Part shown: in pieces, positions 1 to 64,000 of the stretch | Layout: each line of letters begins with the position of its first letter | How positions within the stretch are numbered: the stretch's first letter is position 1 | Assembly (NCBI GenBank): GCA_042408215.1 | Contig: JAYFMW010000020.1 | Location: forward strand, 448,001-512,000 | DNA length: 64,000 nucleotides | Origin: Microcoleus sp. | GTDB taxonomy: Bacteria; Cyanobacteriota; Cyanobacteriia; Cyanobacteriales; Microcoleaceae | Direction of reading: 5' to 3' | Notes under the pieces: model-generated | Told to the model about the DNA's origin: nothing | Seen by the model: the letters and a program-made list of their open reading frames with translations, nothing else | Databases searched by the model: none | Program-made: the position numbers and the translations under genes

Positions 1-128
1 GAGGATTCGCCTCCCAATCATGGCCAACCTCTTTAGGTAGGGAATAGGTAACAGAAATTAATTCCACTAATCATCTATTCCACATTTCCACTGATGAAAG
101 TTTCATTAATTTAAGTGAGCCTCGCTAT

Positions 129-824
129 ATGACGATCGCAGTGATTCACCAACCTCAATATTTACCCTATCTGGGTTTCTTCCACAAACTGAACCAAGGC
201 GACATTTTTGTGGTAATGGATAGCGTGCAATTTATGCGGCGCGGCATTCAACACCGCAACAAAATTAAAACCAACAAAGGTGAGCAATGGTTAACAGTTC
301 CCGTATTCCATCAATCTCCTAGAGAAGAAGAGTATATCAAAGAAGTGCAAATTGACTCGGAACTTCCTTGGGCGCGGAAGCATTGGAATACGCTGCTCAC
401 CAACTACTCCCCGGCTCCTTATTTTGATAAGTACGCCTTTGAACTCCAACAATTACTGGAAAAAGAATGGCATTATCTCTGTGAACTTGACATGGTTTTA
501 ATTCAATGGATTATGGAGGTTTTAGGCATGAAAAAGCAGATTGTTTATTTGTCGGAATTGGCGGTAGATGGAACTAAAAGCGACCTTCTGATCGAGGTTT
601 GTAAAGCCGTGGGGGCTGATACTTATTTATCGGGTTCTGGCGGTAAAGGATATATGGATTTATCACTTTTTGAAGCTGCTGGAATCAATGTAATCTGGCA
701 AGAGTTTAACTCACCATCTTACAATCAACTCTTTCCAGAATTTGGCTTTTTACCGAACCTATCCATTATCGATACTTTATTCTGTTGCGGTCCAGAAACA
801 AGGAACTTCTTAGGAGCTAATTAA
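129..824 (+). CDS. WbqC-family protein
   Basis: N-terminal IHQPQYLPYLGFF motif, D-x-VQF and YLSGxGGxxY motifs; start of a glycan cluster. Confidence 0.85.
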   Translation: MTIAVIHQPQYLPYLGFFHKLNQGDIFVVMDSVQFMRRGIQHRNKIKTNKGEQWLTVPVFHQSPREEEYIKEVQIDSELPWARKHWNTLLTNYSPAPYFDKYAFELQQLLEKEWHYLCELDMVLIQWIMEVLGMKKQIVYLSELAVDGTKSDLLIEVCKAVGADTYLSGSGGKGYMDLSLFEAAGINVIWQEFNSPSYNQLFPEFGFLPNLSIIDTLFCCGPETRNFLGAN

Positions 825-1505
825 GTGAGTCAAGCGATGAACAAAAAAATCCTAGTAATAGCTCCTCATGCTGATGATGAAGTGCTTGGTGTCGGGGGAA
901 CAATGGCTCGGTTTGCTGCCGAGGGTGCTGAAGTTTATGTAGTCATCGCAACCCAAGGCTATCCACCTGATTACCCAGAAGAAATTTCTGAAAATGTTCG
1001 CCAACAAGGGTTAGTGGCTAATCGGTTAATTGGTGTGAAAGAAACCCGATTTCTGACTCTACCAGCAGCGAATTTAGACAGCGTTCCCTACCGCGACATC
1101 AATCATCAATTGGTTGAAGCTATTCATAACATCCAGCCAGAGGTTCTTTATATTCCTTTCAATGGCGATCTTCATGTAGACCATCAAAGAATTTTCTTAT
1201 CAGCTTTAGTGGCGGCGCGACCAAATTGTCTTAATGCACCAACCACAATTTATGCTTACGAAACCCTTTCAGAAACGAACTGGAATGCTCCTTATTTAAC
1301 ACCTAACTTTGTCCCCAATGTTTTTGTGGATATTTCCGGTTATTTGGAGATGAAAATTCAAGCGATGGAAATCTATGCTTCTCAACTCAAACCTTTCCCT
1401 CACGAACGCTCGGAAAAAACTTTAAGAGCTTTGGCGACCTTACGAGGAAGTACGGTAGGGCGTTTCGCAGCGGAGGCTTTTGTTATGGTGCGAGAAATTA
1501 TTTAA
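825..1505 (+). CDS. PIG-L/LmbE-family deacetylase
   Basis: APHADDEVLG and D-x-HVDH metal-binding motifs; true start may be ATG at 837. Confidence 0.9.
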   Translation: MSQAMNKKILVIAPHADDEVLGVGGTMARFAAEGAEVYVVIATQGYPPDYPEEISENVRQQGLVANRLIGVKETRFLTLPAANLDSVPYRDINHQLVEAIHNIQPEVLYIPFNGDLHVDHQRIFLSALVAARPNCLNAPTTIYAYETLSETNWNAPYLTPNFVPNVFVDISGYLEMKIQAMEIYASQLKPFPHERSEKTLRALATLRGSTVGRFAAEAFVMVREII

Positions 1506-1515
1506 AAGGAGCAAA

Positions 1516-2589
1516 ATGATGATGTTGTCAGAATTTATTTTGCCTTGTAATCCAAAATGGAAACGTTTCTTGTCACTGGCTTTGCACGATTTTTACCATC
1601 TGCCAGAGTATGTTTCTTTATCAGCCAAGTATGAACAAAGTCAACCTATTGCTTTCTATGGGGAGGCAGATGAAGCGGCGTTTTTGGTTCCTTTGTTAAC
1701 TCGAAAGATTCCAGAAAGCCTTGAAGCACCGGATAATTGGTACGATGCGACTACCCCTTATGGCTATCCAACACCGCTCTCTATTCCTGCTGATGATACA
1801 TCGAGTTTAGAGATTTTTCTCAAGTCTTTTCGAGAGATGGGAGCGGCATCTGGAATGATTAGTGCGTTCTTCCGTTTGCATCCTTTGCTGCCGCAAAATT
1901 TCGATGTATTAGCTAAATTTGGAACGGTGGTAAAACATGGTCAAACTGTATATATTGATCTGTCTTTATCCGTTGAACAAATGTGGTCGCAAACTAGCAA
2001 AAATCACAGGAAAGATATTAACAAGCTGACCCGATTGGGTTTTCAAGCCCTGATTGATGATTGGAGCTTTTTTGACAAATTTATTGCCATCTATTGGGCA
2101 AATATGCAGCGTGTATCGGCTAGCGAGTTTTACTTCTTTGACGAGAGTTACTTTGTTGATTTGCGTTCTAGTCTGGGCGATCGCCTCCACCTTTGTACCA
2201 TCTTATCTCCTGAAGGAGAAGTCGCTTCCAGTTTATTGTTTACGGCAATTAATGGCATTGTGCAAACCTATCTTTCAGGAACATCTGACAAGTATCTTTC
2301 TCGATCGCCCTCTAAGTTAGAAATAGATGTGGTGCGGCGTTGGGCTAAAGAAAATGGAAATCGCTTTTTGCATTTAGGTGGAGGAGTGGGTTCCCGTCCT
2401 GATTCTTTGTTTAAATTCAAATCTGATTTTTCTGATTTCAGGTCTGATTTTTATACATATAGAATGATTATCGACCCGGAAAAATATACAAACCTTATTC
2501 AAGCTTGGGAGGATAAATATGGAGAGCGCAATGATTTTGAAAATGAGTTTTTCCCGCTCTATCGACTCTCAAAATCCCGCTCTGACTAA
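1516..2589 (+). CDS. GNAT/FemAB-like acyltransferase of glycan biosynthesis
   Basis: HDFYHLPEY, DATTPYGY and HLGGGVG...LFKFK motifs; AAGGAG RBS before ATG 1516. Confidence 0.75.
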   Translation: MMMLSEFILPCNPKWKRFLSLALHDFYHLPEYVSLSAKYEQSQPIAFYGEADEAAFLVPLLTRKIPESLEAPDNWYDATTPYGYPTPLSIPADDTSSLEIFLKSFREMGAASGMISAFFRLHPLLPQNFDVLAKFGTVVKHGQTVYIDLSLSVEQMWSQTSKNHRKDINKLTRLGFQALIDDWSFFDKFIAIYWANMQRVSASEFYFFDESYFVDLRSSLGDRLHLCTILSPEGEVASSLLFTAINGIVQTYLSGTSDKYLSRSPSKLEIDVVRRWAKENGNRFLHLGGGVGSRPDSLFKFKSDFSDFRSDFYTYRMIIDPEKYTNLIQAWEDKYGERNDFENEFFPLYRLSKSRSD

Positions 2590-2804
2590 AGATTCAATTC
2601 AGTCATATATCCAGTTCATCATTGAGGGGTGATACTAATTCATTTCGCGGGAAAAATTTATGCAATTAGGCTCGGAGCAATTCAACTGATGTAAATAATT
2701 GTAACTTTCTGCCAAATTGGCAACATAGTCTGGTTCCACGGGTTTTAATGAGTGTATATAGCCATATTTGTTTGCATCTACCTAATTAATCAACCGACAA
2801 AAGA

Positions 2805-3902
2805 ATGGAGACAAAAACAATGAAATCTAGTTCTTCTTTCCTGAACACTTTTAGTTTCTTGTTGCCTAATTTTTTACGAGAAGATTACTCACCCTACAAA
2901 TGCAATGTCTCTGCTAACCGGGAAAATTATAATCTCCGGGCGCGACGGATACATGGGCAGAATATGATTAAGACTTGGATTAACACAGGCAAAAATCCAT
3001 TTGTCAAGCCGGTAGAATGTAATAATTGTCTATTCGATACGCGGATACCGAACATATACATTGGCTCTGATGGTCTTTGTAATATGTGCATGACTTACCA
3101 AAAGAATTTCAAGTTGGAAATTCTCAATAGCGAATTGGAAACATTTATCAATACCCCGCGAGAGGAAGGAGCTAAACTAGATGCAGTAGTAGCATTCTCA
3201 GGAGGTAAAGACAGTGCCGCGGCTCTTTATTGGGCGAAAAAGAAATTGAATCTAGAGGTAGTTGCTGTCTTAGTACAAAACGGGTTTATTCCCGAACAAG
3301 TGATCGATAATGGTCGAGACTTGTGCGACAAGCTAGGAGTGGAACTCGTTGTTTTAAACATAGAGCTTGCGCCTTTTCTCAAAGACATGATGGATCGAAA
3401 TTTTACGAATGGCTATCCTTGCTATAAATGTGGGGAAATGTTCCACAAGGAAATTCAAATATACTGTGGAACAAAGGGTATTAATCGGGTGATTTTAGGA
3501 CGCAACTGGTGGCGTTGGATTGAACCAGAAGTTCGTTCTGTGCGGTGGGTGAAAGATGAAGCCTCTGGGCTGAATTTGCAGTTCTTTTCCATGCCATTTG
3601 CTTTGCAATTAACCGAAAAGGAGGTGTTAAAAATGCTGGATGATATAGGCTGGAAGACTTTGAAAATCCACGGAAACAGTACAAACTGTGTCATCCCTGG
3701 GTTGATCGAATATCCCATATACCAAAGATTAGGTTATCATCCAGAGCTAAATTTGCTCTCCAGGGAGGTGATTGCAGGTTTTCTGGATAAAGAGGAAGCG
3801 AAGGAACAACTTGCAGACATCAAAGATAATACAGAGATTCTGCGGAAGATGGTTAACAAGAAGCTGGAAGAAGCTCAAAGTGACCAAGGCGAAAAAGGAT
3901 AA
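2805..3902 (+). CDS. PP-loop N-acetyl sugar amidotransferase-like protein (WbuX type)
   Basis: CxxC...CxxC N-terminal motif, PP-loop SGGKDS, PCYKC. Confidence 0.7.
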   Translation: METKTMKSSSSFLNTFSFLLPNFLREDYSPYKCNVSANRENYNLRARRIHGQNMIKTWINTGKNPFVKPVECNNCLFDTRIPNIYIGSDGLCNMCMTYQKNFKLEILNSELETFINTPREEGAKLDAVVAFSGGKDSAAALYWAKKKLNLEVVAVLVQNGFIPEQVIDNGRDLCDKLGVELVVLNIELAPFLKDMMDRNFTNGYPCYKCGEMFHKEIQIYCGTKGINRVILGRNWWRWIEPEVRSVRWVKDEASGLNLQFFSMPFALQLTEKEVLKMLDDIGWKTLKIHGNSTNCVIPGLIEYPIYQRLGYHPELNLLSREVIAGFLDKEEAKEQLADIKDNTEILRKMVNKKLEEAQSDQGEKG

Positions 3903-4042
3903 GCAAAACTGTCAGCCGCAACAATAGGATTACTTCTGTTGTTGCTTGACATTTCTTGGTTTGGTAACAAGACTGCCAGATATCTGTTTTTTTAATTTTT
4001 GTGACAACGGCTTGATTACAAAACTATTTGAGAGGTTTTACT

Positions 4043-4819
4043 ATGGCAACTCTAAAAACAACTTCCTGCAATAAAGAAGTTTACCGGGATAAAGAATTTG
4101 CTCGTTGGGCTTATGGAAATGGTTTGTTACCTGAAGAAAAATATCTGATAGCCAACTATCTAGATCGGAGTAAAAAAACATTGGAGGGAGGTACAGGAGG
4201 AGGGAGACTTTTGTTGGAAATGAGCAAGTTAGGTTTTAATTCTCTTTATGGTTTTGATTACTTACCCGAATTTATTGAGGTAGCAAAACAGAGAGATGTA
4301 GATGGCAATATTGATTTTCAGGTTGAAGATGCCACCCAATTAAATTATGAAGATTGCAGCTTTGAGCAAATCTTATATTTAGGCCAAATGGTTTCTTCCA
4401 TAGATGATGAATTGGGAAGATTAAAAGCTTTAAAGGAAGCTTACCGGATTCTTAAGGTAGGGGGGACTGCCTTATTTTCATTCCTCAGTTTTGACTCCAG
4501 AATCAGCAGTGCTTTATACCGCCCCTATGTGGAGTATATCCGCCTGTTGAGGAAGTTACGCGGGTCAAATCGTTCAATTCAATATCTTCCTTGGCTTAGG
4601 TTTGAGAAACGGCCAAATTTGGCAGCGCTGTTTGATGGAGGTGCTCATGTTTATTGGTACAAAGTTCAAGAAGCTTATCAGCTTTTAAGAGATGTGAATT
4701 TTCAGATTGTTGGATATGCTTCTAGTTACAAGCTGAGCCAAGGTATGATTCATGAATCCCCAGCAACACTAGCTAACGAACCTATTAGAGGAATGCTATA
4801 CTTTGTCTGTAAAAAATGA
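4043..4819 (+). CDS. Class I SAM-dependent methyltransferase
   Basis: LEGGTGGGR motif I, GFD, EDAT, RILKVGG. Confidence 0.85.
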   Translation: MATLKTTSCNKEVYRDKEFARWAYGNGLLPEEKYLIANYLDRSKKTLEGGTGGGRLLLEMSKLGFNSLYGFDYLPEFIEVAKQRDVDGNIDFQVEDATQLNYEDCSFEQILYLGQMVSSIDDELGRLKALKEAYRILKVGGTALFSFLSFDSRISSALYRPYVEYIRLLRKLRGSNRSIQYLPWLRFEKRPNLAALFDGGAHVYWYKVQEAYQLLRDVNFQIVGYASSYKLSQGMIHESPATLANEPIRGMLYFVCKK

Positions 4820-5973
4820 GTTTATTTTCTAACAAAGTGACAAAACAAATTCTCCTGTCAACGCCTCACATGGGCGAACTGGAAGAAAAGTACGTTCAAG
4901 AAGCCTTTGATACCAACTGGATCGCCCCCGTGGGCCCCCATGTAGACGCTTTCGAGCAAGAATTCTGTCAAGTAGTTGGCGCTAAACACGCGGCGGCTGT
5001 TAGTTCCGGGACAGTGGCTTTGCATTTGGCTCTAAAATTAATTGGTGTCGGTTCGGGAGATGAGGTTTTTTGCTCGACTCTGACTTTTATTGCGACTGCT
5101 AGCCCGATTACTTATCTGGGCGCAAAACCAGTTTTTATTGATAGCGATCGCACTTCTTGGAATCTCAACCCCGACTTGCTGCGAGAAGCACTTGACAAAC
5201 GAGCAAAAATTGGTAAATTACCCAAAGCTGTGGTGATTGTACACCTCTACGGTCAAAGTTGCGATCTTGACCCAATTCTAGAAGCTTGCAATTACTATCA
5301 AGTTCCGCTAATAGAAGATGCGGCCGAATCTCTAGGGGCTAGCTACAAAGGTCGCTCTCCGGGAAGCTTTGGTAAAATCGGCATTTTCTCATTCAATGGT
5401 AATAAAATTATCACCACTTCCGGCGGCGGAATGTTAGTTTCCGATGACCAAAAACTGGTAGAAAAAGCTCGTTTTTTTGCGACACAAGCCCGTGACCCCG
5501 CTCCTCATTATCAACACTCAGAAATTGGCTACAATTACCGTCTTAGCAATGTTTTGGCGGGAATTGGTCGCGGTCAATTACAGGTTTTGGAGGAGCGAGT
5601 GGAAGCTAGACGACGCAATTTTGACTTTTACAAACAAGCTTTAGGAAACTTGCCGGGAATTGAATTTATGCCGGAAGCTTCCTTTGGACGCGCTACTCGC
5701 TGGCTGACTTGTTTGACGATCGATCCGATCGCTTTCGGTGCAGATAGAGAACAAGTTCGTTTAGCACTTGCTGAAGAGAAAATAGAAGCGCGTCCGGTTT
5801 GGAAACCTTTGCATTTACAACCAGTTTTTGCTGATTGTGAATGTATGGGCGGTGTCGTGGCTGAAGAGTTATTTGAGTACGGGCTTTGTTTGCCTTCTGG
5901 CTCTAATTTGACTGAGGTCGATTTAGAGCGGGTGACAAGTGCGATCGCCCAAATTCACAAAGAAAATGGATGA
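4816..5973 (+). CDS. DegT/DnrJ/EryC1/StrS nucleotide-sugar aminotransferase (EpsN/PglE-like)
   Basis: SSGTVALHL, IEDAAESLG, SFNGNKIITTSGGG (PLP lysine), GLCLPSGS. Confidence 0.92.
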   Translation: MSLFSNKVTKQILLSTPHMGELEEKYVQEAFDTNWIAPVGPHVDAFEQEFCQVVGAKHAAAVSSGTVALHLALKLIGVGSGDEVFCSTLTFIATASPITYLGAKPVFIDSDRTSWNLNPDLLREALDKRAKIGKLPKAVVIVHLYGQSCDLDPILEACNYYQVPLIEDAAESLGASYKGRSPGSFGKIGIFSFNGNKIITTSGGGMLVSDDQKLVEKARFFATQARDPAPHYQHSEIGYNYRLSNVLAGIGRGQLQVLEERVEARRRNFDFYKQALGNLPGIEFMPEASFGRATRWLTCLTIDPIAFGADREQVRLALAEEKIEARPVWKPLHLQPVFADCECMGGVVAEELFEYGLCLPSGSNLTEVDLERVTSAIAQIHKENG

Positions 5974-6044
5974 TACAGCAGATTCCACGTTTGTGAAGGA
6001 CACCGCGGGATCGATCTATCCCCGCCGTAGGGACACTCCAGGAG

Positions 6045-6245
6045 CCCATAGGTGTCAACTTAAGCCTGAAACCCTTGGTATCTCTTGCTTTTACCTAAGT
6101 CTAGATCCCCCTAAATCCCCCTTAAGAAGGGGGACTTTGAGAAGACTCCTGTCCCCCCCTTCTTAAGGGGGGCTAGGGGGGATCTAGATTTAATAGTCAA
6201 ACAGCAGTCTCTGACTGGGTTTGAGCTTAAGTTGACACCAATGGG
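6045..6245. repeat. Composite palindromic MITE-like element with GC-rich core
   Basis: Terminal inverted arms CCCATAGGTGTCAACTTAAGC / GCTTAAGTTGACACCAATGGG around GATCCCCCTAAATCCCCC...GGGGGGATC; sits inside a GTAGGGACAC...TTCCCTAC REP-like unit. Confidence 0.8.
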
Positions 6246-6388
6246 CATTGCCGTTTCCCTACTTCATAAACCTGGAATACTCGGCGGTTGAAACCGCTAC
6301 TACACAAACAAAGTCCGCCCAACGCGAGACTAAGAAATGAGGGGGATATTTAAGCTGGATTTGATATTACTCATTCCCATTAATTTTC

Positions 6389-7687
6389 CTACCATTCTTC
6401 CAGTGCGATCGCAATTCCCTCTTTCAATCCCGGTTCGAGATTGTCTTGTTTCAATAAACTTTCTAATTGCTGTCTGGCCTCAACAGGATCTAGCTGTTTG
6501 AGCGCTGCCATGCAGTGCAGCCTGACGCTGTTGTCTGCATCCGCCAACATTGAAATCAGAGCGTCTAGCCCTCTCCTATCTCCTAATTTTCCTAACCCTA
6601 AAGCTAAAGATTTTTTGATTTGAGGCGAGTGCAGAGCCGGATGACGGGTTTTGATCCAATCCATCAGAATTGCAGCAGAAGAGGCTTTTAATTCCGGCTT
6701 TTCTACTCTCCCTAAAACAGTGACAATCTCTTGACAAGCCGTAGAGTTTATGTTAATAAATCGCGCAATTAAGGTTTGCTGCAAATAGTCTAAAGCGGTT
6801 GCAGTTTCCATCCAGCCTAAAGCCCGAACAGTTTCGATTTGCAATTCCAGCGGAGTTATTGGCGATCGCAATAATTCAAATAAAGCCGCCGCTGCTGCAT
6901 CGGTTTTCAGCCGTCCGAGCGTCATCGCAGCCTGGTGACAAACTTCTGCATGGAGGTCCCACAGCAAAGGTGACAGCAACTCAACTAAATCCCATTCTGG
7001 ATCCAAGTAAGCACGAACCCCCAGAGCTCGCGCAGCTTCTTTTCTAACTGCTGTCGCCGGATCTTTCAATGCTGCTATCAGTACCCCCGAAATGCGGATG
7101 TCGTGAAAGCTACTCAAGGCCTCGATCGCAGCCAACCGCACGGCTACTTGGGAGTCTCTGACTACACTTAACAGCGGTGGGATGGTTTCACTGTGCCGAA
7201 TTTGAGCAAGTGCTTCTGTTGCCAACAGTCGGGAATCTTTTGACAATAACAGAGTTGCTAGGGATGCTACTGCTGTCGGGCCCAAATTCCCTAGGGTTTC
7301 GGCTGCGATTTGACTCAATTCTTCGTCGGAATTTTTGACTAATTTTGCTAAAGCTTCAATCACTTCGGGGCGATCGAACTTTCCGAGGATGCGGGCCGCA
7401 AACCACCGCTGTTCCCTGTCTGCGTCTTCGTCTTCCAGAAGGGAAATTAAGGGTGCGATCGCCACTGTTCCCAGATTGGGCAATATTTTAGCAATTTCCC
7501 ACCGGTCTTCAAAATCGCCCGACTCTAAAACTTGTATTGCTAAACTTACAGCCAACTCTAAATTGACGGTTTCCGGCGGCTGCTGTCCCTTGAGTGGCAG
7601 TTGCTGCAAGCATTGGACCAGGGATGGCCAGTTTTGGCGATCGGCAGCGACTTGTGCTTGTTCTAAAATGTTAGACATAATATCCAA
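6389..7687 (-). CDS. HEAT/PBS-lyase repeat protein (possibly NirB-like)
   Basis: Multiple HEAT repeats (RWFAARILG, VRLAAIEAL, VRKEAARALG). Confidence 0.8.
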   Translation of the reverse strand: MDIMSNILEQAQVAADRQNWPSLVQCLQQLPLKGQQPPETVNLELAVSLAIQVLESGDFEDRWEIAKILPNLGTVAIAPLISLLEDEDADREQRWFAARILGKFDRPEVIEALAKLVKNSDEELSQIAAETLGNLGPTAVASLATLLLSKDSRLLATEALAQIRHSETIPPLLSVVRDSQVAVRLAAIEALSSFHDIRISGVLIAALKDPATAVRKEAARALGVRAYLDPEWDLVELLSPLLWDLHAEVCHQAAMTLGRLKTDAAAAALFELLRSPITPLELQIETVRALGWMETATALDYLQQTLIARFININSTACQEIVTVLGRVEKPELKASSAAILMDWIKTRHPALHSPQIKKSLALGLGKLGDRRGLDALISMLADADNSVRLHCMAALKQLDPVEARQQLESLLKQDNLEPGLKEGIAIALEEW

Positions 7688-7864
7688 TCATAAATTGTAG
7701 AGGCGGGTTGAGTTAGGGTCTATCTTATGAGCGAGCTAGCTGCTGCTTTCACCCGCCCTCACCCCATGTTATATTCATTTGTACCACTTACTTACCAATT
7801 GTCAATTACCAATTACCCCTCGTAACAAATAACCAATAACCAATAACAAATAACAAATAACAAA

Positions 7865-8731
7865 ATGAAAAAAGCTCTGTTTTTAGTAAACCAACACTCC
7901 CGAAAAGGGAAACAGCTATTATCTCAAGCCACAGCAGAATTACAAACACTGGGTTTTGAGCTAATAACAGAATCTACAGCCCACCCCCGCGACCTTCCCG
8001 ACACAATTCGGCGCTACCAAAATCAAGTTGAATTAGTCATAGTCGGCGGTGGCGACGGCACTCTCAATGCAGCCATAGAAGGTTTGCTCGATACTAAGTT
8101 ACCCTTGGGTATTTTGCCGATGGGAACTGCTAATGACCTAGCTCGCACTCTGGGAATTCCTACATCTTTACCGGAAGCTTGTCAAGTAATTGCCAACAAT
8201 CAAGTCCGACTGATAGATTTAGGTTGGGTAAACGGCAAGCATTTTTTTAATGTAGCAAGTTTAGGATTGAGCGTGCAAATTACCGAGCGGCTGACTAAAG
8301 AAGTGAAGCAGCGCTGGGGAGTTTTCGCTTATGCTTTCACTGCATTACAGGTACTTTGGTCAGCGCGACCTTTCCGAGCAGAAATTATGGTTAATCATCA
8401 ATCTTTTTATGTAAAAACTATTCAAATTGCTATTGGAAACGGTCGCTATTACGGCGGCGGCTTGACAGTTGCCGAGGATGCAAGAATAGACGATCGGCGA
8501 CTAGATTTGTACAGTTTGGAAATCAAAAATTGGTGGGAAATAATTGCTTTGCTGCCAGCAATGAGGCAAGGAAATCATTCCACTTTACCCAACGTTCGCA
8601 CCTGGGAAGCTCAAGAAATTGAAGTATATACTAGCAAACGCCGTCCGATTAATACCGACGGTGAAATCACAACTTACACCCCTGCAAAATTTCGAGTCAT
8701 TCCCAAAGCTTTAGCAGTTATAGCTCCCTAA
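7865..8731 (+). CDS. YegS/Rv2252/BmrU lipid kinase
   Basis: GGGDGT, PMGTANDLAR, NGRYYGGG, NTDGE motifs. Confidence 0.92.
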   Translation: MKKALFLVNQHSRKGKQLLSQATAELQTLGFELITESTAHPRDLPDTIRRYQNQVELVIVGGGDGTLNAAIEGLLDTKLPLGILPMGTANDLARTLGIPTSLPEACQVIANNQVRLIDLGWVNGKHFFNVASLGLSVQITERLTKEVKQRWGVFAYAFTALQVLWSARPFRAEIMVNHQSFYVKTIQIAIGNGRYYGGGLTVAEDARIDDRRLDLYSLEIKNWWEIIALLPAMRQGNHSTLPNVRTWEAQEIEVYTSKRRPINTDGEITTYTPAKFRVIPKALAVIAP

Positions 8732-8752
8732 TAACTCACCACTTATATATAT

Positions 8753-9412
8753 TTGTGTTGTAGAACAGGCATCTTGCCTGTTCATATATTAGCCAGGTTC
8801 CTAGAGCAGCCACGTTCATATATTAGCCACGGGCAAGATGCCCGTGCCACAATTAATTGATCGCTCAATAAATTGTGTTGTGAAACAGGCATCTTGCCTG
8901 TTCCTATATGGGCAAGATGCCCGTGCCACAATTAATTAATCGCTCAATAAATTGTGTTGTGAAACAGGCATCTTGCCTGTTCCTATATGGGCAAGATGCC
9001 CGTGCCACAATTAATTGATCGCTCAATAAATTGTGTTGTGAAACAGGCATCTTGCCTGTTCCTATATGGGCAAGATGCCCGTGCCACAATTAATTGATCG
9101 CTCAATAAATTGTGTTGTGAAACAGGCATCTTGCCTGTTCCTATATGGGCAAGATGCCCGTGCCACAATTAATTGATCGCTCAATAAATTGTGTTGTGAA
9201 ACAGGCATCTTGCCTGTTCCTATATGGGCAAGATGCCCGTGCCACAATTAATTGATCGCTCAATAAATTGTGTTGTGAAACAGGCATCTTGCCTGTTCCT
9301 ATATGGGCAAGATGCCCGTGCCACAATTAATTGATCGCTCAATAAATTGTGTTGTGAAACAGGCATCTTGCCTGTTCCTATATCAGCCACGGGCAAGATG
9401 CCCGTGCCACAA
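8753..9412. repeat. Tandem array of a 79-bp REP-like unit
   Basis: Unit starts at 8871, 8950, 9029, 9108, 9187, 9266, 9345 plus a degenerate first copy; each unit has ACAGGCATCTTGCCTGT and GGGCAAGATGCCC hairpins; lies between convergent genes. Confidence 0.95.
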
Positions 9413-9420
9413 TCAATCAA

Positions 9421-10986
9421 TTAATAATCGCCTCCAGCGCCATATTCCCAGGCTTCAATTAATCGGTGAAAGTAGTATTGCTGCTCCGGTGACAACTTTT
9501 GTACCTGCGGTTCTATGACTTTCCCCAAAGGTTGCAATCCCGTATAAATTCCTAAATTCACATAATGAACCATCCAATATAACAAATTAGCTATTCCCAC
9601 CTGCGGGATGATTTTCATAACTAATCCGGGATGGCTAATTGCTGTTTTAAAAAGCGTTTTGGATAAAGCTGGAAATAGCACTATATCCTGAAGAAATGGT
9701 TTAATAACTGGTTCTCCTAAATCTTCCATTACCTGAAATACGCTAGCCAAAAGTTGATTAATTTGATTGGGTTCTATTTTTTGATTGACAGCAGCACTCA
9801 TGGAACGCTGAAACAACCATGTAACTGATAGATTGGGCTGGTACGGTTGCAAAAGTGCGATCGCATTTTGACTGAGACTGTCGCTTGTCAAAGCTTCATC
9901 AATTCCCAGAGTCAAGCGTTTGAGGTGGCGCACCATTGCGCCGAATCCTCCGAAGCTGAGGGGAGATTGGCTCCCGCTACTGTCTCCGACTGGGAGAATG
10001 CGATCCCAGGGCGTTTTTAGCGGACTTTGGCGATAGCATGGAAAGAATCCGTAGAGCGCTCTTTGAAATTTTAGTTGGTTAAGTTCGACGTTTTGATATT
10101 GTGGTAGCAGTCGCAAATAGTCTTCAAATAATGTTTCTAAACTGAATCTTTCTGTGTCGGCGTCTAGGTAAGTAAATAGGTAAGTTGTGCGGCCATCTCG
10201 TGCGGGAAATGCTTCCCAAAAATATTGGCAATGATTTTGCATTGGGGTGAAGGATGCAAATATATCGCCGGTGTCGTTTTTGGGGAATCCTTGAGCGCAA
10301 CTACCGACTACTAAACACACGGCGTCGGGTTTTTTTCCTTGTCTTGCTTGTCGCACAATGGGGGAAAAGTGTCCCATTGCGTCTAGTAATAATCGGGTTT
10401 TAAATAAATTTTTAGCTGCTTGTGAATCTGTAGTTAAAGATTCTACTGCGACTCCATCTGGGTGAATTGTTGCTGTATGAAATGGTGTATTTTCAAATAG
10501 TTTGCCTCCGGCTTGGAGGAATCGCTGTTTGAGGGTTTCGAGGAGGTAAACTGGGTCTATGCCGATGTTTAGTACGTCGCGTACCCAGATATCGGGGGTG
10601 TTGGGAAAGCTGATGCGGGCTGGGTTGTATTCGGTAGCAACTGCTTTTTCGATCTCTGCAACCGATAGCAAATTTAGTTCTACGAATGCGTCTAATTCTT
10701 TGCGAGAAATGTTCCATTCTTGCTCGCGCCCGCGCAGTGTACCGCGTTCGAGTAACGCAACTCGCCAACCCCGCACGGCTAAGGCGGTACCGATTAATAT
10801 TCCGAGGGTGCCGCCACTGATAACTATGTCGAAATCGAGGGTTTCGAGGGGTTGTGGGCTGTGTTTTACAGATTCGGGTACGGGTGCGGTGTTTTGTTTG
10901 AGGTTTTCCCAGAGTCGATCGACCTTTCGTAAGCCTCCGAGGGCATCTCCCGGTAGTTGGGAGAGAATTTGTTCGGTGAGAGACAT
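9421..10986 (-). CDS. cruP: FAD-dependent oxidoreductase, CruP/CruA lycopene cyclase-like
   Basis: GGTLG, GREQEWNISR, YFWEAFPA, QSPLSFGGFG motifs; about 520 aa fits CruP better than CruA. Confidence 0.7.
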   Translation of the reverse strand: MSLTEQILSQLPGDALGGLRKVDRLWENLKQNTAPVPESVKHSPQPLETLDFDIVISGGTLGILIGTALAVRGWRVALLERGTLRGREQEWNISRKELDAFVELNLLSVAEIEKAVATEYNPARISFPNTPDIWVRDVLNIGIDPVYLLETLKQRFLQAGGKLFENTPFHTATIHPDGVAVESLTTDSQAAKNLFKTRLLLDAMGHFSPIVRQARQGKKPDAVCLVVGSCAQGFPKNDTGDIFASFTPMQNHCQYFWEAFPARDGRTTYLFTYLDADTERFSLETLFEDYLRLLPQYQNVELNQLKFQRALYGFFPCYRQSPLKTPWDRILPVGDSSGSQSPLSFGGFGAMVRHLKRLTLGIDEALTSDSLSQNAIALLQPYQPNLSVTWLFQRSMSAAVNQKIEPNQINQLLASVFQVMEDLGEPVIKPFLQDIVLFPALSKTLFKTAISHPGLVMKIIPQVGIANLLYWMVHYVNLGIYTGLQPLGKVIEPQVQKLSPEQQYYFHRLIEAWEYGAGGDY

Positions 10987-11086
10987 CGGTTTTAATATTA
11001 CTTTATCTTAATTTTATGCCGTCTCAACAAAATACGATCGCCATTTTTCCAAAAAGAGCGATCGTACTTTGTTATTTGTCGGAGAG

Positions 11087-11368
11087 TTAACTCTCAGTTG
11101 CAGAAAGGCTTACTTCTTCAACTTGTAGCCTCGCGCACAAAATGCGATCGCACATAATTGCACCCGCCTCCACACTTTTGCAAACTTCCAACTGAGCTTC
11201 GGGTAGCGCTTCAAACAATAAACATTCCCCCGGAAACACCGTCCGTTCAAAATACCAATTAGGAATGTTGGTAATTCTAGCAATTTGAATTTTGCTACTT
11301 GTATTTATATACCAGCAAAGAATTCGCATTGCAGGATCAGAAATTACCTCAGTGATTGTTGAAATCAT
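11087..11368 (-). CDS. DUF1830-family protein
   Basis: Y-x-N-x-S...QIARITNIPNWYFERTVFPG motif. Confidence 0.8.
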   Translation of the reverse strand: MISTITEVISDPAMRILCWYINTSSKIQIARITNIPNWYFERTVFPGECLLFEALPEAQLEVCKSVEAGAIMCDRILCARLQVEEVSLSATES

Positions 11369-11500
11369 ATTTTTAACTGGCAGAGTGAAATCGTGTATTT
11401 TTGGGAGCCATCTTACTCTTCTAAATATAGCAGAAAACCATTTTTCTGCTATGGCCAGAGCATTTTTTCGCTGGATTAATCAAGTTCGCCTCCAATATCC

Positions 11501-11719
11501 TCATAAAGCCGATGAAAAAGGTTCAAGTCCTAAAGAACAAGCCGGCCATCCGCCTCTCACAGGTGCGTTCAGCAATTGACAGTTACCTGCTGATCCCCTC
11601 TGAAATTCGTAGTGACGGCAAAAACTACATTTAGAAGTAGATTTTTTGCCCATCTCACCAATCGTAAGGTTGAGTTGGCTGTGGGGTGCTGGGCGCTCTA
11701 AAATTTGAGTGTTCATCAA
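11501..11719 (-). CDS. Small conserved Cys-rich cyanobacterial protein
   Basis: CxxCRHY...GxCQLLNAPVxGxWxAC pattern. Confidence 0.6.
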   Translation of the reverse strand: MMNTQILERPAPHSQLNLTIGEMGKKSTSKCSFCRHYEFQRGSAGNCQLLNAPVRGGWPACSLGLEPFSSAL

Positions 11720-11944
11720 ATCGCTTTTTATATCTTCGCTCTCAAGTATGACAGTCAGATATTTGCGGGCGCGTCTATCCCAAGGCTTAGTTAACCTTGG
11801 TAATATCTTTAGGGAGCGTTACAAATTATATCAATTTCTATCTAAAAAGTCTAGGGATCAATTAAATATCTCTTCATCTCAGCCGCTGACAATGGCTGAG
11901 TCCGGGCTGCCCCGTGCCGATTTTTACTACCTATAAGGATACAC

Positions 11945-13279
11945 CTAATTATCCTCCCCTAGCTTGCTAAACAAAGTCGATAAAATTGTATTGGAGAATA
12001 AAAAACCTTCTGGATCGCTCAACCTCAGATGGCCCGACCTCGGCGGCTTTTCACCCTCTCTTAAAGTTGCGCGAACTCCGTCCGATCGCACAATTTCCAC
12101 CCATCCTTGCCGCCAGTAAGGCTGTAAACACTGCCAAATTCGATCGACCGTTTTTTGACCGAACCGATCGGCGAGCCCAGACCAACTCAGCCCGGATGCT
12201 AAACGCAAACCCAGCATCAGCGTTTCTAACAAAACTGCATTTTCCGACATTGGCAAATCTGGCTGGCTTTCCCCAAGCTGGTTTGGGGAATTTCGAGCCG
12301 AGAGCTCCCGCACCCATTGATAATATTCTTGAGTTTTGCGAGGCCTTGTCAACCGCACCCCCTGCACGTAACTTGCCGCCCCCATTCCCAACCCGTAATA
12401 AGCGCGATTTTCCCAATAAACGCGGTTGTGGCGACACTGATGGCCCGATCGAGCGTAATTAGAAATCTCGTAATGTTCGTATCCCGCACCTGTCAGAATT
12501 TCCCGCGCCAAACGATACATTTGAGCAGCGGTTTCATCCGCAGGAAGCGGCTGTGCACCTGCTTGAAAGTATCGACCAAAAGCAGTTACAGGTTCAATAA
12601 CTAAGTCGTAACACGACAGGTGAGTCGGGGAAATTTCCACCGCCGATTCTAGGGAAGCTTGCCACTGTGTTAAAGTTTGGTGTGGCAGTCCCGAAATTAG
12701 GTCTAAACTGAAATTGACAATATTAGCCGATCGAATGATCTCCACTGCTGCAAAAATTTCCGCGACAGAATGCGATCGCCCGCAAGAGAGCAACAATTCA
12801 TCCTGAAAAGCTTGCGTACCCAAACTAACTCGATTTACCCCAGCCGCCACATATCCTCGCAACTGTTCTAAATTAAACGTACCCGGATCTATTTCGAGGG
12901 AAATTTCCGCCTCAGCAGCAATCCCAAATTGGCGATCGAGAGTTTCTAAAATATTGCTCAACTGACTCACCGAAAGCAGCGAAGGCGTCCCGCCACCAAA
13001 AAAAACCGTGTTCAGGGATTCCCCTAAATTTGGCGTTTCCTGAATTTCCTGACATAGCACGTCTACATATTGCACAATCGTGCCTGAATTCTCGCCATTT
13101 TTGCGATCGCCCACCACAAACACCGGAAAATCGCAGTAGTAGCAGCGACGACGACAAAAAGGTATGTGTAGGTAAGCCGAACTGGGAACACCGGAATTTG
13201 CCACTTGCGAACCAGTCTCCAATTCAAATGTTAAATAATCTGTGGTAATGCTCATCACATTTAATTGGGAAATTGACAC
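11945..13279 (-). CDS. hemW: Radical SAM heme chaperone HemW (HemN-like)
   Basis: YLHIPFCRRRCYYCDF, FFGGGTPS, YEISNY, HNRVYW; start codon uncertain. Confidence 0.9.
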   Translation of the reverse strand: MSISQLNVMSITTDYLTFELETGSQVANSGVPSSAYLHIPFCRRRCYYCDFPVFVVGDRKNGENSGTIVQYVDVLCQEIQETPNLGESLNTVFFGGGTPSLLSVSQLSNILETLDRQFGIAAEAEISLEIDPGTFNLEQLRGYVAAGVNRVSLGTQAFQDELLLSCGRSHSVAEIFAAVEIIRSANIVNFSLDLISGLPHQTLTQWQASLESAVEISPTHLSCYDLVIEPVTAFGRYFQAGAQPLPADETAAQMYRLAREILTGAGYEHYEISNYARSGHQCRHNRVYWENRAYYGLGMGAASYVQGVRLTRPRKTQEYYQWVRELSARNSPNQLGESQPDLPMSENAVLLETLMLGLRLASGLSWSGLADRFGQKTVDRIWQCLQPYWRQGWVEIVRSDGVRATLREGEKPPRSGHLRLSDPEGFLFSNTILSTLFSKLGEDN

Positions 13280-13632
13280 TTCAAACCTTTAATTTTCATT
13301 AAATCATGATTAATTTTTATGAATTTTTTGAGGTAATTTCACCAACATCGCCCAGGGAGCGATCGGCTCTTTCAGTTTAACCGCAACAGTTGTTGCGTCG
13401 GCAGCAATTCCTGAAATTACCGCTCCCTCGGCCGTTGGTAGCAATGGAGCAGCTCGCTATGGCTGGTGGAATGCTGAGCACTGCGGGCGATCGCACGAGC
13501 CCGTAAGCGTGCAACGAAAGAAAAATAACTTTATGAAAATCCGCCAGTACAGATAGAGATATCCGATCGCAACTTAGGAAAAACTCTTAGCACCGGAAAG
13601 ATATAATGTAAACAAATTCATTGGTCAGAAAA

Positions 13633-14712
13633 ATGCTAGATGCAATCATAATTATCTCATTCATCATCGCAGGGGGTGGGATCGGCTATTACGGAGTCGA
13701 GCTCCTACCGACCAACCTCCTAGAGCAAGTCACCAACATAGAAGGTTTGAGCTCCGTACTCGGCTCTTTTGGGGCATTAATTGGCTTCGTGCTCGGATTA
13801 GTGGCTCAAACCACCTACCGGCGCGTCGAAAAACAATTCCGGGATATGCCCGTAGAAATGCTGCTCACGCGGGCGATCGGCTTAATCATCGGACTACTCG
13901 TAGCCAACCTGATGCTCGCCCCACTATTCCTCCTGCCAATTCCCCGCGAGTTTGGCTTCATCAAACCCCTAGTCGCAGTTTTAGGTAGCGTCATGTTCGG
14001 CTTCACAGGCGTCAACTTGACAGACACTCACGGCCGAGCTTTCTTACGACTGATCAACCCCAAAAGCTTAGACACAGTGTTGGTAGCCGAAGGCATATTC
14101 AAGCCAGCCGCCGCCAAAGTTGTCGATACAAGCTGCATCATAGACGGACGAATTGAAAACCTACTAGAAACAGGTTTCCTAGAAGGTCAAATTATCGTGC
14201 CCCAATTCGTTCTCCAAGAATTGCAACTAATAGCTGATTCCGCCAACGACCAAAAACGGGTACGAGGACGGCGCGGCTTAGATATTCTCAACCGCATCAA
14301 AGAAACTTATCCAGAACGGATTCAAATTCACTCCGCTGACTACGAAGATATTGCTACAGTCGATGCCAAATTAGTCCGCTTTGCTTTGGATATCGACGGC
14401 ATTCTGCTAACCAACGATTACAATTTATCCAAAGTAGCTACCGTACAAAAACTGCCAGTTTTAAATATTAACGATTTGACTCATGCAGTGCGTCCGACTT
14501 ATTTACCCGGAGACACCATCGAACTCAAAATCCGCAAAGAAGGCAAGGAACCATCTCAAGGAATTGGCTACTTGGATGACGGCACAATGGTTGTCGTCGA
14601 AGCCGGCAGCAGCTACGTCGGCGGCGAAGCCAGAGTTGTAGTCACAAGCGCTTTGCAAACAACCGCAGGCAGAATGATTTTTGCCCGCCCTCAAGAATCC
14701 GTCATTGTTTGA
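13633..14712 (+). CDS. Membrane PIN/TRAM domain protein
   Basis: N-terminal TM helices, DTSCIIDGRI PIN motif, GYLDDGTMVVVE and QTTAGRMIF TRAM motifs. Confidence 0.9.
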   Translation: MLDAIIIISFIIAGGGIGYYGVELLPTNLLEQVTNIEGLSSVLGSFGALIGFVLGLVAQTTYRRVEKQFRDMPVEMLLTRAIGLIIGLLVANLMLAPLFLLPIPREFGFIKPLVAVLGSVMFGFTGVNLTDTHGRAFLRLINPKSLDTVLVAEGIFKPAAAKVVDTSCIIDGRIENLLETGFLEGQIIVPQFVLQELQLIADSANDQKRVRGRRGLDILNRIKETYPERIQIHSADYEDIATVDAKLVRFALDIDGILLTNDYNLSKVATVQKLPVLNINDLTHAVRPTYLPGDTIELKIRKEGKEPSQGIGYLDDGTMVVVEAGSSYVGGEARVVVTSALQTTAGRMIFARPQESVIV

Positions 14713-14724
14713 AATTCACTAAAA

Positions 14725-14919
14725 ATGGCCAGAGCAATTAGAATTAAATATTGCGATCGCTGTTCCCAATCTGCCTCGACTCTCTACCGCGCCCGGTACG
14801 ACGAGTCGGGGCAGTGTTTTTTTCTATGTCTTAACTCTTGGGAATCCGTAATTAAAAATAATCCTTTTTACAAGGCGGCACTTGGAAAGCTAAAAAGAAA
14901 AGCAGTCAGTAGTTATTAG
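14725..14919 (+). pseudogene. Frameshifted small Zn-ribbon-like conserved protein
   Basis: CDRC...LYR...NPFY; the expected GGTWKAKKK tail is present in another frame right after TAC at about 14871. Confidence 0.55.
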
Positions 14920-14952
14920 TTATTAGTTATTAGTTATTAGTTATTAGTTATT
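14910..14952. repeat. STRR heptamer tract (TAGTTAT)n
   Basis: Direct tandem repeats. Confidence 0.9.
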
Positions 14953-15094
14953 TGTTTAGGACTTACGCACAGACTCTACTTGTAGGGTGCGCCCATCAGC
15001 ACCTTACTACTACAATACCCAGAGCCCCGACAACTTCTGCGAAGTCGGGGCTCTAACAGCGAGATCGTTCTACGTTTAATTAAGTTGATCTACT

Positions 15095-15209
15095 TATAGC
15101 GGTTCTCAAGAAAGTGAGGTATGCCCTATGCCCTATGCCCTATGCCCTATGCCCTATGCCCTATGCCCTATGCACGTCGGGCACCGCACTGTTACTGAGA
15201 AAGGCTATA
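15095..15209. mobile_element. MITE-like element (TAGC..TTCTCA family) with (ATGCCCT)n interior
   Basis: Inverted termini TATAGCGGTTCTCA / TGAGAAAGGCTATA; relatives at 43485-43658 and 45834-45948. Confidence 0.75.
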
Positions 15210-15765
15210 CATCTTCATATATTGCCTCGATCGCACATTTAAAATTAACAGTAGCCAACTCAACTTCTTCCCCTGGACTGTAAGGATGAAGCACCCACAA
15301 ACCCTCGGCATTCCGGCGAAAACACTCGACACCAACTCTTTCTTGATTGATTAATACATATTCTTCTAAAGTTTCACACTTGCGGTAATCTGCAAACTTG
15401 TCACCTCTATCAAAAGCCGCTGTTGTCGGCGATAAAACTTCCACAATTAAGCGCGGGTAGCGAATGAAATCTTCCGCAGCATTTTTGTCCCGTTCATCAC
15501 AACTCACCGCTACATCGGGATAGTAATAACAATCTGCTGCCTCAATCCGAACTTTCATGTCTGCCATGTAAGGTATGCAGCCACTTCCCCGAAGATGGTT
15601 TCTGAGCAAAGTTGCTACGTTGAGAGTAATAATAACATGAGCTTTGCTTGCCCCTGCCATTGCATAGATTTCGCCTTGTCTGTACTCGTGTTTGATCGGG
15701 CTGACTCTCTCGCCTGCTAAATAGTCTTCGGGAGAGACGTAGGTGTAGCTTTTACTTGCAGTCAT
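15205..15765 (-). CDS. Uma2-family endonuclease
   Basis: KHEY..GEIYAMAG, YYPDV, LIVEVLSPTT..FDRGDKF. Confidence 0.92.
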   Translation of the reverse strand: MTASKSYTYVSPEDYLAGERVSPIKHEYRQGEIYAMAGASKAHVIITLNVATLLRNHLRGSGCIPYMADMKVRIEAADCYYYPDVAVSCDERDKNAAEDFIRYPRLIVEVLSPTTAAFDRGDKFADYRKCETLEEYVLINQERVGVECFRRNAEGLWVLHPYSPGEEVELATVNFKCAIEAIYEDV

Positions 15766-15994
15766 AAAATTTTGAGGTTGGGGAGGATTTCACAATTATA
15801 GTCGATCGGCTCAAAGTCATTTTTTCAGGCAGATTTGCTATAACTTCCTTCCAGCCTAATATAATAGATATCTCCAGCAAAACCATTCAAGGGCAGGCTT
15901 TGGGTCTCCCCCACAAGAATTGTTGGAGAAGTCGAATGTATAAAGCCTTGCCTTTAGCAAAAACCAACGCGAGAGTTTAAGGAAAATAAATTCC

Positions 15995-16351
15995 ATGTCC
16001 AATGCAATCATGGTAATTTTTCCCCATCGGGAACAATACACCTGGGTTTTTGACGACGATAAAGTCGGACTTGTGCGGGAACCGTTTGTTCAGGGCGTCC
16101 CCGAAATGATAGATGTCCTTGTCGCAGACATCCCCAATGCCGAAAAAGGTTTTCGACTGTTATTTTCAGCAACACCTTTTCCCGGATATCAAGCAGAAAT
16201 GGTGTTGTTAAGAGAAGAATACGGCGGCAACTGGTACCGGTGGGAATCGAAAAATATGGAAGGCTGGCTGTGTCCGGCTATGTTCAAATATTTTACCCAA
16301 GCACCGCCCAAGTTGTACTGCCAAGCCGAACAAATTAAACCATTAACATAA
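15995..16351 (+). CDS. Conserved hypothetical protein (DUF6717-like)
   Basis: WVFDD...EPFV.G, FSATPFPG, GWLCPA..KYF motifs. Confidence 0.7.
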   Translation: MSNAIMVIFPHREQYTWVFDDDKVGLVREPFVQGVPEMIDVLVADIPNAEKGFRLLFSATPFPGYQAEMVLLREEYGGNWYRWESKNMEGWLCPAMFKYFTQAPPKLYCQAEQIKPLT

Positions 16352-16357
16352 CAGTCC

Positions 16358-17710
16358 ATGAAAAACTTGTCAATCTTGCAAAAAAGCTTTTTTAAACCGG
16401 TCGATCGAGTCTCTAGAAAAAAGCCAAAATTAGCCCTGTATATGTTGGGGCTGTTTTTGCTGTTTCTCACAGCAGCAATCGCGGCAGCCCTCGGGGCAAT
16501 TACCGCCCTGTTATCCCCCGTGGAACCGCAAATTATTACTAGAGTGCTAGACGCTACCGGGCTCCCTGAGAGCAAGCCCGCCCGTTCTGGATACCGCCTG
16601 TCGCGGCCAGTTAATATCTTAATCATGGGAGTTGACCGCGTACCACAAGTTGCGGCAAATTCCTCTAAAAGTTTTGACGGTCGTAGCGATACAATACTCT
16701 TATTGCACCTCGATCCTAGAGATAAATCTATTAGTTTGCTTTCGGTGCCGCGAGATACTAAAGTCAAAATTCCCGGAGTTGCTTTCAGCAAAATTGGCGA
16801 AGCAAATGCTAGAGGAGGATCAGCTTTAGCGGCGCGATCGATCAGCAGTATGCTGAACAATGTGACCATCGATCGATACGTGCGAATTAGCACCGATGCG
16901 TTTCGCGAATTAGTCGATTTGTTGGGCCAAGTGGAAGTATTTGTACCCCGCGCGATGTCCTATACAGATAGTGCCCAAAAGTTAAGAATCAACTTAGTGC
17001 AGGGATGGCAAACTCTCAACGGAGAACAAGCAGAACAATTTGCTCGATTTCGCAATGACGGTTTAGGAGATGTCGGCAGCATTGGGCGTCAGCAATCTTT
17101 AATTCAAGCTATTCGGAACCGACTTGTAAGTCCATCAGTAGTGGTGCGGCTACCGGAAATTATTCGATTGATGCAAAAATATGTCGATACAAATCTAAAA
17201 TTTGAGGAAATATTGACTCTGGCAAATTTTGGTGTGCAATTAGAACCAGATAATTTTAAAATGGTGATGTTGCCTGGACGTTCTAGTTCAGAAGAAGGCG
17301 ATTTGAGGAGTTATTGGATTGTAGATGCGATCGGGCGCGATCGAATTATGACACAATACTTCAAGCAAGGCTTGTTAGATTTTGCACAAGGGCGATTTGG
17401 CAATCCCAGCCAGTCTGTTTTGCCCAGCCAACTCAAAATAGCCGTCCAAAACGCTTCTAGCAACCCAAAAACAGCTAAAACCCTTGCTAGCTTTCTCAGA
17501 AAAAAGGGGTTTTATAATGTATATGTCGTTCAGGATTGGCCTGACAAGCAGCGTCAAAGCCAAATTATTGTACAGCAAGGCGATTTAGAGGCCGCGAATA
17601 TCCTTCAAAAAGTCTTAGGCGACGGTAAGATTGAAGCAGCTTCGATCGGTGAAATCGCTTCTGACTTGACAATTCGCATCGGCGAAGATTGGGTCAAACG
17701 ATTTAATTAG
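16358..17710 (+). CDS. LCP (LytR-CpsA-Psr) family protein with LytR_C domain
   Basis: NILIMGVD, RSDTILL, SVPRDT, FARFR; C-terminal AVQNAS...DLTIRIGEDW. Confidence 0.92.
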   Translation: MKNLSILQKSFFKPVDRVSRKKPKLALYMLGLFLLFLTAAIAAALGAITALLSPVEPQIITRVLDATGLPESKPARSGYRLSRPVNILIMGVDRVPQVAANSSKSFDGRSDTILLLHLDPRDKSISLLSVPRDTKVKIPGVAFSKIGEANARGGSALAARSISSMLNNVTIDRYVRISTDAFRELVDLLGQVEVFVPRAMSYTDSAQKLRINLVQGWQTLNGEQAEQFARFRNDGLGDVGSIGRQQSLIQAIRNRLVSPSVVVRLPEIIRLMQKYVDTNLKFEEILTLANFGVQLEPDNFKMVMLPGRSSSEEGDLRSYWIVDAIGRDRIMTQYFKQGLLDFAQGRFGNPSQSVLPSQLKIAVQNASSNPKTAKTLASFLRKKGFYNVYVVQDWPDKQRQSQIIVQQGDLEAANILQKVLGDGKIEAASIGEIASDLTIRIGEDWVKRFN

Positions 17711-17802
17711 TTATTAGTCAGTAGTCAGTAGTCATTAGTCATTAGTCATTAGTCATTAGTCAGTAGTCATTAGTCAGTAGTCAGTAGTCATTAGTCATTA
17801 GT
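17707..17802. repeat. STRR heptamer tract (TAGTCAT/TAGTCAG)n
   Basis: Direct tandem repeats. Confidence 0.9.
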
Positions 17803-17885
17803 CGTTCAATCCAAAATCTCAAATCTCAAATCTAAAATTGCCCAATGTCCAATGCCCAATGCCCAATTCCCCATTCCCAATTTCC

Positions 17886-18395
17886 ATGAAAAGTATATTC
17901 CGAATTTTTCTGAGCCTGATTTTAAGTTTAGTTATAGCTTTTGGGTGGGTGATGCTGAGCGCTACTCCCGCATTTGCCTTACCTAAAACCAATGTGAATT
18001 ACACTAACATTAATTTGGACCATCGCGATTTTTCTAACGCTGATTTAGCCGGTGGAACATTTGTAGCTGCTGAGATGCGGAATACAAATTTTCAAGGTGC
18101 TGATTTAACTAATGCAATTTTGACTAAAGGAGTTTTGCTCAATGCCAATTTGTCCGGTGCTAACCTCTCCGGTGCTTTGGTAGATAGAGTGACATTTGAT
18201 GGCGCTAATTTAACAAATGCTAATTTTACTGAGGCTATTTTGACTCGAACTCGGTTTTACAATGCGGCCATTTCCGGTGCTGATTTTACTGATGCGATTA
18301 TCGACTCCTATCAAGTGAATCTCCTGTGCGAAAAAGCAGAGGGAATTAATCAAAAAACGGGGGTTTCTACGCGAGAAAGTTTGGGATGCAGGTAA
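17886..18395 (+). CDS. Exported/lumenal pentapeptide repeat protein
   Basis: Signal peptide, A(D/N)LxG repeats, C-terminal LC...TRESLGC. Confidence 0.9.
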
Positions 18396-18551
18396 AAGCT
18401 GTGGGCTAATTTATTCTATATTAATAAGTTTGTAGTGAGGGACTTCAGTCCTCGTCGCTCCCCCCTAGCCCCCCTTTTTAAGGGGGGAATAAGAGTTAAG
18501 TAGGGTGCTTAGGTTGCACCTTACTACTGGGATTTGTGGGTATTCTGTTTT

Positions 18552-19820
18552 TTATCGAGCCCTACAAATGCTGGTGCTTGTAGTACCAACTACCAAATCC
18601 GAATTCAACTGCAAATCTAAATCGGTGTCGGGATTCACAACATACAAATCGACTTTATCTCTACCCAAAAACACTCCGATCAAACTCCCGATTCCAGCGC
18701 CACCGAGCACTTCTTCAGTCGCGATCGCCCGATCGCCCGTAACACCTGCGATCGCGGCGGCGGCGGCAGCACCCAAAGCCGTATTCTTAATCAGATTACC
18801 AACATTAACGCCCTTAGTCACACTTTCCTTCTTAGTAATCAGTTGCGAAGTAGCATTCAGAGGTACTCTGCTACCATTGAGTATGCTTAATTCTTGGGCT
18901 ACAAACTGAACGCCCCCAGAAGTCGATCGCAATTCGCCGCTCACTTTCGAGCCTTCCGGTACAAGCACTTTACCATCATTGCTCACCAGATCCGCAGCCA
19001 CTGTCAGCGTAATCGGAGACTTATCATTTGGGCCAAGCAGAATCTTGTCTTTTGTGTACTCGACGAGGATACGAGCACCGCTAGGAATTTTCACTGCTAC
19101 AGTCTCGCTAACATCAACCTTGGCAATATAGGGAGAATTAATTGCTTTTGCTTGATTAGTATTGACTAAAACTTGATAAATAAAAGCAGCTACTTCAGCC
19201 CGCGTTGCTGACTGGTTAGGCTTCAGAGATTTCGGATTAGGATAGCTGACAACCATCTGTCTTTCCGTAGCAGCAGCAACACTTTTGACAGCATAGTTTT
19301 GAATTTCAACCGCATCATTATAGTAGCTCAGAACATCTTGAAAATTGCAAATAGGCTCATAGCCCAGCCCATTATTTAAAGCGACTACAACTTGAACGCG
19401 AGGAATCTGCTGTGAGGGCCTGAAAACATTGCCGGGATAACCCGACATCCATCCCATTTCATAGGCTTCTGCGATCGCCCCCCTTGCCCAAAAATTCGAT
19501 TGAACATCCACAAAACCAACAGCAGCGCGGGTTTTTGCCTTGTTCACAGAACGAATCATTGCCGCGAATTCCGCTCGCGTCACGGGTGCATCCGGGCGGA
19601 ATCTGCCATCAGGAAATCCTTTGATAATGCCTCTTTCTGACAAATCTTGAATAAAGTCTTTGGCCCAGTAGTTATTGTTGACATCAGAAAAAGCTGTTTG
19701 AGCAAAAGATGGGGCGGGATCTAGCATCGGGGCTGCGGTTCCTGCAATGGTTCCCAATGTTAATAAAATAGATGTACCGGATTTAATGCGATGAAATACA
19801 GACATTTTTATGTTCTCCAA
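18552..19820 (-). CDS. S-layer homology domain protein
   Basis: FSDV..YWA, GFPDGRFRP, TRAEFAA SLH repeats; glycine-zipper-like C-terminus. Confidence 0.88.
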   Translation of the reverse strand: MENIKMSVFHRIKSGTSILLTLGTIAGTAAPMLDPAPSFAQTAFSDVNNNYWAKDFIQDLSERGIIKGFPDGRFRPDAPVTRAEFAAMIRSVNKAKTRAAVGFVDVQSNFWARGAIAEAYEMGWMSGYPGNVFRPSQQIPRVQVVVALNNGLGYEPICNFQDVLSYYNDAVEIQNYAVKSVAAATERQMVVSYPNPKSLKPNQSATRAEVAAFIYQVLVNTNQAKAINSPYIAKVDVSETVAVKIPSGARILVEYTKDKILLGPNDKSPITLTVAADLVSNDGKVLVPEGSKVSGELRSTSGGVQFVAQELSILNGSRVPLNATSQLITKKESVTKGVNVGNLIKNTALGAAAAAAIAGVTGDRAIATEEVLGGAGIGSLIGVFLGRDKVDLYVVNPDTDLDLQLNSDLVVGTTSTSICRAR

Positions 19821-20128
19821 TTTACTGTTAGCAATTTATTAAAGGATTTGTCCTCTGTTATGTAATAATTATGCAACAATCTGATTTTTCTTGCAGGGAA
19901 GATACGGTCTTTTAAAATAAATAAATTTCTGGTATTTTCGGGATTGTAAAATCCTTAAATTCCTTAAAGTCTTTATGTTCCTTATCTCCTTTATCTGCCT
20001 TGTCTCTGTGATTAACAGGATTTACGGACAAAGCCGTTTGAGAAGAACTGCGAGTTCCCTTGACATGATCTCGCGCACATGAGAATATTAGCTATAGAGA
20101 CACATCGCATCAACTAGAGAACAAAAAT

Positions 20129-21610
20129 ATGAGCGCAGACGAACATATCTTGCAATTACCTCATATAAGTTTAAAGAGCAGAACACTACTGCCGGAAGAA
20201 TCTGGAATATATTACGTTGTCGATGAAACATCCATAATTTGGTACATCGGAAAAGCCAAGAATCTACGCACCCGATGGACAGGTGACAGCCACCACAGAC
20301 TAGATCAATTACAAAAGCAACGAAAAAAGCAGTTTACTATCTACTACGAATTATTGCCTGAATCGCTACTCGATCTTATCGAACAGCAGCGGATTGAGCA
20401 TTACAGCCCGCAGTTGAATGGAACTAAAGTCAAGGCTAAGAAATTACATCCAACCGAGACATTGTTACGGCAAACGTTATTTAGCCTTGCCCCTTACAGT
20501 TTTGTATTAGGTGTAGAATCCGCCCGAAAAGAAGATATTAAATTCATCGAAGATTCTATCTATAGGCTAGATAATTGGAGAGTTAAAAAGGCTCTTTTGC
20601 CTCTAATTGTAATACACATTTGCATCAATTTAAGTGAAATAGGCTACAACTGGAAATCAGCAATCCGTTTCCTGAAAACAATTTTTAGAAAGCGCAGTAA
20701 TTATTATAACAACTGGGAATTTGCTTATAAAGGTAAACCAGTTTATGAATTTGCTATGAGAAGATTGTTGGTCAATGGCTTCGCTATAGAAGTATATGGA
20801 ATCGACAAAGAAGCATTTGAATACATTCAAGGCTACGATTTGACTCAAGTGGCAAATGTAGAGATTAGGACTGTTGATGACGCTTCTTTAGCCATCCTAA
20901 AAAATAATTGTTTGCTTCGAGTTGCAGGAATATCTTTGGCTAATGATAACCAAGATTATCCATACGATCAACTTTCCCGCAAGGCTATAGAACGAATTCA
21001 TCCTTATAAACAAGATTTGGTTAAATTACTTTTTAATGAAGATATCGATTTAAGTAAGCTGCAAGTATTACCAATAGATACAAGAACTCTCCGCGATAGT
21101 AAGACGGGTCTGCTTGTAAGGTTGGCAAACATTGTTCAGAAAAAACAATATCTCGCGGCATTTTTAACGGAACGCGGTATTGACTTAAATCGTTATGAGG
21201 TAAATAGGTATCTAGAGCAACTACCAAAGGACGATAATTATATGGACAGCCTCAGAGATAAAAGAATGACTATCTTTGTCAAGCCATTTTTTGTTGTTAA
21301 TAACCAAGAAATTTATTCAGAAGCCACAGTAGATAGAGTGTTTTGGTTACTGCTAGAAACCTACTTGTCTGGTTTTGCTAAAGTAAAGCTGAACGAAGAA
21401 GAAGCATCTGCAAGCAAAGCGTATCTATTGCCTAGAAGATGTATGTCACCTGCTATAGTCACTGTCACCCTAAATGGGAAATGGAAAGCAGATATTCCAT
21501 TTGGTGCTAAAGATAATATGTCGTACAATGCAAGTATAGAGGCGATCGCAAGTCTGTTACAGGCCAGCGGAATACCTAAGCTGAAGTTCTCATTCACACT
21601 GGAGTCTTAA
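20129..21610 (+). CDS. GIY-YIG nuclease domain protein with long uncharacterised C-terminus
   Basis: SGIYYV...WYIGKAKNLRTRW...E...PQLN; AT-rich relative to neighbours. Confidence 0.8.
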   Translation: MSADEHILQLPHISLKSRTLLPEESGIYYVVDETSIIWYIGKAKNLRTRWTGDSHHRLDQLQKQRKKQFTIYYELLPESLLDLIEQQRIEHYSPQLNGTKVKAKKLHPTETLLRQTLFSLAPYSFVLGVESARKEDIKFIEDSIYRLDNWRVKKALLPLIVIHICINLSEIGYNWKSAIRFLKTIFRKRSNYYNNWEFAYKGKPVYEFAMRRLLVNGFAIEVYGIDKEAFEYIQGYDLTQVANVEIRTVDDASLAILKNNCLLRVAGISLANDNQDYPYDQLSRKAIERIHPYKQDLVKLLFNEDIDLSKLQVLPIDTRTLRDSKTGLLVRLANIVQKKQYLAAFLTERGIDLNRYEVNRYLEQLPKDDNYMDSLRDKRMTIFVKPFFVVNNQEIYSEATVDRVFWLLLETYLSGFAKVKLNEEEASASKAYLLPRRCMSPAIVTVTLNGKWKADIPFGAKDNMSYNASIEAIASLLQASGIPKLKFSFTLES

Positions 21611-22125
21611 CGCACATAGCTGTTTGCAAAAGAAAGAGTTGTGGTAGGGTGCGTCAGGTTTTATGTTCTAAATTTGCACAAAAATTATGATTCTGACGCA
21701 CCGTTTGTTGCGTGGTGCGTCAGTTGTGAGATTGTTGGTTTGTATCGAAAATAATGCGAGCTGACGCACCCTACTACTAACTCGACGCACATAGCTGTTT
21801 GCAAAAGAAAGAGTTGTGGTAGGGTGCGTCAGGTTTTAGGTTGTAAATTTGCACAAAGATTATGATTGTGACGCACCGTTTGTTGCGTGGTGCGTCAGTT
21901 GTGAGATTGTTGGTTTGTATCGAAAATAATGCGAGCTGACGCACCCTACTACTAAACGCACATAGCTGTTTGCAAAAGAAAGAGTTGTGGTAGGGTGCGT
22001 CAGGTTTTATGTTCTAAATTTGCACAAAGATTATGATTGTGACGCACCGTTTGTTGCGTGGTGCGTCAGTTGTGAGATTGTTGGTTTGGAGCGAAAATAA
22101 TGGTAGCTGACGCACCCTACTACTA
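21610..22125. repeat. Three tandem 171-175 bp REP-like units
   Basis: Units start at 21610, 21785, 21956; each is GTAGGGTGCGTCAG...TGACGCACC..GGTGCGTCAG...CTGACGCACCCTAC. Confidence 0.92.
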
Positions 22126-22200
22126 ACTACTGACTAATAACTAATGACTAATGACTACTGACTAATGACTACTAACTAATGACTACTGACTAATGACTAA
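22121..22200. repeat. STRR tract (ACTAATG/ACTACTG)n
   Basis: Direct tandem heptamers overlapping the GDSL stop codon. Confidence 0.85.
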
Positions 22201-22882
22201 TACTCGCGATCGGCTCCCAAGTGATGACATCTTCAAATAAAGCTTGATACCCCGCTACATTGGGATGCAGCCCATCTGCAATCAGGTGCGATCGCCACCA
22301 ATCACTGCCCCGATTTATCCATTTATCAAAAATATCTAAATAGGGAATCCCCCGCAACTGACAAGCTAACTTCGTCGCCTCTTTATACCGATATTGGTCG
22401 GTATGATTGTAATACAAACAATCTTGAAAAGGCATTTTACGTTCATCAATCGGCACCATCCCGACAAATATTACCGGGCCAAGTTGTCTGGACAGGTTTA
22501 ATAAATTGTCCAAAACAGTTTTAAAATGTTCAAAATCAGTATAATTGCGCCCCCTCGGCGATTGCACTCTCGCCGTATCGTTGAGGCCTACCGAAAGTAT
22601 AATGGCATCCGGGAGGCGATTTCTGAGCTCGCCACGGTGTCTAAACTCGTTTTCTAGCCGTTGCGCGACTTGATGGGTGCGATCGCCCCGCACTCCCAAA
22701 TTGTAGAGCACGTGCCCAGGGCTGTCGGGACACATCCACTGTCGCCGCAGCCTTTCTACCCAGCCGCCGCCCACACCATCGCCGAAACCGTAGATTAAAC
22801 TGTCTCCGAAAGCTACCAATTTGAGGGGATGAGAATTGCTCCGATGCAATTGGAGAAAGGAATAGGCGGTCGCTGCCTGCAT
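22190..22882 (-). CDS. GDSL/SGNH hydrolase
   Basis: FGDSL, NLGVRGD, GLND, DGLHPN blocks. Confidence 0.92.
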   Translation of the reverse strand: MQAATAYSFLQLHRSNSHPLKLVAFGDSLIYGFGDGVGGGWVERLRRQWMCPDSPGHVLYNLGVRGDRTHQVAQRLENEFRHRGELRNRLPDAIILSVGLNDTARVQSPRGRNYTDFEHFKTVLDNLLNLSRQLGPVIFVGMVPIDERKMPFQDCLYYNHTDQYRYKEATKLACQLRGIPYLDIFDKWINRGSDWWRSHLIADGLHPNVAGYQALFEDVITWEPIASISH

Positions 22883-22963
22883 AACTAATGATACTCTGTA
22901 AATAATTTACGAATTTTTACATACTAAACTAGAATGTAGCATTCAGATAAAGTAGGTAGTCTC

Positions 22964-23194
22964 ATGCTTAAGCGTCCAACTTTCGATTCAACTCAGCTAA
23001 CTCTTCGGGCGGAAGAGCTGATCAGTGCTGCTTCCAACCGATACCGGATTACGGTACAAGTGGCGAACCGCGCCAAACGCCGCCGCTATGAAGATTTTGA
23101 CAATATGGACGATCACCAAATGAAACCGGTGATGCGGGCGATATTTGAGATGTCTGATGAGTTGACTCAGTCAGAAATTATCGGCGATACCTAA
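22964..23194 (+). CDS. rpoZ: RNA polymerase omega subunit
   Basis: [18 protein letters not shown]...KPVMRAI.EMSDEL cyanobacterial omega signature. Confidence 0.93.
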
Positions 23195-23198
23195 TAGT

Positions 23199-23537
23199 CC
23201 ATAGGTGTCAACTTAAAACTGAAACCATCTGTATTTTTCGTTGATATCGAAGTCTCGATCCCCCTAAATCCCCCTTATTAAGGGGGATTTTGAACCCTCC
23301 TAGGGCGTGTTTTCAAACTACTGATTATGAACCATATCTCTCGAAGATCCCCCTAAATCCCCCTTAAAAAAGGGGAGTAGGGTGTGAGTAGGGGGTGACT
23401 TTGAGACTCTTTCTCCCCCCTTGTTAAGGGGGGCCGGGGGGGATCTTCGAGTTTGAAAACACGCCCTAGCCCCCTTGATTAAGGGGGCTAGGGGGGATAG
23501 AGACTTCCATACAAGCGACGTTTATTATGGGTTTTAT
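23199..23537. repeat. Nested GC-rich palindromic MITE-like elements
   Basis: Left arm CCATAGGTGTCAACTTAA as at 6045; inner element CTAGGGCGTGTTTTCAAAC...GTTTGAAAACACGCCCTAG at about 23300-23469. Confidence 0.75.
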
Positions 23538-25085
23538 AAGAAATACCCTGAAAACCCTGTGACTTTAGTCCAGGGATGAAAGGGCGTGGCAGGATTTATC
23601 CTGCCTGTTCGTAAGTTTCAATATAACATAATGTTTAACCGTCCCCGGACAAATACTTCTAGCAATTGAGACAAAGGTAAAGATTTGTTTAGGATTAATT
23701 AACTTGTTAATTCACGATATATACTCAACCTAGTATCATAACAGCCAGTAAATTAAATGTACGCAGTACAAAAAGATGTTTGGCGTTTAAAGGGACTCGA
23801 CAAAACCATTGTCGAACAACTACTAAGATGGTCAAATAATCTGTTTAATGTCGGAACCTATGAAAGTCGGCAACAATACTTTAAAAACCAAATCGCAGTT
23901 AAATATCCAGATTTGTATAAAATCACCAAAACCAACGAAAATTATGGGTTGCTATACTCTCAAGTTGCCCAGCAATCTCTTAAATCTGTCGCGGAATCTT
24001 TTACTTCTTTCCGAGCCTTAGAGAAGTTGGCAAATCAAGGAGAAATCCATCAAAAACCGAGACTACCAAGGTACAGAACCAAAGGGGGAATGTACCCTGT
24101 TTCGTATCCCGGTCAAGCCTTAAAGGTAATTGGAAATAAAGTCAGATTACCCCTAGGGAAAAAAGGAAAAGAATACTTTGGGAAAGATGCTATCTGGGTA
24201 AATTTACCGGAAAGACTGAAGAATTGCCAGATTAAAGAGCTTCGACTAATCCCTAGAAATGGTGAGGTCTGGGTCGAATATGTCCACGAATCCCTGACTG
24301 AACAAGCCCCTAGTTGCAGCTTGGAAGTAACAGGGGTTCTGGGCATCGATCACGGCATCAACAACTGGTTAACTTGTGTCTCTAGCAATGGTAAACCTTT
24401 CATCATTGATGGACATAGACTCAAGTCTTGGAACCAATGGTTTAACAAAGAAAAAGCGAGAGTTCAATCAGAACACGCAATACATAAATTGCCCAAAGGT
24501 TTCTCGTCAAAAAGATTACAACAGTTGTCGGAAAATCGCACTAGAAGGATGAGAGATGCTGTCAACAAAGCAGTTAGAACCATCGTATATTATTGCGAAA
24601 ATCACCAAATCAATGTCTTAGTCTTTGGCTGGAACAAGGGACAGAAGCAAGAAGTTAATATGGGGGGAGTGACTAATCAGAATTTTGTCCAAATACCCAC
24701 TGCTAAAGTCAAAGATAGACTACAACAAGAGTGCGACTTAAGGGGATGGCGATTTGTCGAACAAGACGAATCTTACACATCAAAAGCAAGTTTTTTAGAC
24801 CGAGACATTTTGCCAGTAAAAGTCGGTGAAAAACCTGACAATTGGCAACCATCGGGTAAAAGAATCAAAAGAGGATTGTACTGTTCTAGCGCTGGGTTGT
24901 TAATCAATGCAGATGTTAACGGTGCAGCCAATATCATTAGAAAGTCAAAAGTAGCCATAGACTCAATTCTTGAGCGAGTGGGTAGAGGGTTGCTGACTAA
25001 TCCTTTGAGAATTAAACTTTGGGCGGATTCATCCCCCAAAGTTTGTCCTTAAGAATCCCCGTGTCTTTAGACCGGGGAGTGTCAA
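23538..25085 (+). mobile_element. IS200/IS605-family tnpB-only element (IS1341-like)
   Basis: Starts after TTAT; subterminal hairpins CCCTG..CAGGG (left) and CCCCG..CGGGG (right); ends GTGTCAA; boundaries match the two mini copies. Confidence 0.88.
23757..25052 (+). CDS. tnpB: TnpB RNA-guided nuclease
   Basis: GIDHGINN, ESYTSKASFLD, NADVNGAANI motifs. Confidence 0.9.
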   Translation: MYAVQKDVWRLKGLDKTIVEQLLRWSNNLFNVGTYESRQQYFKNQIAVKYPDLYKITKTNENYGLLYSQVAQQSLKSVAESFTSFRALEKLANQGEIHQKPRLPRYRTKGGMYPVSYPGQALKVIGNKVRLPLGKKGKEYFGKDAIWVNLPERLKNCQIKELRLIPRNGEVWVEYVHESLTEQAPSCSLEVTGVLGIDHGINNWLTCVSSNGKPFIIDGHRLKSWNQWFNKEKARVQSEHAIHKLPKGFSSKRLQQLSENRTRRMRDAVNKAVRTIVYYCENHQINVLVFGWNKGQKQEVNMGGVTNQNFVQIPTAKVKDRLQQECDLRGWRFVEQDESYTSKASFLDRDILPVKVGEKPDNWQPSGKRIKRGLYCSSAGLLINADVNGAANIIRKSKVAIDSILERVGRGLLTNPLRIKLWADSSPKVCP

Positions 25086-25147
25086 TAGCCTCTGAGTGCT
25101 TTGTAAGTTTCTGAAGTTATTCTATTTTTAAAGAAATTATCAAAACC

Positions 25148-25795
25148 GTGAAGAAATTAAAGCAGGGCTTGAGTTTTTTATTCGTTACTTTGAGTGTGGC
25201 GATTTTCACGCTTTTGAGCTGGGTATTGGAATCGGGGGAACTTAGACTGTCGGCTGTAGAACCTTCCCTGCTACCGAGTCAAGAGTCTGTTTCTGTGCAA
25301 CGATTTGCTCAAGAATCCGCGCCGCAGCAACTGAGGGCGCAAGATGCGTGGAAATTTGTGTATGAACGATTGCCTGATTTGCCGATCGCCAATAATTACA
25401 TTTCTCAAGAAACTGGAAAAGTAGACCCCAATAATACTTTAGTCGGACGGTTGATTCGATATCATGTGTTTGTCAAAGGACGGCCGCCCAATTATCGCTT
25501 TGATTGGAAGTTGAGTTTAGCTGACTATTTGGGTGCTACTCCTGATTATTTAGTCGAAAGCGTTTATCCCGGTAAGGACGTTTTGCGTGAAAATCCGATG
25601 GAAGGCGATCGGGCTGCGATTCAAAGTTTAAATAGAACTCAGCGGGATGCTTTGGTTCAAGCTTTGGTTGATGTTTTTAGTGGGAATTCCGGGCGATCGC
25701 GCGCGCCGACGACGGGGGGAAAACCAGAAGGGCGATCGAACTCGCCGCAGATACCGCAGCCGCAGCCCGGTGATGCAAAGTTGCTGGCACCCTAA
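25148..25795 (+). CDS. Conserved cyanobacterial exported hypothetical protein
   Basis: N-terminal hydrophobic segment; RLIRYH..VKGR..YRFDWKL motif. Confidence 0.7.
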   Translation: MKKLKQGLSFLFVTLSVAIFTLLSWVLESGELRLSAVEPSLLPSQESVSVQRFAQESAPQQLRAQDAWKFVYERLPDLPIANNYISQETGKVDPNNTLVGRLIRYHVFVKGRPPNYRFDWKLSLADYLGATPDYLVESVYPGKDVLRENPMEGDRAAIQSLNRTQRDALVQALVDVFSGNSGRSRAPTTGGKPEGRSNSPQIPQPQPGDAKLLAP

Positions 25796-26046
25796 GATTT
25801 GGTTTCGGTTAGTTCGCGATCGCACGGGTGGTCAGAAACCGGTTTTTTAGGAGAATACAGGTTACAGCCCCCAGAAACGGGCAAACTACTTCGACACTTC
25901 CGGCGAATCGGAATGATTTAACCTTTCTAGAACGCAGAGAACGCAGAGGGAGATCGGAGAGAGATGAATAATTCCGATGAAGAGAGGATTTGATATCAGT
26001 GATTCACCCAATCTAAAATCCAAAATCTAAAATCTAAAATTGATCG

Positions 26047-26412
26047 ATGGAACGTGTAATTAAGACTGGTGACGGATGGCGTTTGGGATGGCACCCGGAT
26101 GCGACGGAGTTTCAGGGTTTGGTGGGGGGGGATGGTTGGGCGATCGAGCTAACCGAGGCTGAGTTGAACGATTTTTGCCGACTGTTAGCACAGTTAGCCG
26201 CCACCATGAGTCAAATGGCGAGTGAGTTGATGGATGAGGAAAAAATCGCCATTGAAGCCGAAAGCGATTTGCTGTGGGTGCAGGTAGAAGGCTATCCCCA
26301 AGCTTACAGCGTGCAGTTGATCTTGAGTGCTGGTAGGAGGTGCGAGGGTTTTTGGTCGATCGCAGCCGCGCCCGGTTTGGTGCAGGCGACAAAAGTTTTA
26401 AAAGTTTTTTGA
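26047..26412 (+). CDS. DUF1818-family protein
   Basis: GWRLGW...LVGG..WAIELT..E, LMDEE.I motifs. Confidence 0.8.
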   Translation: MERVIKTGDGWRLGWHPDATEFQGLVGGDGWAIELTEAELNDFCRLLAQLAATMSQMASELMDEEKIAIEAESDLLWVQVEGYPQAYSVQLILSAGRRCEGFWSIAAAPGLVQATKVLKVF

Positions 26413-26459
26413 TTTTTTTTTGACTTTTTCCTGAATTGATGATATGCTGTTAAAGCTGT

Positions 26460-26533
26460 CGGGACGTAGCGCAGCTTGGTAGCGCACTACTTTGGGGTAG
26501 TAGGGGTCGCAGGTTCAAATCCTGTCGTTCCGA
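26460..26533 (+). tRNA. tRNA-Pro (anticodon GGG)
   Basis: Acceptor stem CGGGACG/CGTTCCG, D-arm AGCTTGGTAG, anticodon stem CTACT/AGTAG with loop TTGGGGT, GGTTCAAATCC T-arm. Confidence 0.96.
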
Positions 26534-26726
26534 TTCAGGAAACCCGCTCATTGAGCGGGTTTTACTGTTTTTATACGCAAATTGCTTTCTTTTGCGGTTC
26601 TCACTCTTGGGGTGACAGAATATGTCAAACTCAGACATTGAGTGAGATCAAATTGAGATCTGCCCAAAGGCTCTGTAAATGCGGTGCGCTGAGCGTAGTC
26701 GAAGCGTAGTCGAAGCGTAGAAGTTT

Positions 26727-27525
26727 GTGAACTAACCTGACGGTCAACTGGGTACAGTTAGACCGCAGGCTTCTTTTTCCCTTTTTTCAAGGGCTTTTTT
26801 GAGTGACGAAGTTCCCCCGCCACTTGCGGAATTTAGACCAATTATTTTGATAAGTTTGGCTGAATTTTCATCTCGATCCAAAGACTCGCTGCACTGACAA
26901 GAATGCCATCGGTATGATAATTCTTTAGGTACTTTATTGAGGCAATTCCAACAGTGTTGAGAGGTTCCTTTCGGGTCAACGAATAGAACGCTTTTACCTA
27001 ATTTCCAAGCAACGTATTTGAGCGCAACAGCAAATTGACCATGAGCAGCATCAAGCATTGATTTATTCAAACCACTTTTAGCCGCTTGACCATTTAGCAA
27101 ATAAACTAAATTGCCATCCTCAATGCCAGTCTTGACCTGAGCGCGTCTAGTTAGATTCTTGAGCCTCAAATCTTCAACAACTAATATCGTTTCCGGTTGC
27201 ATCGGAATGATACCGAGTGACAAGACAGTCGTGTCCCTACCCCATTAATTGTAGGGACACGACTGTCTTGTCACTCCGTTTAGATCATTCCGATGAAGAG
27301 AGGATTTAATATAAAACGTCACACTTGCCGAATAAGTTATGTGCTGCCTTGAATTGGAAATCTAGTCGGGATCTAGCTACAAATTGATGAAGTTTAGAAA
27401 TCTTACCCTTGATAATTTTCCAAGGCTTAGATCCCTTAACTCTATCAGCTAGTTTCGCTTGAAGTCTTGCTAATTTCTCGGCAGATTTCCTCAAAAATCT
27501 AGGGTTTTCGATTCGTTCCCCACCT
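26727..27525 (-). pseudogene. tnpB: 5'-truncated tnpB interrupted by a MITE
   Basis: IENPRF...CDVL|VVEDL...KSGLNKSMLDAA...CWNC...DRDENSA; right end GTTCAC at about 26727. Confidence 0.85.
27185..27311. mobile_element. Palindromic MITE flanked by a TAA/TTA duplication
   Basis: Removing it restores tnpB CDVLVVEDL; internal GTGACAAGACAGTCGTGTCCCTAC/GTAGGGACACGACTGTCTTGTCAC palindrome; relative at about 25905-25995. Confidence 0.8.
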
Positions 27526-27650
27526 GTTGGTGAGCGGCATAAGTGGTGGATTTTTGTTTCGAGTCGGCCCGCATTGAACAAGCCAAACTCGATTGGACAG
27601 AGGGACGGTTTGGTCAGGTTCCTCAAGAGACAGAATTTATCCCAGAATAG
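27526..27650 (+). pseudogene. Pirin-family C-terminal remnant
   Basis: GERHKWWIFVSS, then after a frameshift IEQAKLDWTEGRFGQVPQETEFIP. Confidence 0.65.
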
Positions 27651-27960
27651 CCCCAGCAATCTAACAGGACTTATAGCCTTTCTCAGGTAGATGAGATACG
27701 ATGTAACTAATTTGAACGGAGTGCAAAATATTGAACGCCTCAAGGTCACACAGCTCTAATTCAATGGAGGGATCGCGCGCCCCGATCGCTCATGCGCCAT
27801 CGGCTCACAGTCATTGAGCTGCTCACAGGAGTCGATCGCTCACATCTATCAATGATTGCAGAAAGCATCATACATTACTAAAAATGAAATCTTATTCTGT
27901 TGACTATGGTTATGGAATGATGCAGTCTCATAGACGACAAAGTAAATTATAAAGAATCGC

Positions 27961-28359
27961 TCAATCAACAAATTCAGAACCCAGACTCCAGTTCAAAATT
28001 CCAGCTACTTGAATCGGTAAAGTCATTGCATTAAATGGCTTAGCAAGCACACCCGCAATCCCGAAGGCTTGCAGTTGATGCGACAAAAAGCTTTTGGCTT
28101 TTGCCGTAATGAAGATAACTGGAATGGATGCACTAAATGGGTCTTTTTTAAGTTTTTGAATAAAATTTATCCCATCCGTTTCTAAGTTGGGTGTATCTAG
28201 AAGAATGGCATCCACACGCTCAATAGACAGCTTTTTTAAGCCTGCTTGGATAGAAGCAACGGATATAATCTGCCAACCACCAAAACTGCTTAAACAAATC
28301 TGCAAAACTTCTCGAACAGAAGTCTCATGGTCAATGAGCAAAATCTGCTTATGAGACAT
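27961..28359 (-). CDS. Single-domain response regulator (atypical acidic pocket)
   Basis: ILLIDHE, ILLD, FITAK, KPF. Confidence 0.8.
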   Translation of the reverse strand: MSHKQILLIDHETSVREVLQICLSSFGGWQIISVASIQAGLKKLSIERVDAILLDTPNLETDGINFIQKLKKDPFSASIPVIFITAKAKSFLSHQLQAFGIAGVLAKPFNAMTLPIQVAGILNWSLGSEFVD

Positions 28360-28447
28360 AAAATAAACCGCTTCAACCCTAGAGCTTTTAAAAGATAGCC
28401 TAGAAATATAAGAAATTGATGAGAACAATGTAGCTTCAAGAGAGTCT

Positions 28448-28825
28448 CTAAACGCTCCACCCTAAAAATTGAGCCACCTGTTTCCAAACTTGTCTTGAAT
28501 TGAACGGCTTAATAATCACTCCGGCTACCCCCATTGCAGCAAAGCGACGACGATCGCTAGGCAATGCTTTAGCCGTCAGCAAAACAACTGGAATCATCTG
28601 AGTTTTTAGATCGGCTTGCAGATGCTCAAAGCACTCGAACCCGTCCATATCGGGCATTGAAATATCGAGAATGATGGCATCAAAGGGTTCTGCCTTCGCT
28701 TTGAGCAAACCTTCGCTGCCAGACTCGGCCTTCATCACTTGCCAACCACCAAAGCCTTCGAGGGACATCTGTATCACGTCTCGAATGTCCGCTTCATCAT
28801 CAATCACCAGGATGTGTTTCGTCAT
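28448..28825 (-). CDS. CheY-like single-domain response regulator
   Basis: ILVIDDE, IILDISMPDMDG, LLTAK, KPF. Confidence 0.92.
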   Translation of the reverse strand: MTKHILVIDDEADIRDVIQMSLEGFGGWQVMKAESGSEGLLKAKAEPFDAIILDISMPDMDGFECFEHLQADLKTQMIPVVLLTAKALPSDRRRFAAMGVAGVIIKPFNSRQVWKQVAQFLGWSV

Positions 28826-28852
28826 AATACTGCCCTTTTTTTGTCAAATCTC

Positions 28853-29914
28853 CTAAGTTGATGGTGTCGGGGGGAGCGCTATCTCTTGCTTCAAATCAGC
28901 TAGCAGTTGTGAGAAGCGGGCCGCTTGCCGTTCTTCTAGCAATGAATTGTTTTTGAGGAGATGTTCGATCGAACGAGCAATCTTCGATCCTTTCGGGTAA
29001 CCAAACGTTCCCAGTCCACCTACTAACTTATGCGCTTCTTCTCTGGCATTCTCTTGTTGTTCTGGACTCAAATCATGTGTCTGTAGCGCGAATTTCATTT
29101 CCTCCAAGACTCTAACCCTCGACTCTAAGGACAGTCTAAATCGCTCTTCCACAGCATCCACTGAAGCTAACACTGTTTCGTGCGTTTGAGTTTCCTTCTC
29201 CTCTTTGCTCTCCTGTACCTCTGCGCTCTTTTCGACCGTCGGTGCTGCCTTCAAACGATATCCTAACCCATGAATTGTCTCAATCACTTCTTCAGTAATT
29301 CCTGCTGCTTTTAGCCGAATTCGCAGGTCTTTGATCAAAGTTGTTACGGCTGCCTCCGAAGGCGATTGGTCGATCGACCAAAGCCGATCGATAATGGCAG
29401 TGCGGCTAAAAATGCGCTGAGGATGTCGCAGAAATAGTTCGAGCAGAGTGTACTCTTTGGGTCTAAAGGTGATTTCCTGCTGCTTATAGGTTACTTGCAT
29501 CAAGGTAGGATCTAAACACAAATACCCCCAACTCAAGACGGGAGCAGTAGCACTATCCCCACGACGCAATAATGCCCGTATCCGTGCCAAGAGTTGATTG
29601 GGATTAAATGGTTTGATGACATAATCGTCTGCTCCAGCATCCAACCCTGCGATCGCATCCTCATTGGAATTTTGAGCAGTGAGCATCAGAATCGGAGTCC
29701 AATTGCCTTGGGAGCGCAGTTGACGACAGAGGCTAATTCCATCCAGTTTGGGAATTAATACATCGAGCAAAATCAGATCGTAATCCCACTGCATTAAGAA
29801 CTCCAATGCCAATTGTCCATCGCTCGCTAAATCGACGGCATAGCGATGGGTAGTGAGATTCGCCCAGAGAAGCGCTGCGATTGCTCGATCATCCTCAACT
29901 AATAGAATTTTCAT
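28853..29914 (-). CDS. OmpR-family response regulator with C-terminal Hpt domain
   Basis: Receiver domain, winged helix (IETIHGLGYRL), EAHKLVGGLGTFG Hpt motif. Confidence 0.9.
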   Translation of the reverse strand: MKILLVEDDRAIAALLWANLTTHRYAVDLASDGQLALEFLMQWDYDLILLDVLIPKLDGISLCRQLRSQGNWTPILMLTAQNSNEDAIAGLDAGADDYVIKPFNPNQLLARIRALLRRGDSATAPVLSWGYLCLDPTLMQVTYKQQEITFRPKEYTLLELFLRHPQRIFSRTAIIDRLWSIDQSPSEAAVTTLIKDLRIRLKAAGITEEVIETIHGLGYRLKAAPTVEKSAEVQESKEEKETQTHETVLASVDAVEERFRLSLESRVRVLEEMKFALQTHDLSPEQQENAREEAHKLVGGLGTFGYPKGSKIARSIEHLLKNNSLLEERQAARFSQLLADLKQEIALPPTPST

Positions 29915-30006
29915 CGGTTAAGCTGCTACGCAGCTAAATTTAATCACCAGAATCTTCTGGTATCCCGGCAATTATACAGTATCCCTGACCGAACGTCAGG
30001 GGGTTA

Positions 30007-30294
30007 TTGCCATCAGTCCTGGGCCTAAAGGCGTGAGGATTCTTAAGATATTTCGGTCTTAATATCCCTATTGCGCTTAGTTCCCTGGCTGACCACGTTT
30101 GCACGTTACGTGCGTAGTCATATCGACCTAGTGAATGTTTTGGGCGTAGACTTTCCCCCAGTCCGGGGGTAGGTTTTTAAATCTTGTCTGATGTGCTTAT
30201 TCTACCATATTCATTTGTTGAGATAGATGTGTTACATTACTTAACAATGGAAAAAGCCGTCCTAAAAGGGCGGGGTTTTAAACCCAATTTTCTG
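30007..30294 (-). mobile_element. Protein-free IS200/IS605 mini-element (family C) with putative omegaRNA
   Basis: Minus strand TTAT|CAGAAAATTGGG...CCCCGCCCTTTTAGGACGG left end; degenerate right end AAGAATCCTCACGCCTTTAGGC...TGGCAA. Confidence 0.65.
30199..30207 (-). promoter_or_regulatory. Extended -10 promoter candidate TGGTAGAAT in mini-element C
   Basis: TGn-TAGAAT match upstream of the structured region. Confidence 0.45.
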
Positions 30295-30535
30295 ATAAAA
30301 AATCGCCTAAATACCTGTGCTATTGTCAGGATGAGAACGACTAGAAGAATTTTGCCGATCGGGAAGCCTGAAAAATCGATATTGATAGTTTTTAGCGTAT
30401 CTAAAATGGGTTCCATGATGAGTTGGTCTCCTTGTATATGGTTGATAGGCGATCGCGTAGTTGGCTGTAGGCGATCGCGCTATTCAGTTACTTACTGGAT
30501 TGAGTCAGATGAAATTAGAGGAAATCTTATCGGTT

Positions 30536-32458
30536 TTATTTCCTTAATTGAACCGACAAAATGCTCTCCTTGTGCAAAATCACTAGCTCATGGTTGCAGC
30601 TTCGTAACACAGTGATTCTTTCCTTGAAAACTTCCTGCCACATCTTCATGGCACAATAGTTTTTGATGGGGTTGTAATACAAGTCATTATCTTCGACTCT
30701 AAGAACCACAGCAAAAATACCACCGGGTTTGAGAATCCGAATCAGTTCCTCAAAGCTTTCTAAAGGAACTTGATTGCGAGTGAAAACGCCAGTTGATACT
30801 AAAGCATCAAAGGTATTATCTGCAAAAGAAAGAGTTTCACCCAACTCTTCTAGTTGCAACGCGTTGTAGATACCCTGGTCTTTTAATAAGTCTAAAGACT
30901 TTTGGCTAATATCGAGTCCTTGCAGATTTTTGAAGCCGTAAGAATTGAGTTCTCGACCTAATAATCCTGTCCCACACCCTATATCTAAAATCAAAGCATC
31001 TTTCTTTAAATACGATAGGAGGGTGTAAGCAATATGGTTCAGTAAAACTGTCCAGCCGTTATCGTAATGTTCCTGGTCATAAAATGATACCCAAGTATCG
31101 TATTTTCCCCGGACTTCTTCGATATTTTCAAAGTAGTCTGTTAATCCAGTTGGATAATCTCGATCGTCGTCTTTTCTCAAAATGTTATACAGAACATCTT
31201 TGATAATATAGCCGATTAAATTGAGGTCATCGAAATCAAAAGATGATGGCAACCTCAGATCGCAAGCCGAAGAAATAATCGCTTCTGTTTTTTCCAGACG
31301 GGGTGTTTCTGTGAATGAGTATTGCCAGTTTTTGTAATAACGAGAATTATCGTCTTTGCCAAAAATCTGGATAGCCAAACCCCTCTCGTGAGTTTGTTCA
31401 ACAAATTTATCGACCTGTTTTGAAGTTAATCCCAAAAGATTAAATTGCAAACTGTCAGGCGCACGTTTCACTTTGTCCAAAGGAGAGGGAATATAAATAT
31501 TTCTGACGGAACTGAGTATTTTTACTAGACGATCGTATCTTTCTATCCCTTGAGATATCTTGTGTTCTAAATGTTTAATTTGAGGTCTTAAGACAGCAGC
31601 CGTTAAGTTACTCATTCGCAAACTGAAATTGGGAACATGAGGCTTCAGTTCTTCAAATAAATTGTCATCTAATGGACGAGCCAAATGTTTCTTGTACAAC
31701 TTTTCGTAAGAACCTGCTGCGAGAATACAATAGGCGGCTAATTGTGGATTATTGGTGGCAATTAAACCCCCTTCACCAGAGTTAAGTAATTTATAACTTT
31801 GGGTACTAAAGCAAGCAATTTTTCCATGATGTCCGACCAAGTTTCCATCCCATTCGGCACCTAGACTATGAGCGCAGTCTTCTATTAAAGAAATTCCGGC
31901 GCGATCGCAAATATTCTTGACAGCATCTAAATCGGGAATATGTCCTCGCATATAGGATAAAACAAAGAACTTTGCGTCTGGATGAGATTCTATTTTACGT
32001 TTGAAGTCTTCCAGATCGATGACATATTCAGAGTTACACTCTATGTAAATAGGGACTCCACCTGCATGAACGATACTACTAGGAACTGCTGTGAAGGTAA
32101 AAGCATTAGTCAATACTTTATTTCCATGCTTGACGCCACCTGCTTTCAGGGCTAAAAAGAGCGCACTTCCACAAGAATTAACTCCTATCACATACTTGTG
32201 TTTTGTGTAGAGACTAAACTCATATTCTAATTTGGCTAATTCGGTTGCCAGTTCCTCATCGTCATCATTTAACTCAGGATGCTGGCGATAATTGCTCAAA
32301 TCATCTGAGAAATTATAGCGATAAAGTCTTCCTGTTTGCATCAATTTTATCGCCTGCTCAATACCAGCTTGAGGAATGGGAGCGGGAGTTTTGAAACTCT
32401 TATTAAAGAGAATCACTGATTGTTGTTCTTTTGTTTGTAGCATAGTGTTATATTTCAT
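30536..32458 (-). CDS. DegT-like PLP enzyme fused to a class I methyltransferase
   Basis: NSCGSAL, IEDCAHSLG, STQSYKLLNSGEGG; C-terminal YDxW, ILDIGCGTG, GLDIS, RILKPGG. Confidence 0.85.
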   Translation of the reverse strand: MKYNTMLQTKEQQSVILFNKSFKTPAPIPQAGIEQAIKLMQTGRLYRYNFSDDLSNYRQHPELNDDDEELATELAKLEYEFSLYTKHKYVIGVNSCGSALFLALKAGGVKHGNKVLTNAFTFTAVPSSIVHAGGVPIYIECNSEYVIDLEDFKRKIESHPDAKFFVLSYMRGHIPDLDAVKNICDRAGISLIEDCAHSLGAEWDGNLVGHHGKIACFSTQSYKLLNSGEGGLIATNNPQLAAYCILAAGSYEKLYKKHLARPLDDNLFEELKPHVPNFSLRMSNLTAAVLRPQIKHLEHKISQGIERYDRLVKILSSVRNIYIPSPLDKVKRAPDSLQFNLLGLTSKQVDKFVEQTHERGLAIQIFGKDDNSRYYKNWQYSFTETPRLEKTEAIISSACDLRLPSSFDFDDLNLIGYIIKDVLYNILRKDDDRDYPTGLTDYFENIEEVRGKYDTWVSFYDQEHYDNGWTVLLNHIAYTLLSYLKKDALILDIGCGTGLLGRELNSYGFKNLQGLDISQKSLDLLKDQGIYNALQLEELGETLSFADNTFDALVSTGVFTRNQVPLESFEELIRILKPGGIFAVVLRVEDNDLYYNPIKNYCAMKMWQEVFKERITVLRSCNHELVILHKESILSVQLRK

Positions 32459-32998
32459 TTTTTATCATTCCCTGATGGATGATTTTCCAATCATTTTGGT
32501 TTCTGATGCGTGTAGATGGGTTTTCCTGTAAGGAATAAAGCGATCGGTAAACCCGATCGCTTAGTGAAATGCTTTATGTATAAAGAATCTCAGTCCTCAG
32601 TCCCCAAAATCAGGGTTTTCCACTACAAGTACGAGAGAGCAATGATATGAAATTGAATCATGAGTGCTACAGATGATCCCCGCTCACCTCCCTTAGCAAA
32701 GAGGGGAATGTGTAGCTAATATGTCGGGATTTCAGATTACACATCACAAACTAATGTGGTTAGCAGTGGTGTGAAAACTGGTGTAAACCAGGCTTTTTTA
32801 GCCAATTTCCCCGAAAAATAGATGAATTGTTGCAGACATTAAGCAAATTATATGGCTACTTGAGGAGAATAAAGATTCCAAAATTCCAACTTTTGCGCGT
32901 CTCAATAAACGCCACTAGACCGTGTATAATGCCATTTATCTGTTCAAAGCTCCCTCAAGCTACGTCTCAGACGATTTTACTCAACCTAACGCCAATCT

Positions 32999-33979
32999 AT
33001 GACCCTCACTGCTGACCCTAACTCCCACACGGACTCTCTGGTGGTGACTCGCCAGTTCGATGATATTGATGTTTGTGCCCAAGCTATCAAACAGTTGAAG
33101 CTCACTTGCACTCAGTTAACCTCTGGTCAGTTTGTGGGGAGAGTTAATTTTGCCGATTTGGGGAGTCTGAAGTTTACCGACGTTACCTATAATCAAGCCG
33201 TGAGAATAAAGGGGTTAAAGAGTCCTCAGCTCCTGGGATTTACGATCCCACTTCAAGGCGATCGCACACAGGTACTGGCTCATGGTTGCTCGATCAAAAA
33301 AAACGATCTATTTGGGTTCGATCCAACGAGAGAAAACGATATTACGACAGGGAAAGACGCTCACCTAGTCCTCGCCAACCTTGATTTGACCGTTTTCCAG
33401 TCCCTAGCCGAGCAAATGGGATACCATGACTTAGGGCAAAAGTTTCTCCGGCAAAATTCACTCCATTTCCATCCTGCTTCATTTCGCCATCTCAGAGCTT
33501 ATTATCAGCAACTCTCTCAAATGTTGATCGCCCAACCCTCATTATTAATGGAGTCGCAAGCACAATCCCACATCGTCGAAAATTTCTTGCCGTTGCTGAT
33601 GGATACGCTCGGAGCGGGTATCCGACAAAAAAAGCCGATCGTAAAAACTTTACGCCGTTACCCCATAGTGAAAAAAGCCGAAGAAATTGCCCAATCCTAC
33701 ATTGACAAACCCTTAACCCTTAAACAATTGTGCGACGCATTGGAAACCAGCAGTAGCGCCTTAGCTTATGGCTTTCAAGATATTTTCCGTCTAAGTCCAA
33801 TGGCGTATATCAAGATTCAACGACTTAATGGGGTACGTCGCGCTTTAAAAAAAGCTGACTCTGACACAACAATGGTGATGCAGTTGGCTCATGAGTGGGG
33901 ATTTTGGAGTCCGGGGCATTTTGCCAGAGATTACAAAGAAATGTTCGGTGAGTTGCCATCAGAAACGCTGCGACGGTAG
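32999..33979 (+). CDS. AraC-family regulator (EutR-like)
   Basis: QLTSGQFVG N-domain; C-terminal WGFWSPGHFARDYKEMFGELPSETL. Confidence 0.9.
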   Translation: MTLTADPNSHTDSLVVTRQFDDIDVCAQAIKQLKLTCTQLTSGQFVGRVNFADLGSLKFTDVTYNQAVRIKGLKSPQLLGFTIPLQGDRTQVLAHGCSIKKNDLFGFDPTRENDITTGKDAHLVLANLDLTVFQSLAEQMGYHDLGQKFLRQNSLHFHPASFRHLRAYYQQLSQMLIAQPSLLMESQAQSHIVENFLPLLMDTLGAGIRQKKPIVKTLRRYPIVKKAEEIAQSYIDKPLTLKQLCDALETSSSALAYGFQDIFRLSPMAYIKIQRLNGVRRALKKADSDTTMVMQLAHEWGFWSPGHFARDYKEMFGELPSETLRR

Positions 33980-34267
33980 TTTTAAATCAGAGTCAAGAAA
34001 AACCTAGTCGCATGAGGGCGTCAGAAACCGGGTTTCTTCACTAAATCTTGGCGATCGGGCATACCTTTGTCGCAGAAACCCGGTTTCTTTTTCGAGTTTT
34101 TATTAAATCTTCAAATTATGAGTGGGATCAATTGCAGTGGCTTGCTCTTGTTCAGCCAGTATCTCAGCTATTAGCTTTCAGCTTTCTGCCCCGAAAGTAG
34201 TAAAAAACTTGTCTTTGAACATAAAAAAATCACAAATTTCAGCGCGTCCTCAGAGTAGTTATTGGAA

Positions 34268-35851
34268 TCATTCTTTACTTGCAATATTAACAGGAAATAG
34301 AATACATTCTTGCAGCAAGGTATCCATAAATTTTTTCCGCAGAATGCGCTGGATCTGAAGATGCTTTCCCGGCTTTACCTTCGTCATTGTCCGTAGCAAT
34401 AAGTTAGACTCGCTTAAACTTGCCACGCCATCTACCTGTGTGGGTTCAAGTACATCTGAATAATTTGCTTTTAACTCTTGTCCTATCTCTTCAATTACTT
34501 GATAGACTTTGGCTAAGTTGGCATTATAAGGTACGCAAAATTCCACTACTGCAAATATGTATTGTTTGGAGTAATTGGTAATTGAGCCAATATCCCCATT
34601 GCGAATAATCTGTAATTGACCATTGGGATGTCGGATGCGGGTGGTTCTCAGTTCGATCGCCTCAACAGTACCCTCTACTGTTTTCTCTTCGGCCTTCCCC
34701 GCCTCAATATAGTCACCCACTAAATAGTAGTTTTCAAACAGAATAAAGAAGCCGCTGACTATATCGTTGATTAGTGTCTGTGCGCCTAAACCTACAGCTA
34801 TCCCAACAATACCCGCACCAGCCAGTATGGGAGTTGGATTAATGTCGAGGGTATAAAGGATAGAAATCCCAACGGTGAAATAAACTAAGTATTGCAACAA
34901 ACTCCGAAACAGAGGAATCAGAGTTAAGCGTCTGCTTGTTTGTGTCTCAGTCAAATTATGGTCTTTAAATAGCACTTCTTCCACAAGTAAGTAGATCACC
35001 TCAAACAACACCTGACTTATGAAAATAATCGCAATGATCTTGATAATTCGCAGACCAAAATCGGACAGTTTGGTGATTAACTCCACTTGCTGAGTTACCA
35101 ATGTTGCTATGCAGACGTAGAGCGCAAATTCCAGACACCGCTTCAAAAGGGGGATCAGGTGTTTTAGGCGATCGTAGAATCTCAATAGGCGATCGGGGCT
35201 GGAGTATCTGAGGGTGAGAACATCTAGGGTATCAACGATCGCAGCAACTGCTTTGAGTATGAGTAATCCGACAGCAACGATCAGATAGATCCGCAATGCG
35301 ATCGACAGATAGTCTGAAACTACTCCTGGTAATTTGAGAAACTGAGTACAGGAAACGATCGCCCACAGCCAAATTCCCCATTTGATTCTTTGATAAAGTG
35401 ATCTAAAGAAAGCATCAATACTTTCGTCGTCAGCGGTGCTTTTGTCTATGTTCTTGACGCGAGTGCTCGCTACCTTCAGGCAATACTTGAGGACTTTCAG
35501 AGCGATCGCTGCTACAATTACGGTGCCAATACTTTGAGCTATGCCAATTCCCAGTGTGAGCCAAAATTCAGATGGGATACGGAGAATTAAGTCCAGTGTG
35601 TATTTTTCCAGGTCTTCACCTCGATAGAGCAGGAAACCATTAGCACCGACAATCAAAATACACAGCACCGAGCAAGCAAGTAACAACAATCCTGTGCTCT
35701 GACGACGCAGGATTTTGATCCCTCTATCGTCGAGCTTAAATATTGATAATTTGATCGATAGCTTGGATAGATTTCCGACCAGCCAAGTTAAGAACAGAAA
35801 AATAATTATGACCAGGCAGACTTCAGCCAAGATAATTAATAGGCTCATCAT
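34268..35851 (-). CDS. MscS-family mechanosensitive channel
   Basis: Many TM helices, LAGAGIVGIAVGLGAQTLINDIVSG, GTVEAIELRTT. Confidence 0.9.
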   Translation of the reverse strand: MMSLLIILAEVCLVIIIFLFLTWLVGNLSKLSIKLSIFKLDDRGIKILRRQSTGLLLLACSVLCILIVGANGFLLYRGEDLEKYTLDLILRIPSEFWLTLGIGIAQSIGTVIVAAIALKVLKYCLKVASTRVKNIDKSTADDESIDAFFRSLYQRIKWGIWLWAIVSCTQFLKLPGVVSDYLSIALRIYLIVAVGLLILKAVAAIVDTLDVLTLRYSSPDRLLRFYDRLKHLIPLLKRCLEFALYVCIATLVTQQVELITKLSDFGLRIIKIIAIIFISQVLFEVIYLLVEEVLFKDHNLTETQTSRRLTLIPLFRSLLQYLVYFTVGISILYTLDINPTPILAGAGIVGIAVGLGAQTLINDIVSGFFILFENYYLVGDYIEAGKAEEKTVEGTVEAIELRTTRIRHPNGQLQIIRNGDIGSITNYSKQYIFAVVEFCVPYNANLAKVYQVIEEIGQELKANYSDVLEPTQVDGVASLSESNLLLRTMTKVKPGKHLQIQRILRKKFMDTLLQECILFPVNIASKE

Positions 35852-36232
35852 TTTTTATTCGGTTGTTTTTCGGAGAATTTTCGTAGATTAAATCCCCAAC
35901 ATTCACCCACAAATCGTACAACTAAGAGTGACTTTTGGCAGTTTCTAACATTCTGGGGTGAGTGGGAGAACAGAATTTAAAATTGAGATAGTGCTTGGTC
36001 TACATCTTCTATTATCTCACTTTTAATCACTTTAAATTCAATCAATTGATTTAGGCTAGTAGGGTGCGTCAGCTAGAACCCTTACGCTGAACGGAAAACC
36101 TTGTACGGGCTCTCTTGCCATTCGCCCCTACGCACCCTACGCCCCTAAGTTTAAATGCCGAACAGCTTATCGTGCCGACTTACTTACATTAATTTGGGGT
36201 TAAATTCGAGCTTAAATAACTTTTTAAGCTTC

Positions 36233-37586
36233 TTAGTTTTGTGATTTAGCTATCCTAAACCCCGCGTGTTGATAAAAATTGGGACGGAACCAATTGCGAT
36301 AAAACTTTAAGGCTTCTGTGCCATTTGTCACCCAAGCACCACCCAACATCATCTTATGTTGGCTATCAAAATAAGGTGCTGCATAATTTTCATAAAGAAA
36401 ATGGGTTTTAAATCCTGGTAATGGATTAAAATCATCATTCAACCATTCCCAAACATTCCCCCGTAAATCGTACAATCCAGAAGAACTTTCGGCTTGTTTC
36501 AATATACCGACTGGGCTAGGCGAACCAAATTTCAAATTGAGATTGAAATCATTTATCGTATCTAATGCAATGCTTTTTGCATAAGCATCAGAGCCATAAG
36601 TTGCTAAATTCCATTCCGCTTCACTCATTAAGCGAATTCCCTCACCTTTCCAGCGACAGTAAGCCATTGCTTCATAATGATTGACTTCCACTGGCCAATC
36701 TAAAGGGAGTTCAATTTCATCAAACATAGCTCGATATTTGTAACTACCATTATTAGGTATCCAAAATTGGGGATGTTTGACATTATATTCAGTTTTCCAA
36801 CCCCAAGATTCTTCATCCCAATAATCTTGTTTTTCGTAGCCACCAGCAGTAACAAATTCCTTGAAATTCTGCATTGGTGATCATATACTTACTGGCTGAA
36901 AATGGTTCAACCTTAACTTGACGATAACCATATTCACAATCCCAACCATAAAGGGAGGAATCTTCGGGTTTACCAAGTTCAACCAACCCACCAGAAACTT
37001 CGATCATTTCATTATGGGAAATGTTGTTATTAGAAGGTGCATATTGCCATCCGTCAGGACATTCAACTTTCTCTACAGGAAGTTGTCGGATTAGCATGGA
37101 AGAAGTTTCAAAATGAATGCGCTGATGTTCGATACCCATCATCAACGCCCAAAGGGGATGATTTTGATGAATTGGGAGATTAAGTGGCGTGTTTTTAATC
37201 ACTTCTGAAATGATTTCATAAGCTTGGTGGCGATATTCCCAAACCTTTGCTACTTCCGGCCATTGAATATGAGAAATGGCGGCATTGAGTTCATCAGGAG
37301 TTTGCGGATCTACCCCAAATCCAAATATTAATTCATAATCTGGGAGCAGAACTTTTTCCAACAAATTAACCCAGCTTAATTTGTTCATGTAAAAAGCCGC
37401 AGAATGACCTAAGTAAAAAATTAGGGGGTTCCTTAAGGAATCAGGATTGAGATAAAATGTTTCTGCTCCAACCATGCTTTTCATCAGCACATCTTCCATT
37501 TCCCAGGCGTTTTGAAAATAACTGAGAATGGCTTCTATGCTACAAGTATTCAGTGGGATTGGGTGTTGAAATTTGAGACTATTCAT
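36233..37586 (-). pseudogene. ovoA: Short OvoA-like sulfoxide synthase (DinB + FGE domains, no methyltransferase), +1 frameshift
   Basis: LRNPLIFYLGH, MGIEHQRIHFETSS iron motif, GNVWEW, FYQHAGFR; one extra base at about 36860 splits AEF..EFVTAGGY. Confidence 0.82.
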
Positions 37587-37629
37587 GATGGCAATTTTTG
37601 TTTTTCAATGGGTTGGAATACTAATCAGA

Positions 37630-37790
37630 TAAGTCTAGGCATTCTCAATGCACAACATGGCTTTTTTGGCAATGTAAGTACATTTAAATTTGATTCTTTG
37701 ATTCTCTTTTTGATTGTAAATGGCTTGATTGCTGAATAAATCCGTGTCAAAATTGCCTTGACAACGCCACTTTAAATGCTCAAGCATATT
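37630..37790 (-). pseudogene. egtD: EgtD (histidine N-alpha-methyltransferase) internal remnant
   Basis: NMLEHLKWRCQGNFDTDLFSNQAIYNQKENQ, then NQI*MYLHCQKSH after an 8-nt duplication; resembles the EgtD C-terminal region. Confidence 0.6.
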
Positions 37791-37883
37791 ATCGCATAAA
37801 TTAAGTCGTCATCTTGAGTATTTTGGTAAAATTTGTTGGCATCCATTCACAGGCAAGAATTCATTCTTGCCGTAAATGGATGC

Positions 37884-39002
37884 TCAATTGTTGGTTGCTT
37901 GTAGACTCTGTTTATATTTTTCCGGCTCAGTTCTAAGTTCCACATGAAGGAAATCAATTCCCTCTTGTTCTAGTAATTCTAGGATAGCTAGATTTAAGTT
38001 TTTCTCAGCATCAAAGTAGAGATTGTCATCATTAACAAAAGCAACGACTTTAATGACTCTGGCATTATTTTCAATCTTGCTAAAACGAACTATTATTTCT
38101 TTCGATAAGCCCTTAATATTTGAGGGCATTTCTCGAATAGCATCGCATATTCTGGCAGTTTGCTTGGCTGAGATACCATCAATTTTGAGAGTTAAACTAA
38201 GACCCCACTTTAATTCACTACCAGGATTTTGTGACCAATTCTCTACAATGCCAGAAATCATTTTAGAATTCGGCATTTTCATTATAGAACCCCACTGATA
38301 TATATGCAGAGTTGTGGTTCTGAATCCGATATGGAGTATCTGCACAAAACCCTCTACTCCTGATATTCCCACCCAGTCACCTTCTCGATAGAGATTATCG
38401 GAGTAAATAATCAATGTACAAAACCAATCATAAACGATATCCTTCAACAGCAAACCAAAAGTGATACCAGCACCGCCTAATAGACCAACCAATGCAGCGG
38501 CAGATTGTCCTAAAAATATCTCACTTATCTTGATTGCCAATACAATAATTGCTGCTGATTGAAAAATCTTTGGCATTAAAGGTCTGAGCAATTCATCAAG
38601 CTCTGTTTCAGTGTGTAGCAATATGTTGGCTATTACCTGACCCAAAATAGAAGAGCCTCGGTAAACAACATAAGCAACTATGAAAATGACTATGTAGTTG
38701 AGCGTACTACCGATGGTTTGGTTCAGTTGAGAGCCTAAATTCTCTGCCAGAATTTCTTTGCTCAGTGAAAATCCACCAATCAGAATCAGCCAACTTGAAG
38801 CCGGCTTGATAATTGCAATCAACTCATCATCAAGTGTCGTTTCGGTTTTTTTAGTAAAACGCTCAATGGTTTTAACAATGACTGAAACAAAAAATCTCCT
38901 TAATGTCTGTGTCAACGTCAGGATAATGATAACAATAGCGATTTTGGCAATCGGTATGCCGGAGTAATTGATATTTTTTAGCGTATCCCAAACTGCTTCC
39001 AT
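37884..39002 (-). CDS. MscS-family mechanosensitive channel
   Basis: KTETTLDDEL, GLLGGAGITFG, EGFV..IGFRTT, MPNSKM. Confidence 0.88.
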   Translation of the reverse strand: MEAVWDTLKNINYSGIPIAKIAIVIIILTLTQTLRRFFVSVIVKTIERFTKKTETTLDDELIAIIKPASSWLILIGGFSLSKEILAENLGSQLNQTIGSTLNYIVIFIVAYVVYRGSSILGQVIANILLHTETELDELLRPLMPKIFQSAAIIVLAIKISEIFLGQSAAALVGLLGGAGITFGLLLKDIVYDWFCTLIIYSDNLYREGDWVGISGVEGFVQILHIGFRTTTLHIYQWGSIMKMPNSKMISGIVENWSQNPGSELKWGLSLTLKIDGISAKQTARICDAIREMPSNIKGLSKEIIVRFSKIENNARVIKVVAFVNDDNLYFDAEKNLNLAILELLEQEGIDFLHVELRTEPEKYKQSLQATNN

Positions 39003-39465
39003 AGGTTAGCCAACGGGTAATTGAGTTTTTGTACTTGATCAAGAAACTATTGGGAGAAATCCGCCTAAGTTATTTTTTAGTAACGGAAAAAATTTATCCC
39101 GTTTAGCGAGTCAGTAATAAGTAATTAGATATTACCAGACTTTAGAGCAAAAATATAAGAAATATATGAGATGGCCCAAATTTGGTTGTTGCGTAGTTAG
39201 AGTAAATGTTCGCTACCTTTACCCCAACCAGGGAGAGGAGGGTGTTTCTTACTCCTTTCCCTGGTTGGGCGGGACTCCTGACTTTGCCACCTTCATCACC
39301 GTCCCTGAGCCGCCGTTGCGGCTCCGGATCGACTATCGCTTCAGTGAGGGTGATGATGATGTTTGGGATTCACTTGAATTACGATTTTTCCTTGCTTTCC
39401 AGCTAGATACTCAATCTTTAAAATTAATTCATCGGTGAATCTGAAGTTGCCCAAAAGGGCGGTGT

Positions 39466-41019
39466 TTAGTTCAAATTGGCCAACACAACCTTTGAGTCGT
39501 CGGAGGAAGCGTCACTAACCATCCCTGAATATTCGCCGTTATAGTTGGTAAATTCAGACGGAGATCTCCGAATATTAGATAGACGAATTTGCCAATCGGA
39601 AACCTGCTCGTAGGTAAGGTGATTAGTATTGGAAGTCGTTGTCCATACCCCCCAAAGACAGGTGTCTTCAAACTGTAGCATTCCTGATTTCCGCAAGCTA
39701 TAAGATTGGGGAGTTCCGGGCAAGGGAATAATGCTGTAGCACGAAGTCTGAAATTCCAATTGAGGGTTAATCTCTACCAGTTGATCCACCAGTTCTGAGA
39801 TGGCTTCCTCAAGACGTAACAAGTCCTCATGGTCATCATCGGGTAGCCCGATAATGATGCCATAAGCAATGACAGGTACACCAGTTCTAACTACAGATTT
39901 CATCAACGTACAATGCTCTTGCCAAGGCACGAGCTTCTTGTAGGCTTCTCGTCCAAAAACGGGACGTTCGGCAGGGATATAAGCCAAAGGACAACCGACT
40001 TTGCCGTCCCAGCCAAACAGTGCTTCAATCAGTTCTTCGTCAGGTCTGAGGTCGCTGCTTTCGTAGTTACGCCCAGCGCCGAGAGTTGTTTTCCTCAGTT
40101 CCAAACCATTCGGCCACATGAGTGTTATTCCCATCTCCCGCGCACCATTGGTAATGTCGAGGATCTCTTGTCGCCCCTCAGGAAAGAGTCCGCGGGCGAG
40201 GAATTGATCGGAACCGATATTGATCGAACGAGCCCCCGCTTCTTTCTGAATCGCCAACCATTTGAGGGATGTTTGTGGGGACATTCTCCGAAAGCCAGTG
40301 CCGTAGGTGGGTGTCATGCAAAAATCGCAGGTGCGATCGCAACCAATGTCAGCCACCAGTGAACCTACTGGAACAGTTCCCTGGACATTGGGAAGTGTCC
40401 CTAAACATTCCCGCGCCACTTCCACTGAGGGTAGTGCCCACTCCTCTGGACTTTTGGCTTTAGCCTTCCTGGGATACTGTTTACCATCTGCGAGAATGAC
40501 ACCCGTGAGTTCTTCTCGTGGGGTTTTTCCGAGTACATAGTCAAAAATAGCCCAATTCGCTGCCCCGGATTTATCCTGAACGACTGCTGCTGCGCCAGCC
40601 TTCAAGTAATGGTGCGGTTCAGCGAAAGCATCCGATCCGCCAACGACAATGGGACGACCTCCCTGAGCCAGATGCTCAATCACCATACAAGTGACTTGAC
40701 GATCTTGGGAGAAATTCACTGTAATTCCCCAAGCATCGAAGGCGTGGGGATCGAGGGCGGAAATTTTGCCCCCGACGTAGGTTTTCCGCAGAGTCATCCC
40801 TTTCCAGACAATCTCCCCAAATTCTTGACTATAATTATCATCTCTGAGGTTTACCAATCGGGCATCAAATCCTCCTGCTTGCAAGTCAGGGATCAAAACT
40901 TGCTTGCTGATTAAGGAACGATGTCTATATAAAGAAGTCCAATTTTTGCCTTCTGCATCATAGAGTCCCGTTGCTGGAGGTTCAATCAGTCCAATTGTGG
41001 GATACTTGTTGTCTACCAT
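39466..41019 (-). CDS. Cobalamin-dependent (class B-like) radical SAM protein
   Basis: IVVGGSDA B12-domain-like motif, GCDRTCDFCMTP CxxxCxxC, IIGLP, PLPGT. Confidence 0.82.
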   Translation of the reverse strand: MVDNKYPTIGLIEPPATGLYDAEGKNWTSLYRHRSLISKQVLIPDLQAGGFDARLVNLRDDNYSQEFGEIVWKGMTLRKTYVGGKISALDPHAFDAWGITVNFSQDRQVTCMVIEHLAQGGRPIVVGGSDAFAEPHHYLKAGAAAVVQDKSGAANWAIFDYVLGKTPREELTGVILADGKQYPRKAKAKSPEEWALPSVEVARECLGTLPNVQGTVPVGSLVADIGCDRTCDFCMTPTYGTGFRRMSPQTSLKWLAIQKEAGARSINIGSDQFLARGLFPEGRQEILDITNGAREMGITLMWPNGLELRKTTLGAGRNYESSDLRPDEELIEALFGWDGKVGCPLAYIPAERPVFGREAYKKLVPWQEHCTLMKSVVRTGVPVIAYGIIIGLPDDDHEDLLRLEEAISELVDQLVEINPQLEFQTSCYSIIPLPGTPQSYSLRKSGMLQFEDTCLWGVWTTTSNTNHLTYEQVSDWQIRLSNIRRSPSEFTNYNGEYSGMVSDASSDDSKVVLANLN

Positions 41020-41416
41020 AGTCGAGGGTGGGGAATGTGGGATCAGAAAATGGCATTTTCGATGGCTCGCGATCGCCTACGGCATCCAGGAAGCCGATCG
41101 CAACTCCTTGGCGATAGGACAAGTCGGTGAGCCAATTTTTCATACAAACCAATGATAGGGGAAAAATATATGAAATATATGAGAAGGAAAAAATTTCTGA
41201 TTTTCTTTTCTTATTCATTCCCCCGCTGTTTGGCTATACCGCTTCATCCTGAACTGGTAACGTGAAATAAAAGGAGCTTCCTGCGCCCAACACACTCTGG
41301 GCCCAAATCTGTCCCTGGTGCTGTTGAACTATGCTGCTCGACAAATCCTAAACAAGTCTAGACATTCGCTTCTTACTTCAACGGGAGCATGGGAGCGGTT
41401 ATCCCTCAATAAGCTT

Positions 41417-42493
41417 TCACGATGCCGCCAAACGCGATAAATTAATTGCGGCATTCAAATCTCTGTCTATCGAATGACCGCAACTTCCACAGTTGTAGGT
41501 TCTTTCTTTTAGGGACATATCTTGGATCTGCCCACAGCTTGAACAGGTTTTGCTTGACGGAAACCAGCGACTAGCCATGATTATTTCACAGCCAAACTTT
41601 TTCGCTTTATACTCTAACTGACGCTTGAATTCGTAAAAGCCACAGTCCGCTATAACTTGAGCGAGTTTGTGATTTGACAGCATCCCGGAAACATTTAAAT
41701 CTTCTACTACTATTTTTGCGTGGTTTTTACATAAGTAGGTAGTGATTTGATGCAGAGTATCCTTTCTGAGACTCGCCACCTTAGCGTGATGTTTTGCTAG
41801 CTTGGTTTTGGCTTTATACCTATTACTAGAGCCTTGAGTCTTTCTTGACAACTCCTTTGACAGCCTACGCAACTTACTGAGATGCGTTTTGTAATGTCTT
41901 GGATTAGCAAAAACAACTCCTGTTGAAAGCGTTGCTAATTCCTTAACCCCTAAATCAACTCCCACAACATCCTGTTGCTTTACAGTTGGTTCATGTTCTT
42001 GTTCGTAAGCAAAAGCCATAAACCAACTGTCAGCAGTTCGAGATATCGTGATTGACTTGCAGGTGGTGTGAGGCAATCCCTCATAGGTTTTCACCCAGCC
42101 GATTGTTGGCAACTTTATGGACGTACCTCCCACGGCTATAGGCTTACCACCTGCATCAATCGTGAAGGAATCATGATGCCCTTTCTTCTTAAACTTGGGG
42201 TATCCACTTTTCTTTGAGAAGAAACGAGAGAAAGAATCCCCTAGATTGTCAAAGGCATATTGGGTGATTTTTGGGCAGATACCAGCCTCTTTAATCCACG
42301 TAAACTCAGGTTTTACATGATTATTAAAGAATTTCTTGAGGAGGTATTTATTTGGCTTCAATCCATCTCGATCAAGGTTACTCCAAGTAGCTAATCCCCA
42401 ATTATAAGTAAACCTTGCTATTCCAGCGTGCTTGCTCATTATTGTGGCTTGACTCTTGCTTAGCTTTAGCTTTGTTTTGATGGACAGAAGCAT
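41417..42493 (-). CDS. tnpB: TnpB of an IS607-type element
   Basis: GVDLGV, VVEDLNV, CSSCG...CGSCG, DRDLNAAINL all intact. Confidence 0.92.
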   Translation of the reverse strand: MLLSIKTKLKLSKSQATIMSKHAGIARFTYNWGLATWSNLDRDGLKPNKYLLKKFFNNHVKPEFTWIKEAGICPKITQYAFDNLGDSFSRFFSKKSGYPKFKKKGHHDSFTIDAGGKPIAVGGTSIKLPTIGWVKTYEGLPHTTCKSITISRTADSWFMAFAYEQEHEPTVKQQDVVGVDLGVKELATLSTGVVFANPRHYKTHLSKLRRLSKELSRKTQGSSNRYKAKTKLAKHHAKVASLRKDTLHQITTYLCKNHAKIVVEDLNVSGMLSNHKLAQVIADCGFYEFKRQLEYKAKKFGCEIIMASRWFPSSKTCSSCGQIQDMSLKERTYNCGSCGHSIDRDLNAAINLSRLAAS

Positions 42494-42502
42494 TGTTCGA
42501 CC

Positions 42503-42712
42503 TCAACACTGGATTTCTATGTTCAATTCTGCCACGTCTTGTACGGGTTTGTCAATAGCCTTTTTTCGGTGCTCCTTGATTTCTTTGGAGTAATTTCGTA
42601 GACCGTACAACCGACAAGAAAAATAATGGATGATTGCCATTAAATCCTCTACTAATTCATGTTGGGGAGATAGTGACTCTTGATTGGCGACTGCGATCTC
42701 ACATCCGACTTT
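42503..42712 (-). pseudogene. IS607 serine recombinase TnpA, C-terminal fragment
   Basis: QESLSPQHELVEDLMAIIHYFSCRLYGLR directly upstream of tnpB. Confidence 0.8.
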
Positions 42713-42769
42713 TGAACATGGTACAGGTCAGAGGTTTGCCCAGGATTGTACTACTTTGTTTATTTATTT

Positions 42770-42940
42770 GCTAGCTAGGTACTAGCTCACTGATTGCTGT
42801 CCACTTCGATCGGACAAATAACCGACTGTCCCAACTGCTCCCACCAATTGCAACATAAATGGAACCGTCAGCAATACTCGGAGCGGAATGTTTGCCAAGC
42901 CCTGATAGCCGCGTCGAAGTAAACTTGCTCTTTGTGTCAT
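42770..42940 (-). pseudogene. N-terminal remnant of a membrane sensor (Cache-type kinase/cyclase)
   Basis: IPLRVLLTVPFMLQLVGAVGTVGYLS..SGQQSV, truncated. Confidence 0.6.
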
Positions 42941-43165
42941 ATACCAATCGTGACATACTCCCACACTGAGTGAGTACACAGAGCCTGTGGGCTTCTTTGT
43001 AGTCCTCCACCAGGGTATACAAAATTTCCTGCTGGTACGCTCATCCATAGTTCCTACTACAGAAAGATTCCCAATGGGCGCGTTTTATACTGGGGAAAAT
43101 GTCCAACCCCAGTCTTTTTAAGTTAATCGCGGCATTGAGATCGCGGTCAACCATCAAAGAGTTAT

Positions 43166-43460
43166 AAGAAATACCCTGAAAACCCTGCGACTTTAGTCCA
43201 GGGATGAAAGGGCGTTGCAGGATTTATCCAGCCTGCCCCATCTTGACAAACCGATTTTGGTTTGATCGAGTTGTTGAAACCTAGTTGGTGAAAAACCCGA
43301 CAGTTGCAAGCCGTTAGGCACCAAAGTAGCCATAGACTCAGCAACTCGCTGTGTGGGTAGCGGGTATCTGACTTACCCTTTAAGAACCGAAGTTTGGGTG
43401 GATTCATCCCCCAAAGTTTGTCCTTAAGAATCCCCGCGTCTTCAGACCGGGGAGTGTCAA
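43166..43460 (+). mobile_element. Protein-free mini-element (family A, 295 bp) with omegaRNA scaffold
   Basis: Ends match IS 23538-25085; follows TTAT; excision restores the host tnpB frame IRDYWDEYNSLMVDRD. Confidence 0.9.
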
Positions 43461-43484
43461 ACTCATCCCAATAATCTCGAATAC

Positions 43485-43658
43485 TATAGCCTTTCTCAGT
43501 AGCATGAGCTACTCTCGGATATAGGGCATAATCAATTACGAATTAATCAATTACGAATTACGAATTTAGCACTTCAAAAAGTCAACTCGTAACTCGTAAT
43601 TCGTAATTCGTAATTATTTACCCTTGGGCATACCTCACCAAGATTGAGAACTGCTATA
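43485..43658. mobile_element. MITE (TAGC..TTCTCA family) with TA duplication and (AATTACG)n interior
   Basis: Removing it with one TA restores tnpB IIFTDCSIRDY. Confidence 0.8.
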
Positions 43659-44530
43659 CAATCGGTGAAAATAATCTCATTCCGATAACTGAGTATCATT
43701 AAGGTGTCAGCAGGTTTTTGTGAAATGACAACTGCGACCGCTTGTTCGGCTATGTAGTCCAGCGTCTGAAAAAAATGACCAAAAGCAGCATCTAGCCAAG
43801 ACTTATTCAGTCCTGATTTAGCTGATTGACCATTTGGGATATAAGTACCATCATCCTCTTGTTTAACTTTATTCCGTTTAGTCAATCCTTTGAGATTAAG
43901 GTCTTCATCGAAAAAAAAAAATAGCTCCAGTTTTGACCAATTTGTGAGCGGTTTTATATTGAAAGTATTGACGAAAACGAGCAATCTGTTGATGTTTTAT
44001 TGCTTCTTTTTTCGCCAATGTACGTCTAGATTTAGAGCCACACGTTTATTCCGCTTCTTTGAAATGCGTTCAAGCTGAGCTTAATTTTTGCGTAATGGCT
44101 TCAGGAAAGAAAGTTTCTCACCTTCAGACGTTGCGAGATAGACATCTTCGTGTAACACTGCATCCAAACCGATTGATTTATCCCATGTTGGGACAATTTG
44201 ATCGGGAATAAATTCAGGCACAGATGCATCTTCAAGCATTAACTGAATAAACCAGCAATCTGCTTTTCTGGTGACACTAGCTTGTTTAATAGTAAATCCA
44301 TCTGGGATTGGGCGATGTTTCCGAACTTTGACAACTCCTAGTTTCGGGAATCAAATATATAGCCAATTTTTGCGTATTAGTTTAATCCAATCATTGCTAG
44401 CAGTCGCAAAAGTCATTGTTCGGTAGTCCGCTTCAGTTTTCAAGCGAGGTATACCAGACTTTCCACCATTGATATCTCCTCTAATAAACCGCTCAAATGC
44501 TTTATCTACTCGCTTATAAACATCCTGTAA

Positions 44531-44694
44531 TACCAATTTAATGTGAAGTTGCATATATCTCGATCCCCCTAAATCCCCCTTAATAAGGGAGTAGGGTGTG
44601 AGTAGGGGGTGACGAAAGAGCAGAATCTTGTTCCCCCCTTATTAAGGGGGGTTAGGGGGGATCAGATTCTATGCAGCCTCATAAAAAACTGGTA
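44531..44694. mobile_element. MITE with GC-rich palindromic core, TAA duplication
   Basis: TACCAATTT/AAACTGGTA termini; removal restores TILQDV. Confidence 0.75.
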
Positions 44695-44729
44695 TAAAAT
44701 AGTTTAGTCTACTTGCTTAAAATCCAACA

Positions 44730-44838
44730 TACAGCAGTTCCCGCTGTTATGAAACACGGTAGGGACACTCCAAGAGCCATGTCCCTAGGAGGATTGAACG
44801 ATAAGTGGGTGTACCTCATAACAGCGGTTTCCGCTGTA
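44730..44838. mobile_element. MITE with TA duplication
   Basis: TACAGCAGTTCCCGCTGTTATGA / TCATAACAGCGGTTTCCGCTGTA inverted termini inside the tnpB pseudogene. Confidence 0.75.
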
Positions 44839-45167
44839 TCACCACTAGGTCAGACTTTCAATAAGTCTTTTTTAAGAATTGGCTGTTGTTGTTTCTATAA
44901 ATAGTAGTTAGGTTTTTACCAGGGAGGCGAAATGCTAGTTATCAATGGACAAGCATTCACAGCGGTGCGATTCATCTCCCACCAATCACAGCGCTCTCCT
45001 AACTGGCGATTATACCAATAACGGCAAATTCTGAGCCATTGGTTGAGGGTGATTTTATGATTGGTGTCTGGATAGAATCGGTACTGATATGTTCTCTTCA
45101 TTGCGTTACAACCTCTACACCTCAGTTGGTGTTACTATAAAAAAGCACAAGATTCTGTGTCAAGTAA

Positions 45168-45580
45168 ATGAGTTCATATTTGATCCTTAAAGCTAGAGGG
45201 GTTTCCGATATCAAATGTCATTTAATGTTGACTACTAAGTATCGACATAAAGTTATTACAGATTTAATACTGGCAAGGCTTGAGGAGATTTTTTAAGAAT
45301 TTAATGGCCAAATGGGAAGGAAGATTAGTAGAATTCAATGGCGAACGCGACCACGTACATTTGTTACTTCAGTACACACCGCAAACTGAGCGAAGCCAAG
45401 CTTATTAACAATCTTAAAACTGTATCTAGTCGAGCTTTACGGAAAGAGTTTGTGGCTGAGGTTAATCAGGTGTATTGGAAAGATATTTTTTGGACAAATG
45501 GTTATTTTATTGCTTCTTGTGGCGTGACTGTCGAGCAATTGAAGAAGTATATCGAAGAACAAGATCGACCTGTTGAATAA
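45168..45580 (+). pseudogene. tnpA: IS200-type TnpA (Y1 HUH) pseudogene
   Basis: HLMLTTKYR, DHVHLL, LKTVSSR, FWTNGYF, YIEEQ spread over frames with an internal stop. Confidence 0.82.
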
Positions 45581-45833
45581 GGAGTTTGTGGCGCACGCTC
45601 AGCTTCGCGGCGCACGCTCAGCTTCGCGGCGCACGCTCGCGAAGTCGAAGGGCTCGTCTCGTCATCCACCTGTTCATTGCTCGAAGCTCTGCTTCTGAGG
45701 TTATGAACAGGTGGAATCCTCGCCTCACGCGCCTTTCATCCCACACTAACCGAGGCGGTATAGTGTGGGGATTCCCGTCTGTTTAGCTAAAAGATCGATC
45801 GACTTTCCACAAAAACAAAAGTCTATAACAAAG

Positions 45834-45948
45834 TATAGCCTTTCTCAGTAACAGTGCGGTACTCTCGGATCTAGGGCATAGGGCATAGGGCATAGGGCAT
45901 AGCGCATAGGGCATAGGGCATACCTCACCAAGATTGAGAACTGCTATA
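45834..45948. mobile_element. MITE (TAGC..TTCTCA family) with (AGGGCAT)n interior
   Basis: Same termini as 15095-15209 and 43485-43658. Confidence 0.78.
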
Positions 45949-45950
45949 TG

Positions 45951-46721
45951 TTAAATTTCCGACTTCTGTCCTTCCGACTCCTGCGTTACAGGTTCTGAAT
46001 CTGGCTGCTTGAGAGCAACTTCCGAGGAATTTGGCTCAGCGAGCAATTCAGGATTACGTTGAGAAAATCCCCAGACAAATATTATGGCTATGCTGGAAAC
46101 CACCAGCCATTGCGGCGGAACTAAATTGTCATTAATCACTTTCACCAGCAGTCGCAAGCCCACCAACCCGACGGTGACGTAGCCAGCATCTTCCAGGTGA
46201 ACGAATTCGTCTAGCCAGCGGATGAACAATCCAGCCATAAATCGCAGGGTGATAATTCCGATTGTCGCGCCCGTCAGGACGAGCCAAGTTTGATCGGAAA
46301 TCGCGATCGCCGTAGTAACGCTATCCAAAGAAAACGCTAAATCTGTTAGAGCAAGCACCGGAATTGCTTGCCATAGAGACGAAAATCGCGGCCCGTGATG
46401 TTCTCCTTCCGAGTCAGCATCTGATGAAAAATGCTGGAAAACTAGCCACAGCAGGTAGAGAGCTCCTAGCAGTTCAAACTGCCAGTATTGGATCACCCAA
46501 GTAGCAGTTAAAATTAATGCGATCCGCAGTACAAAAGCAATTGCCAAACCGAAGTTGAGAGCCTGTTGCTGTAGCTTGGCATCTTCCAAACCTTTAGAAA
46601 TAGATGCCAGGGCGATCGCATTGTCTGCCGAAAGAACAGCCTCCAAAGCCACCAAAACCAACAATAATAAAAAGGCATCTACTCCCAAACTGGGCGAAGC
46701 GTCGAGAAATTGATCTAGCAT
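45951..46721 (-). CDS. TerC-family membrane protein
   Basis: LEAVLSADNA, DLAFSLDSV motifs. Confidence 0.92.
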   Translation of the reverse strand: MLDQFLDASPSLGVDAFLLLLVLVALEAVLSADNAIALASISKGLEDAKLQQQALNFGLAIAFVLRIALILTATWVIQYWQFELLGALYLLWLVFQHFSSDADSEGEHHGPRFSSLWQAIPVLALTDLAFSLDSVTTAIAISDQTWLVLTGATIGIITLRFMAGLFIRWLDEFVHLEDAGYVTVGLVGLRLLVKVINDNLVPPQWLVVSSIAIIFVWGFSQRNPELLAEPNSSEVALKQPDSEPVTQESEGQKSEI

Positions 46722-46746
46722 TAACTATTTTGTGTACCTAAGATTT

Positions 46747-47072
46747 TTGACATACTCACCGACTATCAGGTGCGATGGTAGGCGCGTGCGTAGTCGAACT
46801 ATGATTCTTGACACTTCATCGAAATCTGCTACCGAAGTAGTCCTACGTTTCCTCTGTGTCCGTTTAGAGTCGTGCTGATGCCCCATGCCTACTTTTTGAG
46901 TTGCTTCTAGGTTAGATTCAACTATTGCCCTTACAGCGGACTCTAAGTTTACTCTCAACCTAGGTGTTTCAACGCTTCGACTACGCGAGCGCGCACCGCA
47001 GATATTGAGTCAGAGAGACCACCATTATAGCAAGCCGTCCTAAAACTACGGGGTTTTCAACCCAATTTTCTG
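46747..47072 (-). mobile_element. Protein-free mini-element (family B, 326 bp) with omegaRNA scaffold
   Basis: TTAT|CAGAAAATTGGG left end; 3' part aligns with the end of tnpB 48550-49746 (GGGCAT..CACGACTCTAAA..GATGAAG.GTCAAGAATCA..CGGTGAGTATGTCAA). Confidence 0.85.
47024..47032 (-). promoter_or_regulatory. Consensus extended -10 promoter TGCTATAAT in mini-element B
   Basis: Perfect TGn-TATAAT directly after the left-end hairpin. Confidence 0.55.
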
Positions 47073-47160
47073 ATAAATTGAAGAGATCAGCACAAATCAC
47101 CGGCTCTGTCGAAAATTAGTGTCACCTCACTGATCTTAACCTAAAGTGGCCATTCTGTCC

Positions 47161-47343
47161 GAAGGAACAAGGAACAAGGAAGAGGGAACAAGGAAGAGGG
47201 AACAAGGAACAAGGAACAAGGAAGAGGGAACAAGGAACAGGGAAGAAGGAAGAAGGAACAGGGAAGACTTTCCCGATTCTCCCCCTCTTCCACTCTCCCC
47301 CTCTCTCCCCCACTCCCCCACTCCCCCTCTCCCCCACTCCCCC
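47161..47343. repeat. STRR tracts (GGAACAA/GGAAGAG)n and CCCCACTC-like
   Basis: Direct tandem repeats upstream of psaM. Confidence 0.85.
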
Positions 47344-47441
47344 GCCCAGAAGTGTTGCAAGTTGTAACAAATGATTCCCAAAAGCGCCAATTTGTCTGAA
47401 ATTGGTGAAAGATCGTGCCAGTGAAAAGGAGTTTTCCGAAT

Positions 47442-47537
47442 ATGTCTTTAACAGATACCCAAGTCTACGTAGCGCTCGTAATTGCTTTGATTCCCGGAAT
47501 CTTGGCTTTCCGGCTGTCAACTGAACTGTACAAATAG
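47442..47537 (+). CDS. psaM: Photosystem I subunit XII (below the ORF-track cutoff)
   Basis: [40 protein letters not shown]. Confidence 0.95.
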
Positions 47538-48100
47538 TTGAGGACACCAGATTGCAACGGTAAAGCGCCCTCCGAGCGCAGTTGAATCTTGAGATTGCAG
47601 ACAATTGCTCCGGCAGTGGAGTAAATTGTTGGTTGTCAGCAAGACGAGACTGCAAGGGTTGAATTCCGTTGACAATTTATCTATATTTACCTAGAATTTA
47701 AATACCGAATTCTAGGTAAATCCGTGGACAAATTGATCGGCATTGGTGAATTAGCGGAACTTAAAGCTGTCAGTGTAGACACGATCCGACGATGGGAGAA
47801 GGAAGGCAAGATCCAATCCGTTCGTACAGATGGTGGACACAGACGGTATCGTATTTCAGACTTTGTTGAACAAAAAGTTGGAAAGACGATCGCTTACGCC
47901 AGAGTATCTAGTCATGACCAAAAAGCAGACCTTGACAGACAAGATGCCGTCTTGTCTGGGTACTGCCAGTCTTTTGGTTGGGATTATGAGGTGATCCGAG
48001 ATTTAGGTAGTGGTATGAATTACCACAAAAAAGGACTCACCAAGCTAATATCTACTATTCTAGACGGTGACCAAGAAAATGGGATACAAGCCCCGTCCTT

Positions 48101-48508
48101 CTAGGACGGCTTTTCGTGATTTCTAATGTACTCCTTTAAGACTTCTAGGGGCGCACCACCCACGGAAACTGCAAAATAACTAGGACTCCACAAAGCCTCT
48201 TTATGGGGTTTCTTGTATCCAGCCTGTCCGTAGCGACGACTAGAAACTCCTTTCAAGGCGTTCACGATTTGAGAAATTGAAAGTTTAGGAGGATACTCAA
48301 TCAGCGTGTGAACGTGATTATCTTCACCATTGAATTCAAGAATTTGGAAATTCATTTTTTTAGCAACCTCGCGAAACGTTTTTCCAATCAAATCAATACT
48401 TTCGCCAGTGAATACAGACCGACGATATTTTGTAACACAGACCAAGTGCATCTTAAGTTCTGTAACACTATGCCTTTCCCTGCGATAAACGGTTGTCATT
48501 TTTTGCAA
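48101..48508 (-). CDS. tnpA: IS200/IS605 TnpA (Y1 HUH transposase)
   Basis: HLVCVTKYRR, NHVH, LKGVSSR, LWSPSYF, EYIRNH. Confidence 0.93.
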   Translation of the reverse strand: MQKMTTVYRRERHSVTELKMHLVCVTKYRRSVFTGESIDLIGKTFREVAKKMNFQILEFNGEDNHVHTLIEYPPKLSISQIVNALKGVSSRRYGQAGYKKPHKEALWSPSYFAVSVGGAPLEVLKEYIRNHEKPS

Positions 48509-48549
48509 ACCAAGAGATGATTTAGTAACAGACCAATTTTAGCACAGCC

Positions 48550-49737
48550 ATGAAAGCCAGATATCGCTACAGGGTTTACCCAACTGACCAACAGCAGCAG
48601 AGCCTAGCTCAGTTGTTTGGTTGTGCGCGGGTAGTTTGGAACGATGCTCTTGCGTTGTGCAAGCAGTCCGAGAAAAAGCCAAGTTCGGCAGAACTTCAAA
48701 AAATAGTAATTACTCAGGCTAAAAATACTGAAGAAAGAGCTTGGTTAGGAGAAGTGTCGTGTATTCCCTTGCAACAATCGGTTGCCGATTTAGATGTTGC
48801 TTTCAAGAATTTTTTCAACTCCTGTAAAGGAAAGAGAAAGGGACGTAAAGTCGGATATCCTAAATTCAAGAAAAGAACTAGCAGTCAATCAGCACGTTTT
48901 AGGATTGGAGGGTTTTCTTTTAAAGATGATGGTATTTATTTAGCTAAGATTGGAGTTCTTGACCCGATTTGGTCGAGGGAGTTACCATCCGAACCTAGTT
49001 CTGTTACAGTAATTAAAGATTGTGCTAATCGCTATTTCTTGAGTTTTGTCGTAGAGGTTAAACCAATTCAGGTTGAGGCTAAAAACCCAATCGTCGGAAT
49101 CGACTTAGGAATCCAAACTTTTGCAGTGATGAGCAATGGGGAGAAAGCCGAAAGTCCTAGCTATAAAAAACTAGACCGGAAAGTTCGTAAACTCCAACGC
49201 AAATTAGCACGTCAACCTCATGATTCTAGGAGAAGGAATGTAACTCGCATCAAAATCGCCAAGTTGCACAATCAAATCACCGATACTCGCAAAGACTTTC
49301 TGCACAAATTGTCAACCAAAATAGTCAACGAAAACCAAGTGATTGTTTTGGAAGATTTAAACGTGTCTGGCCTGGTCAAAAACCGCAAACTTGCTAGAGC
49401 AATTAGCCAGCAAGGTTGGAGGGAGTTCAGGACTTTGTGCGAAGCTAAGTCTGAAAAATTTCGTAGGGAATTTAAGGTAATCAGTCGATGGGAACCCACT
49501 AGCCAAATCTGCTCAGATTGTGGTTTCAAGTGGGGCAAAATTGATTTATCTATTCGCTCAGTGCTTTGCTTAAGTTGCGGTACTGAGCAAGATAGAGATG
49601 AAAACGCTGCTAAAAATATAGCTCAAGTCGGGATAGGGCATTGCCACGACTCTAAATGGGCGCAGAGACAGAGTAAGACTACTCCGGTAGCATCAGTCGA
49701 TGAAGCGTCAAGAATCACCGCACTTTTAGGGCGGTGA
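48550..49737 (+). CDS. tnpB: TnpB RNA-guided nuclease
   Basis: GIDLG, LEDLNV, CSDCG...CLSCG, DRDENAAKNI. Confidence 0.93.
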   Translation: MKARYRYRVYPTDQQQQSLAQLFGCARVVWNDALALCKQSEKKPSSAELQKIVITQAKNTEERAWLGEVSCIPLQQSVADLDVAFKNFFNSCKGKRKGRKVGYPKFKKRTSSQSARFRIGGFSFKDDGIYLAKIGVLDPIWSRELPSEPSSVTVIKDCANRYFLSFVVEVKPIQVEAKNPIVGIDLGIQTFAVMSNGEKAESPSYKKLDRKVRKLQRKLARQPHDSRRRNVTRIKIAKLHNQITDTRKDFLHKLSTKIVNENQVIVLEDLNVSGLVKNRKLARAISQQGWREFRTLCEAKSEKFRREFKVISRWEPTSQICSDCGFKWGKIDLSIRSVLCLSCGTEQDRDENAAKNIAQVGIGHCHDSKWAQRQSKTTPVASVDEASRITALLGR

Positions 49738-50034
49738 GTATGTCAAATAATCCGACTCGCGATCACTCACAAGGATAGACTACTCAGATTTGGCTCAGAA
49801 CTGGTTTTTGCAATCTGCGAATACCACGGGGTCGAAGTTGTCATCCTGAACAAAAAAGAGGACGCAAATTTTGAAGAAGAATTAGCGAGTGACGTTTTGG
49901 AGATGATCGCCGTGTTCTCTGCAAGATTATACGGCGACCGATCAAATAAAAATAAAAAACTTATCCAAAACCTGGCAGATTCTGTAGAAAATAGATAATA
50001 TCTAGATATCTCAGCACATTGAGAGGTCGAATCA

Positions 50035-50910
50035 ATGGCTACCATAACTTATTGCAAAGGCTTACCCACACCAGCCCATGAGCTTAACGAGTTAGGTTTG
50101 ACAGATTTCGAGATGTTTCTAGATGCTTACGCCCCTATTTTTATGGCTGCAAATATCGAAACAGTCAATCATTTGCTTTCAGGCGTAGAATTCAAAAAAT
50201 CCCAGTGCAATACCCATTTACAGCAGACATACCGCATTAACAAACGTCACGCTAATGGCGCGATCAGTTCTGCTAAAGGTCGAGTAGACGGGAATAAAGA
50301 ACACAGAGCCTTGCATTTGAAAACCATTGAAGGGAAGATTAAGTCTATCGGTGCGTGGCTAAAGAAAGCAGAGCGCAAACTGGTATTGGCTCGTAAATTC
50401 TCTGCCAATAAGAAATGGCAGCAATCAAAAAAAGGCTGCAACTTCCCGATCTATTGCTCACTTACGTACAAATCTACAAACTGGCAGAATTTACGCTTTC
50501 AAATTCACAAGAAAAAGCGTAAATTTGCACGTTTGACCAACAAAGTAGAACAGTTAAAAGTTAAGCATATCAACGCTTCAGTACCTCACGCTGATGTTTT
50601 TGTTGTTGGTTATAAAGACGAGTCTTACGGTAATCATGTCTGTCAATGGGATGGAAGTAAAATTACTTTCCGTGTCCCTAATTGTTGAGAATCACGGTTT
50701 GGCAAAACCATCTCCTCTGAGATTGGTGATTTCAATCGGAACATCCACCGATTACCAGTATACTGTGCTAAAAATTGGCATTTTTATCGTAAAAAGGGTA
50801 AATGGGTTGCTGCTGTACAGTTCACAGCCCTGTGAAGCAAGTTTCTAGAGAGCGGGTATAGGGCTGCATTGGTATTGATATGAACCCTGGTTCTTTAGGT
50901 TGGGCTTGGT
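50035..50910 (+). pseudogene. IS607-associated TnpB-like accessory gene, disrupted
   Basis: Follows IS607 tnpA; reading continues past TGA 50688 to GCIGIDMNPGSLGWA (RuvC-I-like), then truncated. Confidence 0.7.
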
Positions 50911-50949
50911 TAAATATCTAAGAATTTATGGACTGGCTAGTGATGAAGC

Positions 50950-51839
50950 GGCATCGTTTAAGAAGCTCGATCGTCAAGTTCGCAAACTGCAACGCAAGTT
51001 AGCACGTCAACCTAAAGACTCAAAGCGCAGAAACAAAACTCGGATTCAAATTGCCAAGCTGCAAAAACGAATTTCAGACACCCGTAAAGACTTCTTGCAC
51101 AAACTATCTACCCAAGTCGTTAGTGAAAACCAATCTCTCGTCTTAGAAGACTTAAATGTGTCAGGAATGGTGAAGAATCGCAAGCTTGCTAGAGCAATCA
51201 GCTTGCAAGGATGGAGAGAGTTTAGAACGCTGTGTGAGGCTAAATCCGAGAAACTTGGTAGAGATTTTCACGTCATTAATCGATGGGAGCCTACAAGCCA
51301 GATTTGTTCTGAGTGTGGCTTTGACACTCCCCGGTCTGAAGACGCGGGGATTCTTAAGGACAAACTTTGGGGGATGAATCCACCCAAACTTCGGTTCTTA
51401 AAGGGTAAGTCAGATACCCGCTACCCACACAGCGAGTTGCTGAGTCTATGGCTACTTTGGTGCCTAACGGCTTGCAACTGTCGGGTTTTTCACCAACTAG
51501 GTTTCAACAACTCGATCAAACCAAAATCGGTTTGTCAAGATGGGGCAGGCTGGATAAATCCTGCAACGCCCTTTCATCCCTGGACTAAAGTCGCAGGGTT
51601 TTCAGGGTATTTCTTATAAGTGGGGTAAGCTCGATCTAAAAGTTCGGTCGGTTCGATGCCTGAACTGTGGCACTGAACAGGACCGAGACGAGAATGCAGC
51701 GAAGAATATCCACAAAGTCGGGATAGGGCATACCCACGACTCGCTTCAGGACGCAGAGACAGAGTAAGACTGCTTCGGCAGCATCAGTCAATGAAGCGTC
51801 AAGAATCACCGTGGCGTTGACTCCCGGTGAGTATGTCAA
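50950..51839 (+). pseudogene. tnpB: 5'-truncated tnpB (paralog of 48550) with right end, interrupted by mini-element A
   Basis: KKLDRQVRKLQRKL...CSECG|YKWGKLD...DRDENAAKNI; ends GTATGTCAA. Confidence 0.88.
51321..51615 (-). mobile_element. Protein-free mini-element family A, second copy (295 bp)
   Basis: Reverse complement of 43166-43460, appears identical; follows TTAT; excision restores TGT GGC TAT AAG TGG. Confidence 0.92.
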
Positions 51840-52123
51840 TACTGTACCATTTCTAACAGGAGTTTCCTGAGCGTTCCTCGATTCCGGGGAAGCGTAAAGC
51901 ACGCTTAAAAGAACGTTTAAAACTTAAACCGCAGAGTTTACTTAGGTTTACCTAGGTTTTTAGAAGTGGCAGGCAGTTTTATTTGACCTGTTATCAAAGA
52001 GGTTCCGCCCTCGTCTCCTGAAGAAGAATCGGTACTCGGATTTTCTGCGGGGGACGAGCTAAAATTTTCCCGAATTAGCAGCTCTCAAACGTTTGTTTCA
52101 GCAGGTATTTGTCAAAAAAGATT

Positions 52124-52546
52124 ATGCAAGCGATTCAACCAACCGTTACCCCACTGAAATCTGTAAAAAACTCCCCTCGCGTTGCTGTTGCTCCAAGTCG
52201 GAGTAGCAGTCGTCAGCGTTCCTACCCTCACCAAGCGCTTGCCGCCGAAACAGGGGTCAAGTTAGCAGTCAACATGGTACTTTCAGTCTGTGCGACTTCT
52301 GCTTTGATTCAGCTTTGGCCTCACTACCGAGCAGTGCAAGAAAAGTTGCAGGAAATCCAAGCTGAAGTCAATCTTACCCAAGGGCGAGTAAATCAGTCGC
52401 GATCGGACTTTAACCGCTACTTTGACCCCAATGAAGCTCAAAGTGTGATGCAAGAGCAAAGCAATCGGGTTGACCCAAAGCAGCGCCCGGTGATTTTGCA
52501 AGAATTGGGGACACCGGAGGCTGAGGAGCCAACTCAGCAACCTTAA
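52124..52546 (+). CDS. Slr1601-like putative cell-division (FtsL-like) protein
   Basis: Single TM helix plus coiled coil, FNRYFDP..AQSVMQEQ motif. Confidence 0.65.
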   Translation: MQAIQPTVTPLKSVKNSPRVAVAPSRSSSRQRSYPHQALAAETGVKLAVNMVLSVCATSALIQLWPHYRAVQEKLQEIQAEVNLTQGRVNQSRSDFNRYFDPNEAQSVMQEQSNRVDPKQRPVILQELGTPEAEEPTQQP

Positions 52547-52555
52547 CCTTAGGGG

Positions 52556-52746
52556 AGTTGACTGTTGACTGTTGACTGTTGACTGTTGACTGTTGACTGC
52601 TGACTGTTGACTGTTGACTGTTGACTGTTGACGGTTGACTGTTGACGGTTGACGGTTGACTGTTGACTGTTGACGGTTGACTGTTGACTGTTGACTAATG
52701 ACTAATGACTAATGACTAATGACTAATGACTAATGACTGTTGACTG
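52556..52746. repeat. STRR tract (GTTGACT)n and (ACTAATG)n
   Basis: Long heptamer array between convergent genes. Confidence 0.92.
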
Positions 52747-52799
52747 CGTAAGTCTTGTAATTCACTGAGCCAGACAATCTCAGAACTTAAAACTTGGCT

Positions 52800-54038
52800 T
52801 TATGCTGACTTTGCCATTACGGTTTGTTCTTTTAGCAGTTGGAGTGCGGCTTGATATTGCAAGTCGTCTTTGCTACCGAATTTGGCAAGCGCAATCGGCT
52901 GTAGCGGTACTACCCGATCGGGCGAAATCCCCAGTTTGTGAATATCTGTGTGGTTCGGTGTCTCGTACTTGGCAACAGTCACAGCCAACCCCGAACCATC
53001 AGACAAATCAAACAGCGACTGAATCAGCCCTTTGCCAAAAGTCTTTTCGCCCACAAGTTGAGCTCTGCCGTTATCTTGCAGCGCACCAGCCAAAATTTCG
53101 CTAGCACTGGCTGTTCCCTTATTCACCAAAACAATCAGAGGATCGTTAGTCAGGGCTTCTCCAGAGGCTTCAAAACTGCCGAGAATGCCTTGTCGGTTCA
53201 CAGTGTAGACGATCGTCCCGGAATCCAGCCACAGGCGGGCAATTTCAATCCCCGCTTGCAAAAGTCCGCCTGGGTTATTCCGCAAATCGAGAATGTAGGC
53301 GGCGGCTCCTTGTTTTTCGAGTTGGTCGATCGCATGAGCGACTTCGGTAGTGGCGTTGGCGCTGAATTGACTCAGGCGAATGTAGCCCACTGGTAAATTC
53401 TCCGGCCCAGACTGCAATGCGGCGTAAACCGGATTCAGAGCAATGCGATCGCGCAGTAACTCAATTTCAACAGGAGACTCTCTCCCTTCGCGCCCCAAGG
53501 TGAGGGTGACAGGAGTGCCAATGCGGCCGCGCATTCGAGTTGCGGCCTCGTCTAGACTCAATTCTGAGGTGGGAGTGCCATCTATTTTCAGAATGCGATC
53601 GAGGGGTTGAATGCCGGCTTGATCTGCTGGTGAACCCGCCACAGGAGCCACCACTGTCAGAGTACCGCTCTTTTGGTCGATCGCAATTTGTAGCCCCACA
53701 CCCGTGAGTTCCCCAGAAGTATTGACCTGCAAACTGCGGTACTGTTCGGGTTTCAGCAGTCGAGTAAATGGGTCGTCCAGATTTGCCAGCATCTGTTGAA
53801 TACCGGTGTAAGTCTGCTCTCGATCGTTCAGGGGTTGCTTGACAGCCTTTTCGCGAATCGACCACCAGTTGTGATGGTTGAATTTGTCATCCACATAAGA
53901 GCGGTTGACAATTCGCCAAGCTTCGCTCAAGAGTTGCTGTTCTGGGCTCAGCGCCGCCGCAGGCCCGGCGGGCCAACCTAGAACCAGGGCGACTTGGAGG
54001 ACAAGTAAAAGGGCGATCTGGGAAACTCGTCTGTGCAT
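52800..54038 (-). CDS. ctpA: C-terminal processing protease CtpA
   Basis: PDZ domain, LDLRNNPGG, TASASEI, TFGKGLIQ; upstream of petBD. Confidence 0.9.
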   Translation of the reverse strand: MHRRVSQIALLLVLQVALVLGWPAGPAAALSPEQQLLSEAWRIVNRSYVDDKFNHHNWWSIREKAVKQPLNDREQTYTGIQQMLANLDDPFTRLLKPEQYRSLQVNTSGELTGVGLQIAIDQKSGTLTVVAPVAGSPADQAGIQPLDRILKIDGTPTSELSLDEAATRMRGRIGTPVTLTLGREGRESPVEIELLRDRIALNPVYAALQSGPENLPVGYIRLSQFSANATTEVAHAIDQLEKQGAAAYILDLRNNPGGLLQAGIEIARLWLDSGTIVYTVNRQGILGSFEASGEALTNDPLIVLVNKGTASASEILAGALQDNGRAQLVGEKTFGKGLIQSLFDLSDGSGLAVTVAKYETPNHTDIHKLGISPDRVVPLQPIALAKFGSKDDLQYQAALQLLKEQTVMAKSA

Positions 54039-54742
54039 GATTGTTCGGTAAAATATGAGTAGATTGGTATCCGTTGTATTTTAAGTTTGTACGCTTTTGA
54101 GCTTTTGCACATTCAACTTGATGTCTGGGAAGGCAGAACTCATAAAGCCAGTCCTGGACGCACTGAACGGAAAAAAACCGGGTTTCTCGTTCTCATCCTC
54201 CATCTCAAATGACGCAATTACGTTAAGAAACCGGGTTTTTGCCTAAGTCCTAAAGCATCAGGTCTTTGGCAGTCGCGAACAAAAAATTAGTTAAAGTTGA
54301 CTTAACCACAGATTGAGTGAAGTTTTATGATAAATATGAAATTTTAGACCCCTTGGGTCGGCTCGCAGCATCGGACTCAGGTCTGTAGCTCGGTTCATTG
54401 CTATATAGCAGCTTGGGACGGATGTTGAGGTTTCGGACAAGGGTTTTTCAGACTGGGCAAAAGCGATCGCTCCGTGAAATCTACACGGCTATTATGTTAC
54501 ATTTCATATCATGTTCAGGAATTCGATCGGGCAACGCCAGCAAAGGGAAACCAGCTCTAGCTCCGTTTCCTAGGGAAGCGTGTTACCGCAAAATAGAGTT
54601 CCTCTCGTCAGCTCCAAATATTAAAATAGCCGAAGGTAGTTGCTAGCAAAAGCCAACTGACCATCGTGGGGCGACCAAAAATCCTTGTGGCTGCGGCCCT
54701 AAATCTCAACCACAGCAATATTCTTTTAGGAATTCTGGCTCA

Positions 54743-55411
54743 ATGTTTTCTAAACAAATCACCGAATCAAAAACCTTCCAGTGGTTTGACGAACGCCTGG
54801 AAATTCAGGCGCTCGCCGACGACATCACTACCAAGTATGTACCCCCCCACGTCAATATCTTCTACTGCTTGGGCGGAATCACTCTGGTTTGTTTTCTGAT
54901 CCAGTTTGCCACCGGCTTCGCCATGACATTCTATTACCGTCCCACGGTAGCAGAAGCTTTTTCCTCAGTGCAATACATCATGAATGAAGTCAGCTTCGGT
55001 TGGCTGATTCGCTCCATCCACCGCTGGTCTGCCAGCATGATGGTGCTGATGATGATTCTCCACATCTTCCGGGTTTACCTGACCGGTGGCTTCAAAAAGC
55101 CCCGCGAACTAACCTGGGTGACAGGAGTAATTTTGGCAGTCATCACTGTTTCTTTCGGTGTGACAGGCTACTCGCTACCTTGGGATCAAATTGGTTACTG
55201 GGCCGTCAAAATCGTTTCCGGTGTTCCCGAAGCTATCCCGTTTGTTGGTTCTTTAATGGTTGAGCTGCTGCGTGGTGGCACTAGCGTCGGTCAAGGCACT
55301 TTGAGCCGCTATTACAGCTTGCACACTTTTGTGTTGCCTTGGCTGATTGCAGTATTCATGCTGGCCCACTTCTTGATGATTCGCAAGCAAGGCATCTCTG
55401 GTCCGTTGTAA
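54743..55411 (+). CDS. petB: Cytochrome b6
   Basis: [15 protein letters not shown]...[10 protein letters not shown]. Confidence 0.99.
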
Positions 55412-55529
55412 GTTTTGAGTTGTGGGGGTGATATTTTTTTGCCCCCGCTGAGTTTTGAGTTGAAAATTCAGAATTCATCACTCATGATATTTATTTCCAG
55501 CCAACAACTAAAAGGAGAACACTCTCACT

Positions 55530-56012
55530 ATGTCTATTCTCAAAAAACCGGATTTGAGCGATCCAGCGCTCCGCGCTAAACTCGCTCAGGGCATGGGTCA
55601 CAACTATTACGGCGAACCAGCTTGGCCGAATGACTTGCTCTATGTTTTCCCTGTAGTAATTACGGGAACGATCGCTCTGTGCGTCGCTTTGGCTGTGCTT
55701 GACCCGGCTTTGGTTGGAGAACCGGCTAATCCTTTTGCTACTCCGCTAGAAATTCTGCCGGAATGGTATTTGTGGCCTGTGTTCCAACTCCTGCGCGTTC
55801 TGCCTAACAAATTGTTGGGTATTGCTTGCATGGCAGCTGTTCCCCTGGGTTTGATTTTGATTCCGTTCATCGAGAACGTTAACAAGTTCCAAAATCCGTT
55901 CCGTCGCCCTGTGGCTACTACTGTTTTCCTATTGGGAACTGCCATAACTCTGTGGTTGGGTATTGGTGCTATTTTCCCGATCGACAAATCTTTTACGCTG
56001 GGCCTTTTCTAA
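55530..56012 (+). CDS. petD: Cytochrome b6f subunit IV
   Basis: [22 protein letters not shown]. Confidence 0.99.
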
Positions 56013-56419
56013 AACTTCAGCTTGCTTGATTTTGACGCCTGCGGGTTTTCTAGAAGTGCTTTTGTACTGGTGGGAAACTTGAGCGGGCGTCATTTTATTT
56101 GGTTGCTATAATTAAACATAATTAATTAATTAATTAATTTGATCATCTCGGTATAAATATAGCAACCGCCTTAAAGAAATGTTCCGATTTTAGCGAAGGG
56201 CCAATGGCAGAGATCAGAAGTTAGATCACATCCGCTACCATCGGAATTGTAAAATCGAGTCAAGTGGCCACCAAATATAAGCGCAATTTTCAGTTTTTCG
56301 ACTCACGGTCAACAGTCAACAGTCAACAGTCAACAGTCAACAATCAACAGTCAACAATCATTGCTGAGTGCAACCGGAATCGATATTAATGGTCAATATT
56401 AAATTAAATTTAAAAGCAG

Positions 56420-59400
56420 ATGATCGCCAATAAAATACCGCCGATAAAAGCATTAAATAAAGCATTCCTTAAGGTGAAACCCAATCGAGATGATTTTGAA
56501 CAATTTAAACACAATCTGATTAGATTAATCGACCACATTAACGAAGCAGAATCGGAGGAATTTCACAAAAATCTGGTGGCGCAGTTTTTGCGTGAGACTT
56601 ATTATGGAGCCAATCATTTCATCAACACAAAAGGACACAATGACCTAGTTATTCATAACGGAAAAAATGCCAAAAACAGCGTTGGTGTCATTCTGGAAGC
56701 TAAAAAGCCAACTAACAAAGGCGAGATGCTTAAGGTTGACAATCTGAATAGCAAAGCCTTTCAGGAATTGGTACTCTATTTTTTGCGCGATCGCATTTCG
56801 GGAAAAAACCTTGAAATCAAATATTTAGTCGCAACCAATGTTTACGAGTGGTTCATTTTTGATGCTGGTACTTTTGAAAAATCCTTTGCTCAGAATCAAC
56901 AACTGGTAAAGCGATTTACCGATTTTGAAGCAGGAAGACTAACCGGCAAAAAAACTGACTTTTTCTATCAAGAAATTGCGGCACCTGCTATTGAAGCAAT
57001 CAAAGACGAGATTACTTTTACCCATTTCGATCTTCGAGACTACGAACAATTTTTAAGGAATGCCGAAAAGCAAGATGACAATCAACTAATTCCACTATTT
57101 AAGCTGCTTTCACCAGAGCATTTATTGAAATTACCGTTGGCGAACGATAGCAACAGCCTCGATAAAGCATTTTACAGCGAGTTACTGCACATCATCGGTT
57201 TGACGGAAACCAAAGCAGGCGGCAAAAAACTCATCGGGCGGAAAAAAGAAGGCCGCCATATTGGTGCACTGATTGAAAATGCGATGGAGCAACTTGATAG
57301 TTTAGACAAAATCTCCCGACTCGAAAAACCAGAACAGTTTGGCGATACTTACCAAGACAGACTGTTTAATGTTGGCTTAGAATTAGCAATCACTTGGGTA
57401 AATCGCATCCTGTTCCTGAAATTATTAGAAGCGCAGTTAATTAAATATCACAAAAGCGATAAATCCTTGGCATTTTTGAATTTCAGCAAAGTAAATAACT
57501 ATGACGATTTGAATAGCCTTTTCTTTAGCGTTTTGGCGCGCCAACCACAGGAAAGAAGTAGTAGTATACAAAATATTTTCGCCAAGGTTCCTTATTTAAA
57601 CAGTTCATTATTTGAGCTAACCGAACTCGAACACTTAACTATTTCTATTAGCAATCTCCGGGATGAGAATCTGCCGATTTTATCATCTAGCGTCTTGAAA
57701 GATAGCAACGGGAAAAAGCGCACAGGCGAACTTAATGGCTTGGAATATTTATTTGAATTTCTGAATGCTTACGATTTCAGCAGCGAAGGTTCATCAGAAA
57801 TTAAGGAAGACAATAAACGGCTGATTAATGCTTCTGTGCTTGGGTTAATTTTTGAGAAAATCAACGGTTATAAAGATGGAGCTTTCTTTACTCCAGGCTT
57901 CATTACGATGTATATGTGCCGCGAAACTATTCGTAGGGCGGTTTTGCAAAAGTTTAATCAGACTAATAGCTGGGAATGCCAAAATATGGATCAGTTGTAC
58001 GATAAAATTACAGACAAAAAAGCAGCTAACCAGACGATCAATAGTCTCAAAATTTGCGATCCGGCTGTGGGTTCGGGACACTTCTTAGTTTCGGCGCTCA
58101 ATGAAATTATTGCGATTAAAAGTGAACTAAAAATTTTGCTTGACAGACAAGGGAAAACTTTAAGAGATTATCAAGTAGAAGTTGTCAATGATGAGTTAAT
58201 TGTCACCGATGATGATGGGTTATTATTTGAGTATAATCCCAAAAGCCCGGAAAGTCAACGGATACAAGAAACTCTATTTCACGAAAAGCAAACAATTATT
58301 GAAAACTGTTTGTTTGGTGTGGATATTAACCCTAATTCCGTCAAAATATGTCGGTTACGTTTATGGATTGAGCTTTTGAAAAATGCCTATTACAAGGAAG
58401 AACCCCCCCAACCCCCCTTATTAAGGGGGGATTATTCACTCAAAGTCCCCCTTTTTAAGGGGGATTTAGGGGGTTCTCCTTACAAGGAAGAACCCCTCCA
58501 ACCCTCCTTATTAAGGGGGGAGAATTCACTCAAAGTCCCCCTTTTTAAGGGGGATTTAGGGGGTTCTCCTTACAAGGAAGAACCCCTCCAACCCCCCTTA
58601 TTAAGGGGGGAGAATTCACTCAAAGTCCCCCTTTTTAAGGGGGATTTAGGGGGATCTCCGGGTTTGAAAACACGCCCTAGGGGGGAGCGACTAGAAACTT
58701 TGCCGAACATTGATATCAATATCAAATGTGGTAATTCTTTGATTAGCCGTTTTGCGTTGGATAGTGATTTGCGACAAGCTTTAAGGAAAAGCAAGTGTGA
58801 TATTGATAGTTACAAAAATGCTGTACAAACTTACCGCAATGCTGAAAGTAAGGAGCAAAAACGGGAAATGGAAGGCATCATCTCATCTATTAAGGGAAAT
58901 TTTCGCACAACACTTTATGGGAATGATTCAAAAAAGACTAAGTTGAGAAATCTTGAGGGTGAGCGTTATAATTTAGAGAATCAAATGTTGTTGTTTCAGG
59001 AATCAACGACGGAGCAAAAGGCACGGGAAAAGAAAATCACTAAGTTAAGTAATGAGATCGATCGGTTAGAAGTTGAAATTGAGGAAATAGAAAGTGGCAA
59101 AATTTACGAAAATGCGTTTGAATGGCGGTTTGAGTTTCCTGAATTGCTGAATAATGATGGTGATTTTGTGGGTTTTGATGTGGTGATTGGAAATCCACCT
59201 TGGGGGGCCAATATAGATCCTAATCAGCTTAAACATATAAAAGCTATGAATTCTGACATTGTTGTTAGGATGGTAGATTCTTTTATGTTTTTTATTAATT
59301 TAACATTTTCCCTGAAATCAAAATTTGGTCTGGTATGTCAAATTATTCCTGATGTGATTTTATATCAAATTGACAATGAAAAGTTGCGCGAAAAAATATT

Positions 59401-60424
59401 CAATAAATCTCAATTAGAGATAGCTTTGAATTTAGGAGATGCAATTTTTGAAGATGTCTCAAGACCTGCTTGCATCATACTCCTCACATCTAACATTAGC
59501 AATATTTCTTGGATTGGCGAATATTCTGTTGGTGGCTCTGACAAGCTATCTAATATTTTACTAACAAAAATCAATACATCTTTTTTCGAGGATATTCCCA
59601 ATAAAGCTATTCCTACAAAAAATATTAGTGGTTATCAAATAATTAATAAATATAAACATACCAGATTGATTGAGTTAGTAGATAATGATGAGATTCAAAG
59701 AGGAATCAGTCCTGATTTTAAAGATGCTTTTATTGTTGACGATCAAATTATTCACAGATGTTTATTGGAAAAAGATTTTATTTTTTCTACGATTACAGGT
59801 GGTCGAGATCTCAAAAAATATCTAGTTCAAGATGTTGGTAAGAAAATTATTTATACACAAAAAAGCGACGCTTGTCAACTTATTCCTAATATTCTCAACT
59901 ATCTACAAACGTTTAAGGAGCAGATAACTTGTCCAGAGGTTGAGGAAGGTAAACATCCTTTTTGGTCTTTGCATCGACCAAGAAATAAAAAAATATTTCT
60001 TAAACAAGAAAAGATTATTGGTGTAATTACTGGAGACAGAATAATTGTGGGATTAGATGTTAATCAAATATTTCCGACAGATGGATTGTATGTAATGGCG
60101 AGTAATGGGAAATATTCAAATAAATTGCTGGTTGGAGTTTTGAACTCAAAATTATTAACTTATTTCTATAGATTGTTATCTATGGAAGTGAATAGAACCT
60201 TGGCGCAAATTAAACCAACTATTTTAAAGAATTTACCTGTTCAATTTGACAATGAAAAAATTGTAATACGAATTGAATCAATAGTCGATCAAATCCTGAG
60301 CGCCAAAAAATCCGATCCCAAAGCAGACACCACAGAATTAGAAAAAGAAATAGATCAACTGGTTTATCAGTTGTATGAATTGACGGCTGAGGAAATTAAA
60401 ATTGTAGAGGGAGAGATCCGTTAG
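56420..60424 (+). CDS. Type IIG restriction-modification fusion (Eco57I-like)
   Basis: N-terminal D..EAK nuclease motif, DPAVGSGHF, GNPPW methyltransferase motifs, C-terminal TRD-like region and IDQLVYQLYELT tail. Confidence 0.88.
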   Translation: MIANKIPPIKALNKAFLKVKPNRDDFEQFKHNLIRLIDHINEAESEEFHKNLVAQFLRETYYGANHFINTKGHNDLVIHNGKNAKNSVGVILEAKKPTNKGEMLKVDNLNSKAFQELVLYFLRDRISGKNLEIKYLVATNVYEWFIFDAGTFEKSFAQNQQLVKRFTDFEAGRLTGKKTDFFYQEIAAPAIEAIKDEITFTHFDLRDYEQFLRNAEKQDDNQLIPLFKLLSPEHLLKLPLANDSNSLDKAFYSELLHIIGLTETKAGGKKLIGRKKEGRHIGALIENAMEQLDSLDKISRLEKPEQFGDTYQDRLFNVGLELAITWVNRILFLKLLEAQLIKYHKSDKSLAFLNFSKVNNYDDLNSLFFSVLARQPQERSSSIQNIFAKVPYLNSSLFELTELEHLTISISNLRDENLPILSSSVLKDSNGKKRTGELNGLEYLFEFLNAYDFSSEGSSEIKEDNKRLINASVLGLIFEKINGYKDGAFFTPGFITMYMCRETIRRAVLQKFNQTNSWECQNMDQLYDKITDKKAANQTINSLKICDPAVGSGHFLVSALNEIIAIKSELKILLDRQGKTLRDYQVEVVNDELIVTDDDGLLFEYNPKSPESQRIQETLFHEKQTIIENCLFGVDINPNSVKICRLRLWIELLKNAYYKEEPPQPPLLRGDYSLKVPLFKGDLGGSPYKEEPLQPSLLRGENSLKVPLFKGDLGGSPYKEEPLQPPLLRGENSLKVPLFKGDLGGSPGLKTRPRGERLETLPNIDINIKCGNSLISRFALDSDLRQALRKSKCDIDSYKNAVQTYRNAESKEQKREMEGIISSIKGNFRTTLYGNDSKKTKLRNLEGERYNLENQMLLFQESTTEQKAREKKITKLSNEIDRLEVEIEEIESGKIYENAFEWRFEFPELLNNDGDFVGFDVVIGNPPWGANIDPNQLKHIKAMNSDIVVRMVDSFMFFINLTFSLKSKFGLVCQIIPDVILYQIDNEKLREKIFNKSQLEIALNLGDAIFEDVSRPACIILLTSNISNISWIGEYSVGGSDKLSNILLTKINTSFFEDIPNKAIPTKNISGYQIINKYKHTRLIELVDNDEIQRGISPDFKDAFIVDDQIIHRCLLEKDFIFSTITGGRDLKKYLVQDVGKKIIYTQKSDACQLIPNILNYLQTFKEQITCPEVEEGKHPFWSLHRPRNKKIFLKQEKIIGVITGDRIIVGLDVNQIFPTDGLYVMASNGKYSNKLLVGVLNSKLLTYFYRLLSMEVNRTLAQIKPTILKNLPVQFDNEKIVIRIESIVDQILSAKKSDPKADTTELEKEIDQLVYQLYELTAEEIKIVEGEIR
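58391..58690 (+). repeat. In-frame 3 x 90 bp GC-palindrome insertion in the R-M gene
   Basis: Units start at 58391, 58481, 58571; followed by GTTTGAAAACACGCCCTAG, the terminus seen at about 23451-23469. Confidence 0.9.
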
Positions 60425-61714
60425 AGTCTCGGTTTGAGAGCAAAAGGTGGGTCAGCAAAATTCACCCTTGATCCCAAATCTGTCAGACAACATTTTTCTC
60501 AATACATTGCTACCACGTTCTACAAATTAAGCTTCGGTTTCAACCTCGGATGGATCGCTAATACGGTCACTAAATTCAGGTATGAATGCTTCATCTCGGA
60601 CTAAATTAGAAACCTTCTCTGAAAATTCCTGCTTCCGATCATTTAGCAGCAAGGAAACTGGTATCAAAGAGCAGTAGGTAGCTACCACTAGAGAAGGCTG
60701 AATATCTGAGAGCGACATATTAGATGCTGGTAAAGGTTGAGTAGGTGACTCCTCAGCCTCATCCATAAAGTCTTTAAAGCTGCTGATGATTTACCCTCAT
60801 TTTTTTTGCTGTTTTCCCATTGTCTATAAAAAGCATCAAGCAACTCTTCAAAGGCTTTAATAATTTCTTCAATGATTTGATGTCTTGTTTTCTAATCTAG
60901 GCTATCCCATAGTTGCGAGAACCATTTGAACAATTAAAATAACAAATTAAAGATCATTGCTTTCCCCTAAACCAAGTTAAAATACTGCTTCGGCAATTTA
61001 CAGGTATGACACCGAGAGATTAGAGAACGAATTGAACAATCGTACTTTTGTACAGTACGATCCCGTGGCGAGATCGCAGAGCGCGATGGTGAGCAATGCT
61101 GCGCCACTGGGTGGTCAAAAGCTGTCATAAAACTTCTTGCAATTGCAAATCCGGTTTGAATACTCCTTTTATCTATTGGTCTTGGAAGACTAACTTTGTT
61201 TGTGTATTCGCGATTTAAATCTCATAATGATCGAGGGGAAACAACCCGGATATGATTTATTTACCAGCAGCTTTTTAGCACCTTGTGTTAGTGTATTTTT
61301 AAGCAGGGTTTGGCACTTGATGCACTCTAAATAATTTCCCAATGTGGGCATCTGATTCTTGAAACTCATGTTACTAATAGAACTGTGTTTGTGCAGTTCA
61401 TTGTGAGTTGCTCCGGCGGCGACTGTGTTGTGAATTAGAAGTTAAACGGCTCCGTGCGATCGTCTTGTAGCAATTTAGTGTTTTGTACGGAATCATGTAA
61501 GAGAGCGGTGTATCCAGTTGTAAGAGTAGTTGAATAACTACTGAGGAGGAGCGAAAAAGCCGTCAGATATCACTCCGGCAGCAGATGCTGTATCAACAGC
61601 ATTGAATCCGTCTGTTTTCTATACTACGTAAATAGCCTTGCAACGACTGAGACGCTACTTAATCAAGTAGATCGTCATCTAAGTAACACTTTTTTTGGGG
61701 AAGGACACAATTTT

Positions 61715-62893
61715 ATGACCACAATAATGCAGCTCTTAATCCACATTAGAGGTGGAGTTTCTCTTGTTATGAGTTCTGTACTTGCGCTTGGAAAACATTT
61801 TCGACTTGGGATAATTTTGGCTTTCGCGTGTCTTGCTTGTATTTTGAGTTCTGTTCCTGCTGTTTCGCAAGGTCAGTTACCTAATCCTATAAAAATAGGA
61901 GTTAGAACTGTTGCTTCCGCAATCGGCAATAATATAAGTACAAATAAAGCATATGGCTTCTGTGGCACTTTTGGTGAGGAGCTACAAGAGGAGTTAAAGA
62001 AGTTAGCTCCTAATGGTAAACGAATTGAAGTTGAATATCATGAGATTAAGAATGAAGGTCTTGGATACAAATACCCTAGGTATGATGGTTTGAATAAAGA
62101 AATAATTCATATTGAATGTGGTCCTAATTCAATACCATCTGATAATCTGAAAACTGCTGTCGGCATTAAGTTTTCAGATAGTTTCCATAAAACCGGGGTA
62201 AAGTTGCTATTACCAGAGAAATTAGTTGAGGATTTGAATTCAAAACGTCGGAATGTGAAAGATATAAAAGTTGGTGTTGTCAAGGAAACCACCACATCCA
62301 ACCTGTTAGAAGGTATTGTGGATAACATTCGTCCATATGATACGAGGGATGAAGCTTTAAATGCTCTTCTTGATAAAAATGTTAAGGAAATAGAGGCATT
62401 TGCTAGTGATGCACTTATTTTGCAGACTATTTTAGATAGTGGATATAACTCTAAAGAACCCTTCAACAGAAAAGGATACACTATTTTCAAAAAAGATGGT
62501 TACTTGACTTCATTACCAACAGAAGACTATGTTATGGCAGTCAAGGAAAACACGCCCTTTTCTAACAAACTAATTGAGTCGATCAATCGGACATTGAAGC
62601 GAGATAAAATATCTCAAGCAAGGAAAGAATTAGAGCAGATTGAAGATTCTACTCCAACTACTCCACCTACTTCAGGTATACTACTAAGGTTGCAGGAGTT
62701 TTTGTCGAGTATATTTACTGAAATATTGGGTGTATTTATTACACTATTGAGTACGTTTATTATACTACTAAAGCGTACAAGGCTCGAACAAAGGGAACAT
62801 CTAAGACTTTTTTTGTGGATTTTAGGGGCGGTATTGTGTGTATTAGGAGTTATAATCATAATTGCGATTTGGCTGCAATACAAAAAGCTTTAA
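61715..62893 (+). CDS. Amino-acid-type substrate-binding domain protein with C-terminal TM helices
   Basis: GFC, IECGPNSI, VGVVKETTT, AFASDALIL; two hydrophobic helices at the end; start uncertain. Confidence 0.7.
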   Translation: MTTIMQLLIHIRGGVSLVMSSVLALGKHFRLGIILAFACLACILSSVPAVSQGQLPNPIKIGVRTVASAIGNNISTNKAYGFCGTFGEELQEELKKLAPNGKRIEVEYHEIKNEGLGYKYPRYDGLNKEIIHIECGPNSIPSDNLKTAVGIKFSDSFHKTGVKLLLPEKLVEDLNSKRRNVKDIKVGVVKETTTSNLLEGIVDNIRPYDTRDEALNALLDKNVKEIEAFASDALILQTILDSGYNSKEPFNRKGYTIFKKDGYLTSLPTEDYVMAVKENTPFSNKLIESINRTLKRDKISQARKELEQIEDSTPTTPPTSGILLRLQEFLSSIFTEILGVFITLLSTFIILLKRTRLEQREHLRLFLWILGAVLCVLGVIIIIAIWLQYKKL

Positions 62894-63009
62894 CTCTAAG
62901 TGCGTTAGACTGTGAGTAAAGACTAATGAAATAGAATTGCTGCATACAAGTGCAGCCGGACTGGATCGAACTAAGCTAAACTAAGTTAGGTAAATGACTT
63001 GATATACTG

Positions 63010-64000
63010 ATGACTATTTTTACTCTGCGATCGATCAAAAAAGACTTCGGCATCAAAGAACTCTTGACAGATGCCAGTTTCAGCCTCGATGAAGGCGATA
63101 AAGTCGGACTCATCGGCACCAACGGTTCCGGGAAATCAACGCTGCTGAAGATGATTGCGGGCTTGGAATCCATCGACTCTGGCGATCGCTGGGTCAATCC
63201 CGGCGCTACAATTGTCTACCTCCCCCAACAGCCCGATTTGGACGAAAATCACACGGTTTTAGAGCAAGTATTTGCCGACAGTGGCGAACAAATGGCTTTG
63301 GTGCGCGAATACGAGGAAATTTCCGATCAATTGTCCCACGGCAAAGGCGACACAGACAAGTTGATGGCGCGACTGTCTGCGGTGTCTGAACGCATTGATG
63401 AGGTGGATGCGTGGGATTTGGAAACTAAGGCAAAATTGATTTTGACTAAGTTGGGAATTGAGGATTTTGATGCCAAAATTGGGGATTTGTCCGGCGGCTA
63501 CCGCAAGCGAATTGCCTTAGCAACGGCTTTACTTTCGGAACCAGATGTGTTGTTGATGGATGAACCGACTAACCACTTGGATGCGCTGTCGGTGGAGTGG
63601 TTGCAGAATTATTTGAACGGCTACCGGGGTGCTTTGCTGCTGATTACGCACGATCGCTATTTTCTCGATCGCGTCACCAATCGCATTCTAGAGATCGATC
63701 GCGGCGACCTTTACAATTATGCGGGCAATTACGCTTATTACTTGGAGAAAAAAGCCTTAGCTGAAGACTCAGCCACCAGCACTCAGCGCAAACACGCGGG
63801 AGTATTGCGGCGTGAGTTGGAATGGCTCAAAAAGGGGCCTAAAGCGCGCAGTACGAAGCAAAAGGCTCGGATCGATCGAATTAAAGATATGCGCGCAGAG
63901 GAGTTCAAAACAGCCAATGGCAAAGTCGAGATTGCTACAGCGGGGCGCCGGATTGGTAAGAAAGTTATTGAGTTAGTCAATATCTGTAAAGCTTATGGCG
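63010..64000 (+). CDS. ABC-F ATPase (Uup-like), runs off the window
   Basis: MTIFTLRSIKKDFG...GTNGSGKST, LSGGYRKR, MDEPTNHLD, ITHDRYFLD. Confidence 0.92.
   Translation, partial: MTIFTLRSIKKDFGIKELLTDASFSLDEGDKVGLIGTNGSGKSTLLKMIAGLESIDSGDRWVNPGATIVYLPQQPDLDENHTVLEQVFADSGEQMALVREYEEISDQLSHGKGDTDKLMARLSAVSERIDEVDAWDLETKAKLILTKLGIEDFDAKIGDLSGGYRKRIALATALLSEPDVLLMDEPTNHLDALSVEWLQNYLNGYRGALLLITHDRYFLDRVTNRILEIDRGDLYNYAGNYAYYLEKKALAEDSATSTQRKHAGVLRRELEWLKKGPKARSTKQKARIDRIKDMRAEEFKTANGKVEIATAGRRIGKKVIELVNICKAYG

Follow-up and report, generated by a model that had tools for sequence, protein, structure and literature searches.

The Microcoleus sp. genome carries about 90 minis, short IS200/IS605 elements that encode no protein, derive from many tnpB families and are never shorter than 180 nt. 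What they have retained in sequence supports the view that they keep a putative TnpB omegaRNA scaffold and not merely the transposase ends. Four of them lie in the window, that is, the whole stretch of 64,000 nt analyzed here (Table 1), and are genuine IS200/IS605 minis of the PATE type, although two of these copies (B and C) are decayed in appearance. A preliminary description of this DNA, which proposed mobile protein-free elements that carry an omegaRNA scaffold and acquire a new guide at each insertion, is supported in these points.

Table 1 Features of the window discussed in the text
Feature	Position	Strand	Remarks
Full tnpB-only (IS1341-type) element, family A	23538..25085	+	Preceded by TTAT
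tnpB of full family A element, 431 aa	23757-25052	+	
Hairpin within tnpB, codons about 355-362 (V-G-E-K-P-D)	24821..24844	+	Piece kept by mini A
Conserved omegaRNA core, full family A element	24948..25085	+	Begins directly after RuvC-III motif
Mini C	30017..30294	-	Left end, box, scaffold; right terminus lost
Mini A1 (295 nt), family A (16 copies)	43166..43460	+	Empty site known
A1 left end	43166..43235	+	96% identity to left end of full element
A1 promoter-like site	43243..43271	+	TTGACA, 17 nt, then -10 position
A1 retained in-gene hairpin	43283..43306	+	21/24 nt match to 24821-24844
A1 complete omegaRNA core	43323..43460	+	Pseudoknot loop, right-end hairpin, terminal TCAA; model R1
A1 predicted guide (host flank)	43461..43476	+	
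Mini B, 326 nt, single copy	46747..47072	-	Left end, box, 5' module, scaffold, right-end hairpin
B 5' RNA module	46895..46980	-	Common only to other minis
Autonomous IS605 element	48072..49746	+	Preceded by TGAC; left end of B/C type
tnpA (Y1) of autonomous IS605 element	48101-48508	-	
tnpB of autonomous IS605 element	48550-49737	+	
Mini A2	51321..51615	-	TTAT inside tnpB remnant 50900-51838 (+), already broken

Ends, insertion sites and partner genes of the window minis

An ORF check confirmed that none of the four elements contains a tnpA or tnpB reading frame, and TTAT directly precedes all of them. The ends first described hold for A1, A2 and B, in which subterminal hairpins match the left and right ends of full elements without terminal inverted repeats; IS605-type left ends are present in B and C. 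The ends of A1 are exact, as one contig of run X1 skips 43166-43460 without duplication, and so are those of B, whose flanks are joined in genome G017 (L194). As in PATEs, the insertions have a fixed tetranucleotide on their 5' side and no target duplication (TTAT; empty sites of A1, B and L145), and mini sites are polymorphic between strains. We left out one further locus (L141), in which the left flank of one copy meets the right flank of A2, because it may be misassembled. Another locus, L132, is a case of a full-to-mini swap at one site. The boundary of C at 30007, in contrast, was rejected: C agrees with its siblings as far as 30017 and no further, their terminal GTGTCAA having been replaced in G000 and also in the G008 orthologue. 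Given this loss of the right terminus, C is an immobile relic of a family widespread in the genus, and no empty site for it was found among the matches listed from 79 genomes.

A1 and A2 (295 nt each) are 100% identical and belong to a family of 16 genome copies, with a sister family, A', of 14; TTAT stands before every one. Of the 109 genome matches of A, 30 were near full length, and all 30 were preceded by TTAT, which, at a background frequency of 0.004 per site, is not chance. No A-type minis were found in viral contigs. Rfam gave no match on any of the four elements and, on 20 further loci, one HEARO match and nothing else.

The proposal that minis retain the tails of tnpB elements of this window stands for family A, which has retained the final 138 nt of the element at 23538-25085 with 84% identity, together with a 24-nt piece from within tnpB. 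In keeping with it, a model of tnpB 3' ends built from full tnpB tails only (R1) fits A end to end, its positions 1-126 being matched by A1 (90.8 bits) and A2. The proposal fails for B, which matches the window tnpB 48550-49737 at 78% over just 93 nt. Three of the other four members of that family outscore this gene, and the only one of the five relatives that follows TTAT is not the window copy; the gene was ruled out as the partner of B by its lower score and by its TGAC versus TTAT.

The family A TnpB (23757-25052) has glycine in place of the RuvC-II glutamate and an alternative glutamate downstream, resembling the RIIr (rearranged RuvC) type described in PMC10691335. Among 26 genome copies, 22 keep the three predicted catalytic residues and 23 follow TTAT, the other three reading one base off; judged by these residues, apparently intact partner TnpB genes with the same TTAT motif exist for family A. 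The exact pattern of family A was detected in no more than 3 of the 79 genomes of the genus, so that the family may be young. The genome holds 13 full-length Y1 matches, mini copies vary between strains, and family A is currently active. No tnpA adjoining an A-type left end was found in the genome; among the Y1 candidates, those at C1:21234 and C20:33421 have left-end hairpins similar to that of A.

Scaffold retention and structure

The 192 end pairs of the genome fell into 90 of up to 600 nt, 4 of 601 to 1,199 nt, 92 of 1,200 to 1,700 nt and 6 longer ones, with none of 41 to 179 nt. By BLAST, 51 of 93 minis matched a tnpB 3' end over 114 to 163 nt and none over a longer stretch, while the remaining 42 had a match of <110 nt to any tnpB of the genome. 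For six tnpB clusters, the BLAST-matched lengths retained in minis group at 114 to 163 nt, and for a seventh the length is ca. 180 nt by alignment; B-type minis retain 122 to 130 nt. A and A' start at a boundary conserved in the tails of TnpBs with 41 to 51% protein identity. These deletion points may represent natural minimal guide scaffolds for cyanobacterial TnpB clades.

RNAalifold returned no structure for the alignment of 35 tails, owing to gap columns, and the pairs in these tails were therefore named by hand. The pseudoknot covaries across the full tails of this alignment, with 99.3% of pairs formed, and every distinct row of A (56/56) and A' (52/52) retains it intact; family A contains one double change in the pseudoknot's hairpin. 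The long stem of A has mismatches (124/140), and pairing is poor in one hairpin of A (32/70). In C-type minis, 95.6% of cells are paired, a value reached by 0 of 500 shuffles, the structure having been drawn by eye from the same sequences; only 3 of 6 doubly changed pairs lie outside the right-end hairpin. Structure-keeping changes of the kind expected under the preliminary description are present in the pseudoknot, in family A and in the C-type minis.

The short internal segment first noted is present, but it is not filler, since a box resembling a promoter and additional RNA structure lie in it. The piece from within tnpB kept by mini A is a hairpin whose codons show conservation at synonymous positions; it was rejected as an essential part, since A' lacks it. 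If it were part of the RNA or of its processing, this would matter for codon-optimizing these nucleases. Literature searches found no published account of this retained hairpin, nor of the mini-only 5' RNA module of B-type minis, in which most consensus pairs are broken in the window copy; an intact copy lies at C30:248779. Mini B has its promoter-like box, TGCTATAAT, at 47032-47024, a scaffold of ca. 123 nt from 46894 and a 26-nt insertion in the right-end hairpin, and it ends 25 nt upstream of the terC gene. The scaffolds of its orthologues in G008 and G005 are broken, and B itself looks old and damaged. Mini C has the box TGGTAGAAT (30207-30199) and a scaffold of ca. 180 nt from 30191 without the pseudoknot partner; its -10 box is kept in G008 despite the lost end. 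The window copies of B and C are old and probably idle.

Promoter-like boxes, guides and the likely role of the minis

In five families with different middles, a -10-like box ends 188 to 197 nt before the right end, and in C-type minis it lies 7 to 8 nt before the scaffold, its position constant while the preceding sequence changes. The box reads TAAAGT in 9 of 16 family A copies and a degenerate TCGAGT in A1 and A2; the consensus -10 A is missing in these two and in five more of the 16, and the box ends in G in 11 of 14 A' copies. A good promoter is, then, no requirement for copies that have moved recently. A consensus promoter and terminator scan of 43100-43600 found none. Mini-specific sequence occurs in contigs of all four RNA runs, which carry no strand, start, end or level and may hold DNA; in runs X2 to X4 the mini flanks were not covered, and depth was unusable for expression. 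Relative to genes, 13 of 59 minis were in sense orientation, 19 antisense, and 27 had no ORF within 500 nt, so that an orientation bias towards downstream genes was rejected genome-wide.

We scored as a target any 12-nt seed match with the right motif next to it. None of 34 A-type guides had such a match in the genome (control, 1/102). Over all minis tested, a single guide of 70 did, its matches lying in sister minis: it belongs to a nested mini (C28:258261) and matches 14 sites perfectly, each next to a TTAT and in an A' copy, and these copies persist. The A1 guide has no close motif-adjacent genome match beyond its own empty site, and a near match of the A2 guide (C6:411318, inside another tnpB) is mismatched at seed position 2. 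The viral scan covered two guides, those of A1 and A2. In it, the A1 motif plus 16 nt occurred in three viral contigs, within one phage gene family, and these phages had no similarity to the genome beyond 20 nt; the A2 motif plus 14 nt occurred in one viral contig, as one 18-mer in a radA-like frame. We read these viral matches as apparently of the chance type. In several relatives, one C-type copy, which has no visible left end, is fixed at a locus with the same flank, and no motif-adjacent target at ≤2 mismatches was found for this locus in five genomes.

We consider it probable that the minis are nonautonomous IS200/IS605 derivatives that borrow both proteins and whose RNA aims TnpB at their own excision scar. 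A Y1 TnpA made elsewhere would move them by peel-and-paste into TTAT, without duplication, and an internal promoter would give an RNA made of the TnpB scaffold and the first 16 to 20 nt of host flank. The TnpB of the matching family would load this RNA and cut the TTAT-plus-flank junction left by mini excision, and repair from the sister chromosome would restore the element. Selection would act on the element and not on the host, making the minis doubly parasitic. A scar-cutting retention model appears in Meers et al. (PMC10055086). In its favor we counted the mobility of family A (16 copies, the identical A1 and A2, empty sites), the complete scaffold with its structure-keeping changes, the retained lengths, the fixed position of the -10-like box, the apparently intact TTAT-reading TnpB copies and the lack of other targets. 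We counted against this explanation the lack of tnpA at A-type ends, the persisting A' targets, the broken B orthologues, the degenerate -10 boxes, the poorly kept A hairpin and the 42 of 93 short tnpB matches.

If the minis were instead neutral remnants of a few deletions, the scaffold being kept by descent, only the ends mattering and the RNA unused, one could expect the degenerate -10 boxes of the youngest A copies, the damage in B and C beside a possibly young family A, and the tolerance of self-matching guides. We judge this unlikely in view of the clustered retained lengths, the lack of ends-only minis, the structure kept in the genus-wide C-type family and the -10 box that holds its position while the upstream sequence changes. 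Somewhat further down the scale of likelihood, the RNA could bind TnpB but act mainly as a decoy that titrates some 150 copies of it; alternatively, the minis could persist as portable promoters for their neighbors. The genome does have at least 150 tnpB-family matches, B and C are the two old shared insertions, with promoters facing terC and a response regulator, and the -10 box of C survives in G008 after the loss of the end; however, a decoy has no need of a transposable right end next to a guide, and the orientation counts above show no bias.

A library of dispersed guides useful to the host, in which the cell keeps minis so that their guides send shared TnpB to phages, plasmids or its own genes, was the reading first put forward, and it now seems very improbable. 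There are dozens of different guides on intact scaffolds, a repertoire has been raised for Fanzor ghost loci (PMC10432273), and the fixed C-type locus would suit it. But the guides are arbitrary right flank by construction, seed matches are all but absent (0/34 and 1/70), the viral matches are chance-type, sites are polymorphic between strains and the shared B copies decay. A more far-reaching reading, which we hold doubtful, is that the minis are guide genes that have evolved promoters of their own, each with a single guide, and that they disclose the genuine RNA of every TnpB clade. The clade A RNA would then be two-part (in-gene hairpin in codons 352-362 plus 138-nt core), fused into a 180-nt RNA in mini A; B-type minis would have gained their 5' module, and mini families would compete for shared TnpB, with nested ones able to target rivals, as the guide with matches in 14 A' copies illustrates.

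Comparison with known systems

Both the element type and its use in trans have already been proposed in print, so that the headline is not new. Meers et al. 2023 (PMC10055086) note that PATEs often encode omegaRNAs needing TnpB in trans, and their PATE-like elements of Geobacillus stearothermophilus likewise lack a coding gene and have ends common to tnpB elements. "Several" elements are mentioned there, versus ca. 90 in one genome and many tnpB families here, a number that makes it possible to test whether noncoding elements are freeloaders that depend on TnpB for their retention. Further differences from the text of that paper, whose figures may show promoters, are the additional RNA parts on the 5' side and the -10 boxes at fixed positions. 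The PATEs of Haloquadratum walsbyi (PMC3119063) also have subterminal palindromes, no terminal inverted repeats, no target duplication and strain-specific insertions; they are targeted by small repeats inside the palindrome, as in B, and one, HqIRS71, keeps a tnpB 3' segment. Ends-only PATEs of 52 bp are described there, whereas nothing of <180 nt was found here.

The core resembles the ISDra2 TnpB omegaRNA (PMC10097598), with its core of ca. 116 nt, terminal pseudoknot and dispensable 5' part. The family A scaffold differs from ISDra2 in coming from a rearranged-RuvC clade, in its fold order and in a separate conserved hairpin ca. 105 nt upstream of the core. The standalone omegaRNAs of OMEGA systems (PMC10691335) are similarly mobile, effector-less RNA loci beside an effector in the genome; those were shown to work in trans, whereas for the minis such activity is a prediction. 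A last parallel is provided by the 134 protein-less ghost loci of Spizellomyces punctatus (PMC10432273), which have a conserved omegaRNA and whose scaffolds work with the Fanzor protein, a guide repertoire having been suggested for them. Those loci are eukaryotic and have inverted-repeat ends and no Y1 transposase, in contrast to the minis described here.

Ends, mobility and anatomy of family A

A1 and A2 are identical 295-nt elements belonging to a family with 109 matches in the genome (7.36 Mb in 30 contigs), of which 30 are near full length, 16 at 91 to 100% identity (A) and 14 at about 76% (the sister family A'). All 30 are preceded by TTAT. One contig of the RNA run X1 joins position 43165 exactly to 43461, giving the empty site of A1, and a metagenomic copy (L145) occupies a site that is unoccupied in our genome, so that the preliminary description of IS200/IS605 mini-transposons following TTAT was borne out for A. 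In addition, A2 splits a tnpB remnant, the halves of which are in frame across the site; the remnant also has later stops. The range of the family is narrow, with 3 of 79 genus genomes (exact pattern) and 18 metagenome loci. One of these 18 (L132) shows a standard 295-nt mini A between flanks that here hold a full 1,548-nt tnpB element (C27:61253-62800), explained either by recombination via the ends that swapped the elements or by two insertions into the same site.

Features of the window discussed in the text (minis are the protein-free elements)
Feature	Position	Strand	Remarks
Mini A1	43166-43460	+	
Left end of A	43166-43235	+	96% identical to the full element 23538-25085
Mini A2	51321-51615	-	
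Mini B	46747-47072	-	
Mini C	30017-30294	-	
Full element, family A	23538-25085		tnpB only
Second tnpB	48550-49737		
Another tnpB type	41417-42493	-	Remnants upstream; within decayed transposon stretch 41417-43030
Y1 transposase in pieces	45200-45562		Three partial matches
Broken frames	49767-50700		Between IS605 element and the tnpB remnant holding A2
Tandem array	8752-9462		79-nt units
Tandem array	21606-22128		Units of about 175 nt
Tandem array	58390-58659		90-nt units
Restriction-modification-like protein	56420-60424		1,334 aa; Eco57I/N6 methylase domains; short-repeat array inside the frame

The left end of A is followed by a 47-nt stretch specific to minis, a 24-nt piece of the tnpB interior, and the terminal 138 nt of the full element (84% identity), in line with the earlier observation that A retains the terminal segment of a tnpB element. 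The mini-only stretch contains TTGACA and, after a spacing of 17 nt, a -10 position with TAAAGT in 9 of 16 copies, TCGAGT in 5 (A1 and A2 among them), and TCAAGT in the other 2, compared here with the sigma-70 consensus; a consensus scan called no promoter in A1. By a hand-made score, A, A', the family of C, and two others have a -10-like box that ends 188 to 197 nt ahead of the right end; among the 14 A' copies, 11 have a weak one. The window also contains many 7-nt tandem repeats.

The omegaRNA scaffold and the TnpB partners

We aligned the tails of 35 of 80 full-element loci, namely, those with a delimitable tail and excluding close duplicates. Conservation begins directly after the RuvC-III motif, even at 41 to 51% protein identity, and the retained part of A and A' starts at this same boundary. 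In these tails, the terminal bases of the element pair with the loop of a hairpin, forming a pseudoknot with 99.3% of cells paired, one pair of which swaps among C-G (24), U-A (7), and A-U (1). None of 500 shuffles reached the overall pairing score, although related sequences can outscore shuffles and the pairs were named by hand. A covariance model built solely from full tails matched A1 and A2 over positions 1 to 126 with 90.8 bits (113.6 for the full element). Among the distinct scaffolds of A (14) and A' (13), respectively, pairing was complete in the pseudoknot (56/56 and 52/52), its hairpin (70/70 and 65/65), and the stem base (84/84 and 78/78), and weaker in the first inner hairpin (32/70 and 51/65) and in a long stem with mismatches (124/140 and 118/130). 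A double change from U-A to A-U is fixed in A and counts as one event. Family A has kept the scaffold in full.

Silent sites in 25 TnpB homologues less than 80% identical (out of 41) showed clustered conservation at codons 352 to 362 and a second time from codon 397 onward, the start of the core, besides isolated high-scoring codons (230, 261, and 374; 272 columns). The first segment, which is the 24-nt tnpB piece found in A and absent from A', folds as a 5-bp hairpin. Its outer pair is U-A in 11, G-C in 5, A-U in 2, and U-G in 1 of 24 distinct versions and unpaired in 5, and these swaps change amino acids too.

The genome is rich in IS200/IS605 elements, with 20 Y1 transposase matches (13 near full length), at least 150 TnpB-family matches (150 of 253 candidates scored), and 159 nearly complete tnpB frames that fall into 48 clusters. 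The nearest relatives of the TnpB proteins of the window (up to about 90% identity) come from Microcoleus, Kamptonema, and Tychonema, which places the genome among the filamentous cyanobacteria. Family A TnpB copies sit after TTAT, and 22 of 26 have all three motifs and more than 400 aa. Their RuvC-II position is a glycine, with a glutamate further on, a layout shared with the rearranged RIIr-5 group, which is predicted to be active (PMC10691335); by motif only, family A TnpB would belong to this group. No tnpA was found adjoining an A-type left end in the genome, and two autonomous elements have left-end hairpins similar to those of A.

Elements B and C and the genome-wide census

B is single copy, its flanks are joined in G017 (L194), and two other genomes, G008 and G005, carry it at the same site, where a tnpB-bearing insertion and a deletion, respectively, have disrupted its scaffold. 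The claim that B keeps the end of the window tnpB 48550-49737 survives only as a resemblance (78% over 93 nt), since three other members of the family give higher scores and TGAC, rather than TTAT, precedes the window element (the only member after TTAT is C30:318306). The 5' module of B has no Rfam match; its five significant hits in the genome all lie within minis, with no tnpB nearby. It is conserved in relatives, with 3 of 21 pairs doubly changed (10 sequences), while most pairs are broken in the window copy. On the same strand, terC lies 25 nt beyond the end of B, whose putative promoter points into this host gene.

C had been described as a mini with both ends. It does follow TTAT and has a normal left end, but it matches its siblings only up to 30017 and its terminal bases are replaced, likewise in the G008 orthologue; we therefore consider it a relic. 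It ends about 100 nt before a response regulator on the same strand, into which its putative promoter points. C-type sequence occurs in 51 of 79 genus genomes (E value of 1e-20, partial matches counted). In 28 scaffolds (two from the window's genome and 26 from a set of 50 loci, the others in that set being near duplicates or undelimited by pattern), 95.6% of cells were paired, versus 93.1% in shuffles (0/500 as high) and 35 to 48% in slid controls, with the structure drawn from the same sequences. Six pairs changed on both sides (22/500 shuffles), only three of them outside the right-end hairpin. The -10 box stands 7 to 8 nt before the scaffold throughout, though the sequence ahead of it varies. 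A C-type scaffold with its -10 box, lacking a visible left end, has become fixed beside one and the same right flank in several relatives within the genus (loci L239-L242, L243, L246, and L247), a candidate case of domestication; no motif-adjacent target of this locus was found in five genomes. In the full tnpB element closest to family C (L127, G000:C6:580219-578644), the right flank is the interior of a C-related mini.

End profiles gave 192 left-right pairs in the genome (90 of ≤600 nt, 4 of 601 to 1,199 nt, 92 of 1,200 to 1,700 nt, and 6 longer), a few nested and counted twice; B was missed because of its insertion. Among the 93 pairs of <700 nt, 51 share with a tnpB 3' end a stretch of 114 to 163 nt, counted from the right end, and in none does the match extend further, while the other 42, mostly long minis with no close parent in the genome, match over <110 nt or not at all. 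In the smallest (180 to 186 nt), the left end is followed by a TGn-TAnAAT-type box, which only a few bases separate from a scaffold of 122 to 125 nt. Long minis of 430 to 570 nt (e.g., C17:393782, C14:19855, and C5:500272) have a TnpB-like 3' core with GNRA-rich extra hairpins and a -10 box about 340 to 365 nt before the right end; neither an Rfam match nor, within the genome, a closely related tnpB parent was found for them. One further locus (L117, G000:C7:189259-188813) holds a HEARO (IscB-type) RNA in antisense between TnpB-type ends.

Guides, function and known systems

The idea that the minis give shared TnpB proteins a dispersed guide library found no backing in the guides. For 34 minis with A-type left ends, the genome contained no TTAT-adjacent match to the 12-nt seed of any guide (full elements, 0/31; control flanks, 1/102). 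Among 70 minis with clear motif and terminus, a single guide had a motif-adjacent match, that of C28:258261-257876, nested in an A' copy. This mini and a different one, C23:21527-21708, lie at the same internal position of A' copies, and the guide thereby acquired perfectly matches 14 intact A' copies beside TTAT. These may tolerate it because the TnpB family nearest to the C28:258261 scaffold mostly follows TTAC. Viral matches of the A1 and A2 guides look like chance. A host guide library is accordingly very improbable, and since other targets are lacking, the natural target of each guide would be its own empty site.

Contigs from four of four RNA runs (four studies, among 18 runs listed) cover the mini-only middle and the rest of the element; such contigs carry neither strand, ends, nor level and may stem from DNA. 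It is unlikely that the minis are neutral remnants, and a role as decoys or portable promoters is somewhat less likely still. We consider it probable, by analogy with PMC10055086 and 10.1101/2022.10.12.511977, that TnpA would excise the mini, that mini RNA on borrowed TnpB would cut the excision scar, and that recombination would then restore the mini.

In the literature covered, largely open-access main text, we found no paper on these cyanobacterial mini families, on their promoters at a fixed position, on the hairpin inside tnpB, or on the 5' module. Ends-only PATEs of 52 bp occur in Haloquadratum (PMC3119063), whereas no end pair here measured 41 to 179 nt; the shortest scaffolds are close in length to the 116-nt omegaRNA core of ISDra2 (PMC10097598), and TnpB trims its own RNA, with processed lengths of 79 to 466 nt (PMC10278001). 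Fanzor ghost loci have been linked to a guide repertoire (PMC10432273). That our minis are real, scaffold-bearing PATEs is well supported, and the kind is already known: PATEs often encode omegaRNAs needing TnpB in trans (Meers et al., PMC10055086), and PMC10691335 summarises standalone omegaRNAs that work in trans.

Follow-up and report, generated by a model that had tools for sequence, protein, structure and literature searches.

Anti-tnpB guides of a protein-less IS200/IS605-family mini element in Microcoleus are probably a product of neutral nesting

The two copies of the protein-less mini element described here, mini-A, lie in tnpB sequence within the window (the whole 64,000-nucleotide stretch of Microcoleus sp. 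DNA that was analysed), and their flanks would serve as guides against the very genes that they interrupt. The explanation that we favour, with a probability of roughly 0.85, is that these elements are PATEs nested neutrally in dead tnpB genes, which supply a putative omegaRNA for TnpB in trans without any directed targeting of tnpB. Insertion into a tnpB gene automatically produces an "anti-tnpB" guide, as the guide is always the flank, and conflict between transposons, directed targeting of tnpB or homing into paralogs is neither needed nor indicated. In the mechanism that we propose, mini-A would be moved as single-stranded DNA by a Y1 TnpA acting in trans, and transcription of its right-end block would yield an omegaRNA that takes its guide from the DNA directly 3' of mini-A, whatever that may be. 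After excision, the TnpB of a relative, together with the mini-A RNA, would re-cut the emptied donor site (TTAT plus guide), and recombination with the sister chromosome would then restore mini-A, a form of "restorative homing" in trans. The two window copies would have landed in tnpB pseudogenes that were dead by then, within an IS graveyard of 11 kb, most likely through one recent local hop, given that their sequences are identical and 8 kb separates them; they would persist because the DNA around them is neutral.

Anatomy, family and partners of mini-A

Mini-A copies 1 and 2 are 295 bp long, identical at all 295 positions, and separated by approximately 8 kb (Table 1). In element orientation, TTAT lies directly 5' of each copy and the guide strings called by the first-pass annotation lie directly 3'. 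That annotation had both copies interrupting tnpB precisely at TTAT between specified peptides, with guides consisting of tnpB sequence, and its coordinates and junctions proved exact, the flank 3' of the right end being tnpB in both cases. The boundaries of copy 2 are additionally marked by loose ends of contigs from public sequencing runs at 51320/51321, 51546/51547 and 51619. A target-site duplication is absent, and removal of the element restores both tnpB frames exactly, which points to scarless insertion. Counting TTAT as part of the element was rejected because its removal would break the tnpB frame, and a segmental duplication was rejected as the origin of the two copies because their flanks are unrelated. 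No protein is encoded inside mini-A, where the ORFs lying wholly within the 295 bp are chance occurrences of at most 63 aa; a 239-aa ORF at 50900-51619 is the interrupted tnpB entering copy 2 from outside. Subterminal hairpins are predicted at element positions ~18-38 and ~266-287, without terminal inverted repeats, and pairing in the right-end hairpin reaches 99% over 25 sequences.

Table 1. Coordinates of the mini-A copies, their long relative and the tnpB genes discussed, numbered from the first letter of the window
Feature	Position	Strand	Details
Full-length family member	23538..25085	+	1548 bp, mini-A ends; sole long relative in the window
tnpB of the full-length member	23757-25052	+	431 aa; putative omegaRNA region overlaps gene 3' end and right end
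Target 1, degraded tnpB pseudogene	43044..44575	-	C-terminal RuvC-III piece 43044-43165
Copy 1 TTAT target / presumed TAM	43162..43165	+	
Mini-A copy 1	43166..43460	+	295 bp, same sequence as copy 2
Copy 1 left end	43166-43235	+	
Copy 1 middle	43236-43322	+	
Copy 1 right-end block	43323-43460	+	
Copy 1 predicted guide	43461..43480	+	flank 3' of right end
Y1 tnpA of intact IS605-type pair	48101-48508	-	different family; Pfam Y1_Tnp
tnpB of intact IS605-type pair	48550-49737	+	different family; Pfam OrfB_IS605/TNB/HTH
Target 2 left piece, 5'-truncated tnpB pseudogene	50900..51320	+	residues ~187-330 of ~396-aa TnpB
Copy 2 predicted omegaRNA guide	51301..51320	-	flank 3' of right end, ~16-20 nt; architecture as described in part of PMC8612924
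Mini-A copy 2	51321..51615	-	295 bp
Copy 2 right-end/omegaRNA-scaffold block (putative)	51458-51321	-	element 158-295, ~138 nt
Copy 2 mini-specific middle		-	element 71-157 (87 nt)
Copy 2 left end	51615-51546	-	element 1-70
Copy 2 TTAT target / presumed TAM	51616..51619	-	+ strand reads ATAA
Target 2 right piece	51616..51767	+	second half of Zn ribbon, RuvC-III, stop codon

A BLAST census of mini-A against the window's own genome (7.36 Mb in 30 contigs, an assembly in which repeats at contig ends may be missing from the counts) revealed a family of 66 members. Thirty of these are full-length minis of the 295-bp type, comprising 16 of type A (90-100% identity) and 14 of type B (~76%); four further copies of ~318 bp and one of 481 bp bring the protein-less minis to 35. 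The remaining 31 are full-length, tnpB-only elements of 1446-1616 bp that share the mini-A ends, with 92-100% identity over element positions 1-70 and 83-92% over positions 158-295, while the mini-A middle matches nothing else in the genome. TTAT adjoins the left end exactly in 30/30 minis and in 31/36 other members (61/66 overall), three more being offset by one A. With 61,374 TTAT sites outside family members on both strands of the genome, so regular a placement beside the left end far exceeds what chance would give. The right terminus is GGGGAGTGTCAA in all family copies except three, and the right end of mini-A finishes in TCAA, presumably also the right-end cleavage motif of IS608. Shared ends, strict TTAT and the lack of a target duplication mark mini-A as an IS200/IS605-family derivative; on these sequence features it is classed as a protein-less, non-autonomous mini element (PATE), which bears out the element type and TTAT target first proposed for it.

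Relatives of mini-A extend across the genus. Matches to the family ends occur in 24/24 genus genomes of a first draw, and the right-end block is found at E <= 1e-10 in 35 of 60 genus genomes drawn further. A full 295-bp mini was found in G000, G001 (92% identity) and G008 alone, the G008 copy being cut by a contig end. Three public runs whose library type is unrecorded have contigs that bridge 50900 to 51349/51350 with 0 differences, although these runs possibly come from the source organism and are non-independent; no public-run contig joins across an empty site.

The protein partners of mini-A would have to be supplied by other elements. The TnpB of the full-length member in the window scores 151 bits against the NCBIfam guided_TnpB model NF040570 (cut-off 100), and its Pfam matches to PF01385 (OrfB_IS605, 66 bits) and PF07282 (TNB, 32.8 bits) are likewise above cut-offs. 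Of the 31 full-length elements, 25 still have a tnpB ORF of 400 aa or more. Intact family TnpBs carry the GIDxG and NADxNGAAN motifs and lack the CxxC zinc finger, and in 27/31 copies RuvC-II has Gly for the usual catalytic Glu (VFGWNKGQKQE), with a Glu 7 residues downstream, so that the canonical RuvC D-E-D triad is not present. Nuclease activity of this TnpB is assumed here by analogy with "rearranged" RuvC-II clades such as RIIr-5, which part of Altae-Tran et al. 2023 (PMC10691335) describes as predicted active. Searching the PDB by sequence for relatives of the parent TnpB gave 0 hits, and BLASTP of the same protein against the canonical TnpB in the window gave no significant alignment. 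The genome holds 13 Y1 transposase ORFs, none of which lies within any family member, and because of this the whole 66-member family, judged by gene content, relies on a transposase from another source. On contig C1, one autonomous element with both tnpA and tnpB ends in a right-end terminus homologous to the family's, and its left-end hairpin is similar too. The window also holds petB/petD.

The right-end block as a putative omegaRNA

In the architecture given in part of Karvelis et al. 2021 (PMC8612924), the tnpB 3' end and the right end together encode a TnpB guide RNA of ~150 nt, the last ~16 nt of which come from the flank. Mini-A positions 158-295 align to the final 138 nt of the full-length element, overlapping the tnpB stop (25052) and ending at 25085, and the block is by this alignment a homolog of the stretch predicted to encode the TnpB omegaRNA. 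The tnpB genes of the long relatives read toward the right end, and this orientation, like the published architecture, agrees with the initial idea that the guide is read from the flank 3' of the right end.

The two mini lineages provide the main argument that the block is kept as more than a DNA terminus. The consensus sequences of minis A and B are 93% identical over the left end and 81-92% over the right-end block, whereas their middles must be regarded as unrelated, being only 37% identical; both lineages nonetheless keep the same ~138-nt block from the identical first base. Such retention argues that keeping an omegaRNA, beyond the ends, would pay for a non-autonomous element. We also considered that the block might persist purely as DNA that TnpA recognises, or through gene conversion with full-length copies, in which case there would be no functional omegaRNA and the guides would be meaningless. 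IS200/IS605 right ends need ~40-50 nt for TnpA, from work on IS608, which is far below the ~138 nt kept in both lineages. The ~318-bp minis fit the DNA-signal account better, as all four copies of this third type retain no more of the right end than its final ~38 nt.

Structural analysis bears on the same choice. In an alignment of 25 distinct right-end blocks from the window's own genome and 17 from other genus genomes, a four-helix structure leaves 98.2% of cells paired, with compensatory change in 4/26 pairs, the sequences being close kin and the structure derived from them. The covariation score of 0.074 compares with 0.038 for shuffles, 0/500 of which reach it, and with 0.004-0.035 when pairing partners are slid. 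RNAalifold's own structure contains 3/30 compensatory pairs with a covariation term of -0.3 kcal/mol, and the RNA fold of the whole mini-A element has a z of -5.3. Covariation support for an RNA structure in the block thus appears modest. Helices 2 and 3, which are not part of the terminal hairpin, hold the compensatory changes, and this speaks against a mere DNA signal; helix 4 shows none, and it is the subterminal hairpin that TnpA would need anyway. A promoter/terminator scan around copy 1 gave 0 sigma-70-like promoter sites in or beside it, and Rfam at permissive thresholds over 42000-53000 returned nothing on mini-A, only chance miRNA-like matches on simple repeats; both results sit comfortably with a block that acts as DNA alone. 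Contigs assembled from one metatranscriptome run contained repeat-family fragments only, and assembled contigs do not report transcripts. Published PATEs are reported, in part of PMC10055086, to encode omegaRNAs, and together with the conserved block and the compensatory pairs this leads us to regard a purely DNA-level role as unlikely.

tnpB genes as insertion targets

Both genes interrupted in the window appear to have been in decay before mini-A arrived. Target 2 is matched by blastx at 75% identity to residues 187-369 of C1_68624. Its left piece (50900-51319) contains Pfam OrfB_IS605 and Cas12f1-like_TNB profile positions 1-35, and its right piece (51618-51764) resumes at TNB positions 36-60 of 60. 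Base 51320 joined to 51616-51617 restores a TAT codon, giving CSECG-Y-KWGK, and the peptide CSECGYKWGK occurs exactly in an intact tnpB paralog on contig C6. The gene begins only at about residue 187, and upstream it is fused to part of the N terminus of another protein, 504 aa long and present in multiple copies. Target 1, which copy 1 splits at ...SIRDYWDE/YNSLMVDRDLNAAINL..., encodes a protein 65-70% identical to five intact ~472-aa paralogs by blastx of the reconstructed empty site, and it carries in-frame stops, frame changes and a ~170-bp heptamer-repeat insert (43500-43630) between FTDC and SIRDYW. Each copy is antisense to tnpB and occupies a site within the final third of its target gene. 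With both targets multiply lesioned while the minis differ at 0/295 positions, the insertions probably postdate the decay: we infer from the sequences that the targets were already dead when hit and that the insertions are recent relative to that decay.

The frequency with which the family enters tnpB was assessed across the genome. When every stop-to-stop ORF of 50 aa or more was searched with iterated HMMs, 341 tnpB-like pieces emerged, of which 162 reach 330 aa or more; together the pieces cover 279,831 bp or 3.8% of 7,362,316 bp. At least one family of divergent TnpB-like proteins (504 aa, 34 bits to NF040570) is absent from this map, and for that reason the tnpB share is an underestimate and the null is only strengthened. 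The empty sites of all 66 members were reconstructed with +/-600 bp and compared by blastx with the 162 long TnpBs. tnpB-like sequence lies within 600 bp of the insertion in 8/66 members, and the alignment spans the junction in 3/66, namely copy 1, copy 2 and one mini-B on contig C3 that abuts residue 87 of a 405-residue TnpB (fragment). tnpB is accordingly interrupted by 2/16 mini-A copies, 3/30 minis and 3/66 family members.

These counts resemble what TTAT sites in dispensable DNA would yield. tnpB-like DNA holds 1,806 of the 61,374 TTAT sites (2.9%). The insertions themselves avoid long ORFs, as no ORF of 100 aa or longer runs across 62% of the 66 sites, compared with 22.6% of 6,000 TTAT sites drawn at random (Mann-Whitney p = 1.4e-14). 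Among neutral-looking TTAT sites (those with a short spanning ORF, or tnpB-like), for which ORF length is a proxy for coding, the tnpB share is 9-14%. Binomial probabilities of at least 2/16 mini-A copies are 0.08 under the 2.9% null and 0.57 under an 11.6% null; those of at least 3/30 minis are 0.055 and 0.69. For the whole family, P(at least 3 of 66) is 0.30 at 2.9%, and at 11.6% the count is below expectation, with P(at most 3) = 0.04. A weak preference for tnpB may exist, as the values of 0.08 and 0.055 arise under the all-TTAT null alone. Between 41000 and 52000, 47/99 TTAT sites (~47%) lie in tnpB-like DNA, a slight overcount because one query ORF has a TnpA-like part. The two window copies are also non-independent draws, being identical, 8 kb apart and set in an IS graveyard.

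The first-pass annotation had read the two insertions as anti-tnpB, with survival in neutral DNA as its fallback. The fallback is the account that the census supports: the insertions are distributed like TTAT sites in non-essential DNA, the outcome that the annotation itself had named as telling against its main reading, and genome-wide there is no enrichment in tnpB. A directed function, in which the guides aim TnpB at rival IS elements and lead to conflict or to break-induced gene conversion into paralogs, draws on the observation that both window copies sit antisense in tnpB, and the suggestion of canonical homing by IS605 TnpB between plasmids in part of PMC13565253 gives it a precedent. 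We nevertheless consider it very improbable, as 3 tnpB insertions were observed among 66 where 1.9 to 9.5 are expected, both targets were already pseudogenes, and the mini-A of G001, a full copy at TTAT, has no tnpB-like sequence within 700 bp.

The sequences of the paralogs speak further against directed targeting. Genome scans with both 20-nt guides found no second perfect TTAT + guide site. At the copy-1 site TTAT is present in 0/6 paralogs (TTTT in four, TTGT and ATTT in one each), and guide position 1 differs in all six; at the copy-2 site it is present in 1/9, or 1/15 over both sites. The single exception, the intact 430-codon tnpB at 410249-411538 of contig C6 with all three Pfam domains, matches the copy-2 guide at 15 of the first 16 positions and 17/20 overall, differing at positions 2, 17 and 20, the first of which would be an rG:dT pair. 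This near match is the one tangible foothold for the conflict idea. The proposed search for TTAT plus guide in intact IS copies thus yielded a near match and no perfect one, and the expectation that a cognate TnpB would cut any intact copy does not hold at the 0/6 and 1/9 sites with TTAT, the latter with 3/20 mismatches. The intact in-window paralog of the copy-2 target (48550-49737) does have TTGA and 6/20 guide mismatches, much as described at first; the "escape" read into this divergence is not borne out, because the identity of the 24-nt site in paralogs (58-88%) equals that of the aligned genes as a whole (71-86% at the DNA level). Paralogs at 71-86% DNA identity are also a poor substrate for gene conversion, and the predicted homing into multicopy targets found no counterpart: 0/66 insertions have a junction in common with another in paralogous DNA, and when the 150-bp flanks were compared all against all, the 11 short matches obtained were each out of register with the junctions.

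The C6 gene does allow a narrower proposal, which we rate as a long shot: that the copy-2 omegaRNA, on a family TnpB in trans, may recognise this tnpB and cut or silence a rival IS. Were this so, omegaRNA-only minis in dead tnpB genes would constitute a lasting "memory" by which related IS families are policed or invaded, in effect CRISPR-like interference between transposons arising by accident of nesting. More generally, functional anti-tnpB guides would amount to RNA-guided warfare between transposons, an idea that rested on n=2 and for which the census shows no need.

A preference of the transposition machinery, rather than selection, could also place minis in tnpB if structured 3' parts of these genes expose single-stranded TTAT and attract TnpA-mediated insertion. 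IS200/IS605 integration uses single-stranded DNA, and both window insertions do fall in the last third of their targets. The third tnpB insertion of the 66, the mini-B on contig C3, is at residue 87 of 405 and not in the 3' part, and both window sites lie upstream of the presumed start of the targets' own omegaRNA, which makes such a preference a highly unlikely explanation.

Relation to known systems

The closest published counterparts of mini-A are the PATE-like minimal IS elements of Geobacillus stearothermophilus, which, in the part of the Meers et al. 2023 preprint (PMC10055086) drawn on here, "often encode omegaRNAs" used in trans by the TnpB of other elements and are themselves mobilised in trans by TnpA. 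omegaRNA-bearing PATEs are thus already known, and mini-A, on its sequence, adds another example. Like those elements, it has no protein gene and shares its ends with tnpB-bearing IS copies (PMC10055086). Unlike the elements described in that part of the preprint, mini-A has a cyanobacterial host, other ends and a TTAT target, its parent TnpB has the RuvC-II Gly and no zinc finger, and two to three independent mini lineages amounting to 35 copies are present. PATEs with IStron ends appear in a figure legend of an IStron preprint, and a 2026 review (PMC13565253) covers, in the part consulted, both restorative homing and the suggested canonical homing of IS605. A limited literature search, covering sources in part, found no description of omegaRNA guides aimed at other IS families and nothing relevant on TnpB with TTAT in cyanobacteria, or on MITE or nested insertion here. 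With 31 tnpB-only elements and 35 protein-less minis in one genome, the family would offer a clean natural example of the modularity of TnpA, TnpB and omegaRNA.

In ISDra2/IS608-type systems the TAM is the transposon target motif 5' of the left end and insertion is scarless, as set out in part of Karvelis et al. 2021 (PMC8612924). The mini-A family resembles these systems in its scarless insertion and in a putative guide RNA region at the tnpB 3' end and right end, and differs from them, as far as that part describes them, in that the putative RNA gene of mini-A is separate from tnpB and the presumed TAM is TTAT. By motif alone, the family TnpB can be likened to the "rearranged" RIIr-5 TnpB (PMC10691335, consulted in part), with Gly at the RuvC-II Glu position, a downstream Glu and a lost zinc finger; a zinc-finger-less, RuvC-II-Gly TnpB with a presumed TTAT TAM and a ~138-nt scaffold could serve for testing such "rearranged" TnpBs. 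Finally, mini-A behaves like the nested IS elements and "IS graveyards" of IS-rich bacteria, in which insertions gather in neutral, dead mobile DNA; insertions of its family avoid long ORFs, and it departs from an ordinary nested IS only in that its flank doubles as a putative guide sequence.

The IS graveyard around the mini-A insertions

Together, a truncated IS607-type serine recombinase, an intact IS605-type pair, a separate tnpB and the two tnpB pseudogenes split by mini-A (a 295-bp, protein-less IS200/IS605-family element) identify 41–52 kb of the window as an IS graveyard, within which the recombinase remnant adjoins the IS605-type pair. The truncated tnpB interrupted by mini-A copy 2 forms a head-to-tail junction with an N-terminal piece of a multi-copy protein of 504–534 aa, for which we found three full copies (contigs C17, C6 and C20). 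The full protein had no match in Pfam and scored 34 bits against NCBIfam guided_TnpB, below the cut-off of 100; it may represent a very divergent TnpB-like family.

A palindromic heptamer run is inserted in the tnpB pseudogene split by mini-A copy 1, with FTDC codons on one side and SIRDYW codons on the other, and the Rfam miRNA match at this run was dismissed as chance, as were several miRNA-family matches at a long inverted repeat, which scored well under their gathering scores. A tandem heptamer repeat lies shortly downstream of a 145-aa ORF.

Coordinates of the features discussed (positions in the window unless a contig is named)
Feature	Position	Details
Family tnpB	23757-25052	
tnpB	41420-42502	
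Heptamer run	43500-43630	7-nt repeats, AATTACG-type and its complement
Imperfect inverted repeat	47127-47374	purine-rich (GGGGAGnG) and pyrimidine-rich units
Truncated IS607-type serine recombinase	47724-48104	126 aa; MerR HTH and resolvase N-terminal domain
Intact IS605-type pair	48101-49737	Y1 tnpA (-), 395-aa tnpB (+)
Fragment of 504–534-aa protein	50035-50900	residues ~15–282
ORF	52109-52546	145 aa
Tandem heptamer repeat	52556-52600	TTGACTG units
~318-bp mini	C6:849180-849497	
~318-bp mini	C17:133534-133854	
~318-bp mini	C17:201220-201537	
~318-bp mini	C17:204343-204661	

Genome-wide tnpB load and shared ends

The tnpB load of the 7.36-Mb genome is very high: 341 ORF pieces, of which 162 reach 330 aa or more, make up 3.8% of the sequence, alongside only 13 Y1 transposase ORFs. 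A further 36 loci match the mini-A right end in the last 35–40 nt only, indicating that a TCAA end and its terminal hairpin are common to several IS families. Minis of a third type, present in four copies of ~318 bp, have a left end related to that of mini-A (84–88%) but share only the last ~38 nt of its right end; TTAT precedes each of them. These minis would lack most of the omegaRNA scaffold.

Active site of the family TnpB

In the TnpB of full-length elements with mini-A ends (the window copy and 30 paralogs), the RuvC-II glutamate is replaced by Gly (VFGWNKGQKQE) and the CxxC zinc finger is absent. Despite both features, ORFs of at least 400 aa are retained in 25 of the 31 copies. This family is a candidate for a TnpB with a ‘rearranged active site’ and a TTAT TAM.
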